A stretch of DNA of 64,000 nt from contig NC_047030.1 in the NCBI RefSeq assembly GCF_902652985.1, positions 13,082,001 to 13,146,000 on the forward strand, in the 5' to 3' direction. Shown here piece by piece: positions 1 through 64,000 of this stretch (positions are counted from its first letter, which is position 1; each line of letters opens with the position of its first letter). The notes beneath the pieces were generated by a model. That model was not told the origin of the DNA and did no database searches. It saw only the letters and a list, made by a program, of their open reading frames with translations. A program made the position numbers and the translations under genes. Origin of the DNA: Pecten maximus (taxonomy: Eukaryota).

Positions 1-19
1 TTCTCATATTTTGCCCCTG

Positions 20-3000
20 TTTTATTGACTTCGAGGCGGCATAATTGTTTCGTCCTTTGCACATTTTCTTACAGTGCGATAAAGTGTTGAAAATAATTTT
101 AAACAAAGGAATCTTTATAACAAGTTTCGTTACGCTGAAGTAGAATAGAAGTATTAACTAGTAACTGTAGTAGCTTACTATTCGGTGTCAATGATGCTAA
201 TGTTTTTTTTAGTTAAATTACTTCCAAAATATAAGCTTCTTATCTTTCTACAGAACTAGAACTGGAACCAGAAACAGCTATGAGTTACTCATTCCTTTGT
301 TTGCTTGATGGAATCTTAAGTCCTAGTATTAGTTAGAGTGAGTTTGCTTTAGAAAGAAAAAAGAAAAAAAAAAGAAAAAGTCCTAAGACGAATTCTGGAT
401 ATAAGGAACTATTTTATCTGGTTCTATGAAATTCGTTATAAACAAATTTAACTGTATATAATAACTTTGTCCCTGCATTCTTTACCAAACATCAACCGAG
501 ATGAACAGTGCTTTAGAACTCGTAAACATAGATCTATAGAACATTTTGTACGGTATAGGCTCGGGTGTCGCTAAATCTGTTTCACTATCTATAAGAAGAA
601 AACACCGTTTAATGAGTACAGATATTGTCGCTTTATACGCCTCTTTATAGTCGCGTTCGTCATTGTTTTATTTTACTCCCTGGAATTGTTAAACCATATT
701 TGTTGTTTTTGCTTTGCTTCATAATTTGCTTGAGACAATTGTAAAACGTCGGCAAACAATACGACGATTTTTAAATCATGTTTTAGTTTATGCAAAATAA
801 TAAATTGTTTTATAGCAAAATTGAGATTTTGATTTTTACATTTAAAAGTACATCTATTAGGTAAGATAAGATATTGGTACATAAAAGATAGTTTGATTTT
901 GGCTGTGTGAAGTTAGCTCAACATACGACATACGACATACGACATTCAAAACTTCATATCTTGTGTTTTTACCAGCCAACGAGATAATTTTTGAATGTTC
1001 AGCGGCTCAACATACGACATACGACATTCAGATTTTGAATGTTCAGCCGCTGAACATACGACATACGACATTCAGAATTTTGATTTTGAATGTTCAGCGG
1101 CTCGACCTACGACATACGACATTCAAATTTTGAATGTTCAGCCGCTGAACATACGACATACGACATTCAGATTTTGAATGTTCAGCCGCTGAACATACGA
1201 CATACGACATTCAAAACTTCATATCTTGTGTTTTTACCAGCCAACGAGGTAACTTTTGAATGTTCAGCGGCTCAACATACGACATACGGCATTCAGATTT
1301 TGAATGTTCAGCCGCTGAACATACGACATACGACATTCAGATTTTGATTTTGAATGTTCAGCGGCTCGACATACGACATACGACATTCAAATTTTGAATG
1401 TTCAGCCGCTGAACATACGACATACGACATTCAGATTTTGAATGTTCAGCCGCTGAACATACGACATACGACATTCAAAACTTCATATCTTGTGTTTGTA
1501 CCAGCCAACGAGGTAACTTTTGAATGTTCAGCGGCTCAACATACGACATACGACATTCAGATTTTGAATGTTCAGCCGCTGAACATACGACATTCAGATT
1601 TTGATTTTGAATGTTCAGAGGCTCGACATACGACATACGACATTCAAATTTTGAATGTTCAGCCGCTGAACATACGACATACGACATTCAGATTTTGATT
1701 TTGAATGTTCAGCGGCTCGACATACGATATACGACATTCAGATTTTGAATGTTCAGCCGCTGAACATACGACATACGACATTCAAATTTTGAATGTTCAG
1801 CCGCTGAACATACGACATACGACATTCAGATTTTGATTTTGAATGTTCAGTGGCTCGTCATACGACATACGACATTCAAATTTTGAATGTTCAGCCGCTG
1901 AACATACGACATACGACATTCAGATTTTGAATGTTCAGCCGCTGAACATACGACATACGACATTCAGATTTTGATTTTGAATGTCCAGCGGCTCGACATA
2001 CGACATACGACATTCAGATTTTGAATGTTCAGCCGCTGAACATACGACATTCAGATTTTGATTTTGAATGTTCAGCGGCTCGACATACGACATACGACAT
2101 TCAAATTTTGAATGTTCAGCCGCTGAACATACGACATACGACATTCAAATTTTGAATGTTCAGCGGGTTTTAGCTGCGGGAGTTTTGCTGTAAATGCTCA
2201 GCCAGCCAACGAGATCTGGCAAACCGTTAAACGTTCATATCTTGTGTTTTTACCAGCCAACGAGGTATATTTTGAATGTTCAGCGGCTCAACATATGACA
2301 TACGACATTCAAATATTGAATGTTCGGCCGCTGAACATACGACATACGACATTCAAAACTTCATATCTTGTGTTTTTACCAGCCAACGAGGTAACTTTTG
2401 AATGTTCAGCGTCTCAACATACGACATACGACATTCAGATTTTGAATGTTCAGCCGCTGAACATACGACATACGACATTCAGATTTTGATTTTGAATGTT
2501 TAGCGGCTCGACCTACGACATACGACATTCAAATTTTGAATGTTCAGCCGCTGAACATACGACATACGACATTCAGATTTTGAATGTTTAGCCGCTGAAC
2601 ATACGACATACGACATTCAGATTTTGATTTTGAATGTCCAGCGGCTCGACATACGACATACGACATTCAAATTTTGAATGTTCAGCCGCTGAACATACGA
2701 CATACGACATTCATATTTTGAATGTTCAGCCGCTGAACATACGACATACGACATTCAAATTTTGAATGTTCAGCCGCTGAACATACGACATACGACATTC
2801 AAATTTTTAATGTTCAGCAGGTTTTAGCTGCGGGAGTTTTGCTGTAAATGCTCAGCCAGCCAACGAGATCCGGCAAACCGTTTAAAACGTTCATATCTTG
2901 TGTTTTTACCAGCCAACGAGGTATATTGTGAATGTTCAGCGGCTCAACATACGACATACGACATTCAGATTTTGAATGTTCAGCCGCTGAACATACGACA

Positions 3001-6000
3001 TACGACATTCAGATTTTGATTTTGAATGTTCAGCGGCTCGACAAACGACATACGACATTCAGATTTTGAATGTTCAGCCGCTGAACATACGACATACGAC
3101 ATTCAAAACTTCATATCTTGTGTTTTTACCAGCCAACGAGGTAACTTTTGAATGTTCAGCCGCTGAACATACGACATACGACATTCAGATTTTGAATGTC
3201 GTATGTCGTATGTTCAGCGGCTGAACATTCAAAATTTGAATGTCGTATGTCGTATGTCGAGCCGCTGGACATTCAAAATCAAAATCTGAATGTCGTATGT
3301 CGTATGTTCAGCGGCTGAACATTCAAAATCTGAATGTCGTATGTCGTATGTTCAGCGGCTGAACATTCAAAATTTGAATGTCGTATGTCGTATGTCGAGC
3401 CGCTGAACATTCAAAATCAAAATCTGAATGTCGTATGTCGTATGTTCAGCGGCTGAACATTCAAAAGTTACCTCGTTGGCTGGTAAAAACACAAGATATG
3501 AAGTTTTGAATGTCGTATGTCGTATGTTCAGCGGCTGAACATTCAAAATCTGAATGTCGTATGTCGTATGTTCAGCGGCTGAACATTCAAAAGTCACCTC
3601 GTTGGCTGGTACAAACACAAGATATGAAGTTTTGAATGTCGTATGTCGTATGTTCAGCGGCTGAACATTCAAAATCTGAATGTCGTATGTCGTATGTTGA
3701 GCCGCTGAACATTCAAAAGTTACCTCGTTGGCTGGTACAAACACAAGATATGAAGTTTTGAATGTCGTATGTCGTATGTTCAGCGGCTGAACATTCAAAA
3801 TCTGAATGCCGTATGTCGTATGTTGAGCCGCTGAACATTCAAAAGTTACCTCGTTGGCTGGTACAAACACAAGATATGAAGTTTTGAATGTCGTATGTCG
3901 TATGTTCAGCGGCTGAACATTCAAAATCTGAATGTCGTATGTCGTATGTTCAGCGGCTGAACATTCAAAATTTGAATGTCGTATGTCGTATGTCGATCCG
4001 CTGAACATTCAAAATCAAAATCTGAATGTCGTATGTCGTATGTTCAGCGGCTGAACATTCAAAATCTGAATGTCGTATGTCGTATGTTCAGCGGCTGAAC
4101 ATTCAAAATTTGAATGTCGTATGTCGTATGTCGAGCCGCTGAACATTCAAAATCAAAATCTGAATGTCGTATGTCGTATGTTCAGCGGCTGAACATTCAA
4201 AATCTGAATGCCGTATGTCGTATGTTGAGCCGCTGAACATTCAAAAGTTACCTCGTTGGCTGGTACAAACACAAGATATGAAGTTTTGAATGTCGTATGT
4301 CGTATGTTCAGCGGCTAAACATTCAAAATCTGAATGTCGTATGTCGTATGTTCAGCGGCTGAACATTCAAAATTTGAATGTCGTATGTCGTATGTTGAGC
4401 CGCTGAACATTCAAAAATTATCTCGTTGGCTGGTAAAAACACAAGATATGAAGTTTTGAATGTCGTATGTCGTATGTCGTATGTTGAGCTAACTTCACAC
4501 AGCCTTTGATTTTTGCATTTAAAGGCTCATCTACAATTAAGGACAATTCTACGATAAAGGATTGACCTATGGGTTATGAAAAAGAATGTATATAACAAAA
4601 ATATAATAAGAGAAGTACTATACGGATTGTATACATACACACAACATATGAGCATCCTTAAGTGTATATTGTAATGGATTAACTGTATCATATAGCTGGT
4701 TCATTCTTCTAGGACACATCAGTAATGCTAAGGGCCTATAGTGTTTACACCTAGGAGGCGACTTGGGGAAACTCAAACTAGATCAAAAGAATGACCAAAA
4801 TCGAATGGAGAATGCAGAAGATTAATTAGATTAAATTGAAAATTAATTTGGAGTCGATATATCGACTACACAAATGTTCAGGTGACTGATATATCCTCAT
4901 TAACAAAGCTGTGATCATGAACAGCACTGTTTGGTGATAACACAAAGAAAGCCTATCCGGTTTGACTCGGCTATATCATGTGGAATGCGTAACGGTTTTC
5001 TCTAATTCGGGACATGTGTATCCTCTAGTGTGGAAATGAAGAAACTGGCAGACCAGGTACTGTTAGCGATACAACAACTAACTTGTTCAGGTGTGAATTT
5101 CAGGTAATATTTTCTGTAGCCCTCAGGTAATTGCTTTCAACAGCTAGATGTATAATGACCAACATGTATATATAATATTTTCATTCACGGAATCAGTAAG
5201 TAAAAATTTCGTTTTCACCTATTTGACAAGAGTTTTGTAACATAGCTGTGAAAGCTTTCTTTTATCTTTTATTTTCCAGATGAAGATATGTACATTTATA
5301 GTATTTTGTGTAAATAATGACACAATTATTATTATAATTAATCATGTTGATCATTTATGAGACCTAATAATATCAAACAAATATTTGTAGATTGAAGTGT
5401 ATTATGTTTGTCTGATATATAGAAGGACGATACAGCTGTTGTATGATTAGTATTCCTCATTATGTAATATATACTGTATTTGTACATCCTTATTTAAGGT
5501 ACTATTCACTTACCAGGTATGTGCCTTTGCAGAATTTAAACATTAGTTAACGTTCTTAAAATTAAAACCGATGATTAATTTGTATTATGTCAGGCATCGG
5601 TTTCGTCAACGGTCCAAATTTTCCCGTAGGAATGCATTCCTTAGCTAAGATTTTCACCTAAAATCCATAGGAGCATTAATGGATTTAATGGTAAAATTTA
5701 AGCATAGGAATTTCGTAATGGTTTTCAATGGGGAATAATACGTTAAGGAGTTTCTTTAAGGTACGGAATATTAGGGGGCTGATTTAGTATAATGTTTAAT
5801 ATCCATTGGACTTGCACTATATCACTTTTTTACATAGAAAGGTATGTGAATATGGGTAAAAGTTTGCTATTTGATAACGTCGGTTCCCTTTGACATGACA
5901 TCTTCCTCAGATGCAAAAGGCATTGTGGACGTGATGCCTGGGTCCTGTATGGAGAGATACAGACTATACCTGTACATATGTAGGTTATCTTCTGTACCCA

Positions 6001-6900
6001 GTACCAGGACATAAATACAGCTGTTGACACATATCACAGTGTAGGTGTCCTGATACGCCAGTTCACTGGTTTATCGTCGGACAGGAGGGTGCTACACGAA
6101 TACATATAAGGAGAGAAAATTACAACGATCTCGAAGGTATTGTCGATATCTAATGACTAGTTTTATTTTTCTGAACATCTCGATTTCATTAACGACATAC
6201 AGGACGGACCCATATGTTGCAAAAAAAAATATAGAATGCTGTATATTTCGGAATTATTATCGATGGTGTCGATGTGTCTCAGCTCGTATTTAATCATATA
6301 TTTCTGGTTATTCTCTTTCATTTTGAAGCCATGTTCTGTATTTCTGTAGCGCTAACTAGTCTAAGATAAAACGGATTATAATGAATCGTTAGAAGTTGAC
6401 CCTATATGAACTTCAATGTGTTCATCTAGTTTTAGTAATATTGTAATTATAGCTAATGATCTGTGAATAATTGTAACATATTGATATTGATGATGAGAAA
6501 CTGGAAATTAGTTTTGTTTATTTATCATTGAGTGTGTTTGTATAGGAAACTGGAAACAATAGTGTTACAAAAACAAACTTGAATTTCTATGAAAGGAAAT
6601 GGAAATGATTGCAAATTGAAAGATCGGGGTTTCTGACAAGTTTATTAGCTTTTCAATCTTTAAACGTCCTCGTAACAGTCATGGTCATATGGAAACGGGT
6701 TTGCTAAGGCAAAGAATATGTAGGCTTTCATCTTTTGCAGTAGCATGGCACAACACAAAGGTTGTACGGCCATGATCCCTCGGATTTTAACACTCTGTGT
6801 TGGGTGTCTAGGCATGATAACAGCCGGTTCTATCTATGCCTTTGGAGCGTATAATGTTGCCGTCAAAAAGCACTTCAACTACACTCAATCCGAAGGTATG
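20..6900 (+). repeat. Segmental duplication copy 1 (MFS 3' flank + upstream region + first coding exon); homologous to ~11345-15965
   Basis: Colinear matches, e.g. gtgcgataaagtg (74 / 11469), ggacacatcagtaatgctaaggg...cctaggaggcgacttggg (4712 / 12665), tagcgatacaacaactaacttgttcaggtgtga (5064 / 13047), exon 6741 / 15842; interrupted by the 901-4504 insertion. Confidence 0.9.
901..4504. mobile_element. Non-autonomous foldback (MULE-like) DNA transposon built from ~44-bp subrepeats
   Basis: Ends GGCTGTGTGAAGTTAGCTCAACATACG... and ...CGTATGTTGAGCTAACTTCACACAGCC are reverse complements; 9-bp TSD TTTGATTTT at 892-900 and 4505-4513; array switches strand at ~3190; absent from duplicate copy 2 (~12375). 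Confidence 0.9.
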
Positions 6901-7753
6901 TTAAAAAGGACTATATAGATTACTTCCATTAAAAGAAAACCATAATTTTACCTCAAACTCGACCAAACGATGACAAAATACGAATAAAAGTATAGGTTTG
7001 TATGGAGATCCTTGAAAGGAGAGTGTTCCGAAAGGGTAAGTGTGCTTTGCTTCATCGACGACACCAACATACAAATCCGGGCTACATCGACGACACCAAC
7101 ATACAAATCTGGGCTACATCGACGACACCAACATACAAATCTGGGCTACATCGACGACACCAACATACAAATCTGGGCTATATCACATTTTCCAAAAAGT
7201 TTATAGGTTATAATAGCTGTTTAAATGTAAATATATATTCAAACGTGGTACTTTTCCCAATGTATATGTGTTTTTTCTAGTTTTATTGATACATTATATA
7301 GATATATTCATATATATATTAGTATGATTAAGTATACTTTTAATCTCTTTATATATGTGAAGTATACAAGGTTTGCCAATGATTGTAAAATATACAACAC
7401 AATTCATGTAGTATGTATGTATATAAATGTTACAGTCACCCTCTATGACAATATTGCCTGCGAAAGGAAAATAATGTATATCCAAATAAAACAGTGGTTA
7501 CCTAATACCTATGATGTGTATCGAAGAAAGGTGATAGAGTGCATAACGACATATTACCATACTGATATATACATACATGTAGTGATAAGTTTTATCTTCA
7601 GTGACCTATGTTATGCATGTCATGGTGTTCTATCAGTAAATCGTATTTATGTGTATTATCGTCTTACTGAAATACACTAACGAATTCAATTATTTGTTCA
7701 CACTAAAATCATGGTAAATTTATTTGGCATTCCAAATCTTTCCAGCCATTTTC

Positions 7754-7785
<32 letters not shown>

Positions 7786-9596
7786 TCATCACAGTACAAC
7801 TACGACAGAAAATTCAAATCTTTATCTTCGGATCACCAACACATAGTGCATATGATACATTGTGTTCATTATTTGATATATAACATAGTAACACAACTGA
7901 CGAAGGAAGACAACTTTTTGACTCGTGCCCTGACCGGGCCTCGAAGTCACGATCTACGGCACCCAATCGCCCAGCCAGAAATACCCACAGCTTCTTAAAA
8001 AAGAACGTTTCAATGACGCAGTGATGGTCGGCTCGATATCCTGACATGATCATAGTGAAAGTCGTCTATTAGCTGATATTAATATATGGATGCGAATTGT
8101 ACACACATTATAAATATTCATCACAGTACAACTACGACAGAAAATTCAAATCTTTATCTTCGGATCACTAACACATAATGCATATGATACATTGAGTTAA
8201 TCATTTAATATATAACATAGTAACACAACTGACGAAGAAAGACAACTCAGGATCTACGGATGTGGCGCAGTGGTATAAGCTGCGGTATTTCTGGCTGGGC
8301 GATTGGGTGCCGTAGAGGGTGAGTTCGAGGCCCGGTCTTCTTTGGTCTTTTATGTTGCTATGTTGTACTATGTTACTATGTATATATAATCTTTTTGCTA
8401 TTTTTTGTTCAGAAAACATATTTCATATATACGACAAATACATGACCACACCATGTCTGTCGTTTGTAAATAAAAAATCTTATGAAAAACAAACATCACT
8501 ATATATTTGATAAGAAAAAAAACTAAAAACAAACTATCGAGTAATAGAAATATTCATTGAAAAATACTGCATATTCAGTGATTCACAAATGTCTGAAGTT
8601 GAGTAGGTTTGTATTTTTACTCAACGAAGAAATGCATGAAAAGGAACAAAGTACGACTGCATTAAATTCTGCTTAATTTTCAGTGGAAACAATAGCTTCA
8701 ATGAGTAACTTTGGTATATCATTTGGTATTCCTGCTGGTTTTATGTGTGAGCGCCTTGGAGCCCGCTGGACCTCACTGTCGGCTCTACTGATATCCTGTC
8801 TTGGCTTTATGTTGCTATGGAGTACAACGGAAATGAAGGATTACTACGCGCACACCGCGCCACTGCAATATCTATATTTCTTCCTGGCAGGTAATTAAAA
8901 CATAGTTCTCTCATCATTCAAAATCGACTCAAATTCACTGTAATTCACTCAAATATATTACCATGAAGCTAAAAATGACGTCTAGATAATTTTTTGTAAT
9001 TGATTAATTTTTAATATTTCGCTGACCATACGTTACATTAAGAAACTGTGTTTTTAAGTAAATTGTTACTAAACCCGGTGCTGGAGGGAAAGCACCCGAT
9101 ATAAAAATAGCTATCGGGTGTGACTGTCTAATACTGTCATTTTGTCCATATGGTGTATATATTGTATAACATGAAATTTTAGTGTGTATTTTCTTTCGTG
9201 GTTTTGAGCTTTCTAATTATTTCATGGGTACCAACTTCCGTAGTAAGCCGATACAACAATGATATGATAATACATACAACAATATGCACTGTTATTGTAT
9301 TAGTTGTGTCATAACAATTAAAACAACAACAGTTTATACACAAGGAATGCTTCTTGCTATACAGTATACAAATACAATAAAAATATAAATGTGCATAATC
9401 AGTACTCTATTGTCTCAAAAGGTGGCGTCAACATATGTGGAGACTTAGCATTAGCATCGGCCCCAAAATATGTTAAATACAAAAAGGTATGGGTATGAGA
9501 AGATTAAATCTGGAAAAGTTTGTTTCAGAATTAATTCTGTGAAAAATGGGACCTCCTTGACTAACACCTGTGTCGCTGTTAAGAGGTGCTGCGTTA

Positions 9597-9627
<31 letters not shown>

Positions 9628-11285
9628 AGAGTATTATATTGTACAAGTGTTGGCTACAGCAAGTTATAGAATTAGTGTGTTGTCCAATTGGCTTTAAGGA
9701 TTATACAAGATATACACTATAATAACACCTTTCAAAAAAAATTTGTCCTCCTCAGTGTTGCTCAAGGCCTAAATGTGAAGTGGTATTTTCAGTTAATATT
9801 AGTTAAAAAGAAAACTAAATTTGTAAATTTGTAGATTATATAGAGTACAAGGTGGATGAACTCTACATAAATAAATTGGCTAATACAGCTTAGAAATAAT
9901 TTTATTAGCACAAATGAACAAATAAATAAATAAACCGAGTCTGATTATGTTAAAGATGCGGCTCTACCAGTTAGCAATGAAAACAAAATCATAAGGAAAT
10001 AATTCAAAACCATTTAACATGTGAGCTTTATTATACTACTGTATAGCGCCAAGAATCTTCGGCCTTATATTATTTTAAAATCTGTATTACGAACCTGGCA
10101 AGGTTAATAATCCGTTCACAATTTCTATGTACAATGTGTTCACATGTGCGATATCAAAAATTGCGATAATGAGTAGCTTCTCAAAGACATGTTACATTAA
10201 ACAACTTTTGATAAAAATACAATTTAACGAAATAATTTATTTTAACAGGTTTCGGAGCAATTTTCATGTACATGGCAAGTATGATTACCAATATAAACAA
10301 CTTCCATCCAAAGCACAGAGGCAAGGTGATCGGTATTCTGGATGCTTCATTCAGCGGCGGACCAGCACTCTTCGCTTTCCTGTTTGGGGAATGTTTCATT
10401 AATGGTCATGTCAAGGATGAACAGAATCAGAACCTTAACGGATTTTACCTAATGAGTGCTATATGTTTTGGAGTCGTCGGTCTTATGGGTATCATTGGCC
10501 TGAAATCGTATGAAACTGACATCAGTGAAACCGATCTGAACTCATTAATATCTAGTCCAAGTGTTAACACTGTACACCAGCCAAAGGATATCACTGGCAT
10601 TGAACTAATCAAAAGGACAGACTTTCATTTCCTTTTTTGGGCTTACTTATTTTGTGCGGGACTGCAGCTGATGTTTCAGAATAATATAGGCGTGTATCTG
10701 AAATCGTATAATCTGGAGAACTATACAACATTGTTCACAACCATTAACCCTATAGCGGGCGTGGTTTGTAAATTCCTGGTGGGATATATTTCTGACATTG
10801 TAATAGAAAAAGTGCCTCGTGTTGGTCTTCTTCTGTTTTTCAACATTATACAAACCGCCATCCTGATTCTTTGTATCTTTTTTTCCGACAAACTTGTCAT
10901 GCTGGTCGTAGTTTTAATTGGAATCGGCTTCTCAAATGGCGCCCTCTGGTGTTTAACGCCTACAATGGTTAGTGAATTTTTTGGGCTGAAGTATTTCGGA
11001 CGAAACTGGGGAACCATCATATTTGGAAACGCGTTCGGTGGGTTAGGGATACAGCAGATGTTTGGTGTTATATATGATAATAGTATTTCTATCAAAGGGA
11101 TGAAAGATTGCTACGGTCTTCATTGCTTTACTTGGAGTTTTGCATTCGTATCAGTACTAAGCTTTTGCTCCTGTATATTTAATTATGGATTGTTGCAGGG
11201 TGAATTTGAAAAACGAAAGTATTTGAAGGAAAATTCTTCAGAGGAAATGCGTTACGTTGACGCTAGAAAACAAGAAGCAATTTAG
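6745..11285 (+). CDS. MFS transporter, nodulin-like / MCH1 / NFD4-like, ~464 aa; coding exons 6745-6895, 8684-8890, 10249-11285
   Basis: Two GT-AG phase-1 introns join in frame (151+207+1037=1395 nt); many hydrophobic TM segments; motifs AGSIYAFGAY...YTQSE, NFHPKHRGKVIG, GYISD, PTMVSEFFGLKYFGRNWG, CYGLHCF typical of the family. Confidence 0.9.
7053..7180 (+). repeat. 32-bp minisatellite x4 in MFS intron
   Basis: catcgacgacaccaacatacaaatctgggcta at 7053, 7085, 7117, 7149. Confidence 0.9.
7783..7994 (-). mobile_element. tRNA-headed SINE-like element, 5'-truncated
   Basis: 7933-7994 is the reverse complement of the tRNA-like head at 8277-8337; 7783-7915 body is repeated at 8114-8247. Confidence 0.6.
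8114..8390. mobile_element. Rearranged second copy of the same SINE-like element (body on -, tRNA-like head on +)
   Basis: A-box TGGCGCAGTGG (~8263) and B-box GTTCGAGGC (~8323); body is a direct repeat of 7783-7915. Confidence 0.6.
9600..9627. repeat. Poly-C tract (28 nt) in MFS intron
   Basis: Uninterrupted C run. Confidence 0.95.
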
Positions 11286-13080
11286 TAAATGTTTACCTGT
11301 CAAAACTTAAAATCTATATCAACTACATATGTCTCTATCACATTATCGGCCTGTTATTCAGTGACTTCGGCCGTGTATTATTATCACTAGTGTAATACAC
11401 CAGTGACAATGTCTCTCCGCTTGATGATGTCTTCCATTATGTCGGTATTATTTGGCTATTTTATTATCGTGCGATAAAGTGTCAATTTAAAGAAAGAATC
11501 TTTGGAACAAGTTTAGTTACGCTGACGTAGAATATTATTAATAACTAGTTACCGAAGTGGCTCATTTATGCTATTTTTTCAGTTAAATTACTATATATCA
11601 ACTTCTTACCTATAAGGTAGCTACTACTCATTCCTATGTTTGCCTGAAGGCATATGAAGGTCTACTCGTAGTATTAATCAGATTGAATATGCTGATGAAA
11701 AAGATAAAATAAAACAAAGTATTCCTGAGATGAACACGTTTGATATTAAGTTATTTTATATGCCTATTATGAAGTTGATTAAAATCCCTTATTTCATGCA
11801 ATTTTATTTAACCCTTTAACGAAGTATGTATATAAGAAACTATTTCCGCTGATCCTATGGAATTCGTTATAAACAAATTTTATTGTATATCAAAACATGG
11901 CTTCTTAATTAAAAACAACTATAACTGTTAGATCGTTGTTGGAAAATGGTATGAGGAGTAAAGTTTTTTAAATGTATTTCCCTTTAGTTACGAGAATCCA
12001 AGGTGTCCGCAACAGTATTTTGAAACATGTAAACATATATTTATAGAACAAATTGTACGTATAGGCTCGGTGACCGCTATATCTTAAACCTATTTCACTA
12101 TTTATAAGAAGAATGCACCGTTTAATGAGAGTGAAATCTACAGATAGAGTCGCTTTAAATTCGCGTTTCTCATAGCGACTCCATTGTTTTATTTCACTTC
12201 CTGTAATTGTTAAACCATATTTGTTGTTTTGCTTTGCTTCATTAATATGCTCAATATACAGACAGTTGTGAAACGTCAATAATTAAGATTGGTAATGTTT
12301 TTTTAAAGACGTTTTTCAAATATATGTTTTAGTTTATGTAAAATAATAAATTGTTTTATGAAAAAATACGGTTTTGAATTTTTGCATTTAAATGTTCATC
12401 TAAAATTAAGAACAACTTTACGATAAAGAATTGACCGTTGAATAATGAAGGAGAATGTATATCGTAGTGTATGCAATTTTGACACGTCTTTGATGATAGA
12501 AAATAGAAATATTTCCAGTATTGAATAAATAATAAGATATATTAAAGAGAAGTACTGTACGGATTGAACAAATACACACAAAGATATGACCATCCTTCAA
12601 TAAAAATTGAGTGTAGAGGTAAAAATGAATTAAACTGCATCCTATATCTGGTTCATTCTTGTTGGACACATCAGTAATGCTAAGGGTCTAAAGCGTTAAC
12701 ACCTAGGAGGCGACTTGGGAAACTAAATCTAGATCAAAAGAATCATCAACATGGAATGGAGAATGCAGAAGATTAATTAGATTAAATTGATAATTACAAA
12801 ATGTCAAGGGGATTGAGATATATCCTTATAAACGTAGCTTTCATCCTTGACAGCACTGGTTGTGATAACACCAAGAAAGAATGTCAATTTGGTTTTACCC
12901 AGATAGATTATGTGGAATACGTCACGATTTTCTCTTACGCAGGACATGTGTAACCATTCTTAAATCACCAGTGTGAAAAAATTAGTGTGGAAATAAGGTG
13001 CATTGGTGAACCAGGTTCTTATTCTTCCACTGCGGAGAAATGATGATAGCGATACAACAACTAACTTGTTCAGGTGTGAC

Positions 13081-13335
13081 ATTGTTTGATGGTTTTATCG
13101 TCCAGTCAACAAATGGCACAATTTTAGACTAAGACTCCCTGTAGTAGCTCTTGGATACCGCGTTGAACAACATGCCTAACACGTAATTTGGGGGACATGT
13201 CACACGATAAAGCCCCATTGGTACAGGATGGCCCGTGGTCACAGATTCCATGGGAAACTCTGTACGAACACTCACCTCAAATCTTACCTGAGGTTACATC
13301 GTCCGATGCACTATCAACTGAATTCCGCAGTTACG
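13081..13335 (-). mobile_element. Degenerate SINE remnant replacing part of copy 2
   Basis: Starts ttgtttgatggttttatcgtccagtcaaca, resembling the reverse complement of the SINE tail (tgttaataggacgttaaacaaa, ~56090); absent from copy 1. Confidence 0.45.
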
Positions 13336-13993
13336 CTATCGCGGCTTTTTGCAATGAAACAGATGCCTGGTTAAATTAATATAATGTTTTATATGCGTGG
13401 AAATTGCCATAGTTAACTTTTGCTACTCTGGAAAAAGTGTGTGGATATAAGTTAAAGTTTGATATTTGATAACGTTAGGTCCCTTTAACATGTAAGAGAT
13501 GATAGGCATAATAGACTGCCATTCTAAGATGCAGTAGGCATTGTGAACGTGACCCCTGCAGCAAGGTATGCAGACTCTACTTGTACGTATGTAGGTTAAC
13601 TTCTGTATCCGGTACATGGACAAAAATACATATGATGTATATATCACAGTATATGTATCCTGATACTCTAGTTCACCGGTATATCGTCGGAGAAGAGGGT
13701 GCTGCAAGAATACATCTAAGGTTATATTTTACAACGATCTCGATAAAAGGTATTGTCGATATTTAATGATATGTACATAATGCTTTGTGCTCCTACTTGC
13801 ATCATGTGTTGAGATATAAGCAATATAAAAGTAAATGGAATAAGTGAAATGAAGATGTAATTAATCTGAACAGCTTGATTTCACGAACGGCATGAAACCC
13901 ATATAATTAAAAAAGTTAGAATGGTGTATTTTTCGGATTGATTATCGATGAAGTTGAGGTGTCTCAGCCCGTATTTAATCAGATATTTCTGGT

Positions 13994-15522
13994 GATCATG
14001 AAAAGTCAGATGACCCTATATGATGATGGATAGTCAGATGACCCTATATGATGATGAATAGTCAGATGACCCTATAGGATGATGAATTGTTAGATGACCC
14101 TATAGAATGATGGATAGTCACATGACCCTATAGAATGATGAATAGTCAGATGACCCTATAGGACATGAATAGTCAGATGACCATACAGGACATGAATAGT
14201 CAGATGACCATACAGGACATGAATAGTCAGATGACCATATATGATCATGAATAGTCAGATGGCCAGATAGGATGATGGATAGTCAGATGACCCTACATGA
14301 TGGATAGTCAGATGACCATATAGGATCATGAATAGTCAGATGACCCTATAGGACATGAATAGTCAGATGACCCTATAGGATGATGAATAGTCAGATGACC
14401 CTATAGGATGATGAATAGTCAGATGACCATATAGGATGATGGATAGTCAGATGACCCTATAGGATGATGAATAGTCAGATGACCCTATAGGATGATGGAT
14501 AGTCAGATGACCATATATGATGATGAATAGTCAGATGACCCTATAGGATGATGAATAGTCAGATGACCCTATAGGATGATGGATAGTCAGATGACCATAT
14601 AGGATGATGGATAGTCAGATGACCCTATAGGATGATGAATAGTCAGATGACCCTATAGGATGATGGATAGTCAGATGACCATATATGATGATGAATAGTC
14701 AGATGACCATATAGGATGATGAATAGTCAGATGACCCTATAGGATGATGGATAGTCAGATGACCCTATAGGATGATGGATAGTCAGATGACCCTATAGGA
14801 TGATGAATAGTCAGATGACCCTATAGGATGATGAATAGTCAGATGACCTTACAGGACATGAATAGTCAGATGACCCTATAGGATGATGAATAGTCAGATG
14901 ACCCTATAGGACATGAATAGTCAGATGACCATATAGGACATTAATAGTCAGATGACCATATAGGACATTAATAGTCAGATGACCCTATAGGATGATGAAT
15001 AGTCAGAAAACCCTAAAGAATGACGAATAATCAGATGACCATATAGGATGATGGATAGTCAGATGACCCTATAGAAAGATGAATAGTCAGATGACCATAT
15101 AGGATGATGGATAGTCAGATAACCTTAAAGAATGATGAATAGTCAGATGACCCTATAGGATGATGGATAGTCAGATGACCATACAGGATCATGGAAAGTC
15201 AGACGACCATATATGATGATGAATAGTAAGATAACCCTAAAGAATGATGAATAGTCAGATGACCCTATAGGATGATGAATAGTCAGATGACCATATAGGA
15301 TGATGAATAGTCAGATGACCCTATAGGACATGAATAGTCAGATGACCCTACCGGATGATGAATAGTCAGATGACCCTATAGGATGATGAATAGTCAGATG
15401 ACCATATAGGATGATGAATTGTCAGATGACCCTATAGGATGATGAATAGTCAGATGGCCATATAGGATGATGAATAGTCAGATGACCATATAGGATGATG
15501 AATAGTCAGATGACCATATAGG
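13994..15522 (+). repeat. 28-bp minisatellite, ~55 copies
   Basis: Unit gaatagtcagatgaccctataggatgat with 27-bp variants. Confidence 0.95.
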
Positions 15523-15841
15523 TTCCTTCAATATGTTTATCTTTTTGTTTTAGTAATTTTGTAATAAGACCTAATTATTTGATATAATTGCAATTTCAGA
15601 TATTTTTTTTTCTTATTGAAAACTGAATATTACCTTTTTTTTTTTTTTTTTACCTTAATGAGTGTTTTATATAGGAAGCTGAAAACGATAGTGTTAACAA
15701 ATGATTGCAAATTAACAGATTGATTTTTTTCTGTTAATTTTATTCGCTTGTTTCTGTTTAAAAGTTCTCGGAACAGTCCTGATCATATTAGGACTGGGTT
15801 TGTTAAGGCAAAGAATATTTAGTTTTTTTAATCTTTTGCAG

Positions 15842-15960
15842 TAGCATGACACAAAAGGAGAGTTGTACGGCCATGATCTCTCGGATTTTAACACTCTGTA
15901 TTGGGTGTCTCGGCATGATAAAGCCGGGTCTATCTATGCTCAACTAAACTCAATCCGAAG
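15842..15960 (+). pseudogene. Pseudogenised copy of the MFS first coding exon
   Basis: Same acceptor, ATG and donor as 6741-6895 (MTQKESCTAMISRILTLCIGCLGMI...); 1-bp and 35-bp deletions and a TAC>TAA stop; no copies of exons 2-3 seen downstream. Confidence 0.85.
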
Positions 15961-16977
15961 GTACCATTAAAATTTGATTAATGTATTTCTGTCAAGAAAA
16001 CGTGGCTGCCTTTCCCGCGGGTCTTGCTTTACGTTTTCGATGCTTGCAAATTGGAACCACCAGTTCAACCTGGTATTATTTCTGGTCGTTAATAGACTTT
16101 CGTAATACTAACAGTGACGAAGAATTGGTAAAGCTGACCGTCTTTGACCAAGAAATACAATATTAATTCCATGATATAATATTCAGAATATTATCATGAT
16201 TACTATTTCCATTAACATCTGATAAAAGTAACATATTATTTTAATATCTGATCAAATTAGGTAAACAAATATCGAATTAACATCAAATTAGGGCATTGAT
16301 GAATGAATTGCGATTGCGCGTGTGAAAAAACTGTCGTAACTGCATATGCGTTTTGGTTTACTCGTTCGGAGTGCTGCTGCTGTTATTCTTCATTTACTTT
16401 TTTAAGATTATTCATTCAAATCATTACATTTCTTCATATTTTTCCCGTTTTTATCGATTTTGAGTACAATTTATTTTGTCGGGATTCGTTGCATATTTTC
16501 TCATCGTGCGACAGAACTGTCGAAAAGCAAAGTTAGTTAAAGAAGAAATCTTTAAAACAAGCATAATTAAGCTGCATGAAGGGGGATAACCGACTACAAT
16601 GTATTTTTAAATCATGTGTAGTATATTCTAAGTTAGATGGATATTTCAGTAAAAAGATCACATTGTTATGATGATAAGTATGTAAATTTATGGTATTTTT
16701 GTATATAATGACAGAATCAACAGGCATTTTTTGATATTTTGATACCATCTATCGTGTTAAATGATGTCAAATTTTCTTACCTTCTCGACAATTCCCAAAA
16801 TAGCTGCTCGATAGTTTCTATCTCCTTGTTGCATGGATTACACCTATAACAATTTCTTGTGCCTACATTTTTTAGGTAAGTATTTATAGGTATGATTCGT
16901 TGTTGTACTAGGTACTGAAACCATTGTATTGTGGTGTCCTATGGTACTTGGAAACGTGATTTATTATAAGGTTTCTT

Positions 16978-17144
16978 CATATGCATTCCATTAAGCTTCA
17001 GTTGTGCACTAAAAAAATTATATTTGTATTTGTATCTTATTTTCTTTGAAACACGTATATCAATTTGCTATACTTGTTTCAAAGAAAATAAGATACAAAT
17101 ATAAAAAAATTAGTGCACAAGTGAAGCTAAATGGAATGCATATG
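16978..17144. mobile_element. ~167-bp near-perfect palindrome, MITE-like
   Basis: catatgcattccatt...tatcttattttctttgaaaca pairs with tgtttcaaagaaaataagata...aatggaatgcatatg. Confidence 0.65.
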
Positions 17145-19210
17145 GGCCCTCTCTATATAACTAGATTCTAAACTCATTTTTTCTTGCCAGAACGATAATT
17201 TAAAGCAGAAAAAACGTGTAGGTAGTCAAACCAATCACTTCATGTTAGCTGTCAAATTCAAATACAATTTAGGACAATTTTAACAAACTTAAAAACAAAT
17301 TATGAATTGTTATGAGTCAGTTATTAATAAGGAATATTTCCCCATCACAAACAGTAGGGAATCATTTTGACTTTCAAATATGTTTTTTTTTTTAATTTTG
17401 TCTTCGTTTCATTGAACCCACACAGTAATTATCAACTGTTCGAAAAGCATTATTGCCTTTGCCGAAAATACACATTTACAGAATTTCATAACATTCGTAA
17501 AAAAATTTTTAAACACATAAAACATTATTTATAGCGATAGAGATAACAACTACATGTATTGATGTCGCTGTAATGGGTCCCTAAATATCAATAGCACGGC
17601 CGATATTTATGCACATCATAAATCTTCAGATCCAGTTCTATAGCAAATGTGGTTAATTTTGTATGGGTCTATAAACATGAAAACATTGATTCATTGCAGG
17701 TCGTGTTTTTAATCGGAACGTCATCAAACAGGTTTCTATACAAAAATATGATGAAGTATTTATATCCTCTTATTAAATAGAGGATGCCGATGCATTTAAA
17801 ACTTGTTTGAAATTCTGACTTTTAGATCGATAAAACAAGTACGAAATATAAATAAAATATAGATTCATAGAAAAACATGGCGACATTAAAAATGTGTTTA
17901 TGCCATGTGTCCTGGAAGGGGGAGCTGAGAAATGGACCAGTTTGTGCTGTCGTGGCTGTTTTCTTGGGCAAGACACTTAACGATGATTCTATAGGTGATA
18001 TGCTATGGACCTACCGTATGTCGGTCAGTAAGGTAGCCACTAGCCACTACAAGGAGACTGTGACAAACAAACATACAACCAAAACCCTGGGTGGTGATTA
18101 CCAGATAGAAGCCAATACTTGTGGACCGATATGATTTTTTCTGACTTCTTTCTGAATTTTTCACACTGTCAACCCCTAGTATCGTTGACGAGTCTCCTCA
18201 GGATAAAAAGACCAGTCTGAACCGGTTTAAAGTATTCCGCATAGACTTATCTTTGATTAAATTCCTACATAAGGTAGTGCATTTTTGCAACCCTTTACGA
18301 CATACTTGAATTTGTTCACATCTTGTTTCACTTTCGTCAGCTATCATCCGGATTCAAGGAAATATCTGTTTTGTGTTTTATGATTCTATGGAAACTGAAT
18401 GTCATAATTCATTGCTGAACACACACATACAATTGATTTCGAAATGTCGTTTCTACCGCATGGACAGCAATAGACAAACACTCAAGATGCCATTAAGTAG
18501 CCTCATGTAATAAATTCATAGTATTTAACGTACAGAGCATAATATTTGAGAGTTTAGTATGTTTGTCAGGCCACACACCTTGTTTTTCCTAACAACAACC
18601 AACTCTACCTCATACACAAGGCTATAATGCCATCTTGGTTTAAACAATATTTTCTTTTCATCAATTACACACTAGTTGTATGATATATATACAATGAGGT
18701 TTGTAAAACAAGTTGGAAGCTCTTACACATATACATATACACACATCATTGATGAGATGGATAAATGATAAAAAAAACAATAAAAATACGATAAGACACA
18801 TTATTTGATAAAATAAGCTTAACACATTGACAATGATAAGAATAAAAAACTTCAAATCAAAAGTGCTGCTGTCTAAGGCAAGTATAATTATTACAGGTGA
18901 ACAAAAGATTAAACTATCCTCTATTGAAAATTCACAATAAACAGTTATGCAATTACACGTCCATGCTTATAAAGATAAATATCTTATGCATCGACATATA
19001 ACTGCAAAATCAACCTGTGCTCAAAGCACACACTGTTGTCAAGGAAAGGCGTAGAAAAACACGTTCTTATTTGAGTATTACTTTGTCATATTCGCGATTA
19101 TTCGACAGAATACAAGTACTTTCAAATGCAGTGTTTAACAGTCATTATACACCACACATGCGCAGTACGCTGGCAGCTTTTTGTAACTATGGGCGAAGCG
19201 TACGTGCACC

Positions 19211-19345
19211 AATAGAAGCTCGGAAGGTGGAGCATTTCCTGGAAAGGAATCTACATGGGATAGACGTGTGCCTGGTGGCCTGTATCACAAGACCTTCGGG
19301 ACAACGAAAGGTACACATAAACTTGGCGGAGGCCTACTTCTAAAG
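19211..19345 (+). other. Putative non-coding exon 1 of mucin-like gene A
   Basis: Conserved with 28203-28324 up to and just past a donor (AAG|GTAAGA vs AAG|GTGAGA). Confidence 0.6.
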
Positions 19346-21194
19346 GTAAGAAATAAGACTCATTTTATCTTAGCTTTTATTGTGATTAAAATGATAGTAT
19401 TACTTATACTTGATTTTGTAGTTTACTTCTTTTTGATTCTCATCTATCTCTCAATTTGTTTTGAAAGGTTCAAATAGCTTGTATGTCGTTTGTGAAATCT
19501 TTTGAAGAATTCAAAATGGACTTCGTTTGTTTTGGTGTCACCTGCGTTACTTCGACTCTGGCCTTTTCCCTTTGCACGATACGGATGCTTTTAGGTTTTA
19601 TACTAGACAGTTTTTAACCACATGTTGATCATAGGGCAGACGCTAATGAAAACAATGTATCTAAATATTTTATGTTGGATTTTTCATCATCATACTTATC
19701 AACTTGGAAATAAGGCCTGTAGACGTGGGCACCGCAGCATTAGTAAATCAAGGTTATTGATGACCAGTGATTATTGGGTTAAACTTTAAAATCAAATTAT
19801 ATCTTTATAACAGATAGTCATTTCCATATAGGTGATCATGCTCATTTATATGTTTTATTCTGATTTTGTTGTCAGCGGTAGTTCGGTATTATCAACTTTA
19901 GCATTGCCATCACTGTTTCAAAATGTTTAATAAAACAATAAGCGTGGGTTATTTATGGCTGTATAATCCGGTTTTTGACACAGTGGGTGGGTATATATAA
20001 CAGTGTCACGTGACCACGCTGCCTGCTGACGTCACTGGTTGCTTAGATACAGATTATTGTTTATCTGGCATTAAAACGTGCAAACGAAATTCACAAAGGA
20101 GCATCCTGTTATTTTCATCGATTCCAATGTGTGTTGTAATATTTGTATAACGTCAATTAGGCAGTTGTCTAATGGAGTATTAAGCATTAAACAATCATAT
20201 GTGAACGAAATATAGTAACATTGTCGTTGTGGGCATGGTAAGAGTGTACCATTTCTTGCACACCTCTCACACCTTATACACACATCTCACACACGTGCAT
20301 ACATCATACGTAATAGTATATAATTATTCCTCTTTTGGTTCCCAGCAATAGCCGAGGGGTCATTTAGACGCACTGGGTAAAAAAAGAATTATTTACATTT
20401 ATTTTTATACACTGATGTGGATTCCCTTGGTCAAGCGTCTAGTCCAATGGTCATTTTGATATTACTCGGTCAAGCGTCTAGTCCAATGGTCATTTTGATA
20501 TTAGGAGAGCGTGAATGAGCATCTTGGATTGCCATAAATACATGTGTGCAACTAGAAGTTAAGGTTATTTGGGAGTATGCGGCTTTAAGTATTGGTCATG
20601 TAAATGTCATCTAGCCAAGCTAACCTTTGAAGAATAGATGACCACTTTGACCTTTAAACTTATTGACCTATATTTTGACCTTTTCGTCACTCATTTTTAT
20701 AGGATTTGAGAATAAAATGTATACCAAATTGATAAGAATTAATGAGCTATTTTTGCCTGTGACTTTAAGGACTTATGAGATAATAGGTACATTATGTATA
20801 CATTGATACCATCAGATTTATCAAACATTTTAAACACACTCGAACAATTGTAGATGATACAAAATGTAGTTGTAGATAATACACATATTATATATCATCA
20901 AATGAAGTTTAAGATAATAGGTATATTTTATTTAACTGAATACCGCTGTAGATGGTAAACATATTATTTTCTACGTATAACGCATTAGATGATAGTTATA
21001 TATAATACATGGATACCGGTTATATAGCAATATTATATATACCTAGATAACGCTTATGATATATTTTTCATTTTTGGTCCAGTGTAAAGGAGCTCTATCG
21101 GCATCTGTATTTGAAACATATCAACTCACATATACCCAGATACAGCTTAAGCTGAATGTATCAGTGATCATCTCATACACATTTATGTTTACAG

Positions 21195-23355
21195 ATGAAA
21201 TCTATTCAGCAACCAGCTCTCGATCTACAAACCCTGTTATGTGTTACAGGTGAGTCATTCCATTTTAATTAAGGATTTCTGCTGGCGTTGTCAAGGGTTA
21301 AAGTTCACGATGGTATCGATATTCTGAAGTTCATTAGCTTTGTATTGATACACTGTAAATCATCTTATTTTCGCGTGTGATTAATTTTCGAGTATTTCGC
21401 ACGCGAATAATAGTCCCGCACACTTATCGCCGCGAAAAGGTATGAACCACAGGTACAGTAGGCCTTTTATCAGTATAAATCGCGAAATTGAATTGCCAAG
21501 AAGAGAGAAATAAACTAGCCACGAAAGTAATTGGTTTACGGTATGTATTAGAATTAATTTTGAAAACACACTATCAAGTAATTACTGACTGTAAAGGGGA
21601 TCATATAACGGAGATACGAGGTAATGGATCCAGCGTATATTATATTTATTCAATATTTCTTTATTCATTTTGCCATTCCTACAAAACAAAATATGTGCTC
21701 CTGTACTTATCCCCTTTATCTCACTGTGATACATAGCTTGTATTACTATGTATTCTAAGTAGTTCATAATTGGATTATGCATGATACAAGAGAATTGGAA
21801 ACTTTCGTTTGGCAGATAATTGATCGTCTATTGATTTTTTGTTTTATTTTGAATTACATTGATATATGGTTCTCTTAGTTTCCATATATATAATAAGATA
21901 CAACAATTATATTAAACTTTACACCTCTGTGGAACTTGACAGGAAGTCGCTTAATTCGTGGATCCCTTAAATGGTTTCTGTGTTTAGCATAAGAATAAAT
22001 ATAAATGATGTTTTTGTATTCACAAGCATGATAACGTTTTGTTTCTGGTCAATATTTTTATTTTATGTCAATTAACTTTGAAGAGCTCTATAGCGATTAT
22101 AATTCGCGGAGGTTTTATTTTCGCGTGAATAGGTTCCGAGAACGAAAACGCGAATTATTGATCCTGCGATATACAGTATCACATAACAGATCACTCATTG
22201 CCTAAATGATACTATTTTATTTTCCATATTATTTAACATCTTTTATTATGTAAAATCTTATACTAATAGCATATCATGTTTTCAGTGTTTTACATAGCTC
22301 TGGTACCCGCCATGACTGATGCTAGTACTACCTTTACCGTCTTTTCTTCCATTCCAACTACTGCAACACAAACTACTACCATTTCAACGAGTGCCACTCA
22401 AACTACAGCCGCTACAACGAGTGCCACTCATACTACTGCTACTCCAACAAGTGCCACTCACATCACAGCCACTACTTTGACCCCTACTCCAACGAGTGCC
22501 ACTAAAACTACTGTCACTTCAACGAGTGCCACTCAAACTACAGCCGATACAACGAGTGCCACTCATACTACTGCTACTCCAACAAGTGCCACTCACATCA
22601 CAGCCACTACTTTGACCCCTACTCCAACGAGTGCCACTCAAACTACAGCCGCTATAACGAGTGCCACTCATACTACTGCTACTCCAACAAGTGCCACTCA
22701 CATCACAGCCACTACTTTGACCCCTACTCCAACGAGTGCCACTAAAACTACTGTCACTTCAACGAGTGCCACGCATACTACTGCCACTCCAACAAGTGCC
22801 ACTCACATCACAGCCACTACTTTGACCCCTACTCCAACGAGTGCCACTCAAACTACTGTCACTTCAATCATTGCTACACAAGCTACTGTCACTTCAACGA
22901 GTGCCACGCATACTACTGCCACTCCAACAAGTGCCACTCACATCACAGCCACTACTTTGACCCCTACTCCAACGATTACCACGCAAGCTACTGTCACTTC
23001 AACGAGTGCCACTCATACTACTGCTACTCCAACAAGTGCCACTCACATCACAGCCACTACTTTGACCCCTACTCCAACGATTACCACGCAAACTACTGTC
23101 ACTTCAATCATTGCTACACAAACTACTGTCACTTCAACGATTGCCACGCCAACAACTGCCACTGGAATAACCCCTACTCCAACGACCGTCAGCCCAATAA
23201 CTTCCACGGCAGTCAGTTCCACTATTACGACTCAGACAATTTCAAACTCACTTGGTTCTGGTGCTTCAAAATGTGCAAAAATCAACACAGTCGTCATGTC
23301 CATCATAACTTTTGTGTATACTGTATACAATGGTTTGCAATCTACATACATGTAG
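21195..23355 (+). CDS. Gene A: Thr-rich mucin-like protein, signal peptide + probable GPI anchor, ~374 aa; exons 21195-21249 and 22286-23355 (alternative in-frame acceptor 22298)
   Basis: tttacAG|ATG, 55-nt phase-1 exon with GTGAGT donor; spliced N-terminus MKSIQQPALDLQTLLCVTVFYIALVPAMTDA; TSATHTTATP/TSATHITATTLTPTP repeats; tail GSGASKCAKINTVVMSIITFVYTVYNGLQSTYM. Confidence 0.8.
21353..21541. mobile_element. Tc1/mariner-type MITE (CTGTAAA...TTTACGG ends, internal TTTCGCG motifs)
   Basis: Short TIRs and inverted ttttcgcg/cgcgaaa motifs; related pieces at ~22095-22178 and 51307-51546. Confidence 0.6.
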
Positions 23356-23526
23356 CCTACCACATGGTTACTCTTGGCAACGGCCTGTAAAAATGCATTC
23401 CTAAAATAAAACTTATTACAACTTGAAGATTACGGGGTGTTCTAAAGATGCATTAGAATAAATTGAAAGCTGTGAAGAACCGATATAGATAGCTACCTGT
23501 TTAACAATAATTTACCGGGCTAGTAT

Positions 23527-23878
23527 ATAGAGGATATCTAACAGTGCGCAGCACTCGTGAAAAATATCAAAATATTAGCCACACGAGTGAAATATATTTG
23601 GTATTACTGAAGACACTGTTAGATATTCTGTTTATTACATTTTTTATCAACGAAAAACCTACCCCGTATGCTAACTGGGCCTAATATAAACAAAAAAAGT
23701 AGTTCCCCCTGTCCAGGTGCTGACATATATGTCGGGCTTTCTGACTGGGCAATTATTTTGGTATTTTCTAATCATTAATTTGATTGGTCAAATCAGCAAA
23801 AGTGATATTTTTCAATAGTGAAAAATATCACTTTTATAGAATGAACAATTTTTGATATTTCACTGGTAAAAATGTAAT
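23527..23878. mobile_element. Non-autonomous palindromic element, Crypton-like architecture
   Basis: Terminal hairpin agaggatatctaacagtg...cactgttagatattct followed by attacatttt that pairs with distal aaaatgtaat; same layout as 39937-40484 and 40853-41779. Confidence 0.55.
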
Positions 23879-24271
23879 GTAATATGGTATTACAATAGCA
23901 CATTGGAATGGATTGATATGTGAGATATCATTTTGCCAGTTTAATCAAACAAATCACAGTAGTTTTTAGGATCATTGGTCTATGTAGATTGCATTTGCAA
24001 TATCAAGGTCGGTAAAATTTCGGGTTACATTTTTTTTGTAATTGTTTGACCTTATAACAGTTTTTAATGACCTCCGATGTTATTCTCATCCCTACTATTC
24101 TGTCTGAGATATAACGACAATTTAATCAATAAATTGCAAGATAGTTTTAAAAAAGAACCACCCCACTCGAAATCAACCTGTTAACAGGAAAGATGTACTT
24201 TTACGCTTTGGTTTTTTTTGTGTAAATACTAAATGCATTGTTAAACCTACTAGCATGTTAAGGAATTAACC

Positions 24272-25043
24272 GAATATGTTTTGTATACGATATGTTTTGT
24301 ATACGATAATATGTTGTGTATAAGATGATATGTTTTGTATACGATGATATATTTTGTATACGATAATATGTTTTGTATACGATAATATGTTTTGTATACG
24401 ATAATATGTTTTGTATACGATAATATGTTTTGTATACGATAATATGTTTTGTATACGATAATGTGTTTTGTATACGATAATGAGTTTTGTATACGATACT
24501 ATAATTTGTATACGATAGTATATTTTGTATACGATAAAATGTTTTATACGATAATATATTTTGTATACGATAATATATTTTGTATACGATAATAATATGT
24601 TTTGTATACGCTAATATGTTTTGTACGCTAATATGTTTTGTATACGATAATGTATTTTGTATACGATAATATGTTTTGTTTACGATAATATGTTAGTATA
24701 CGATGATATATTTTGTATACGATAATATATTTTGTATACGATAATATGTTTTGTATACGATAATATATTTTGTATACGATAATATGTTTTGTATACGATA
24801 CTATATTTTGTATATGATAATATATTTTGTATACGATAATGTATTTTGTATACGATAATATATTTTGTATACTATAATATATTTTGTATACGATAATATA
24901 TTTTGTATACGATAATATATTTTGTATACGATAATTTATTTTGTATACTATAATATATTTTGTATACTATTAATATATTTTGTATACGATAATTTATTTT
25001 GTATACTATAATATATTTTGTATACTATAATATATTTCGTATC
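24272..25043 (+). repeat. 19-bp minisatellite, ~40 copies
   Basis: Unit gataatatgttttgtatac drifting to tataatatattttgtatac at the 3' end. Confidence 0.95.
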
Positions 25044-28000
25044 CAATGATACACAGTCATCCGTCCATTATTCTTAATCAGAAAAAGCAAATTTGTGAAT
25101 TATATATTTTTATAAAATTATTCATATACATTTATTATGCATCAGATTGATTTGTTGTTCTGTTTTGTGAGTAATAAAACTTTCTGTCTTGGTTGTTTTG
25201 TCTCGAAAATGTTTTGATGTTGCACAATGGTGATACTTAAAGACTACCTTTCAGTGGTACCTAAATCTGCATTAGAAACATGGACAAGCTTTAGCGGCAC
25301 CACATAAACGGTTTTGGCACTACGTAGTGTGAATAACAATGTCTATGATGTAATATAAAAAAAAACATGTAGTCTGCCCATATTAACTTGGTGTATGTTA
25401 TCAATGGCTTCCTAGGCTCCATAACACATTATGTTCACCTTCAATGGATGTCTGTTTCATATCGTTCAAATAGGCTCTTCCTAAAGATACGTATTTCACT
25501 AATTACAACTACTAAACATTATTGACGAAGTAAGTCTACTGTTACGTGGAAATAGACCATAACACCAGCAATATTTAATTCTCTCATCATACAGATTTAT
25601 CCCCCGTTTTACGTCGTGGTCAATATATCTCTGTCATCACCTAGGGTATGATTTCTCGTCATCCCCTAGGGCGTTATTTTTCTATCAACCCCTAGAGAGT
25701 GACAGATATACGCTTGCTAGAAAAATACAAGTCGATCACGTCACGTCAACATTTAGTTATTATATATCATAATATTTTTTTTTTTAAATATTTGAACTGC
25801 TGGACCCTGCAATAATAAAATTTCTAATGGGAAAACAATAATCATTCTCTACCCTGATGGCGTGGTGAAGAGCCTCGGATTAGAAAATCAAGAATCTGGC
25901 TGGAGAGTTATCTGCCATAACCTCAAGGTAGGGAAATTCTACAAATCAAAACATGATGATACTGTCGCGACTATTGACACTGGTTCATGTAGAGTAAAAC
26001 AAGGAAAATAAAAATTGACACGACCAAGAAAAACATTAGACTTGATGTTTGACTTAACCTAGTTTTTACGTACTGACATATACTATGATATAAAAAAAAC
26101 TCGACTTCATCGGTTACTTACCATATACAAAGCAAAATATTAAACCAAACATTTTATGCCGTAAAGATTTTTTAATTAATCAAACATATATGCACAAAAT
26201 ATAGAATACGAACGTCGTGTATTTGACACTGGTTATGCCAAGCACACGTGCATACACACGCACACACATGTTGATATTCTCGGGATGAATGCAAGTCTGC
26301 CATGCATACCCATTTTGTATAAAAAGCATCTAGTTAATTTTAAGGGAATGATATCCATATCATTTCATCCCATACATATTATAATTCTTTTTGTAATATA
26401 AGGGTGAGATTTCCGAGACCATGAATAATTTATTTCGACATTTCAATAGGGATTGACACCCAAATCATATAACAAAAATATCAAATCATGTACACCGTTG
26501 ACCGTTTGTCTATCACACGCCCACCGGATTTAGATGTATATTTCATTGATGACGTCATTCAGTTTGCGATAGTGTAGGTTTCTCTCATTTTGGAGTTCTT
26601 GCCAGTCGGAAATACGCGTTCGATAATCACATACAAATAAATAAACATATTAAACTGAAAAATAAATTATTCTTCTACGATTAAATAAAAATACAATTGT
26701 AAGATTAAGCATTTTGCTTTAAAAAGTTCCAATATTATCTCCATTGCTATGGTCCTCTTATGTTTCATTTGCGAAGTAATATCAAATAAAAAAAACTGAT
26801 AAACAGTGTAAACACATAAGAGCCTGGTTAGCTTGATCTTTTATTTAAAAAAAGCTGCATTATCATTTTTTTAAGAAAACATAACATGGACATGCTGAAA
26901 ATACCATGATAAATCTTTAATACACTAGGGACAGAGTTTTGTGCTAAGTAATTAAAATTGATTGACAGTATTGCTTTGTAATTTTTAAAAGAAAAACAAG
27001 CATAGAGGAAAATCCGTTTTACATTTAAAAATTGTAAAGTGAGCTGAAATAAAATATTTATACTAGGTTTTATTATTACACAGGGACGGATACCTGCACT
27101 TATAACCCAATAAATAAAATGTCCACTTTCAACATAGCCGTCATGTTCCCTGATAACCACAAATATTAAATGTCCTTGCAACTGTTAATCAATTTTCTGA
27201 CAAGAACGCTACATAATAGATTCATGTTCGTTTACACATTAAATTACCCGATCTGGAATCAAATATGGCTTCCTCGTCCTAGAATCTGATTGGCCATGCC
27301 AGTGTTGGTCCACATCGTAGTTCTAATCGTACAAGTCGACTATACCTAATACCTGGAAGCGAAATCTACATTACTTTGGGCTTGTCTAAAACCTTGTTGA
27401 CTTTTCTGAAAACGACTGATAGCACAGGGGAGGTAAGCCCTACACAAAGAGTCGTTGTCATCATGCATCGACGAGAACTAAAACGAAACTGTGAACTAGG
27501 TGGATTTTATCTAAATGATGGTATACAGCTGTTGAATTGTGCTAAAGCAATCTCACTAATCATTCACAAGTATGAATAAGAGAAATGCGATCTTCTTTAG
27601 GCAACCACAAACTTGACGACGTATATCCTAAATGCACCGTGGTAATTGTTTTTAGATCCAATATGCTAATATTCAGTAATATCCTACCAATCCTTTATGA
27701 CGAACCAGAATAAAGAAAGGGGTTTAAACGAATACGTCTGTACATGCTTTATTTTTCCATTGTTACAATGATTATCCTGAAGTGCACCATTTCTGTCTGA
27801 GAGATGATTCCTTAATATGAAACCTAAAAGTATGAAGTACACAGAAAAATTCCTTCACGTGAAATTCCCGTGACATTTTTTCACATGAAATTCACATGGA
27901 TTTTCCAACATGTAAGTTATATTATAATTATGCAAATGCAAGGAAACCCTTATAGAGATATTAACTAACTGACTACATAGTGACACAGAATTAAAAAAAG

Positions 28001-28202
28001 CACCTTTCATTAAAGCAGACATTGATATAAATATTATTTGGGAATTGGTGTTATTTAAATGCTTTTATGTCATACTCTCGATATATAATAACATTTAATT
28101 ATCAGTCGGTGGAATCATCACATGTACTTTCAACTTTAGTGGTTTACATATCAAGTTTACACCAAACATGGGCACTGGCAAGTTTTTGACACTATTTAGA
28201 CT

Positions 28203-28324
28203 AATAGAAGCGGCGGAGGTGCAGCATTTCCTGGAAAGAAACCTACATGCGATAGACGTGTGTTTGGTGGCCTAGCGGGACAACGAAAGGTACACATAAA
28301 CTCGGTGGAGGTCTGCTTCTGAAG
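28203..28324 (+). other. Putative non-coding exon 1 of gene B (paralog of A)
   Basis: Homologous to 19211-19345, with donor GTGAGA. Confidence 0.6.
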
Positions 28325-28983
28325 GTGAGAAATAAGACACATTTTATCTTAGCTTTAAGTATGAAATATTTTAAAACATTTTGAGTACTTAAAACGGACC
28401 GTTTTTTGAAAGTACATATGCGTTTAGGTAACATGATTCCGGGGTAAACGCTTATTAGGCCAATGTATTTAAACGTTTTATGATGGATTTGAAAAGTTCT
28501 TCACTATGCTTATTAGGAATAAGTTCACGAAACAGATTACAAAGTTGTAGACGTGTATAAAGGGCACCATGACATAAGTTGTTTGGGATTCATTTGGGAT
28601 AGAGATTATTTGGTTCAAAATTTTCAAATTGTAATCTAATGTAACATCTGTGTAATCTATTTTCATATCGATGAGCATGTTCTTTTTATCCTTTACTCCT
28701 GTTTTGTTTTTGTGATAATTTCGGTAACAGTTGGGATTTAACTTGCCAAATGATTTGTCGTTGATGATAGCCTGGCTGGTTTCATGGCTGAAGAAAATGT
28801 TTAAGATTTTGTTACCCATACATGATCAATTCCTCTTATCATGACAAACATATTACCGTGACGTAAAATGGCACAGAATATGGTTTGAAGGGCGTCTTTT
28901 TCAGCGATTGTGGTTCTGTTCTGCGTCATGGCAGGTATTTATTTACATAAAAACGAAAACTTCATGTCACATATAGATTAATC

Positions 28984-29108
28984 CTGACCTTTCAGTACCC
29001 CTCACCGTTTTACGTCACGGCAATACTGACCTTTCAGTATCCTTCACCGTTTTACGTCACGGTTATCCTGACCCTTCGGTACCCCTCACCGTTTTACGTC
29101 ACGGTAAT
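28984..29108 (+). repeat. 42-bp tandem repeat x3, each with TTACGTCA
   Basis: ctgacctttcagtacccctcaccgttttacgtcacggcaata at 28984, 29026, 29068. Confidence 0.9.
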
Positions 29109-30199
29109 ACGTTCGTCACGATGATATGCACGGACCCTGTATCCTTCTTCTTTCCAAAATTTATCGTGAGATATTCTAAAATGATTGGTAAAATTGGTCG
29201 TATTAATCAACCATGCACCTTCCGATCTATATTACCTCCTTTCCCCTCAAAATTACCTGAAAGGAAGTCAACCGACGCTTTCAACGTTTTTATACTCCAG
29301 TTGTCCTTTGCACATAACATACACCTTCAGTAACAAGCTCTGCCCAACTCTCAGTGGTGTACTCGGCGGGAATACCCGAGTGTAGTATGGTATTGTTCAC
29401 AGCTAAACAAAGTCGACGAAAAAGTGGGGATATAATCGATTTAGCCAGGGATTTGTAAAGAGTTAAATAAAGTAGATGCATCTTAATTATCTAGAAATTC
29501 CGCTTTAGATGATAAGTTGATTATAAATATCACTTGTACATTGATGTTTACAGATGAAATATATTGAACAGATGGGTGTCAATGTACACATCATGTTATG
29601 CGTGACAGGTGAGTCATTCCATTTTAATTAGATTTAATAAAATTGTCTTTCTAGTGGTATTATTAAATCTGAATGTTCAATTTGGTATTACTATTTTGAA
29701 TGGAAACATGTTTTGCGTACGTAAGTAAGCTTAAATATCTATATGAATATCTATATAACCGGTTCCTCTCTTGTGTTTAATATATTGACTCCGGAATTTC
29801 AGCGTATTTATTTCGTGGTTCCAAACTGCCGGTGATCTGCTGTTGCTATTGAAAAATATAGTAGCCTTTGAGTTCATACTATCAATTTACCACTGACTGT
29901 ACATACTAAGGGGTTACAACACGATGAAGATATAATGAATCAACTGAACATGCATATTTCATCATCTCATCAGTTATTTTGAGTTATGATTCGCGGACAA
30001 ATTATCTATCCCAATGCAAAGGAAAGTGTGTGTACCTATTCTACTCCGCTTTATTACAACCTGTTACACCCGAGTCATATTTCCTGTGTCATTTTCGATT
30101 AGTATGAAATGAAATAGCTCTAGGTTTAAAGAGGGCTTTCCTTTATTTTTACATGGGGGACTTGGGCGTGGGCAGGATCCTCTTCAGTCCAATGTCGAA

Positions 30200-30540
30200 C
30201 GCCATATGGCTCCGATCCCATACCAGCTCTAAAGCCTACCTGGTCTTCCCTAATATATTTATCTACTTCCGTCACAATGCTTATGCTGTTGTTGAGGTAG
30301 CAGCTTGATGCTTCTCCATTATCCAAACCCCTGTCTTAGGCAGTTTCACATAAAGCTTTCTGTTCTAATAGGTCGGTACCTTCTCTTCATTCCATGCTAT
30401 TCTTATCAGTTCACGCATCTTTGTTGGTGATATTTCAATATCTGCTCCTTTATTGATAATATTGTCGATTCCTGGCGCTTTCCCGTTCTTCAGCTCTCCG
30501 AGTCCACTTACTTCCGCATGTATTTGCGGGCCTTCATCAA
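30200..30540 (-). mobile_element. Degraded RTE-type LINE ORF2 (RT) fragment
   Basis: Minus-strand peptides LKNGKAPGIDNI, WNEEKVP, VKLPK.G and VDKYIREDQVGFRAG, with stops and frameshifts. Confidence 0.75.
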
Positions 30541-30904
30541 ATCGAGTTCTGCTGCAATAATAGTCTCACCATTTGCTGCCTCTGATGTGTTCCGGTCTAC
30601 GGTACTTACTTCGTTAGGGGTTTCCTTGGCTTGTTGTCTCTGACACTATCAACTTGCCTTGTTCTGTTATCACAGATGTGTTATATGTATAGGTATCTAA
30701 TACATAGGTGTTTAATTTGCAAAAATAATGGAATATGAGTAATGGTGTTTTATTGTAATATCACTTTTTTCTCACAACGTCTCCGTAGGTGTAACATTAC
30801 AGTAAATTTCTTAATTTGTGGACCCCTTAAATGATGTCTTAGTTAAGTATACAAAATAAATGTTCATATGATTTTTATATTCACAAGAAAATGATAACTT
30901 TCTC

Positions 30905-30999
30905 AATTGAGTTGCTCTTGAGACAAATTCAACATGAACTGCTTCGCAGTTCATTAAATTTGTCTCAAGAGCAACTCAATTCATGACCTCATGAATCGA
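30905..30999 (-). mobile_element. Isolated hairpin fragment of the 39937-40484 element
   Basis: Near-identical to the 39937-40095 hairpin core in opposite orientation (loop gcttcgc). Confidence 0.8.
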
Positions 31000-32291
31000 T
31001 TAATCCGTTGATTTCATTTTCAAATATAATCTAATATCTCTTTTTTTATTTTAATATCTTTACAGCGTTGTCCCTAACTATGCTGACCGCCAAAACTGAT
31101 GCAAATTACATTTCTATTACGGAAACTTCAACGATTACCACGCAAGCTTTTACCACTGTCACTACTTCACCGCCAACGACTGCCGTGCAAACGACTTCAG
31201 TTAATCCCAATCCAACGACAGTAACCATGATGACCTCCACTGCTATGATTCCTGCTCTACTACCAATCGAACCGATTCTAGTGCTTCAAAATGTGACGGA
31301 GGATTTGTCGTGAAAAACAGTGTTATGTCCATCATATCTGTACTATATATTGTATACAATTGTTGACAATAACCAATCATAAGGTAATGCTAGACAAGAC
31401 GCCTTTCAGAATGTCTATATAATGTATTCATCATAGGGTTTTCTATTGATGCATCAAAAGGATGTGAAGAACGGATATCGATGCCTAGGTATTTTACCGG
31501 ATTGGTAGATGACGCCCTATTCTCACAAGGATTGTGCTGGCATGGTTAATGGGTGCCGTAATGAATACCGGTCTCTGTTACAATAACATTGTTTTTGTCT
31601 TATAATTCTACATATCTGTTTGAATTTAAATTATTTAATGATAGCGAATATAGCGAAATTAAAATACCTGCATATATTATCAACTTTAGTGCTTGAAATA
31701 GTAAGTATGCTGTAATGTAGAATCATACACAAAACAGAATAGTTGTGTTGTTACCAAACATTTATACAAGTTCATATTTCACCACTTGAGAAACTGGAAG
31801 ATAATTCATTCATGATAACAGCCAGAGTCCCTGTTCATGGTGACAAATAGACAAAGAGATCATGTGGTATGTAACCTTTATAATCCTCCACACTGCCACA
31901 TCTTGTTTATTTATAGCATGTAGGTTACACGAGTGTCCCTATACATTATTTTATCTTGATGTCTAAAGCTATCGCTAAAGCAAAACAACATTTTTGTAAA
32001 TGTTCATGACAAGCAATTGTATTAGTAGTAGGTTAAAACAGTTCGTGTCACGGTTGAGAATGAGAATGTTGGGCATATTTACTCAATCATGTTATAATAA
32101 ACAAACAAACCAAATACCTATTTGATGTATATCTCTTCTTGGGTCCAATTTATTCTTGCATTATTAATATATGAAATATCTTTCACTCGTATGGCAGAAT
32201 TTTGTTTTTATTAAAATAATATCTGTCATACACGTGAAATATAATTGATTGTAAACGGCTAGCTTTTGACTATCCCCTTTACACAACTCCT

Positions 32292-32446
32292 GGGGGCCTC
32301 GGTGGCCGAGTGGTGAAGACACTTTAACACTAGTTTCCAATTTTGCGAGTTCGAAACCTACGTGGGGCAGTTGCCTAGTACTGACCGTAGGCAGTTTGTT
32401 TTTCTCCGGGTACTCCGGCTTTCCTCCACCTCTAAAACCAGTCCTT
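32292..32446 (+). mobile_element. tRNA-derived V-domain SINE, internally deleted and 3'-truncated
   Basis: A-box TGGCCGAGTGG, B-box GTTCGAAAC, tttctccgggtactccggctttcctcca; matches 55900-56113. Confidence 0.9.
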
Positions 32447-33420
32447 TCTAACAATCAGCCTGCCAAACCTTAAGGTTGGGATGTTTTCGAGAAAAAAAAC
32501 CTTGAATAATCATGTTACGTTTGTTTGCGTACCATATGCAAAGATTAACAACCATAGAATAATAAAATTTCAAGAGATATGAGTTTAATTTCTAAAGTAG
32601 TTTAACTTGCGTTCTCGCGGCAATCAATCAGGCAAAACATGTCCAAATGACAACTCACCAAATTATCTTAGCGTCAATAGGTGAAAAGGAATTCCCGGTA
32701 GCCTGAGCTAGCTAGCAAGGTTACCTTAAATCTCTACTTTTATATTACTCCCTCTTGAACAAGGTATTCGCTCCTGAAGACAACCACAACGCAGTCTTTA
32801 ACTCCTTTATCTCATACAGCTTGGAGTGGTCAATAGCACCAGATCGGTAATAAGAAAAGAATACACCCCGTGCTGGGAACTGACGACCTCTCGCTCTTTG
32901 AGTAGACATACTACTACTAGAGTAAAAAGAACCAACATGAGAGAGTAAGGTGACCTTATGGACCGAGACCACAATTAGCTTCGCTATATGTTTCATTGTA
33001 ACATTAAAATTCATAATAAATTCCCAAAATCACAAATGCAACTTTCCATCTCACCTGGCCAAGACCAACATCTGAGAAGCAAAATATAAAAGTTTCAACC
33101 CAGCATGTTGGGCATTTTCTGGAGATAGCTGTCAAAATGTGTCACCAACGTGGATTATATACATCCGGGTCAGGGGTAGAGGTCAAATCAGGACTCATCA
33201 CACAGGGTCCTGGAGCACATAATAAATGATCAATATTATTATTTTACATCACAAAACCTAGATTGACATCACTACTATAAATCCACATTAAATTCATCAA
33301 CAAAAATCAAGTTCAAAGAGGTATTTGATTTGTTTTCCTAAAATACCTACATTTTTGAGAGGACTTCATTCGTGGGGCCTGAACCCGGAAGTACTTAATT
33401 GTGGTATCAGTCCTATTATA

Positions 33421-33877
33421 GGGACCACAGAACCAAATCAAAAATATATTGTGGGTTTTCCCCGTTCGGGCAGAAGATTGGATAGGAAGGTGAATGCATC
33501 GGGGCCTACTGATTGGATAATTTAGGTAAGAGAAGTTTCCAAAGTTTTATGTGTGGACTGGGCAATACATGTAGATGTAAAATGATAGAGAAAAATAGTT
33601 ATATTTTTCTAGCCTGTTTTTGCCAGGGGGAGTTAATTAAGAGTGTATTTTGTTGTAAATTTACGTGCATTTTTGGTGCTGAATTCAATACAAGATGGTG
33701 GCTCCCATATAAAAAAATTCAAATTGGTAGAATTGTTAATAATTCTATTTACAGGTTTCCGAGATGACATTCTTCAAAATTATGGCTAGTGGACCAGTGT
33801 TGAAAACTCCTTTTAAGCAGGACAGTGGTAAACGTTAACACTATCGTCTATGGGAAACTATTTGGTTCCGTGGTCCC
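33421..33877. mobile_element. Non-autonomous DNA transposon with 18-bp TIRs
   Basis: GGGACCACAGAACCAAAT ... ATTTGGTTCCGTGGTCCC (1 mismatch), TATA on both flanks. Confidence 0.8.
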
Positions 33878-35874
33878 TATACACTCCAGCTTTACAACTC
33901 TTAGTTGGTCAACAACTTCCGCCAAAGTGATGTCTGTTATTCAGCGAGTCAACACATGACTACAAAACATTGTCTGTATTCCATCATGGGAGATTCGGCT
34001 ATATGTACTGGTATTATAGAGGAAAATGCAATGAGATAACTGGGAAAAGTCCAGTGTAAGCAGATGTCACATTTATCAAAATGTATAGATCTAGTAGGTT
34101 TGACAGAATATAAACCACATGCTGAGTGAAATAGAATCTGATGTAATAAATATTAAGTACAATTATTTATAAGTTTCTGTTTTATAAGTTTGAAAGCATA
34201 TGCAGTCGTCTTTTTTAGGAATTGTTCATGTCCGAATCGATAAATGATAAAAAACGAGAGTAAATCTTTCTAAGACGAACATGCTTGATACGAATTTCTG
34301 TTGATGACGAACTAAATCAAAAACCGCGAATACCGGTTTTCCTTATTGATTTAAAACCTTTTATGAATTCCGAATTCAAGTAATGATTTCATCTGATCCA
34401 GAAGAATTCCTTATGATAAAAGTGTTCTGTCAAAGCGTTTAAAAGTCATGTGTACTATGTAAAGAAACAACTATCTCATAATCATGCGGTGTTTACAGAA
34501 ATACGGTGCTGGATACCATTTGTCATTTCTCCTATTAAACAGAAATGATAATTGAATAAAACTCTTTGAAAGGAATAAAAAAAAGCATGTATAAATGCTT
34601 AATTAATTAATTGAAGATATTTCCTAAAATACGAAACATACATGTACTTTGAAAGCACTTAAACTATAAAGTGATAACCTATCCTTAAATATCATTGAAA
34701 TATTTAAATGCATTACCGTCAAGCATGGTAATGGAAGATTTGTTTTATTGATAAACATGTTTTGGCATTAAAAGATGAAATTTGTTCAATAGTTTTATAA
34801 AAAAAAGTTCTCTTTCATGAATAAACACATCATTCATCGGTACTTTGTAGTAATGTGACATAACAAACAAACACATGTTGACCTACATTTCTGAGAAAGG
34901 TTCACGAATTAGCATAAGCTTCCTGAACAATAAAAACCAATCGCTACTGAGGCGGATTGGGATGCTAAGGTATCAGAGATCACGGACCGTTTTTGTCTGG
35001 GCGATACACTTTATACTCATTTCCGTGAAATTAGCCTGTTCCTGAAAAAAGATAATATAATATTTATATTAAATATTGTCCGATAGTGTCAAGAAGGCAT
35101 GATTCGAAAAGATAAAGTGTCCCAATTGTTATTGTAATACATTTATGTCTACTCTATTTTAACGAAATTATGTGGATAACACCTTTACCGTCGGTCTTTA
35201 TAGGTAATTGATACTTCACGGACCGTGCTCTGGATTTGTCATATTAAACAAAATAAACTGTATTGGCTCGGTAACCATAAAACCTTCATCAAAAGTTAGA
35301 CTCATTCGAAAATAAGGTGGTATTCAGAATTCAGATCATTTAATTTCTTGCAAAATACAGTTAACGGCTTCTATAACAGGAATCACTTTCAAGTCAATCG
35401 AAATACCTATGTAACAAAAATATCATTAGTCGTAAAAAATAGTAGATTCGATAAACCTGAAGCCAGTGATTAACGGCAATTTTGATTAACTTGGTCATAC
35501 AAGCCCATTACAAGGATGTAATGCCCAAACAATACCAAAATGAGGTTTAGTTTGTATCATGTATGTTAATTCTGAGAAATGACCAGATATGTTAAAGCCT
35601 GAAAAAAAATGAGGAAAAAAAAAAAAAAAAGATGAGCATGGCAAATGTGATTTAATTCAAATTCTTCCTTTTGAACATTACTGTCTGGACTCAATGTAAC
35701 AACCAATTAAAATGTTAGACGACAAAAATCTATCAGGTTATCATGGATACTATTTTGAGGTTTTTCAATTATTTTACTTGAATAAACATATTTTGTATTC
35801 CATAAACAGTTTTGTTATTAAAGTTAATTCAACTACATGTAATATTTTTAAGCAAATATTTACCCTATTTTCAG

Positions 35875-36057
35875 TGTGTTTGATAGTATCAGCGGTAGTT
35901 GTGACTCCAGTAGAATGCCCAAGATCAGTGTCAAAATATCGATGAAGTTCCAAACTTCAAAGGCAGTGCCCCGCCATGCAGAGGAGGATTACTCAAAATT
36001 ATGACTTTATGTTAAACCTTATTCAATTGTATTGCTGTCACAGAATGTATGTTATGA
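35875..36057 (+). pseudogene. Pseudogenised terminal exon of a tiny GPI-type cluster member
   Basis: ctattttcAG phase-1 acceptor; VCLIVSAVVVTPVEC, then after skipping one C QDQCQNIDEVPNFKGSAPPCRGGLLKIMTLC*TLFNCIAVTECML*; SAxxCxGG matches the gene B tail; AATAAA at 36108. Confidence 0.5.
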
Positions 36058-36546
36058 TTATATACTTTAAGATTTTTGTTTCGTGTAGTATCACGCCACT
36101 ATAAATCAATAAACCAGTTACACGAAAACACATTTTTCAAATAGCATATAAAAGGATAACAGAATTTGTGCAACTTTTAATGTATCGTTTATATTACGGA
36201 CATGTGAAAAGCTTTGCCTTTAAATTATGGGAGGCAATCATTTCACAGTTGATAAGACCACATTTTGCCTTGATACTTCAGAATCATTAAAGCGTAACAA
36301 GCTATTAGATTAACATGCAGATTTTTTTAATGGTGTATATAATTATATATATATGTCTGCTTTTGGAGCCGATCTAATAGATAACCGATTTAAGATGAGA
36401 AATTACAAGTGTGCAATGACCAATTTACCTATGACGCAAATAGGAAAGACATTAAAAATGTAAGCTTTTATCACTTTGAAATTATATTGCAGAACCTTTA
36501 ATTCCGTTTGAAATTCTCATGTTTTTGGTCTTTAACTGGAACTAGT

Positions 36547-36780
36547 GGGTTCGCGATGGCCGAGTGGTTAAGGTTTTCCGACACTTTATCACTAGCCCGC
36601 CACCTTTGGGTGGCCAGTTCGGAACACACGTGTAACAGTTGCCAGGCACTGACCAGAGATCAGTGTTTTTTTTTTCTCGTGGTACTCCGGTTTTCATCCA
36701 CCTCCAAAACCTCACACGTCCTTTAATGATTCATCCTGACTGTTCATATGACGTTAAACAAAATACACGAAATCAAACCA
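36547..36780 (+). mobile_element. Older full-length copy of the V-domain SINE
   Basis: Diverged match to 55900-56113 from tRNA head to gacgttaaacaaaa tail. Confidence 0.85.
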
Positions 36781-37150
36781 TGAACTTGCCTACCCCATTT
36801 AATCATATATTATTATATAAAGAGTGTGATTTATTACATGGAAACGTCTAGGCAGTAAGTCATACAATAAATAAATACATAAATGATGGCTGTCCTCTTC
36901 ATGGTTGGAATCTTCCGTATAATAATAGACATCCACATTTAAAGAGTTCCGACTTCCATATAGCGTTAAAGGAAAGATAATCCAAATTAAAACATTTAAA
37001 TACAGAAAAAGTATTTAGGAAGAGAGATCTCCTCATAAGTATGAGGATATTAAACTCAAGATTGAGATGATCGAATCACAGAACAATAAAAGTATTAACA
37101 AAAGATTTATCGTTGAAGTTCGATCTCAAAATCAAAAGAGGCAAAATATG

Positions 37151-37290
37151 TCAAACGCTTCATAGCTAATCGAATGATTAAAATACATCTTGGTGATGGC
37201 AACGGCGTGATGTATATCCAAACGTTCACGCCGATATTTTTGTGTGTCCTGGACTATCCTGATTAAGATATCAATACATTTCCATTATTA
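37151..37290 (+). repeat. 140-bp inverted repeat, left copy
   Basis: Exact reverse complement of 40695-40834. Confidence 0.95.
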
Positions 37291-37821
37291 ACATGAGAAT
37301 AGGACAATATGATTACATATTGTATATAATACCCTTGCATTTTCGCGCTATTACAGAGAGACAAACATGAATTCCCAAGGGGATATCGATCAACATTTGA
37401 AAATAAAAAATAAACAAATAAAAACAACAAAGAATACCGACATCAAAACAAAATCGCCATCATGATAAAAAATTGGTAAAAAGAATGAGAGCAGAGGGAT
37501 AGGTCCTACATAATGTCTTGAAATCATGTAGGCGAAGGATGCTAGCCAGGAAATATCATGGTTTTCCCATCTATCGGTACCAAATCCAGTCTTTGCCTCT
37601 TTGAAATGTTTGTAGGGATTCTTACCAAATGAAAACAGCCTATAGTTGATATAACTCGGTTTATATTTTCCCGCTCGTTACTACCAAAGCCGACGTTGAC
37701 ATATGCATGCTATTACATGACATCCAACTAATCAATTAAGCCAACATGATGTGTTTTGTTGAACTTACATTCTCATTATTAGACATTTGGTACGTATTAT
37801 TTGAATGTGTGGCGAAGGTAT

Positions 37822-38192
37822 GGTTTGGTGTGTATTGTTTAACGTCCTGTTAACAGCTAAGGTTATCAAAAGAAGGCATCTATCGCGTACATGATGCATG
37901 CGTGTAGGGCATGCTGGTGTGGTTTGCGAGGCTGCAATATATTCATGTTTGTCTCCCTGTAATAGTGCAAAAACTGGTGTCGACTTGATACTGCTACCTA
38001 ACTGAGAAAATGCCATTTTTACAGACTCTGGTATATCGTGGAAACATAATCCATGCTTCCTCATAGGAGCGAACGCTCATATAATAGCAAAAAATCAGGA
38101 AAGTGTCAAGGGAGACATTAGAAAGATCGCAAATGTAGTCGCCTCTCACGACCTGCAATATGGGCGGCATGTATGATTTTTATGTCCTACCT
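37822..38192 (-). mobile_element. Degenerate interspersed repeat sharing the SINE 3' tail
   Basis: ttgtttaacgtcctgttaacagctaaggt is the reverse complement of the SINE tail; the body resembles a common scallop repeat (from memory, unverified). Confidence 0.55.
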
Positions 38193-38401
38193 ACATAAAA
38201 TGTGTAATGTAATACAAATATATATTTGCTAGATAAAATGCATGAAATGGACAGATTCAATCAAAAGATAAGTCTAGGTAAACATACCCAGTAATGGACC
38301 TATGTCTGGTCTTAATGGCAATAATTCCCCATGGTTCAGAGACATGTTTTGTATCAACTGAAAACAATATACCCGCGCCATTGTCTAGGAATATCACGAG
38401 A

Positions 38402-38450
38402 TATAAACTGGTTAGTCATATCAGTACTCGGAAATTTTCCTGGACAAAAG
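38402..38450 (+). promoter_or_regulatory. Putative TATA box and short non-coding exon 1 of gene C
   Basis: TATAAA 38402-38407, TCAGT at 38421, strong donor AAG|GTGAGT at 38451. Confidence 0.5.
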
Positions 38451-38835
38451 GTGAGTACATTGTACATAGTGTATTGTTATGTCCTTATCGACATACCAAA
38501 TAGAACCTCTTTTGTAATTTGTATCATTATATCATTATATCATCATAATATTATTTAGATATACCCTTTTATTTGATTTCCATAGTTATAACCTCAAAGA
38601 TGCCAAACGTTTTCAATATGACACCATCTTCAGGTTGCTTTATCCGTTTAAAGGATGTGAAAGTACATCAAAGTACATGAAACGTTTAATTTATTTTCAA
38701 GCGTGTTTTCACTTACGCTGAACCTTCAGATGCAAAGATATATCAAAATAGCAACGAATATTACATTGTAAATCGTTTATTAGTTTACTATTTTTTCAAT
38801 TAAAACAAATATTTATATATAATCTGAATTTCCAG

Positions 38836-41800
38836 ATGAAAATTGCACATCTATTGAAATGGATCACCATCACATTCGTTGCTGCGGGTAAGTCACTTAG
38901 CAAGAATTCTGAATCATGAAAAGCATCAAAATCAATAAAACTACATATGTGTTTATAAACAAACAAACCAGTATTCCCCTTCCGTTAAAACTGATAATAA
39001 AAATGCTATAATTTCCTTATGTTACAAACTGATAAAAACAAACCTGTATTCTCCCTATTCACCTTTATTACAATGTATATCACAATAACCGAAACTACCT
39101 TATTTGAAGTATGTATACTTTTTGACCTAAGTACTATACGTTATGATAATGTGTAGAGATAGCTTGTGCAGGGTTTTTTTTATATAAAAATAATTTGCTA
39201 TTTTTTTTTTTTTTTTTTGCAATAACATTTTAACAACCATGTATGAACTTAATCAAGCTCTCAAACAAATCAAGTAACGCTAATTTACAGTTTTAATTAA
39301 TAATGTTGTACTGGTTTTAGAGCTTTTTCTAATTCGATAGTAAGAATTTAGGAAAAATAAATGAATAAAAGATAAAAAAAGATATGATATAATTGCCGTC
39401 ATTATTTGCCTGCTTTTCCTTTGGTATCATTACAATTTTAAAGTTAAAGATTATATTCCGCGTACATGAAACACAAATGATTACATTCATCACAATATAT
39501 TTGTTATACATGTATAAAATTGTATCTGCAAGTTTTAAAATCATTCGCTTCCACATTTGTAAAGTTTTACTTAATTTCAGCTTCAGCAATGACATTCTAT
39601 ACTGGCTAGGCTACCCCTCAACTGAACTGTTGGTATCTATATAATTGATTTCTATATCAAACGCTGACAGTGATTATATAAAAACCCCTTGGGTATACAA
39701 CCAGAAGCAATTTGTATGTTTAATATTTTTTATTTAGATATACCACTCCGACACGTGTTTAACAATAACACTGGGTACCGGGTAGAACAGTTGATTATGA
39801 TTTTATACAAGATATGATATAAAATATCTCTATATTGTTGAGGATTAATACACAATGTCATGGACCTGCTACAGCGTTAACGAGGTATATATCTCATGGT
39901 GCATATCATTAATGGAAATGGCTTTATATAAACATTTAAGGATTGAATCTTGATTTGGTCGATTTCATTGGGTCATGAATTGAGTTGCTCTTGAGACAAA
40001 TTTAATGAACTGCGAAGCAGTTCATGTTGAATTTGTCTCAAGAGCAACTCAATTCATGACCCCATGAAATCGACCAAATCAAGATTCAATCCTTATATTT
40101 CAATTGTTTTTTTTTCGAAGTCTCGAAACATGTGCAAGTCCAAATGCGGAAAAGCCCGAGGAGTTCCGGATTGTGCATGTCTAGTTGGTCGAGTAAAATA
40201 GTCTGCAATTTTAGGATTAAAAACAGCATTATTTTGTCAAAATAAAAGTATTTAGCATATCTGGTCTTTCATAAAATACAAGAATACATTATAAATTTGA
40301 TAATTTTAATAATTATTCCATGTTTATAACAACAATGTAGAAAAAGTGAAATCGTCCCGCAGACGGTATTTAACCATGTATTCATACGCACTGATCAGTG
40401 TTAATCTGGTCAAATTCATAAGCAAATGGAACAGATTAAGTTTGGTAGTTTCATTGAGTCCAACTTGAGTAGAAATTGAAATATCAAAAAATAAAAGTAT
40501 TGAAAAGGGATATTACTATGTGGGGCTGAGTCTTTAGTATTCCATTTTTAATCGCGTTGTATCGCAATTTGAGATAACTGTTGAGCATACGTCCTCTCTG
40601 ACAAATCTGACAAATGAGGGGTAAGCATCCTTGTTGTGTGACGATCAACCAATTGTTGCTCACCTTTACAATAACAACACATTCAGTACCCTTGTAATAA
40701 TGGAAATGTATTGATATCTTAATCAGGATAGTCCAGGACACACAAAAATATCGGCGTGAACGTTTGGATATACATCACGCCGTTGCCATCACCAAGATGT
40801 ATTTTAATCATTCGATTAGCTATGAAGCGTTTGATATTATACAGTTAAAGTATATGGTTGAGGGATATAGCAAGTTTCTGGTGTCCCGAGACCATGTCTA
40901 TTTCCAGAGGCGAAGGAACTATATCACCCAACCCCATACTTTAACCGTTTTATTATACCGATACAAACAGGAGAAATTATTTTAGCAGATTAAAAAAAAA
41001 CATAAGCTGTGAAACAAACTTCCATGTGATTTTCCCAGACACCATTTTGATACACTGTGCAAAGGGGCCAAGTGATATGTTTTTTTCCCATTCAAGTAGG
41101 GAACATGATTTCAAATATTTCCCATAACAAAACTTAATTTTCATTGAGGTTGCCATCAGCTGCTACATGGGATATACCACCTAAAATTCAGCGTTAAATT
41201 TTCTTAACAGCTGATCACATTCGGCAGACTGACAGCTTTCAATCTCCTCAATTGTTTTGTCCCTTGTCTCCAAATAATGCACCAACACTGCCACAGAGCC
41301 CTTCACTGATTTCCTAGTGCTTTTAGAATCTTCTTCAAGTATGCAGCGCCATTTCAGTTGACCGGTCGTCTGCAAGTAGGCGGCGCGTTCAGTAGCAAGC
41401 TCCGCCCACTTGGCTACGCTTGTAGCTAACGTCATCTTCGGAAACAAGATCTGCCCACCTCGCGTCTGATTGGCTCGGCGGAAATACCCGAAGTTGCAGG
41501 TGTGTGTTAGCTCAGGGGTGCGCTAGTTCTGTTCTCAAGACTAACGCACAGGACTAGCGCACAGCAAAGCAAGGTTAAACAAATAGGAGGGAAGTAGTCT
41601 ATTTAACCAGTTTTATATAGAGTAAATAAAGTAGAGATATGATAATAGAGTAAAACTTATTCAGTAAGGCAATTAATCATTCACATATAGTACTGCATAG
41701 CGTTACGTCAGTGTCTAAAAAACAAATATCTCTAACGTCATCCGAGGACTTAAATTTGAAATATCCCGTATAATAAAACATTGACAGTGTTTTTGTAAGA

Positions 41801-44800
41801 ATGCTCTCCCTTTAGATTTAAATTTCCATCTACAAGTCACTCAAATATATACAGTATAATAAAACATTCACAGTGCTTGTGTAAGAATGCTCTCCCTTTA
41901 GATTTAAATTTCCATCTACAAGTCACTCAAATATCTCCAGTATAATAATACATTCACAGTGCTTGTGTAAGAATTGTCTCCCTTAGATTTAAACTTCAAC
42001 TATAATAGCCACTCATGATCACGTTTACATTTCAACGGCGGCATGGTTACATTTGTAAATCGCTCCAACTAGTTATCCAATACCTGACGGTTAGCAGGGA
42101 TTCCATAGTTTTTGAAGATATACGCGATGCAGCATGCATCATTTACACTCTACGGTTCAGAATATACACACATTACATGTCATTCTGAAGAATGTATTAG
42201 TGATTAAATTATAGGTCTGTTGCATCTCCCCATATACATTTTGACATGTTTAGTTTCCTTTTACCGCATTCCAGATACCAACACTTTAAGCCGCTCTCAA
42301 CATCACTGGCGAGGTTTAGAGGAGCGAAAAAATGTTTGATGTAGTTTAATTCATTTGTATTGAAAAAGACTAACACTATATGTGTCTTTTGTACAATCCT
42401 TGAAATCATCCACATATTTCCTGACAAAACTCATAAAAAATCTAAGATCAGGATTTATTTTTTATTTGTACAGAATTCAAAGGATTCTAGAAATGGTAGA
42501 TGAATGAATAGGATGTTTAGATATGAGTTTAATAAGAAAGGCAGTCTGATCATAAAAATGTATTTTTGTGTCATACATTTGTTTCGTTATTTTTAATATC
42601 AAGAGGCCTGGTAGGCCTATATCGGTTATCAACAGGTTGTGGAACCACTGAAAATGCATATAAACACATTTGGTAGCTATTCATCTCAACGTGCTAATGA
42701 CCTTATAACGTGGGGCCTCCGAGTTATCGGGAAGCCGATGGAAGATTTTAACATTTGAACAAAAACAAAACAAACAAAAAACCAAAACAAATAAACTAAC
42801 AAAAATAAGTAAATAAATAACGATGAAAAATGAATAGATATAAATAATGAATCAAACGAAAAAAAATGAAAAAAAGGTGAATATAAAAAATAGGAAAATA
42901 ACATAATGAATAAAATAAGTAGCTTGAAGAAATGTTTAATTATATATAACAGGGGATGTGCAATATCCCTTTAATTCAACGAAACTTAATAAAATGTTGT
43001 ACTTTTATTGCAGTACCACATAACCTGGTCAGTGCCTATGATTATGGTTATGATTATCATGAGGACAATGATATATACAGCTTTGATCCTGGATTTGACC
43101 CTGACTTAGACCCTGGATTTGAAACAGCTCAATCTGACGCCACCATTGGAATGGAGACGGTGGCAAATGATGGCCGCAGACGAAAACCAGGAGCTGGACG
43201 AGGCAAAAAAACCAGCGTTAGATTCACAGGAATTGGGCCTGTGGTGACATCTGAACATTCTTTAGAAGGGACAATGGAAACTCTGTCGTTGGTAAATACA
43301 AGACATGGAAACAGCGTAACGACTGAGACCTGGGGTGTAACAAGCATGCCCACAACAGCGACTTTAATGTTCCGACCCACGGACATACTTGATGTTATTA
43401 GCACAGCCCCGTATGCAGATTCAACGAAAAGCGTGAATTTCAATGTATGGGAAGTACTTACATCCAATTACCAGACGACAGCGATATCATCTGATTTATT
43501 GTCACGTGATTATTTCAGTGTCATTCAATCCAATATACATCCCACGAAAACACTGGTTTCCTCCTTGGGAGAATTTCGAGCCGGAGATTATGGCATTGAG
43601 AGTGGAACTGATATTGTTGCGGCAACAGCACAAATCATATCAAATCTCGAGATAATACGCGGACAAGGAACGAGTGGTTACCAAACACCAGGTGAATTTG
43701 ATTTCCATATTCACAGTTCGATAGACGAAGTTGAGTTGTATGACTTTGATTCAGTGAGTGTGGGGGACATTTATTATGACTATGTAACAACAGACTGGGT
43801 AGGAAATTCCGGACATGCAACAATGGATGGGTTTGGTTCAAATGATTATGTCACAATGAATGTTTTGGGTTCATTCGACTACGGGTCTTTATATGGCTTT
43901 GGCACTAACGCAATTGTAACAAAGAGTGGATTTGGCTCAATCGATTATGCAACACTTCACGGATTTGGCACTGATGAATATATCACGATGGGTGAATTTG
44001 ATTCATATGATTATGGCACAATAAGCGGCTTAGGTTCAAACAGCTTTGGAACATTGGAAGAATTTGACGCTTACGAGCATACAATGATGAGTGGATACGG
44101 TTTGCACGACTTTTGGACTTCCGAATCTTTTGGCGCTTATGAAAAACCAACAAGGAGTGGAATTGAGCTTTACGATAATGGGACATTTGGAGTATTAGGC
44201 AGTGATGAATATGCAACAAATGATGGATTCAATTCTTATGGCATGAGTGAGGGAGCCGAGTGGTATGATTATGCTACGGTTGATGATTTACGCAATAATG
44301 AACATGCAAGCAAGAGTGGATTTGATTTGTATGACTATGGAACAGTAAGTGGGTTTGGCGATAATAGACACACAACAAAGGGTGCGTTCGATTCGTATGA
44401 CTATGGAACAGCAGGTGGGTTTGGCAATATGGGACACGCAACAAAGGTTCCGTTCGATGTATATGACTATGGAACAGCAGGTGGGTTTGGCAATAATAGA
44501 CACGCAACAAAGGGTGCGTTCGATTCGTATGACTATGGAACAGCAGGTGGATTTGGCAAAAATAGACACGCAACAAAGGGTGCGTTCGATTCGTATGACT
44601 ATGGAACAGCAGGTGGGTTTGGCAATATGGGACACGCAACAAAGGTTCCGTTCGATTCGTATGACTATGGAACAGCAGGTGGGTTTGGCAATAATAGACA
44701 CGCAACAAAGGGTGCGTTCGATTCGTATAACTATGGAACAAGGGATGGGTTTGGCAATAATAGACACGCAACAAAGGGTGCGTTCGATTCGTATAACTAT

Positions 44801-45202
44801 GGAACAAGGGATGGGTTTGGCAATGATGGACACGCAACGAAGGGTCCATATAGTGATTATGGCACCTTTGGAGGCATCGACAATAGCAAACATAGAACAA
44901 AAGATGAAATTGATCTGTACGACTATGATACATTAGATAGGACAATAGGTTTTCGACAGTTGTCAGAGGGAAAGCCAAATCTACATCCAACGGCATCCCG
45001 CTTATCGGGTGCAAACTACAGGATGTCAAAAAGTGTTGACCCCACTTATAACACTGACGATTCTGACGAATACAACAAGAAGAATGGTGGTGAACAATTC
45101 TTTGAAGGAAGCACTGGGTGCCCCTCCATGATACCAGACGCACATACACAAACACTTTCCTTAGCGCTATGTGTGTTTTTCTCTTGTAAACTCAGTCACT
45201 AA
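38836..45202 (+). CDS. Gene C: secreted, probably GPI-anchored Gly/Tyr/Asp-rich repeat protein, ~746 aa; exons 38836-38887 and 43014-45202
   Basis: ttccAG|ATG 52-nt phase-1 exon joins the long ORF in frame, giving MKIAHLLKWITITFVAAVPHNLVSA|YDYGY; 22-aa repeats GAFDSYDYGTAGGFGNNRHATK; tail GSTGCPSMIPDAHTQTLSLALCVFFSCKLSH. Confidence 0.85.
39937..40484. mobile_element. Non-autonomous palindromic element, Crypton-like architecture
   Basis: 159-bp hairpin 39937-40095 with GCGAAGC loop (40012-40018); atatttcaatt (40095) pairs with terminal aattgaaatat (40474-40484). Confidence 0.7.
40695..40834 (-). repeat. 140-bp inverted repeat, right copy
   Basis: Exact reverse complement of 37151-37290. Confidence 0.95.
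40853..41779 (-). mobile_element. Crypton-like element remnant with an N-terminal tyrosine-recombinase-like fragment (~41181-41345)
   Basis: Decayed hairpin tatggttgagggatatag...ctatatcacccaaccccata; gttttattatac (40947) pairs with gtataataaaac (41768); peptide SKSTRKSVKGSVAVLVHYLETRDKTIEEIE...CDQLLRKFNAEF resembles the region preceding DUF3504 in Crypton/ZMYM/KCTD1-like proteins. Confidence 0.55.
41760..42015 (+). repeat. 86-bp tandem repeat x3 overlapping the element terminus
   Basis: gtataataaaacattcacagtgcttgtgtaagaatgctctccc... at 41768, 41854, 41940. Confidence 0.9.
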
Positions 45203-46844
45203 GAACTGTTTAGAAATATATCAAAAAGAAGACAATTTCAATTACAATGGAAAATGACAATGAAGAATAATAGATTTGGAGCATATTTCAAACATCTTTT
45301 CCCAAACGATTGAAAGAGCCAGTATGTTTTTTATGCGTAAATTCGGTAAAATGATATCGTCATAACATTATTATTAATGATTATTTTGTTTTATTCATAA
45401 TATGTAAATATAGAAGCGGATATGCTAATAAGGAAAGCCAATATATCCAATATTCCAGGCCATAATTATATTCCTTTGTCAGGACGTAATGAATAATTCG
45501 TAATTGAAAGGGACGTTAATTTAAAATAAACTCAAATTATTGTGGTTTTTTTTTCAGTACGATGCAAAAATTAAGAAATATCAATGTCGATGCTCTTTTA
45601 GAAAGGTTAGGATTTTTTTTCTTTTTTGTTTTTGTTTTTTTCTTTTTTCAAATATTATATCCGACGCCATTTCAGTGTCATGTGATATCTGTAATTTAAA
45701 ATAATAATGAATTTTGCTGATAATGATAGCAATCAACAACAATGCCTCTTCCCATTACCCGACCTCCTACCTCGACGAATGTTTTTTTTTTGCTAAGGTT
45801 AACATATCCCCATTCTAGCTATTGAAAGGGCATACTCGTATTTTTAATTTCTTAATTTATTTTTTAATTTTTAATTTTTATGGCGTTATAATATTATATT
45901 CTTGACTCGAGTAAAAATAAAATGCCTTTTTAACTTCTCTCTTGTTTTGCCTTAACATTTTGTCACTCTTTAATATAGTATTACTTTAGGTTTCCCTCAA
46001 TATATGGCACGTCGACACAGATAAAAATACTCTTGTCAGCTTCAGATGAGGATGATAATACGAGTATTTAAAGGGGGAAAAAATAATAATAAAATAAAAA
46101 TTAACTAATGTAGCTGTATGAGTTTTTCTCACGGCCTGCATGTACATGTATATTGTATATGAATAATATTTCTCCAAATATTCGTCTGTTACATGCTGAA
46201 CATTGGATTCCCACCAGGCCTCTGTCACAGTACAAATAGTAACGACACAGTAAATCACCATAACGTTATAACTCATCGGCCAAGTAGTAGAACCTAACAT
46301 TACGTCAATAACACGAGTAGAAGATAACTACCATAGATACCACCCATAACGACACGTACTTAGAACAAATGTTTACCTTTCGTTGGCGGTTACGGTAAAT
46401 ATAGCTGTAATATCGTGAGTGTTTGGTGTAATGGTGATTTATGTTACCATACCTTGTATATGTGCTTTTTCAGCAGGATGTTTCATGCCGCGTTTACAGA
46501 TAGGATCTTAAATTAATTTTCATTTCATATGAGATTTTTATGAAATGGTCGATGGCTTAGAAGTTTTTAAATAAATTTCGAGACGAGCTTCATAAAAGGC
46601 TCGTAAAATTAAAATTTGAAACAAATTGAAGATTCTTTTATCACACAACTATGAAAACTTACATTTAAATAACGGGGTTTAAGTCAAAATGTCGAGACTT
46701 AATCAAAGAAAGGCAGCCATTTTGTTGCGCCATTCACAATTCATGACGTAACGTCAGTGTCCATATTTTGACGTCATAATCGATTTCTGACTTATTCAGC
46801 CAATGAAAAACGCTTCAGGGTATATTTAAGCATTAAACATCATT

Positions 46845-47712
46845 CTGTTCCGTGTTATGGTTCTATAACACGGAACAGGATTACAGACAGATTAAATAAC
46901 TCGCGTTATGATTATTTTTTTATATTCTAAACATTCGTATTTTTACTTGCAAGTAATGTTTTTAACTTCCGACGGAACTGCTCAACGAATTTCGTCTCGT
47001 GACTTTCCCTGCAAAAAAGATGTAGACGTGTATACGAGCTTTCCACTATATACATGTATAAGGTACAGAGGAGTGCGTAAAAAATCCATAAAGACACTGA
47101 CATCATCTCTAAAATTGAATCTATCAATTTTGCAATTCAAATTTCATGTTATTTTCTGGTATGTTAGAAATATTTGGCCACGTTTACGTATATTTTTCCT
47201 TATAAGCTGTTAGCCGCGAAGAGGACTACAGACTCGGTAGTTAGTCGTATCCAAGTAACCAGTTGAAACCGGCTACAGCTCAAACGTTAAAGAAGGAAAA
47301 ACTACAGCCATGGAATGTGGAATTTGCAAAGAATATAGGTGTAATATTGTTTAAGGATTGGTTTATGTGTGTTGTAGTGTCTACATGATTTGTTTGTTCC
47401 TGGATTGAGTACCGATGTGGTATAACAACTGTATTACGGTTCCCACTTGACCTAACACCAGTGAATGGCATGCTCACAATCTCCTGTTATATGGATAAAA
47501 AGTGTTGTACTGAACTATTTCTTTTGATTGGTAGACGTGTCCCTGCTGTATGATCTTTGCGACGCTTCGCTTTTGTGACCACTCATTAACATTATTTGGT
47601 GGCTTCGTCGAGAGAAAAAAACGACGCCAGAAAGCAAGGCTAATTACCACACGTATTTAGCATATTACTAAGTGTTATGTTCTCATAACACGGAACTGGC
47701 TTTGGTAGTGTT
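46845..47712 (+). mobile_element. Helentron-associated (HINE/DINE-like) non-autonomous element, possibly nested in an older palindromic element (~46500-47724)
   Basis: 5' palindrome ctgttccgtgttat-ggttct-ataacacggaacag; 3' sub-terminal ataacacggaac (47685) followed by a short imperfect stem-loop. Confidence 0.5.
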
Positions 47713-49510
47713 ATATAGTGATAATATAGAGCAAATGTAAATATTGCACTAATGACAAAAGGCGATATGACGTAATTTTGTTCTACATTTGTAAGTTATG
47801 CCATTTTTCAACTACACTGTGTACATTCTTTATTCTAAAATTGACTGTAATAATACTGTTAGCAATTTGTACAAGACATACATTGGATAAAAAATATACC
47901 GTATCTAACTAAGGTTTTCATGAATACGATTACCAGCTCGTGGTGGTATCATCCTCGGCTCCAGGTGAAAATCGTACTAACGCTTGTCTACCTGGGGCCG
48001 AGGATGGATAGTTTAACTGTTAACAATAGGACGAAAACATGTACATATGGTTCCTGATAATAATCGAACTAGTAACAGATGTTGTGTTGATTTATATCGG
48101 TGTCACTATGTGGAGCAATAAAATTGAAGGTGACGTCCATTTAAGCACTGAGCCGTTACCAGGTCTAATTAAGGAGCAGAATACATATGATTGTGGAAAT
48201 CGATATATTTATGAGCGATTCTCTTCAAACGGTAGATGTATATTTCACGAACAGATTCTTTCCGGTATTGTCCCTATAAAACCTATATTTACAGAAAGCA
48301 GTGGTAGGGAATCAAATTTTTCCATTGGAAAATACTGTTTTCGTTGTAAATTCGTCAGTTTTTGTAATTGATGAGTAAACATGAACCTCCGAAGACAGTT
48401 TTAGTATTCAGGAAAACAAGAAATGATATGTTTGAAATGATATGATATACGACTTTACGTAAGTGAACTTATGTCGCAAGTATGTGTTCAGTTTCAGTGG
48501 TAGTGTAAGGTGTTTATAGAGTCTGACCTGGGATGGGCTGACTTACACTGAGCTCACAGTTGTGATTTATAATCATCAAGGATTGCTTTATTGCTTGTGT
48601 AGTGCTTCTTCAATCAATTTCGGCGGCGACAAAGATTTATAAGTTTTAGCTCAAGTGCGGGAAAAACTGACTGACGCACACAACAAACATCATATACCCC
48701 CAGTAAAGAGTATTCAAAGCAATTTGAAATACAAATATGCTTGCAAATGTCAAATTTTTAAACAAATGGAAACCTTATTCACCTTGTACAAATAGTATAC
48801 TATACACGGCAGACTTAACCTATCAGAGAAATCGTCCCTATCCTTCATAGAGATCCGCACGTACTCGCCTTATCTGTGTACCCCCACTCTGAACGGGTTG
48901 ATATTTAACTGATATTTACCCCACTTTGACACGTGTACAAAACCGAAATAATATTCAAATACTACATAGAATATATCAAATGATGTAGAGCATTGCTTAT
49001 AACGCGCCGAGTTTTGCATTATTTCCATTTTTTACGTCATAACAATATATTTATATTCTGAGTGTCCATTCTTTATATGAGCATACCAAGTGAAAACAAC
49101 AAACATTTGACCATATGAAAAATATTGAATATAGTATCGTTTTATGTGCTGATTTTCCACACATTACATCAGTTAAATATCAATACGCCTGACAAATAGT
49201 CCACGTTTCATTTCCGTAAATTGTAGTTTCTTCGCCATCTACCTACATAAATTAATCTTAATTTAACACGAATTAAGTGTTGGATGTTATTTGCTGTCTT
49301 TTTGTTTTGAATAAAAAGCAAAACAAAAAACAAAAAATCGACTGGAATTAGCGGAGCGGAATGATACGGTAAACGATGGTGCATTGGTGGGATCACCGGC
49401 TGTTCCATTAATTTAGCATCTTTTCGTATATAGTTATCAAATGATAAACAATTTTAAATGACTCTATTCTTTAAGGTTTTTTTTTAATCAAACTAATGTA
49501 AATATATCAA

Positions 49511-50740
49511 TTGAATGGATGAAAATTGTAAATGGAGTAAACATATCGAAAATATAGGTAAAAGCGTTGCAAAACAGATAAGTGTACTTCGTAAATTAAA
49601 ATATGTATTAAACAAGCAAACTTTATTAAAGATTTACCAAGCTTATTGTCTACCACTATTTGAATATTGTTGTGAAGTTTGGGATGGTTGTTCTCTCAGT
49701 GATGCAGACAAACTCGAAAAGCTACAGTAAGAAGCTGCCAGAATTATAACTGGGTTACCATCGTATGCCAGCAGAGAATCCCTCTATTCAGAAAGTGGAT
49801 TGGAACCATTGTGTAACAGACGCTCGAGAAGAAAAATTCAATTATTTTATAAAATTAAAAATCACCTAGTTCCAAAGTACTTATCGTCACTATTACCTCC
49901 TCCTGTTTCAGAAAACTCTCAATACAATCTGCGCGATTCACACAACTTTTCTCTCCCAAACTTCCGTTTACAATTAACTAACTCCTCTTTCTTTCCATCC
50001 CCCATTCGACAGTGGAACCAACTTGATCTTGAAATCAGAAATAGTGTGTCTTATCCATCCTTTAAAAAATCTCTCACAAACAGTTCTGTGGTTCCAAATT
50101 ATTATTCTTTCGGTGATAGACAATTAAATATATTGCATGCTAGACTAAGAAACAAATCCAGCACACTTAACAATGACCTGTATAGAGTAAATTTGATTAA
50201 TTACCGTCAGTGCCAATGTGGACATCCAATTGAAGATGCATATCACTTTTTCTTTGCTTGTAATAATTATGTGAACCAGAGAATAGCATTGTTTCGTGAT
50301 CTGAATGACTATATTCCACTAGATCTGCAGTTACTTTTACACGGAAGAAATGATTTATTGCAAGATGAAAATTTAAGAATTTGTCAAGTCACTCAGATAT
50401 ACATCGCTAACTCAAATAGATTCTGATTTCTCTCCTACACCCATTTTAGATTTATATTTCATGTATATATTTACATATGGTATGTTATGTTTTTATGTAT
50501 GTATACATAAGTATGTGTGTATATATATATTATCAATTGATTATACTTATTCTTTTGCGTTGCCGACAACAAAAGAGAAACGGATATTCAAGGAAGTAAG
50601 GAGTGAAAGGAGAACGGAACATTGGCATGGGAAGTGATGAACAGTAGTACCAGCAAAGCGCTTTGTGTATACTTCTGTTGTCGGCACTGGTGAAGATTAG
50701 CTCTTATCTAAATTGCTTGGGTGGATATATATAGATATGT

Positions 50741-50834
<94 letters not shown>

Positions 50835-50961
50835 ATATGCCATCTTGTTGTAATGATTATGTATAATTATATCGGGAAAGGGCTTTATATAAGTTGGATA
50901 ACTTGTGCCCAATCCCTTTGTAAAGTTCAGTTACAAATAAAAATATGTTTAAATCAAAATC
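49511..50961 (+). mobile_element. 5'-truncated CR1-group LINE (ORF2 C-terminus + 3' UTR)
   Basis: ORFs 49515-49730 and 49800-50426 are one frame split by a single TAA; motifs WSKHI, EYCCEVWDGC, ARIITG, YNLR, SFFP..IRQWN, CQCG...EDAYHFFFAC; AATAAA plus short-repeat tail near 50937-50961. Confidence 0.9.
50743..50830. repeat. (CT)n microsatellite in the LINE 3' UTR
   Basis: ~44 perfect CT units. Confidence 0.95.
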
Positions 50962-51306
50962 CATAGCCGCCAGGAAAATGAAGAAAAATCCATTCAATCC
51001 CTATGTACTAACTCTTTCAACTTGTGTGAAACGATATAATTATAAGATGTGAGAAGATATGTTGATATATGTGAAAATAGTGTAAAAGAATTACTATTGA
51101 ACGAAAATGATATAGACTTAAATATGATAACAGCGCGCATGTACCCTTATACTATTGGTAAATGTGCAATGCTCAAAAACCTAGACCTCCCTTCCATACA
51201 TACACTGAAGGAACAGTGTATTTAATCCCCGAAATACATGGCTTTGGGTTGCTATACATTACAATACAATAACATAAGTCTGTAACACCATCAGCGATTG
51301 TAGTTA

Positions 51307-51546
51307 CCGTATATCTGGTAATTTTCGTCCCCGTTTAATTTTCGCCATGTTTGCCCTTTGAAGATAGGGCGAATTTAAGATAAAGGCGAACATTACAAGC
51401 TGAATTGACCGACTTATAAACGTTAGTATAAAGGCGAAGTGTAGTCGGATCAACAAACGAGGAAAAAGACATTTCTTTTAAGGCGAATTTAAATTGGGAC
51501 GAATATGTTTTGTGTTTCTTAAGAGCAAAAATTACCAGGTATACTG
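51307..51546. mobile_element. Tc1/mariner-type MITE, TA TSD
   Basis: TA|CCGTATATCTGGTAATTTT ... AAAATTACCAGGTATACTG|TA. Confidence 0.8.
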
Positions 51547-52642
51547 TATAGCATTGATTCTCTTATGTATTTACCGCACGTGAACTTATACAGCGATCCA
51601 TGACTGATGAGACATGTCTGTCGTAAGGAAGGGTTGTCTTATCAATTTTTGTCGATTTTCATGATTTAGCGGAGGTTTGAGGCAAAAGGGGTACTCTTTT
51701 CTCGAAATGATCAAATGGACTTATTTTACAACGACTTTATTCAAAAGCATATTTTTTGGAGGTTTAATGATATAGAAAAAACGAAATGTAGAGCCTCAAG
51801 AAAATAACCTATACATTATTCGCTCCGGAAGTATGGTGAAATAAATTCACAAGAAGTGAGGACACAGTACGTATTTATATTTATTACTCATAGGAATCTA
51901 AGATTAAACTATTCACAAACTCCATAAACTTGTTCCTTCTGCTGAAATAATTTTGACTCCTCACTGATAAGGCATGAAACAGCGGTATTGCTGCAATCAA
52001 CCGTTATTTATGATACTCTCTCCAAATGTGAATTGACATTTTCATTTCTGTCTTAATGACGAATACTGTTTCGAATCTCTTGGTAGTATGTGCTTTACGG
52101 GGTGGGGTATAAGTAAGGAAATGGGTTCATAAATAACAACATTAAAGTCGTTGTACTCTGCCATCACCTAGGCTGGATTTGGATATTTTTTATTTACTCC
52201 AAAATGATCTAGTAGTATGTAAATATCAATATCATCAGTAATACTTGTTTGTTTCCCTTACATATTGAGAAAAATATAATCTGTATATATCTCCATGGAT
52301 ATCACAAGATCAGACAAGCCTGCTAGTACTCGGCTATAAGGCTATACGTAGTATTAGGTAGCTTGTCGACATTCGGGATATACGTAACGTACTTATTATT
52401 TTATTATTCCAAGAAAAAAATAATTGGTGATAGATTTTAGTAAAAATTAATTTGATTTTTTTTTCCATTAGAAAATATATATTAAATTACGCGTCTCTGA
52501 TTACGCTCCGGGTATAGCAGAAATAACAACAACTGTTGATTCTTCACCGGTAGACTTAATTCACTCTCTGTTCATTCCAACAGTTTAATGATTATGTTTT
52601 TTGCATCTTTTGACCTTTTATTATCGATCACTTTAGGCTTTT

Positions 52643-52781
52643 GGCATCACTGACGAGTCCTAGAAGGACCAAACAGCTGTATGATGTCCCTATCATCACT
52701 GACAAGTCCTATAAGGACGAAATAGCTTTATATTGTCCCTATCATCACTGTCGAGTCCTATGACGGACCAGCTGTATGACG
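52643..52781 (+). ncRNA. Three tandem 49-bp minimal type I hammerhead ribozyme motifs (Penelope/retrozyme-type), each with a core mutation
   Basis: Consensus catca-CTGACGA-GTCC-loop-GGAC-GAAA-cagctg-TA-tgatg: stems I and II and palindromic stem III ACAGCTGT; diverged copy at 59187-59230. Confidence 0.75.
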
Positions 52782-53133
52782 CAGTTGAATTAATTTTGTC
52801 TGTACCGTATTATTTCGAAAATTGCTTATATTTTGTGAGTCTTTCGTACAATCTCTCAAAAAAGCAATATTCAGTTTGGATTTGATACAAAGTATAACAT
52901 GTAATACTGCCAAGCAAAATAAAAAAAAAACATTAAAAATATAATTGTACAGTACGTTTGTCCAACTGGTGTCATTTTGAAATATACGATATACCGGTAT
53001 ATTGTTTTGATAAAGCTATAAATCATACTTGTTAACATTAGTTTCCTTTAAGAGTATATATATATGATGTTCCTGTATTTCCCATCCTTGGTATAGTGTC
53101 ATCGGGAACTTTCCAAAAACGAGAAGTGTAAAC

Positions 53134-56100
53134 ATGCGCCATATTGTTTCGTAACCACATGTGATATCGCCATATTGTTTGCCGTCACCATATGTGATCG
53201 GCGTCATATTGTTTCCCAGCACCACATGTGATATCACTATATTGTTTCCCGTCACCACATATGATATCGTCATATTGTTTCCCGTCACCACATGTGATAT
53301 CCGTCATATTGTTTCCCTGTCACCACATGTGATATCGTCATATTGTTTCCCTGTCACCTCATATGATATCGCCATATTGTTTCCCGTCACCTCATATGAT
53401 ATCCGTCATATTGTTTCCCGGAACCACATATGATATCGTCCTATTGTTTCCCGGCACCACATATGATATCGTCCTATTGTTTCCCATCACCACATATGAT
53501 ATCGTCATATTGTTTCCCGTCAACACATGTAATATCGCCATATTGTTTGCCGTCACCATATGTGATATCGCCATATTGTTTGCCGTCACCATATGTGATC
53601 GGCGTCATATTGTTTCCCGGCACCAAATGTGATATCGCCATATTGTTTCCCTGTCACCTCATATGATATCGCCATATTGTTTCCCGTCACCTCATATGAT
53701 ATCCGTCATATTGTTTCCCGGCACCACATATGATATCGTCATATTGTTTCCCGGCACCACATATGATATCGTCCTATTGTTTCCCTGTCACCACATGTGA
53801 TATCCGTCATATAGTTTCCCATCACCACATATGATATCGTCATATTGTTTCCCGTCACCACATATGATATCGCCATATTGTTTGCCGTCACCATATGTGA
53901 TATCGCCATATTGTTTGCCGTCACCATATGTGATATCGCCATATTGTTTGCCGTCACCATATGTGATCGGCGTCATATTGTTTCCCGGCACCACATGTGA
54001 TATCGCCATATTGTTTCCCTGTCACCACATGTAATATCGCCATATTGTTTTCCGTCACCATATGTGATATCGCCATATTGTTTCCCTGTCACCATATGTG
54101 ATCGGCGTCATATTGTTTTCCGTCACCACATGTGATATCGCCATATTGTTTCCCTGTCACCACATGTGATATCGCCATATTGTTTCCCGTCACCACATGT
54201 GATATCGCCATATTGTTTCCCGTCACCACATGTGATCGGTGTCATATTGTTTCCCGGCACCACATGTGATATCGCCATATTGTTTCCCTGTCACCTCATA
54301 TGATATCGCCATATTGTTTCCCGTCACCACATGTGATATCGCCATATTGTTTCCCGTCACCACATGTGATATCACCATATTGTTTGCCGTCACCATATGT
54401 GATCGGCGTCATATTGTTTCCCGGCACCACATGTGATATCGCCATATTGTTTCCCTGTCACCTCATATGATATCGCCATATTGTTTCCCGTCACCTCATA
54501 TGATATCCGTCATATTGTTTCCCGGCACCACATATGATATCGTCCTATTGTTTCCCGGCACCACATATGATATCGTCCTATTGTTTCCCTGTCACCACAT
54601 GTGATATCCGTCATATAGTTTCCCATCACCACATATGCTATCGTCATATTGTTTCCCGTCACCACATATGATATCGCCATATTGTTTGCCGTCACCATAT
54701 GTGATATCGCCATATTGTTTGCCATCACCATATGTGATATCGCCATATTGTTTGCCGTCACCATATGTGATCGGCGTCATATTGTTTCCCGGCACCACAT
54801 GTGATATCGCCATATTGTTTCCCTGTCACCACATGTAATATCGCCATATTGTTTGCCGTCACCATATGTGATATCGCCATATTGTTTCCCTGTCACCACA
54901 TGTGATATCGTAATATTGTTTCCCGTCACCACATGTGATATCGCCATATTGTTTCCCTGTCACCACATGTGATATCGCCATATTGTTTCCCGTCACCACA
55001 TGTGATATCGCCATATTGTTTCCCGTCATCACATGTGATATCGCCATATTGTTTCTCGTCACCACATGTGATATCGTCATATTGTTTCCCGTCACCTCAT
55101 ATGATATCCGTCATATTGTTTCCCTGTCACCACATATGATATCGCCATATTGTTTCCCGTCACCACATATGATATCGTCATATTGTTTCCCTGTCACCAC
55201 ATGTGATATCGCCATATTGTTTCCCGTCACCACATATGATATCGCCATATTGTTTCCCGGCACCACATATGATATCGTCATATTGTTTCCCGGCACCACA
55301 TGTGATATCGCCATATTGTTTCCCTGTCACCTCATATGATATCGCCATATTGTTTCCCGTCACCTCATATGATATCCGCCATATTGTTTCCCGGCACCAC
55401 ATATGATATCGTCCTATTGTTTCCCGGCACCACATATGATATCGTCCTATTGTTTCCCTGTCACCACATGTGATATCCGTCATATAGTTTCCCATCACCA
55501 CATATGATATCGTCATATTGTTTCCCGTCACCACATATGATATCGCCATATTGTTTCCCGGCACCATATGTGATATCGCCATATTGTTTGCCGTCACCAT
55601 ATGTGATATCGCCATATTGTTTGCCGTCACCATATGTGATCGGCGTCATATTGTTTCCCGGCACCACATGTGATATCGCCATATTGTTTGCCGTCACCAT
55701 ATGTGATATCGCCATATTGTTTGCCGTCACCATATGTGATATCGCCATATTGTTTGCCGTCACCATATGTGATATCGCCATATTATTTGCCGTCACCATA
55801 TGTGATATCGCCATATTGTTTGCCGTCACCATATGTGATCGGCGTCATATTGTTTCCCGGCACCACATGTGATATCGCCATATTGTTTCCCTGTCACCAA
55901 GGGGCCGCGGTGGCCGAGTGGTTAAGGTGTCCCGACACTTTAACACTAGCCCTCCACCTCTGAGTTGCGAGTTCGAAACCTACGTGGGGCAGTTGCCAGG
56001 TACTGACCGTTGGCCGGTGGTTTTTCTCCGGGTACTCCGGCTTTCCTCCACTTCCAAAACCTGGCACGTCCTTAAATGACCCTGGCTGTTAATAGGACGT

Positions 56101-56340
56101 TAAACAAAAACAATCCCTGTCACCACATGTGATATCGCCATATTCTTTCCCTGTCACCACATGTGATATCGTAATATTGTTTCCCTGTCACCACATGTGA
56201 TATCGCCATATTGTTTCCCGTCACCACATATGATATCCGCCATATTTTCCACGTCAACACCTTAGATATCCGCCATATTCCCCCCTTGAACACCCTTGAT
56301 ATCCGCCATATTGTATTCCGTATAACATATGATGCCCGCC
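53134..56340 (+). repeat. 33/34-bp satellite array (~3 kb) with higher-order structure
   Basis: Unit gatatcgccatattgtttcccgtcaccacatgt; the variant catatagtttcccatc recurs at ~53808, ~54612, ~55481. Confidence 0.95.
55900..56113 (+). mobile_element. Young full-length tRNA-derived V-domain SINE inserted in the satellite
   Basis: A and B boxes, V-type core, aaacaaaaacaa tail, 12-bp TSD TCCCTGTCACCA (55888-55899, 56114-56125). Confidence 0.95.
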
Positions 56341-56852
56341 TTAGTGTCGCCTGTTTAGGTCCTGATCGTTGTTTGGATTAACTTGTTACATTTAGATCAA
56401 TTACGGATGCCTTCTTGAACGGGGCCAACCTTAGGGCGATTTTAAATATCATATCTTCATTTGGATAGTGTTTGAGTTAAGGTTTGTTTTAACTGGTTAA
56501 AAAGATTTTTACAGATTAAGTTCTTCCTCGTTCGTAAGATAAGATATGTGCTTGTTATTCCTTTGTGTGTCTCAGAACACAAACAACGCGGAAGTCGTAA
56601 CTAACGACAAGGAACCTCATGGAGAGAAAACATTCCTATTATCTTGAGAAATGTGTCATGTTCTCATGAAAAATATAAAAGAGCGGGTTACACAAAGGAA
56701 GTGCGTTTTTGTTATCAAGGATATACACAAACCCATGAAAAAATTACTATACTTATGTATATAAATGCATATGTAGACCTTTTTGACTTTAGGTGTAATA
56801 TGCCAAGCGACTATAGACAGTTGACAGTATTGCTGGATGGGCATACCTCTAT

Positions 56853-57108
56853 GGTCCGTGCAACACGAAACGATTTTGGATATTTGAAATTTTAGATTTT
56901 TATTCAAACATAAAAATCTAAAAATTCAAAACGGTTTTGAAATGTGAGAATTTTGGTCAAAAACCCTAAAAATCTAAAAACTCATTGAAAGTTGAAACTT
57001 TAGAATTTTTGTTTTGAAATTTGATATTACAGGTTTTTGATCAAAAATCTAAAAATCTAAAATTCTGAAACATTTTAGAATTTTGAATGATTAAGTGTTA
57101 CACGGACC
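56853..57108. mobile_element. MITE with 14-bp TIR and 6-bp TSD
   Basis: GGTCCGTGCAACAC ... GTGTTACACGGACC; CTCTAT at 56847-56852 and 57109-57114; internal aaaatctaaaa motifs in both orientations. Confidence 0.8.
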
Positions 57109-57863
57109 CTCTATAGACCGGTATTTCAAAGCAATACTCACATCGGCACAGAAATATATTACTGTATCAGCATATCGTTTTGACTTGTCCCTTTATTCTT
57201 TATTATATCTGAATCAATAACATAACTACTGTGTAAAAAACACGAAAGACATGTCCTAATCCGTGTCATCTAGACGCACCGGAAATGTGTTTTTGCAACC
57301 CAGATTGTGAAAGTGAAAGCAGTATAGGCGGCCGTTGGCAGACGACAGACATACATTTATGTTTGGAAAAACAAAATCTAAAGTGAGGCTGCACTTCAAA
57401 CAAGCCATTGAACAAGACAAGGCGATATGCCTACTCTGCGATGCATAAGTTAATAAAATACCAAATACTGAAAAAATGGAATTGTAAACATTTATCGAAA
57501 TGGTATCAAATGTGAAAGTTTTCTTCAATTATTTGCACGTGAAATACCGTTTCTACATCTTACTGGTAAATGAAAGAACAGCAAATTACAAATAACAGTT
57601 TATTGTTAATATTAAGATTAGATCTTTTAATATAGATCTAAATAATATCTAAATTTGAAATAATTGTCATTAAAAATCAATGTCTTTTTTGAATAAAAAG
57701 AAGTAATAATTTTGAAAAATGTAAATTTTAATATTTCACTAGATCTATTCTAAGATCAGAAGATTAAATCACACAAAATAAAAATGAATAAGCAAATTCG
57801 TTTACAAGATATTTAAAGACATTACACGCTTTCAACAGAAAGGAACAGACATTCCTGTATTTA

Positions 57864-57947
57864 CAACACGTATCGTGTATTGTTTTAGCGTGTCGCAACA
57901 CGTATCGTATTGTTTTAGCGTGTCGCAACACGTATCGTATTGTTTTA
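57864..57947 (+). repeat. ~30-bp tandem repeat x3
   Basis: caacacgtatcgtattgttttagcgtgtcg. Confidence 0.85.
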
Positions 57948-58598
57948 ACCCTTCCGATACCAAGGCCTAATAGACATACGTTTATTTCACAACTTTCTAT
58001 AACATCACAGTATGATACATTCAGCTTTGTAAATATTTTCTGATGTATACATCCCTACGTTATATCGTCCAACCAAAGGCCTATAACATATACCTGTATA
58101 CATGTACATGTACATGTTTGTCGAAGCACTAGACTAGAGCATTAAGAAGCAGTCGTGCTTTTGCTGCTCGGTATTTTCAATATAATTTTTCAATATTTTA
58201 TGTCTTACTATCGCTGCGGTTTCCACGAAAGTGTGATGAATTTTGTTTGATTTTAGAGATACATTTGGCAGTCTTTTACACCACGTTTATTTCCTAAGGA
58301 GACAACCCTTCAAAAACAATTAGTCTTATTGAACTTGTACTTAATCAATTATCTCCCTTCCTTTTGCTCTACGTTTCCCAATATATTTTCATGTCGGTTG
58401 TCTTGTTGTTCAGCTGAACAAAATTATATGTAGAACAGAACATGATCAAGAAAAAAAACAAAACATTATTACCTGATAATTTTATTTCCCTTATGAAAAC
58501 TGGCTACATATATACATACTTTTTTTCTTCAAATATTCAGAATTCAGAATTCAGAACAGGAAGTTTACCCAATGATGATATCATACTTGTTTTGATAT

Positions 58599-58705
58599 CA
58601 CGTGACCTTCTAAAATATTGACCCGGCATGTACATTATAAAGGGCCCGTAAACCTGCACTTGGCGTTGTTGGATACATCAGCAGGACAATTTCCACTTAA
58701 ACAAG
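58599..58705 (+). promoter_or_regulatory. Putative promoter (E-box, TATA) and non-coding exon 1 of gene D
   Basis: CACGTG 58599, TATAAAG 58636, donor AAG|GTAATA at 58706; same layout as gene C. Confidence 0.55.
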
Positions 58706-59537
58706 GTAATATCAGTATATTTAACTATCGTCCAGGATGATACCTTCTCATAGTATTTACATTGTTTTATATAATACAAAGTATCACTATATATTATTAG
58801 TGACTATAATATTCATTACAATATTTTGTGAATTAAGTTTCTGTTGTTTTCTGAGCTCTGCGTTTATTATTTTGAAAATTACTTTTTTATTTAACAAAAT
58901 GATATGGAAGTGACATATTGTATGGTTGAAGACAAATACAATGAGATTTTATCTATAAACGTTATCAATTACTGAATCAGCCGTAATCAGACATTGTCGT
59001 GTCAATTCTTTCTTGTAAATATGTTTAGCGCTGAAAAGTTATGACTTTATTTCTTGCTGATCAGTTTAAAATAGTGATAGTTGAGTATGGTTTACTTGAG
59101 GCAATCAGATATTATACACTATTTTTGAATGTAAAACGCACAGAAAACATAATTCGCATATTAAGCATCAAAACTTAGGTCCTTAACATCACTATAAGGA
59201 GTCTTAGAAGGACGAATCAGTGGTATGACGCAGTTTAATTCTTAACTCTACTGTATTGAGAAGTCCGCTTCTAATTATCAATTGGTGTAGAAATGTGTTA
59301 ATATATTGTGTGTCTTTTGAGTAATCATTTAAAGTCCTCTATACTCCCCATCAGAATTCATAATATTTCCAAAATATTAGCTAAAATAACAATTCGACTT
59401 GAAATAAGTGATAGATAATTTTTAGTTTATTTAAAAAAATTCTGTCCGCAAAACAATGTATTTATAACTTCCTTATAACAACAAAGGCATCAATCCATCT
59501 GTAATGTAATCACTTGTTTCCTTTCGTGGATTTCCAG

Positions 59538-59592
59538 ATGCAGCTTCCGGTATATTACATATCACTTGTAGTTCTGACAATCGTCCTGTACG
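59538..59592 (+). CDS. Gene D signal-peptide exon (partial gene; next exon unresolved)
   Basis: atttccAG|ATG, 55 nt, phase 1, GTAAGT donor; encodes MQLPVYYISLVVLTIVLY; same size and phase as genes A-C. Confidence 0.7.
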
Positions 59593-60310
59593 GTAAGTAT
59601 GACACTCCCTCGATCAGATAAATATTATTAAATACCCCTAGTTGTGTTAACCATCGTTTTGTGCGGTAAGTATGGCACTCTTTTGGTCAGATATATATTA
59701 TCAAATACCCCTAGTTGTTCTGACAATCGTCCTGTACGGTAAGTATGACACTCCCTCGATCAGATAAATATTATCAAATACCCCTAGTTGTGTTGACCAT
59801 CGTTTTGTGCGGTAAGTATGACACTCTCGCGGTCAGATATATATTATCAAATACCCCTAGTTGTGTTGACCATCGTTTTGTGCGGTAAGTATGACACTCT
59901 CGCGGTCAGATATATATTATCAAATACCCCTAGTTGTGTTAACCATCGTTTTGTGCGGTAAGTATGACACTCCCTCGATCAGATAAATATTATTAAATAC
60001 CCCTAGTTGTTCTGACTATTGTCCTGTACGGTAAGTATGACACTCTCTTGGTCAGATATATATTATCAAATACCCCTAGTTGTGTTGACCATCGTTTTGT
60101 GCGGTAAGTATGACACTCTCGCGGTCAGATATATATTATCAAATACCCCTAGTTGTGTTGACCATCGTTTTGTGCGGTAAGTATGACACTCTCGCGGTCA
60201 GATATATATTATCAAATACCCCTAGTTGTGTTGACCATCGTTTTGTGCGGTAAGTATGACACTTCCTCGGTCAGATATATATATATTGACTATCGTACTG
60301 TACGGTAATT
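59552..60310 (+). repeat. 73-bp tandem array of the gene D exon end plus splice donor (10 regular donors + degenerate units)
   Basis: CG|GTAAGTATG donors at 59593, 59666, 59739, 59812, 59885, 59958, 60031, 60104, 60177, 60250; shortened unit with donor at 60305. Confidence 0.95.
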
Positions 60311-60414
60311 ATTCCACTCTTTCGGTCAGATAAATACTATTTAACATCGCGGTAAGTATTCCTGTCTGTCGTCGGATAAATGTAATCTACCATCCTGGTG
60401 AGTATCGGTTACCG

Positions 60415-63400
60415 GTAACGTGTATAACTGGACCTGTACCTGTATCTATGCTTGTATCTGTTACGTGTACCGGTTACGTGTATACCTGGACCTGTACCTG
60501 TATCTATGCTTGTACCTGTTACGTGTACCGGTTACGTGTATACATGGACCTGTACCTGTATCTATGCTTGTACTTGTTACGTGTACCGGTTACGTGTATA
60601 CCTGGACCTGTACCTGTATCTATGCTTGTACCTGTTACGTGTACCGGTTACGTGTATACCTGGACCTGTACCTGTACCTGTTACCTGTATCTGTTACCTG
60701 TATCTGTTACGTGTTACTTATACTGACCTGTTACTTGTACCTGTTACTTGTACCTGTTACGTGTTACCTGTACCTGCTACCTGTAACGTGTTACCTGTAC
60801 TGTACCTGTTACCTGTATCTGTTACGTGTTACCTGTTGCTGTTACCTGTTACATGTTACCTATACTGTACCTGTTACGTGTTACCTATACTGTACCTGTT
60901 ACATGTTACCTATACTGTACCTGTTACGTGTTACCTATACTCTACCTGTTACCTGTACCTGTTACGTGTGACCTATACTGTACCTGTTACCTGTTACCTA
61001 TACTGTACCTGTTACGTGTTACCTATACTGTACCTGTAACGTGTTACCTATACTGTACCTGTAACGTGTTACCTATACTGTACCTGTTACCTATACTGTA
61101 CCTGTTACGTGTTGCCTGTACCTGTTACCTGTACCTGATACCTGTACCTGTTACCTATACCTGTTACGTGTTACCTGTACCTGTTACGTGTTACCTATAC
61201 TATATCTGTTACGTGTTACCTATACTCTACCTGTTACCTGTACCTGTTACGTGTTTCCTTTACTGTACCTGTTTCGTTTTACCTATACTGTACCTGTTAC
61301 CTGTACCTGTTACGTGTTACCTATATTGTACCTGTTACGTGTTACCTGTTACGTATTACCTGTATACCTGCACCTGTTACTGTTACCTGTACTGTAACAT
61401 GTACGTGTACCTTGTATACATGTTACCTGCATACCAGATACCTGAATACCTGTACCTGTAACTATACCTGTATACCTATTACCTGTTACCTATATACCTG
61501 TATACATGTTACCTGTATACCTGTATACATGTTACCTGTATACCTGTACCTGTTACCTGTATACCTGTTACCTATATACCTGTATACCTGTATACCTGTA
61601 TACCTGTATACCTGTAACCTGTTACCTGTAACCTGTATACCTGTAACCTGTTACCTGTATACCTGTATACCTGTATACCCGTATACCTGTATACCTGTAT
61701 ACCTGTATACCCGTATACCCGTATACCTGTATACCTGTATACCTGTAACCTGTATACCTGTAACCTGTTACCTGTAACCTGTATACCTGTATACCTGTAT
61801 ACCTGTATACCTGTAACCTGTTACCTGTAACCCGTATACCTGTATACCTGTAACCTGTTACCTGTATACCTGTATACCTGTATACCTATATACCTGTATA
61901 CCTGTAACCTGTAACATGTTACCTGTATACCTGTATACCTGTAACCTGTTACCTGTATACCTGTATACCTACTACCTATATACCTGTATACCTGTATACC
62001 TGTTACCTGTTACCTGTATACCTGTATACCTGTTACCTGTAACCTCTTACCTGTTACCTGTATACCTGTATATCTGTATACCTGTATATCTGTATACCTG
62101 TATATCTGTATACCTGTATACCTGTATACCTGTGACCTGTATACCTGTATATCTGTATACATGTATACCTGTATACATGTTACCTGTATACCTGTATACC
62201 TGTACCGGTACCTATATATGGACCTGTATACCTGTATACCTGTTACCTGTATACCTGTATACCTGTATACCTGTGTACCCGTATACCTGTGTACCCGTAT
62301 ACCTGTGTACCTGTGTACCTGTTACCTGTATACCTGTATACCTGTATACCTATACCTGTACCGGTAACTATATATGGACCTGTATACCTGTATACCTGTA
62401 TACCTGTACCGGTAACTATATATGGACCTGTATACCTGTATACCTGTACCGGTACCTATATATGGACCTGTATACCTGTATACCTGTTACCTGTATACCT
62501 GTATACCTGTGTACCCGTATACCTGTGTACCCGTATACCTGTGTACCTGTGTACCTGTGTACCTGTATACCTGTATACCTGTATACCTATACTTGTACCG
62601 GTAACTATATATGGACCTGTATACCTGTACCTGTTACCTGTATACCTGTATACCTGTATACCTATACCTGTACCGGTAACTATATATGGACCTGTATACC
62701 TGTACCTGTTACCTGTATACCTGTATACCTGTATACTTGTATACCTATACCTGTACCTATATATGGACCTGTATACCTGTTACCTGAATACCTGTATACC
62801 TGTTACCTGTATATCTGTATATCTGTATACCTGTATACCTGTATACCTGTACCTGTACCTATATATGGACCTGTATACCTGTTACCTGTATACATGTTAC
62901 CTGTATACATGTTACCTGTATACCTGTATACCTGTATACCTGTATATCTGTATACCTGTACCTGTACCTATATATGGGCCTGTATACCTGTTACTTGTAT
63001 ACATGTTACCTGTTACCTGTATACCTGTATACCTGTTACCTGTATACCTGTATACCTGTATACCTGTATACCTGTTACCTGTATACCTGTTACCTGTATA
63101 CATGTTACCTGTATACCTGTATACCTGTTACCTGTATACCTGTTACCTGTATACCTGTTACCTGTATACCTGTTACCTGTATACCTGTTACCTGTATACC
63201 TGTATACCTATACCTGTACCGGTAACTATATGGACCTGTATACCTGTACCTGTTACCTGTATACCTGTATACCTGTATACTTGTATACCTATACCTGTAC
63301 CTATATATGGACCTGTATACCTGTTACCTGAATACCTGTATACCTGTATACCTGTATACCTGTTACCTGTATATCTGTATACCTGTATACCTGTACCTGT

Positions 63401-63790
63401 ACCTATATATGGACCTGTATACCTGTTACCTGTACCTATATATGGACCTGTATACCTGTTACCTGTAAACATGTTACCTGTATACCTGTATACCTGTATA
63501 CCTGTATACCTGTTACCTGTATACATGTTACCTGTATACCTGTATACCTGTTACCTGTATACCTGTTACCTGTATACCTGTATACCTGTATATCTGTATA
63601 CCTGTACCTGTACCTGTACCTATATATGGGCCTGTATACCTGTTACTTGTATACATGGTACCTGTTACCTGTATACCTGTATACCTGTATACCTGTTACC
63701 TGTATACCTGTTACCTGTATACCTGTACCTGTACCTATATATGGACCTGTATACCTGTTACCTGTATACATGTTACCTGTATACCTGTAC
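60415..63790 (+). repeat. 3.4-kb compound CCTGT(A/TA/ATA) micro/minisatellite
   Basis: 58-bp units at 60429-60670 grade into 6-8-bp units cctgta/cctgtta/cctgtata. Confidence 0.95.
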
Positions 63791-64000
63791 CCATCACTGT
63801 AGATATGTGATGGGAATACGGCTCGTACTTCCAAATGTCTAATCTACAGTGGTTCAATTTTTTGATGGGCGGCCTCTCGATGTACTTTGTTGGATTTCCT
63901 GGAGATCTTTTTCAAACTTGTCAATGGCTGATATATAATTCAGACGTCATATATCATTCAGAAGCATTGCATCAACGCGCATACTTAAAGGACGACGGAA

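What the first reader, a model, noticed from the sequence alone, without database searches (positions are those of the whole stretch)
19211..59592. Same-strand cluster of modular GPI-type surface-protein genes with one exon plan but unrelated ectodomains
Seen: four loci have a signal exon whose ATG is the first three bases after the acceptor (21195, 29554, 38836, 59538), is 52-55 nt long and ends in phase 1, each preceded by a candidate non-coding exon. The terminal exons found (22286, 31066, 35875, 43014) finish the signal peptide and end in small residues + Cys + a hydrophobic tail (SGASKC, SSASKC, GSAPPC, GSTGC). The middles are unrelated: ~300 aa of Thr repeats, ~55 aa Thr-rich, ~15 aa, and ~690 aa Gly/Tyr/Asp-rich. 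Known: small residues followed by a C-terminal hydrophobic stretch is the GPI signal. Inference: a fast-evolving family in which a fixed secretion/anchor scaffold is filled by local repeat expansion (mucus, shell, byssus or gamete surface). ORF-only annotation would miss it.
Basis: partly seen in the sequence, partly recalled or inferred. Interest (0 to 1): 0.8.

Follow-up and report, generated by a model that had tools for sequence, protein, structure and literature searches.

The report
Scallop cluster of orphan secreted-protein genes
A 45-kb stretch of king scallop chromosome 16 carries several apparently unannotated, same-strand candidate genes for secreted, repeat-rich proteins built on one three-exon plan, but two of the five claimed members are broken, the membrane-anchor idea is untested, and no RNA evidence of use was found.

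Summary
The genome is Pecten maximus (its size and scaffold count match the published assembly exactly).

**What holds up**
- The four "signal exons" are real sequence features. Each has ATG as its first three bases after a YAG acceptor, is 52-55 nt long, is open, and ends in phase 1 at a GTRAG donor.
- About 0.05 such sites are expected per strand. Four are seen, all on the + strand, and none in 80 kb of flanks.
- A and D have intact in-phase terminal exons.
- I found E's predicted terminal exon just outside the window. It is in phase, Thr-rich, and has AATAAA 25 nt after the stop.

**What does not**
- B is a true paralogue of A, but a 13-nt deletion puts its SSASKC tail out of frame.
- C is closed in all frames, has no signal exon, and its tail is not hydrophobic. 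It is a decayed relic at best.
- Only A and B are detectably homologous.

**Still open**
- A GPI anchor is plausible by inspection for A and D, weak for E, and not tested with a predictor.
- A and D have no Pfam family, no homologue, and no database protein covering these exons in the length range searched, although the database holds this genome's annotated neighbour gene.
- RNA contigs from four runs show no use of D's junctions.

**Verdict:** a real, lineage-restricted cluster of secreted low-complexity genes. The single-family reading is only partly supported, and interest is moderate.

The parts
19211..19345 (+). Locus A, candidate 5' non-coding exon (donor GT at 19346)
   Evidence: 82% identical to the B block 28200-28356, against 60-66% or no alignment in the introns. 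Read directly. No RNA evidence.
21195..21249 (+). Locus A signal exon: 55 nt, ATG first, phase 1, peptide MKSIQQPALDLQTLLCVT
   Evidence: Paralogue of B's exon (82%).
22286..23355 (+). Locus A terminal exon. It finishes the signal peptide (FYIALVPAMTDA...). About 300 aa are Thr-rich tandem repeats. It ends ...GSGASKC + AKINTVVMSIITFVYTVYNGLQSTYM, then stop. AATAAA at 23405.
   Evidence: Open only in this frame. Thr 42%, a single Cys. Tandem units of 105/135/240 nt. Tail hydropathy 2.25 over 12 aa. Poly(A) signal.
28203..28324 (+). Locus B, candidate 5' non-coding exon
   Evidence: Homologous to A's exon 1. This block has only these two copies in the whole genome.
29554..29608 (+). Locus B signal exon: 55 nt, phase 1, peptide MKYIEQMGVNVHIMLCVT
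31066..31366 (+). Locus B terminal exon, frameshifted. The phase-1 frame gives an 81-aa Thr-rich piece that stops at 31311-31313. The A-like tail (SSASKC... from 31277, stop at about 31366) is in another frame.
   Evidence: The alignment with A shows a 13-nt deletion before the tail. No AATAAA within 290 nt.
35875..36015 (+). Locus C: an acceptor-like site followed by short open stretches. Possibly a decayed remnant of an A/B-type tail. Not an intact exon.
   Evidence: All frames are closed. GSAPPC is in a frame with upstream stops. Similarity to A's tail is weak (z about 3). No signal exon.
38402..38450 (+). Locus D: TATAAA (38402) and a candidate short 5' non-coding exon ending at the donor 38451
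   Evidence: No RNA contig lies here.
38836..38887 (+). Locus D signal exon: 52 nt, phase 1, peptide MKIAHLLKWITITFVAA
   Evidence: No RNA contig lies here in X1-X4.
43014..45202 (+). Locus D terminal exon, 728 codons. It starts PHNLVSA|YDY... Next come about 240 aa of acidic non-repeat sequence, then about 400 aa of Gly/Asp/Tyr-rich 11/22-aa repeats. It ends ...EGSTGC + PSMIPDAHTQTLSLALCVFFSCKLSH. AATAAA at 45525.
   Evidence: One 162-nt contig of run X1 at 43808-43969, depth 3.6. No Pfam, PDB or homologue hits.
58636..58705 (+). Locus E: TATAAA (58636) and a candidate 5' non-coding exon ending at the donor 58706
   Evidence: Untested by RNA.
59538..59592 (+). Locus E signal exon: 55 nt, phase 1, peptide MQLPVYYISLVVLTIVLY. 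Its terminal exon lies outside the window, at window-equivalent 64600 or 64618 to 64840 (L011:600/618-840).
59575..60282 (+). 73-bp tandem array of 9.7 copies. It repeats the 3' half of E's signal exon plus its donor and the start of the intron.
   Evidence: read

Best explanation
This is a lineage-restricted, apparently unannotated cluster of candidate three-exon genes for secreted low-complexity proteins. It lies on Pecten maximus chromosome-scale scaffold C16, at about 13.101-13.147 Mb.

The shared plan is: a short 5' non-coding exon (candidate only); a 52-55-nt exon that begins with the ATG and encodes the first 17-18 residues of the signal peptide; a phase-1 intron; and one terminal exon with everything else.

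- A is intact. It has a signal peptide, about 300 aa of Thr-rich (mucin-type, presumably O-glycosylated) tandem repeats, small residues plus its only Cys, and then a 26-aa uncharged, partly hydrophobic tail.
- B is an old tandem paralogue of A. A 13-nt deletion disconnects its tail, so it is a pseudogene or a truncated, non-anchored form.
- C is at most a decayed fragment.
- D is an intact orphan. It has a signal peptide, an acidic 240-aa region, about 400 aa of Gly/Asp/Tyr repeats, and a similar Cys-plus-26-aa tail.
- E encodes a product of roughly 92-98 aa, Thr-rich, with a weaker tail.

The likely mechanism is inferred, not shown. The signal peptide directs ER import. The Thr-rich parts are O-glycosylated. 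For A and D, the GPI transamidase may cut at the small-residue site near the Cys and attach a GPI anchor.

The cluster most likely grew by tandem duplication of a small secreted-protein gene. Sequence then turned over rapidly and repeats expanded, while the exon plan was kept. This is shown for A and B and inferred for D and E.
For:
- **Signal exons:** 4 observed against 0.05 expected, all on one strand and none in the flanks.
- **A-B homology:** concentrated in exon 1 (82%), the signal exon (82%) and the tail (81%), and low in the introns.
- **Open terminal exons:** those of A and D are long and open in the phase-1 frame. D's includes about 260 non-repeat codons.
- **E's terminal exon:** found where the model predicts. 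Both candidate acceptors are in frame, the sequence is Thr-rich, and AATAAA lies 25 nt after the stop.
- **Poly(A) signal after A:** at 50 nt.
- **Cysteine position:** the Cys sits 23-29 residues from the C-terminus in A, B (tail frame), D and E. It is A's only Cys, and all three of D's Cys lie in the last 27 residues.
- **Tail hydropathy over 12 aa:** A 2.25, B 2.34, D 2.14.
- **No known family or homologue for A or D**. The same database returns the RefSeq P. maximus protein at 100% identity for the neighbouring transporter exon, plus other scallops' orthologues.
Against: - **No transcript evidence.** Contigs of four presumed RNA runs cover none of D's candidate exon 1, signal exon or acceptor. 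Only one 162-nt, depth-3.6 contig lies in D's terminal exon. 22 of 23 listed runs of the species held almost none of D's words.
- **No annotated protein.** No database protein covers A or D within the length range searched.
- **No homology beyond A-B.** D and E show no sequence similarity to A or B.
- **The phase-1 intron is generic.** Phase-1 introns after signal peptides are a general feature of secreted-protein genes (PMC1626468).
- **D's repeats show no purifying selection.** Pairwise differences by codon position are 93/72/66, with 21 synonymous against 102 non-synonymous single-change codons.
- **The tails are imperfect GPI signals.** Their hydrophobic stretches are short (12-15 aa). A and D end in polar residues, and E's tail carries E, D and R.
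- **No dedicated predictor.** No GPI or signal-peptide predictor could be run.
- **No fold for D.** Its N-terminal region gave none (pLDDT 29.7, single sequence).
Confidence: 0.5

Rival explanations
1. These are unrelated neighbours. A and B are one small mucin-like gene pair. D and E are independent secreted-protein genes that happen to lie nearby on the same strand. The common exon plan is the generic architecture of secreted-protein genes, with a separate signal-peptide exon and a phase-1 intron. It is not shared ancestry, and the Cys-plus-tail resemblance is coincidental.
For: No significant DNA similarity links D or E with A or B in exon 1, the signal exon or the 3' end. [quoted passage not shown] The tail motif alone is not specific: 4 spurious matches turned up in 288 kb of strand sequence. 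E's tail is not hydrophobic.
Against: Three independent loci share unusually exact details: ATG as the very first bases of the exon, exon lengths of 52/55/55 nt, a single terminal exon, and a Cys 23-29 residues from the end after small residues. They sit within 45 kb on one strand, with no such exon in the 80 kb of flanks. A, B and E all have Thr-rich ectodomains.
Confidence: 0.3
2. These are largely non-functional sequence: dying or never-expressed gene relics and repeat-generated open frames. Only the splice-like signals and ORFs remain, and nothing is made from them today.
For: B is frameshifted and C is closed in all frames. No RNA contig covers D's 5' exons and only a trace lies in exon 3. 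No database protein covers A or D in the length range searched. Satellites in this same window make chance ORFs of 470-517 aa. D's repeats show no excess of synonymous change.
Against: A's 355-codon exon is open in only one of six frames despite being repetitive. D has about 260 open non-repeat codons plus 90 at the C-terminus in a 36% GC genome. Intact acceptors, donors, phases, start codons and poly(A) signals co-occur at A, D and E. The runs laid were few and were contigs, which show presence, not absence.
Confidence: 0.15
3. The proteins are real and secreted, but the C-terminal tails are not GPI signals. They could be short C-terminal membrane anchors, or propeptides or hydrophobic ends of soluble matrix or mucus proteins. 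The conserved Cys would then serve disulfide cross-linking or lipidation.
For: The hydrophobic cores are only 12-15 aa. They are followed by 4-9 polar residues in A (NGLQSTYM) and D (KLSH). E's tail contains E, D, R and H. The Cys is A's only Cys, as would suit intermolecular cross-linking.
Against: The layout fits the textbook GPI signal for A and D: small residues, a short polar spacer, an uncharged hydrophobic end, and a total of about 28-31 residues (own knowledge of GPI signals). 12-16 hydrophobic residues are too few for a normal transmembrane helix.
Confidence: 0.3

Closest known systems
GPI-anchored mucin-type surface glycoproteins: Trypanosoma cruzi mucins (Thr-rich, heavily O-glycosylated, GPI-anchored; PMC3515882), and the small vertebrate CD24/CD52 type (own knowledge)
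   Same: A, and in short form B and E, have a signal peptide, a Thr-rich low-complexity ectodomain, small residues and a C-terminal tail. The centre between the two ends varies greatly in length and sequence.
   Different: There is no sequence relationship. GPI attachment is not shown here. E's tail is poor and B's is out of frame. D's ectodomain is Gly/Asp/Tyr-rich, not mucin-like. The organism is a bivalve, where I found no described family of this type.
Vertebrate SCPP (secretory calcium-binding phosphoprotein) gene cluster (own knowledge, not checked in a paper here)
   Same: It is a tandem cluster of fast-evolving secreted low-complexity protein genes. They are recognised mainly by a conserved exon plan (non-coding exon 1, signal peptide in exon 2) rather than by sequence similarity.
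   Different: SCPP introns are phase 0 and the genes have many small exons. Here there is a single phase-1 intron in the coding part and one terminal exon. There are no SXE phosphorylation motifs and no evidence of a role in mineralisation.
Rapidly evolving molluscan secretome and shell-matrix proteins with repetitive low-complexity domains (PMC4897951)
   Same: They are lineage-restricted, signal-peptide-bearing proteins dominated by expanding repeats. They have no homologues outside close relatives and arise by tandem duplication.
   Different: The runs laid gave no contigs on D's 5' exons and only a trace on exon 3. Two of those runs may be the mantle samples of the genome paper, but that is an inference. 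A C-terminal hydrophobic tail is not typical of shell-matrix proteins.
General rule: phase-1 introns cluster at signal-peptide cleavage regions (PMC1626468)
   Same: All four loci split the signal peptide with a phase-1 intron near its end.
   Different: The rule does not predict an ATG exactly at the exon's first base, the near-constant 52-55-nt exon length, or the clustering on one strand.

Membership tests
GPI-anchored protein (C-terminal GPI attachment signal) | N-terminal ER signal peptide | tested here: inconclusive
   By inspection only. The exon-2 peptides have hydrophobic cores, with a maximum 9-aa hydropathy of 1.6-3.1. Exon 3 begins with a continuation and small residues at -3/-1: A ...PAMTDA, B ...AKTDA, D ...NLVSA, E ...SES or CLA. 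SignalP was not available, and the joined models were not submitted to any tool.
GPI-anchored protein (C-terminal GPI attachment signal) | Small residues at the omega and omega+2 positions, 20-31 residues from the C-terminus | tested here: met
   A has GSGAS-K-C, B (tail frame) SSAS-K-C, D GSTG-C and E DNG-C. These lie 23-29 residues before the stop, counted from the Cys.
GPI-anchored protein (C-terminal GPI attachment signal) | Polar spacer followed by an uncharged hydrophobic C-terminal stretch | tested here: inconclusive
   Best 12-aa mean Kyte-Doolittle hydropathy: A 2.25, B (tail frame) 2.34, D 2.14, E 1.42, C 1.07. A's last 24 residues are uncharged. D ends in KLSH. E's tail has E, D and R. 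B's tail is not in the reading frame. No NetGPI, PredGPI or big-PI run was possible.
GPI-anchored protein (C-terminal GPI attachment signal) | Release by PI-PLC, or a detected GPI moiety | not testable with these tools
   This needs an experiment.
Mucin-type (PTS-domain) glycoprotein | Long Pro/Thr/Ser-rich tandem-repeat domain in a secreted protein | tested here: met
   This holds for A only: Thr 42%, Ser 11%, Pro 7%, with tandem units of 105/135/240 nt over 22349-23185. B (27% Thr, 81 aa) and E (22% Thr, 78 aa) are short Thr-rich stretches. D is not mucin-like.
One gene family by descent (A, B, C, D, E) | Detectable sequence homology between members | tested here: not met
   A-B similarity is strong (z = 57, 26 and 13 for exon 1, the signal exon and the 3' end). 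C against A is marginal (z about 3). All pairs involving D or E are at background in exon 1, the signal exon and the 3' end. The one exception is a poly-T-like D-E acceptor alignment.
One gene family by descent (A, B, C, D, E) | Shared gene architecture: ATG-first 52-55-nt signal exon, phase 1, single terminal exon | tested here: met
   Met for A, B, D and E. Not met for C, which has no signal exon and no open frame.
Molluscan shell-matrix / mantle secretome RLCD proteins | Expression in mantle, or presence in the shell proteome | tested here: inconclusive
   Only D was laid. There are no contigs on its 5' exons, and one low-depth 162-nt contig in exon 3 in run X1. The tissue of the coded runs is not known to me. 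Shell proteomes were not searched by sequence.

The most novel reading that the evidence does not exclude
This is a bivalve gene cluster in which a fixed 'secretion plus anchor' chassis is conserved while the whole ectodomain is replaced by locally born repeats. The chassis is an ATG-first 52-55-nt phase-1 signal exon plus a terminal small-residue/Cys/26-29-aa tail. The repeats are Thr mucin units in A, B and E and Gly/Asp/Tyr 22-mers in D. It would be an invertebrate counterpart of architecture-defined families such as SCPP. It would produce GPI-anchored surface glycoproteins that annotation pipelines and homology searches both miss.
Probability: 0.25. Interest if true: 0.6.

Novelty: new member of a known kind. 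Interest (0 to 1): 0.4.

Why it matters
If expressed, these would be scallop-specific surface or secreted glycoproteins that appear to be missing from the gene set searched. They would add a clear example of how molluscan secreted-protein genes are born and die in tandem: one intact gene, one frameshifted paralogue and one relic lie side by side. They would also show that a conserved exon plan can reveal kinship where sequence cannot. The practical value is modest: better annotation of orphan secreted genes in bivalve genomes, and candidates for mucus, gamete or larval surface proteins. Without expression data it remains a well-formed hypothesis rather than a discovery.

Tried and rejected
- **Family and homology searches.** Pfam on the terminal exons of A, B and D gave nothing. 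The word-indexed search of 5.8 billion proteins gave nothing for D or A. phmmer of D against 1.84 billion representatives gave only low-complexity GFG-repeat matches to unrelated proteins. The PDB sequence search found none.
- **Structure.** An AlphaFold single-sequence model of D's N-terminal 260 aa had pLDDT 29.7 and was unusable, so no fold search was run.
- **Own-genome searches.** D matched only satellite-encoded chance frames. A's exon 1 exists only at A and B.
- **RNA.** Only one coded run held 9% of D's words. Laying four runs on 38350-44349 showed no junctions.
- **Shared promoter motif.** The A/B motif ATTTCCTGGAAAG occurs exactly only at A and B. D has only a 3-mismatch match, and that is not significant evidence.
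- **Tools unavailable.** The ESM Atlas could not take new sequences.
- **Joined models.** Exons were handled one by one.
- **Rejected idea.** I considered that the 143-nt inverted repeats around D's 5' exons mark a multicopy transposon. They are unique to this locus.

Full report
**Identity of the sequence.** The window is G000:C16:13082001-13146000 of a genome of 918,306,378 bases in 3,983 contigs. Those are exactly the figures published for the Pecten maximus assembly (PMC7191990). A control search returned the RefSeq protein 'probable transporter MCH1 [Pecten maximus]' at 100% identity for the exon at 10266-11282. The window is king scallop DNA with 28-44% GC and many satellites.

**The signal exons.** All four are as described.

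| Locus | Coordinates | Length | Peptide |
|---|---|---|---|
| A | 21195-21249 | 55 nt | MKSIQQPALDLQTLLCVT |
| B | 29554-29608 | 55 nt | MKYIEQMGVNVHIMLCVT |
| D | 38836-38887 | 52 nt | MKIAHLLKWITITFVAA |
| E | 59538-59592 | 55 nt | MQLPVYYISLVVLTIVLY |

- Each starts with ATG right after a pyrimidine-rich cag acceptor and ends with one extra G before GTGAGT or GTAAGT.
- A loose scan (AG|ATG, 40-70 nt open, GTRAG) finds 6 sites on the + strand and 1 on the - strand.
- The stricter pattern occurs 4 times on +, 0 on -, and 0 in 80 kb of flanks that I fetched. 300 Markov simulations gave a mean of 0.05.
- A and B share descent, so there are three independent occurrences. Even allowing for post-hoc parameters, this is not chance.

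**The terminal exons.**
- A (22286-23355) and D (43014-45202) are open in the phase-1 frame and end as quoted.
- B is different. Its phase-1 frame reads a Thr-rich 81 aa and stops at 31311-31313 (...NVTEDLS). SSASKC and the A-like tail sit in another frame. Aligned to A, B has a 13-nt deletion just before the tail. B also lacks an AATAAA within 290 nt.
- C (35875) stops after 2, 22 or 42 codons in the three frames. GSAPPC lies in a frame that has stops directly after the acceptor. Its 11-aa end is not hydrophobic, and no signal exon precedes it.
- So two of the four quoted tails depend on unnoticed frame slips.

I fetched the sequence beyond the window.
- An open frame lies at window-equivalent 64443-64838.
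- Two strong acceptors precede its coding part, with the exon starting at 64600 or 64618. Both are in the frame required by a phase-1 donor.
- It encodes AIIFSES/GCLASS, then a Thr-rich stretch, then ...TDNGC plus 29 residues and a stop. AATAAA follows 25 nt later.
- The 5-kb intron is mostly tandem repeat. It begins with a 73-bp array that copies the 3' half of the signal exon and its donor.
- This fulfilled prediction is the best support for the exon plan.

**Relatedness.**
- A and B are clear tandem paralogues. Exon 1 is 82% identical, the signal exon 82%, the tail 81% and one intron block 76%. Much of the rest of the introns does not align, or aligns at about 60-66%.
- The exon-1 block exists only at these two places in the genome.
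- No pair involving D or E rises above shuffled controls in exon 1, the signal exon or the 3' end. A D-E acceptor alignment (z = 4.2) looks compositional.
- C's end resembles the A/B tail only marginally (z about 3).
- What D and E share with A and B is architecture: the exon plan, plus a Cys preceded by small residues 23-29 residues before the stop. That Cys is A's only Cys, and all three of D's Cys lie in the last 27 residues.
- The tail motif alone gives four spurious matches in the 144-kb region, so it carries weight only together with the signal exons.

**What the proteins look like.**
- A is 42% Thr with 105/135/240-nt tandem units, a typical mucin-type domain.
- D has an acidic 240-aa non-repeat part and about 400 aa of Gly/Asp/Tyr-rich 11/22-aa repeats, with pI 4.6.
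- Differences between D's repeat units fall evenly on the three codon positions (93/72/66). Single-change codons are 21 synonymous against 102 non-synonymous, so the repeats show no purifying selection.
- D has no Pfam family, no homologue in two very large protein searches beyond low-complexity matches, no PDB relative and no confident fold.
- A also has no family or homologue.
- The database does hold the P. maximus RefSeq protein of the neighbouring gene, plus orthologues from other scallops. The blanks therefore mean that no database protein covers these exons within 0.55-1.75 times the query length, and that no homologue is annotated in other bivalves.

**The GPI question.** No predictor was available.
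- By inspection, A, B (tail frame) and D have small residues, a polar spacer, and a 12-15-aa hydrophobic stretch with mean hydropathy 2.1-2.3 over 12 aa.
- E scores 1.4 and has charged residues. C scores 1.1.
- A GPI anchor is plausible for A and D, doubtful for E, and not applicable to B as assembled or to C.

**Expression.**
- Only one of 23 coded runs of the species held any of D's exon-3 words, at 9%.
- I laid four runs on 38350-44349. All are stored as contigs, and their RNA status is a guess on record. They cover the intronic repeat at 39934-40484 heavily and leave unique intron DNA almost bare, which is RNA-like behaviour.
- They place nothing on D's candidate exon 1, signal exon or acceptor. 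One 162-nt, depth-3.6 contig lies at 43808-43969.
- No junction is supported or contradicted. Contigs cannot prove absence.

**Comparison with what is known.**
- A phase-1 intron near the signal-peptide cleavage site is a general feature of secreted-protein genes (PMC1626468). That part of the plan is not diagnostic.
- Thr-rich GPI mucins with variable centres are known from trypanosomes (PMC3515882) and, in small form, from vertebrates (own knowledge).
- Fast-evolving repeat-rich secreted proteins are well known in molluscs (PMC4897951).
- Families defined by exon plan rather than sequence have a precedent in the vertebrate SCPP cluster (own knowledge).
- I found no paper describing such a cluster in bivalves. 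That search was shallow.

**Verdict.**
The signal exons, A, D and the extension to E are real. The B and C tails were misread.
A real cluster of lineage-restricted secreted-protein gene candidates shares one architecture.
- Common descent is shown only for A and B. GPI anchoring is unverified, and expression has not been demonstrated.

Noticed in passing
window 37148-37290 and 40695-40837: A pair of 143-nt inverted repeats, 99% complementary and unique in the whole genome. They bracket D's TATA box, candidate exon 1, signal exon and 1.9 kb of intron. Recombination between them would flip D's promoter and signal exon relative to its terminal exon. This is the subject of another note (s1-793545).
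   Followed up: partly
window 59575-60282: A 73-bp tandem array of 9.7 copies at 89% identity. Each unit repeats the last ~24 nt of E's signal exon, its GTAAGT donor and the intron start. Each unit also has a ...cccctag acceptor, so a 24-nt in-frame hydrophobic 'micro-exon' (VVLTIVLC) could in principle be included. This is the subject of another note (s1-793482).
   Followed up: partly
window 10266-11285, and window-equivalent -1714 to -665 (L016): The large exon of an MFS transporter annotated 'probable transporter MCH1' (100% to RefSeq P. maximus, 83% to Mizuhopecten). A near-identical second exon lies about 12 kb upstream, so this is a tandem duplicate pair just upstream of the cluster.
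   Followed up: partly
window 39934-40484 (related piece at 30905-30999): An interspersed repeat in D's intron with an internal 72-nt palindrome (39934-40005 / 40027-40098). It is represented at word depths of hundreds to thousands in all four runs laid. An 89% identical piece lies in B's intron 2.
   Followed up: no
window 19234-19246 and 28226-28238: ATTTCCTGGAAAG, which contains the palindrome TTCCTGGAA (a STAT/GAS-type TTCN3GAA site, own knowledge), is conserved exactly in the candidate exon 1 / promoter block of A and B.
   Followed up: partly
window 21929-22039 and 30789-30901: A 110-nt block in intron 2 of A and B is conserved at 76%, better than the rest of the introns. It could be a regulatory element or an unrecognised exon.
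   Followed up: no
window 989-4416, 13994-15522, 24273-25042, 53137-55899, 60410-63801: Five large satellite arrays with units of 44, 28, 19, 33 and 8/23-58 nt. Several create chance ORFs of 100-517 aa on both strands.
   Followed up: no
window 49800-50426: A 208-aa ORF resembling the C-terminal end of a retroelement protein (my impression only). It has no Pfam match.
   Followed up: partly

What the first reader, a model, noticed from the sequence alone, without database searches (positions are those of the whole stretch)
59538..60310. Amplified signal-peptide micro-exon array with almost purely synonymous variation
Seen: the 73-bp repeat copies the 3' end of the gene D signal exon and its GTAAGT donor. 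A CTT-G>CTA-G change gives each unit an AG, so nine units read ctAG|24 nt|GTAAGT: symmetric phase-1 modules encoding VVLTIVL(C/Y), e.g. 59642-59665. Among units and the parent exon I count about 10 synonymous differences (GTT/GTG, CTG/TTG/TTA, ACA/ACC/ACT, ATC/ATT, GTC/GTT, CTT/CTA, GTA/GTT) against one replacement (TAC/TGC). An upstream CAG gives in-frame 48-nt versions (DIYYQIPL+module; open in 7 of 9 units), and the shortened last unit (60275-60304) lost exactly 18 nt and still encodes DIYILTIVLY. Known: schistosome micro-exon genes use short symmetric exons to vary secreted proteins. Inference: variable inclusion could lengthen the hydrophobic core (signal peptide vs membrane anchor) and add Cys. 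The 49-nt spacers are probably too short for adjacent units to splice, which would force skipping combinations. Caveats: acceptors lack a good pyrimidine tract, and the synonymous bias could be inherited from a diverged paralog or allele.
Basis: partly seen in the sequence, partly recalled or inferred. Interest (0 to 1): 0.88.

Follow-up and report, generated by a model that had tools for sequence, protein, structure and literature searches.

The report
Splice-junction minisatellite with in-frame pseudo-exons
A 73-base repeat in a king-scallop gene copies the end of its signal-peptide exon plus the splice signal about ten times into the first intron; such repeats are known and common in this genome, but these copies differ almost only at silent codon positions, so there is roughly a one-in-five chance that some serve as tiny extra exons.

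Summary
A 73-bp tandem array (59593-60304) has nine full units plus a shortened one. It repeats the last ~42 nt of a predicted signal-peptide exon (59538-59592) and its GTAAGT donor. Each full unit reads CTAG | 24 nt | GTAAGT and encodes VVLTIVL(C/Y) in the exon's frame. Nine of ten nucleotide changes among modules are synonymous, against 1-4 of 10 in the other five frames (P about 2e-4 under random placement).

My best reading (0.55) is a splice-junction or "mirage" minisatellite, like human F7 intron 7 and the amphioxus cases, whose downstream copies stay silent. The scan already found this kind of array elsewhere in this genome (s1-784564, s1-783131). Donor-bearing arrays are about five times commoner genome-wide than a reversed control.

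The exon-like units grow more diverged from the exon with distance. That fits successive copies of a selected exon end. It softens the synonymous bias to P about 0.002-0.006, which is plausible given how many arrays the scan has looked at.

Real cassette micro-exons remain possible (0.2). No paralogue that could have donated the Cys-type unit exists in the assembly.

The parts
59538..59592 (+). Predicted signal-peptide exon of the unannotated gene D (ATG at 59538, 18 codons plus 1 nt, phase 1). Its last ~42 nt form the first, authentic copy of the repeat.
   Evidence: Sequence and translation. A pyrimidine-rich tract and CAG lie directly upstream, and GTAAGTAT directly downstream. Homology to the units extends about 18 nt upstream of the module (12/18 ungapped matches, anchored alignment p about 0.02-0.04). 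There is no RNA evidence.
59593..60249 (+). Nine full 73-nt units (u1-u9). Each is GTAAGT, 43 nt of intron-derived sequence ending in CTAG, then a 24-nt module. Modules lie at 59642-59665 and every 73 nt up to 60226-60249.
   Evidence: Module types: B/B' (Cys) in u1, u3, u4, u5, u7, u8, u9; A/A' (Tyr, exon-like) in u2 and u6.
60250..60304 (+). Shortened unit u10 (55 nt). An 18-nt deletion removed the TAG acceptor. The module remnant is exon-like (A''), and the following donor is weakened to GTAATT.
60305..60409 (+). Decayed distal units of 47 and 46 nt plus a GTGAGT-headed remnant. Their modules are broken by deletions of 26 and 27 nt.
60410..63800 (+). The rest of the same predicted intron: a 58-nt array, then 3.4 kb of 7/8-nt satellite (CTGTTAC / TACCTGTA). 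The long '+' ORFs here are by-products of a stop-free repeat.

Best explanation
This is a splice-junction ('mirage'-type) minisatellite in the first intron of a small, unannotated, single-copy gene for a secreted Thr-rich, four-Cys peptide in Pecten maximus. A 73-nt segment spanning the last ~42 nt of the signal-peptide exon and the first ~31 nt of the intron was duplicated in tandem and then amplified. As a result, the authentic donor at 59593 is followed by ten further donor copies.

Inferred: splicing uses the most upstream donor and joins it to the last exon about 5 kb downstream (600 or 618 nt past the window end), and the other units are removed with the intron.

The synonymous-looking variation does not come from selection on the copies. 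The array majority type (B) is an old neutral lineage, about 25-30% diverged from the exon. The exon-like units (u2, u6, u10) are successive copies of the exon end, which is itself under purifying selection, and they have been pushed distally as the array grew. Most differences among modules are therefore substitutions that passed selection in the real exon. Chance and the scan's selection of a striking case supply the rest.
For: 1. Anatomy of the known class. The first monomer spans the exon-intron boundary and the donor is reiterated. In the human F7, LMNB2 and PDGF arrays only the first donor is used, in CBS and 6-16 only the first three, and amphioxus mirages do not disturb splicing.

2. 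The class is common here. Three GGTAAGT at 47-77 nt spacing occur 13,691 + 12,781 times, against 2,062 + 2,758 for the reversed control. Earlier notes of the scan found such arrays in other genes of this genome. The window and this intron are full of other minisatellites.

3. Direct exchange between exon and array. The u2 module equals the parent in 23 of 24 nt, and its following 31 intron nt in 31 of 31.

4. Gradient. The exon-like units u2, u6 and u10 differ from the parent module by 1/24, 3/24 and 3/19, and their following intron by 0, 4 and 6 of 31.

5. Uniform divergence of the B lineage from the exon lineage. It is 6/18 upstream of the module, 7/24 in the module and 4/31 in the intron part.

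6. Distal units are decayed, with out-of-frame deletions, a lost acceptor and a weakened donor.

7. Under a model with one selected lineage and one neutral lineage, the bias softens from P = 2.5e-4 to 0.002-0.006, or one case per 170-470 arrays.

8. Gene model. The exon is phase 1, and two acceptors 18 nt apart at L017:600 and L017:618 both continue the frame into an 80- or 74-codon ORF that ends in TAA followed by AATAAA.
Against: - Even the favourable non-functional model leaves P about 0.002-0.006 for 9 of 10 synonymous changes.
- Two fourfold-degenerate sites carry three states each, yet only one of about 16 replacement sites varies.
- Synonymous sites look more diverged than the neighbouring intron clock predicts: 5 differences at about 7.7 sites against 4 of 31 between A and B. 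No model I tried explains this well.
- Variable intron columns cluster just after the donor (6 of 12 in columns 10-21), while the 28 nt before the TAG are nearly invariant (2 of 28; Fisher p = 0.005). Functional 3' splice sites would show this pattern too.
- A crude pyrimidine count does not make the module acceptor worse than the predicted exon-2 acceptors (12 against 11-12 of 20).
- No transcript evidence was obtained for any part of the gene model.
Confidence: 0.55

Rival explanations
1. One reading: some or all of the nine CTAG | 24 nt | GTAAGT modules are real cassette micro-exons. Including one adds eight hydrophobic residues, VVLTIVL(C/Y), in frame between the signal exon and the last exon. 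That lengthens the hydrophobic core from about 13 to about 21 residues (signal peptide towards signal anchor) and may add a Cys. The 49-nt spacers would favour inclusion of non-adjacent units.
For: - The modules are 24 nt, phase 1 and symmetric, and every full unit keeps AG and GTAAGTAT.
- 9 of 10 changes are synonymous in this frame only.
- The sequence upstream of the TAG shows no such bias: it has K/I and Gln/stop changes, so the apparent constraint begins at the proposed acceptor.
- The 28 nt before the TAG are nearly invariant, while columns 10-21 vary.
- No paralogue could have donated the Cys type.
- PMC3087553 proposes that a mirage unit's exonic part could become a real exon.
Against: - There are no transcript data.
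- In the studied members of the class, pseudo-sites are silent or only the first one or two are used.
- The invariance of columns 22-53 is too complete for splice-signal constraint alone. It implies recent shared ancestry, which also removes independence from the counts.
- Four B units are identical over 73 nt, so few lineages have actually been tested by selection.
- Distal units decay.
- Signal-peptide cores usually tolerate V/I/L exchanges (background knowledge), so strict synonymy is more than selection on such a peptide would predict.
- Thousands of donor-bearing array matches in the genome create a look-elsewhere effect.
- No canonical branch-point motif was seen by eye, and T follows the AG.
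Confidence: 0.2
2. The array is silent, but the Cys-type (B) block, meaning the module plus about 21 nt of following intron, was imported by one short gene-conversion or unequal-exchange event. The source would be a diverged functional copy of the exon: a paralogue or a deeply diverged allele that is absent from this haploid assembly. The synonymous bias would then be inherited from that functional source.
For: A and B differ by 5 synonymous and 1 replacement change in the module, plus 3-4 changes in the next 21 intron nt, while the flanking 32 nt are almost identical. That pattern resembles a conversion tract. Raw-read heterozygosity in this species is 1.71%, and the assembly is a collapsed haplotype (PMC7191990).
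Against: No second copy of the unit, the exon or any synonymous spelling of its peptide exists in the assembly. The last-exon peptide is single-copy as well. This reading also fails to explain the four minor variants, which are all synonymous.
Confidence: 0.1
3. The repeat acts through its reiterated, near-perfect U1-binding sites (G|GTAAGTAT, eleven of them within about 760 nt) and not through coding. It could be an alternative-donor set, or a U1-recruiting platform near the promoter that supports transcription or suppresses premature polyadenylation in a 5-kb AT-rich repeat-filled intron.
For: The donor 9-mer is invariant in ten consecutive copies. Downstream pseudo-sites can be functional when the first is inactivated, or when they are perfect matches.
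Against: Using any downstream donor without an acceptor reads into a TAA after nine more codons, and the 73-nt unit shifts the frame. This reading does not explain the codon-position pattern. Donor invariance among young copies carries no weight. It is pure inference.
Confidence: 0.05
4. Gene D is not a real gene, or each unit is its own mini first exon. Every unit carries an ATG directly after GTAAGT, in frame with the module: 22 codons plus 1 nt to the next donor, with a TATA-like run inside the unit. The coding-like pattern would then be coincidence or would reflect something other than cassette exons.
For: No protein matching the last-exon peptide is in either protein library. The unit ATG-ORF is open in 7 of 9 units and reads like a signal peptide.
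Against: The libraries also lack the neighbouring 748-aa ORF, so their silence says nothing about annotation. Exon phase, two in-phase acceptors, the stop codon and the AATAAA fit a two-exon secreted-peptide gene. Promoters every 73 nt, with a donor about 15 nt from the cap, are implausible. The N-terminal part of the unit ORF varies by replacement and nonsense changes.
Confidence: 0.07

Closest known systems
Human minisatellites whose first monomer spans an exon-intron boundary (F7 intron 7 37-bp VNTR; CBS intron 13; interferon-inducible 6-16; LMNB2; PDGF), PMC1557585
   Same: A tandem array starts inside an exon end, so the authentic donor is followed by identical pseudo-donors in the intron. 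Unit sizes are similar (37-100 bp) and so are copy numbers (5-25).
   Different: Here about 42 nt of exon are copied, against 4 nt in F7. Each unit therefore holds a recognisable coding remnant, an AG makes it a formally complete in-frame 24-nt exon, and the copies differ almost only at synonymous positions. Donor usage was measured in the human cases but not here.
Amphioxus 'mirages' (Adh3, globin genes BflGb6/BflGb9), PMC3087553
   Same: Both are minisatellite-like tandem duplications of an intron-exon boundary. Many units carry AG/GT signals. Both show concerted evolution inside the array with boundary units excluded. The paper explicitly models an exonic part of a unit becoming a real exon.
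   Different: The animal phylum differs. In amphioxus, RT-PCR showed regular splicing, and no codon-position bias was reported. Here the boundary is that of a signal-peptide exon.
Schistosome micro-exon genes (MEGs), PMC10526429
   Same: Both involve short symmetric exons in genes for secreted proteins, with variation by exon skipping as the proposed logic.
   Different: MEG micro-exons (3-81 bp) build most of the mature protein and are separated by long introns of up to 5 kb. Here the candidate modules are near-identical tandem copies 49 nt apart, they would sit in the signal peptide, and the mature peptide is in one ordinary exon. There is no sequence relationship.
Tandem exon duplication with mutually exclusive splicing, PMC9013439
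   Same: New candidate exons arise by local tandem duplication of an existing exon.
   Different: Only the 3' part of the exon is copied, and the acceptor is a new AG rather than the exon's own. The copies lack the start codon, so they could only add to the parent exon and could not replace it.

Membership tests
Splice-junction ('mirage' / F7-IVS7-type) minisatellite | Head-to-tail tandem array of a short unit (tens of bp) | tested here: met
   Period 73, 9.7 copies, 89% matches, no indels.
Splice-junction ('mirage' / F7-IVS7-type) minisatellite | The first monomer spans an exon-intron boundary, so the authentic donor sequence recurs in the intron | tested here: met
   The unit equals the last ~42 nt of the predicted exon plus the first ~31 nt of the intron. 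GTAAGT recurs at 59593 + 73n. The exon itself is predicted from sequence only.
Splice-junction ('mirage' / F7-IVS7-type) minisatellite | Only the most upstream donor (or the first few) is used | not testable with these tools
Splice-junction ('mirage' / F7-IVS7-type) minisatellite | Copy number varies between alleles or individuals | not testable with these tools
   The assembly holds a single haploid copy of the locus.
Schistosome-type micro-exon gene | Most of the coding region is built from many symmetric micro-exons separated by long introns | tested here: not met
   The mature peptide lies in one exon of about 240 nt. The candidate modules are 49 nt apart.
Schistosome-type micro-exon gene | Transcripts show combinatorial skipping of the micro-exons | not testable with these tools
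   No RNA data.
Tandemly duplicated, mutually exclusive exons | The whole exon is duplicated with its own acceptor and donor, and the copies are interchangeable | tested here: not met
   Homology to the parent stops about 18 nt upstream of the module. Similarity further upstream is no better than in shuffles. The units lack the parent's ATG region.

The most novel reading that the evidence does not exclude
A mirage-type minisatellite caught in the act of exonisation. The tandem copies of a signal-peptide exon end would be used as an array of interchangeable 24-nt cassette micro-exons, kept in frame and synonymous by selection. They would tune the length of the hydrophobic core of a secreted scallop peptide (cleaved signal versus membrane anchor) and add Cys residues.
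Probability: 0.2. Interest if true: 0.8.

Novelty: new member of a known kind. Interest (0 to 1): 0.4.

Why it matters
If the units are silent, this is one more example of a repeat class that is strikingly abundant in the scallop genome. Its interest would then lie in being a small fossil record of an exon's past synonymous states, and a natural test bed for how the spliceosome picks the first of eleven near-perfect donors.

If some units are spliced, it would be the first documented case of a splice-junction minisatellite turning into an array of cassette micro-exons, a route to new exons that has so far only been proposed as a model (PMC3087553). It would also be an unusual way to vary a signal peptide. 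A handful of RT-PCR or long-read cDNA reads would decide between the two.

Tried and rejected
- **RNA evidence.** I did not try further, and read laying was therefore unusable.
- **Annotated or assembled protein.** The last-exon peptide (searched by reference, exon by exon) found nothing with the search for homologous proteins or with the 1.84-billion-protein HMMER search. As a calibration, the neighbouring 748-aa ORF also found nothing, so these blanks say nothing about whether gene D is annotated.
- **Paralogue donor for the Cys-type unit.** Four searches found only this array: a DNA search with 361 nt, the exact module with up to 3 mismatches, and two fully degenerate codon patterns. The last-exon peptide is single-copy.
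- **Whole-exon duplication.** I tested whether the unit is a copy of the whole exon, with CAG aligned to CAG or ATG to ATG. Unconstrained local alignment of the unit's first 49 nt to the region upstream of the module is no better than in shuffles. Only about 18 nt of anchored extension is supported (my first anchored script had a slicing bug and was replaced).
- **Weak acceptor as an argument against splicing.** A crude pyrimidine count does not separate the module acceptor from the predicted exon-2 acceptors, so I dropped this argument.
- **Long '+' ORFs at 60420-63842 as coding sequence.** Rejected. They lie in a stop-free 7/8-nt satellite that is open in several frames.

Full report
**Where this is.** The window is G000:C16:13082001-13146000 of a 918,306,378-bp assembly in 3,983 contigs. 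Those figures are exactly the ones published for the king scallop Pecten maximus (PMC7191990). Earlier notes of the scan also call it a scallop.

**The observation**

Tandem Repeats Finder gives a 73-bp array at 59575-60282 with 9.7 copies, 89% matches and no indels. Anchoring on the donor shows GTAAGT at 59593 and every 73 nt up to 60250. GTAATT follows at 60305, GTAAGT at 60352 and GTGAGT at 60398, heading progressively shorter and more decayed units of 55, 47 and 46 nt.

The parent exon is 59538-59592. A pyrimidine-rich tract and CAG precede an ATG, followed by 18 codons and one extra base (phase 1), then GTAAGTAT. Each of the nine full units ends in CTAG, then 24 nt, and is followed by GTAAGT. 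In the parent's frame, seven modules read VVLTIVLC and two read VVLTIVLY.

- The 48-nt CAG version is open in 7 of 9 units.
- The last unit is shortened by exactly 18 nt and still in frame.
- The spacers are 49 nt.

**The gene**

The array has no other copy in the genome. The window ends inside the intron. About 600 nt beyond the window end (locus L017), a 130-codon open frame contains two acceptors 18 nt apart, at L017:600 and L017:618. Both continue the phase-1 frame of the exon. The frame runs 80 or 74 codons through a Thr-rich, four-Cys peptide to a TAA, with AATAAA 24 nt later.

Gene D is therefore most simply a two-exon gene for a small secreted mucin-like peptide. Its 5-kb intron consists of the 73-bp array, a 58-bp array and 3.4 kb of 7/8-nt satellite. 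The last-exon peptide is single-copy and has no match in either protein library. The neighbouring 748-aa ORF is also absent, so that silence does not show the gene is unannotated.

**The synonymous bias is real**

Among the parent and units u1-u10 there are ten nucleotide changes in the module. Nine are synonymous in the exon's frame, and the single replacement is TAC/TGC. Scored in the other five frames, the same changes give 1-4 synonymous of 10. Random placement that preserves the transition/transversion mix gives P = 1.8e-4, and the binomial gives 2.5e-4.

Upstream of the TAG, the unit's in-frame changes are replacements or a stop. No paralogue explains the pattern. No other place in the assembly carries the Cys-type module with up to three mismatches, or spells VVLTIVL[Y/C] in any synonymous way.

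**The events are fewer and less independent than they look**

The 16 variable columns among u1-u9 resolve into two haplotype blocks:
- **Block A:** the A module plus an 'alpha' intron start, identical to the parent exon end and its own intron.
- **Block B:** the B module plus a 'beta' intron start, the array majority. Four B units are identical over all 73 nt.

A and B differ at six module sites (five synonymous) and at three to four of the next 21 intron sites. Columns 22-53 are almost invariant in all units (2 of 32). In the part of that stretch that derives from the exon, all units differ from the parent at 6 of 18 sites. So the whole array descends from one founder unit that is about 25-30% diverged from the exon. 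Exon-like blocks were copied into it later: u2 matches the parent in 23 of 24 module nt and 31 of 31 following intron nt.

The exon-like units show a gradient with distance. Units u2, u6 and u10 differ from the parent by 1/24, 3/24 and 3/19 in the module, and by 0, 4 and 6 of 31 in the following intron. That is what one expects if the array grows next to the exon and keeps snapshots of the exon end. Changes between snapshots are then substitutions that survived selection in the real exon.

If half of the divergence is assigned to a selected lineage and half to a neutral one, the probability of 9 of 10 synonymous changes rises to 0.002-0.006.

**This is a known class, and it is abundant here**

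PMC1557585 describes several human genes with a minisatellite whose first monomer spans an exon-intron boundary. In F7, LMNB2 and PDGF only the authentic, most upstream donor is used. In CBS and 6-16 the first two pseudo-sites are used as well.

PMC3087553 describes the amphioxus mirages. It notes that many units carry AG/GT signals yet do not disturb splicing, reports concerted evolution within arrays with boundary units excluded, and proposes that an exonic part of a unit could become a real exon.

In the scallop genome, three GGTAAGT spaced 47-77 nt apart occur 26,472 times, against 4,820 for the reversed control. At least six separate arrays lie in the first 3 Mb of one chromosome. With that many arrays, and a reader choosing the most striking one, a P of a few per thousand is not decisive.

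Even the kindest non-functional model leaves the pattern unusual. Two fourfold sites carry three states each, while only one replacement site varies. Synonymous sites appear more diverged than the adjoining intron (5 of about 7.7 against 4 of 31), which none of my models explains.

Intron variation clusters just after the donor and avoids the 28 nt before the TAG (Fisher p = 0.005), as functional 3' splice sites would. By a crude pyrimidine count, the module acceptor is no worse than the predicted exon-2 acceptors.

Against this, the near-total identity of columns 22-53 is more than splice-signal constraint would give. The distal units have lost acceptor, frame and donor quality. Signal-peptide cores normally tolerate V/I/L exchanges (background knowledge), so strict synonymy is more than selection on such a peptide predicts.

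**Mechanism and odds**

- **Silent array (0.55).** Shown: the array, its register on the exon-intron boundary, the in-frame modules, the codon-position bias, the exon-to-array copying, the gradient, and the abundance of the class. Inferred: the first donor is used and the array is removed with the intron, and the bias is inherited from the selected exon.
- **Real cassette micro-exons (0.2).** They would add eight hydrophobic residues per module to a roughly 13-residue core.
- **Import of the B block from a paralogue or allele missing from the assembly (0.1).**
- **A non-coding role of the reiterated U1 sites (0.05).** Using a later donor alone runs into a TAA after nine codons and shifts the frame.
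- **Not a gene, or per-unit first exons (0.07).**

**Verdict.** This is a new member of a known kind of repeat, and its unusual codon-position pattern is cheap to test.

Noticed in passing
window 59599-60249 (each unit, columns 7-9): Every unit has an ATG directly after GTAAGT, in the same frame as the module: 22 codons plus 1 nt up to the next donor. The ORF reads like a signal peptide and is open in 7 of 9 units. It is probably coincidental, but it makes each unit formally a complete start-codon exon.
   Followed up: partly
L017:600-841 (600-841 nt beyond the window end): This is the predicted last exon of gene D. Two acceptors 18 nt apart are both in phase 1. It encodes a Thr-rich four-Cys peptide, then TAA and AATAAA. 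It is single-copy in the genome and has no match in 1.84 billion protein representatives.
   Followed up: partly
window 60410-63800: A 58-nt array is followed by 3.4 kb of CTGTTAC / TACCTGTA satellite filling the same intron. Its core motif CCTGTAC is also the last seven bases before the final G of the A-type module, so the larger satellite may have grown from the same junction. It produces stop-free '+' ORFs of up to 517 codons that are not genes.
   Followed up: no
whole genome: Tandem arrays carrying GGTAAGT in each unit (47-77 nt spacing) give 26,472 matches, against 4,820 for the reversed motif. Donor-bearing minisatellites are a major repeat class in Pecten maximus.
   Followed up: partly
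window 53137-55899 and 56114-56319: An 83-copy array of a 33-bp unit has a 368-bp higher-order period, and a degenerate continuation follows. It lies between gene C and gene D.
   Followed up: no
window 989-3199 (+) and 3181-4416 (reverse orientation): Two long arrays of the same 44-bp unit meet head to head, forming a large inverted tandem-repeat structure. It produces mirror-image ORFs on both strands (1354-1698 +, 3367-4008 -).
   Followed up: no
window 59503-59508: A minimal ATG-TAA start-stop lies about 30 nt upstream of the exon's ATG, downstream of a TATA-like TATTTATAA at about 59461. Whether it is in the 5' UTR depends on the unknown transcription start.
   Followed up: no
window 22276-23355: A 359-codon Thr/Ala/Ser-rich mucin-like ORF is built from 30/105/135/240-bp nested repeats. 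Its composition resembles the Thr-rich part of the gene D peptide.
   Followed up: no
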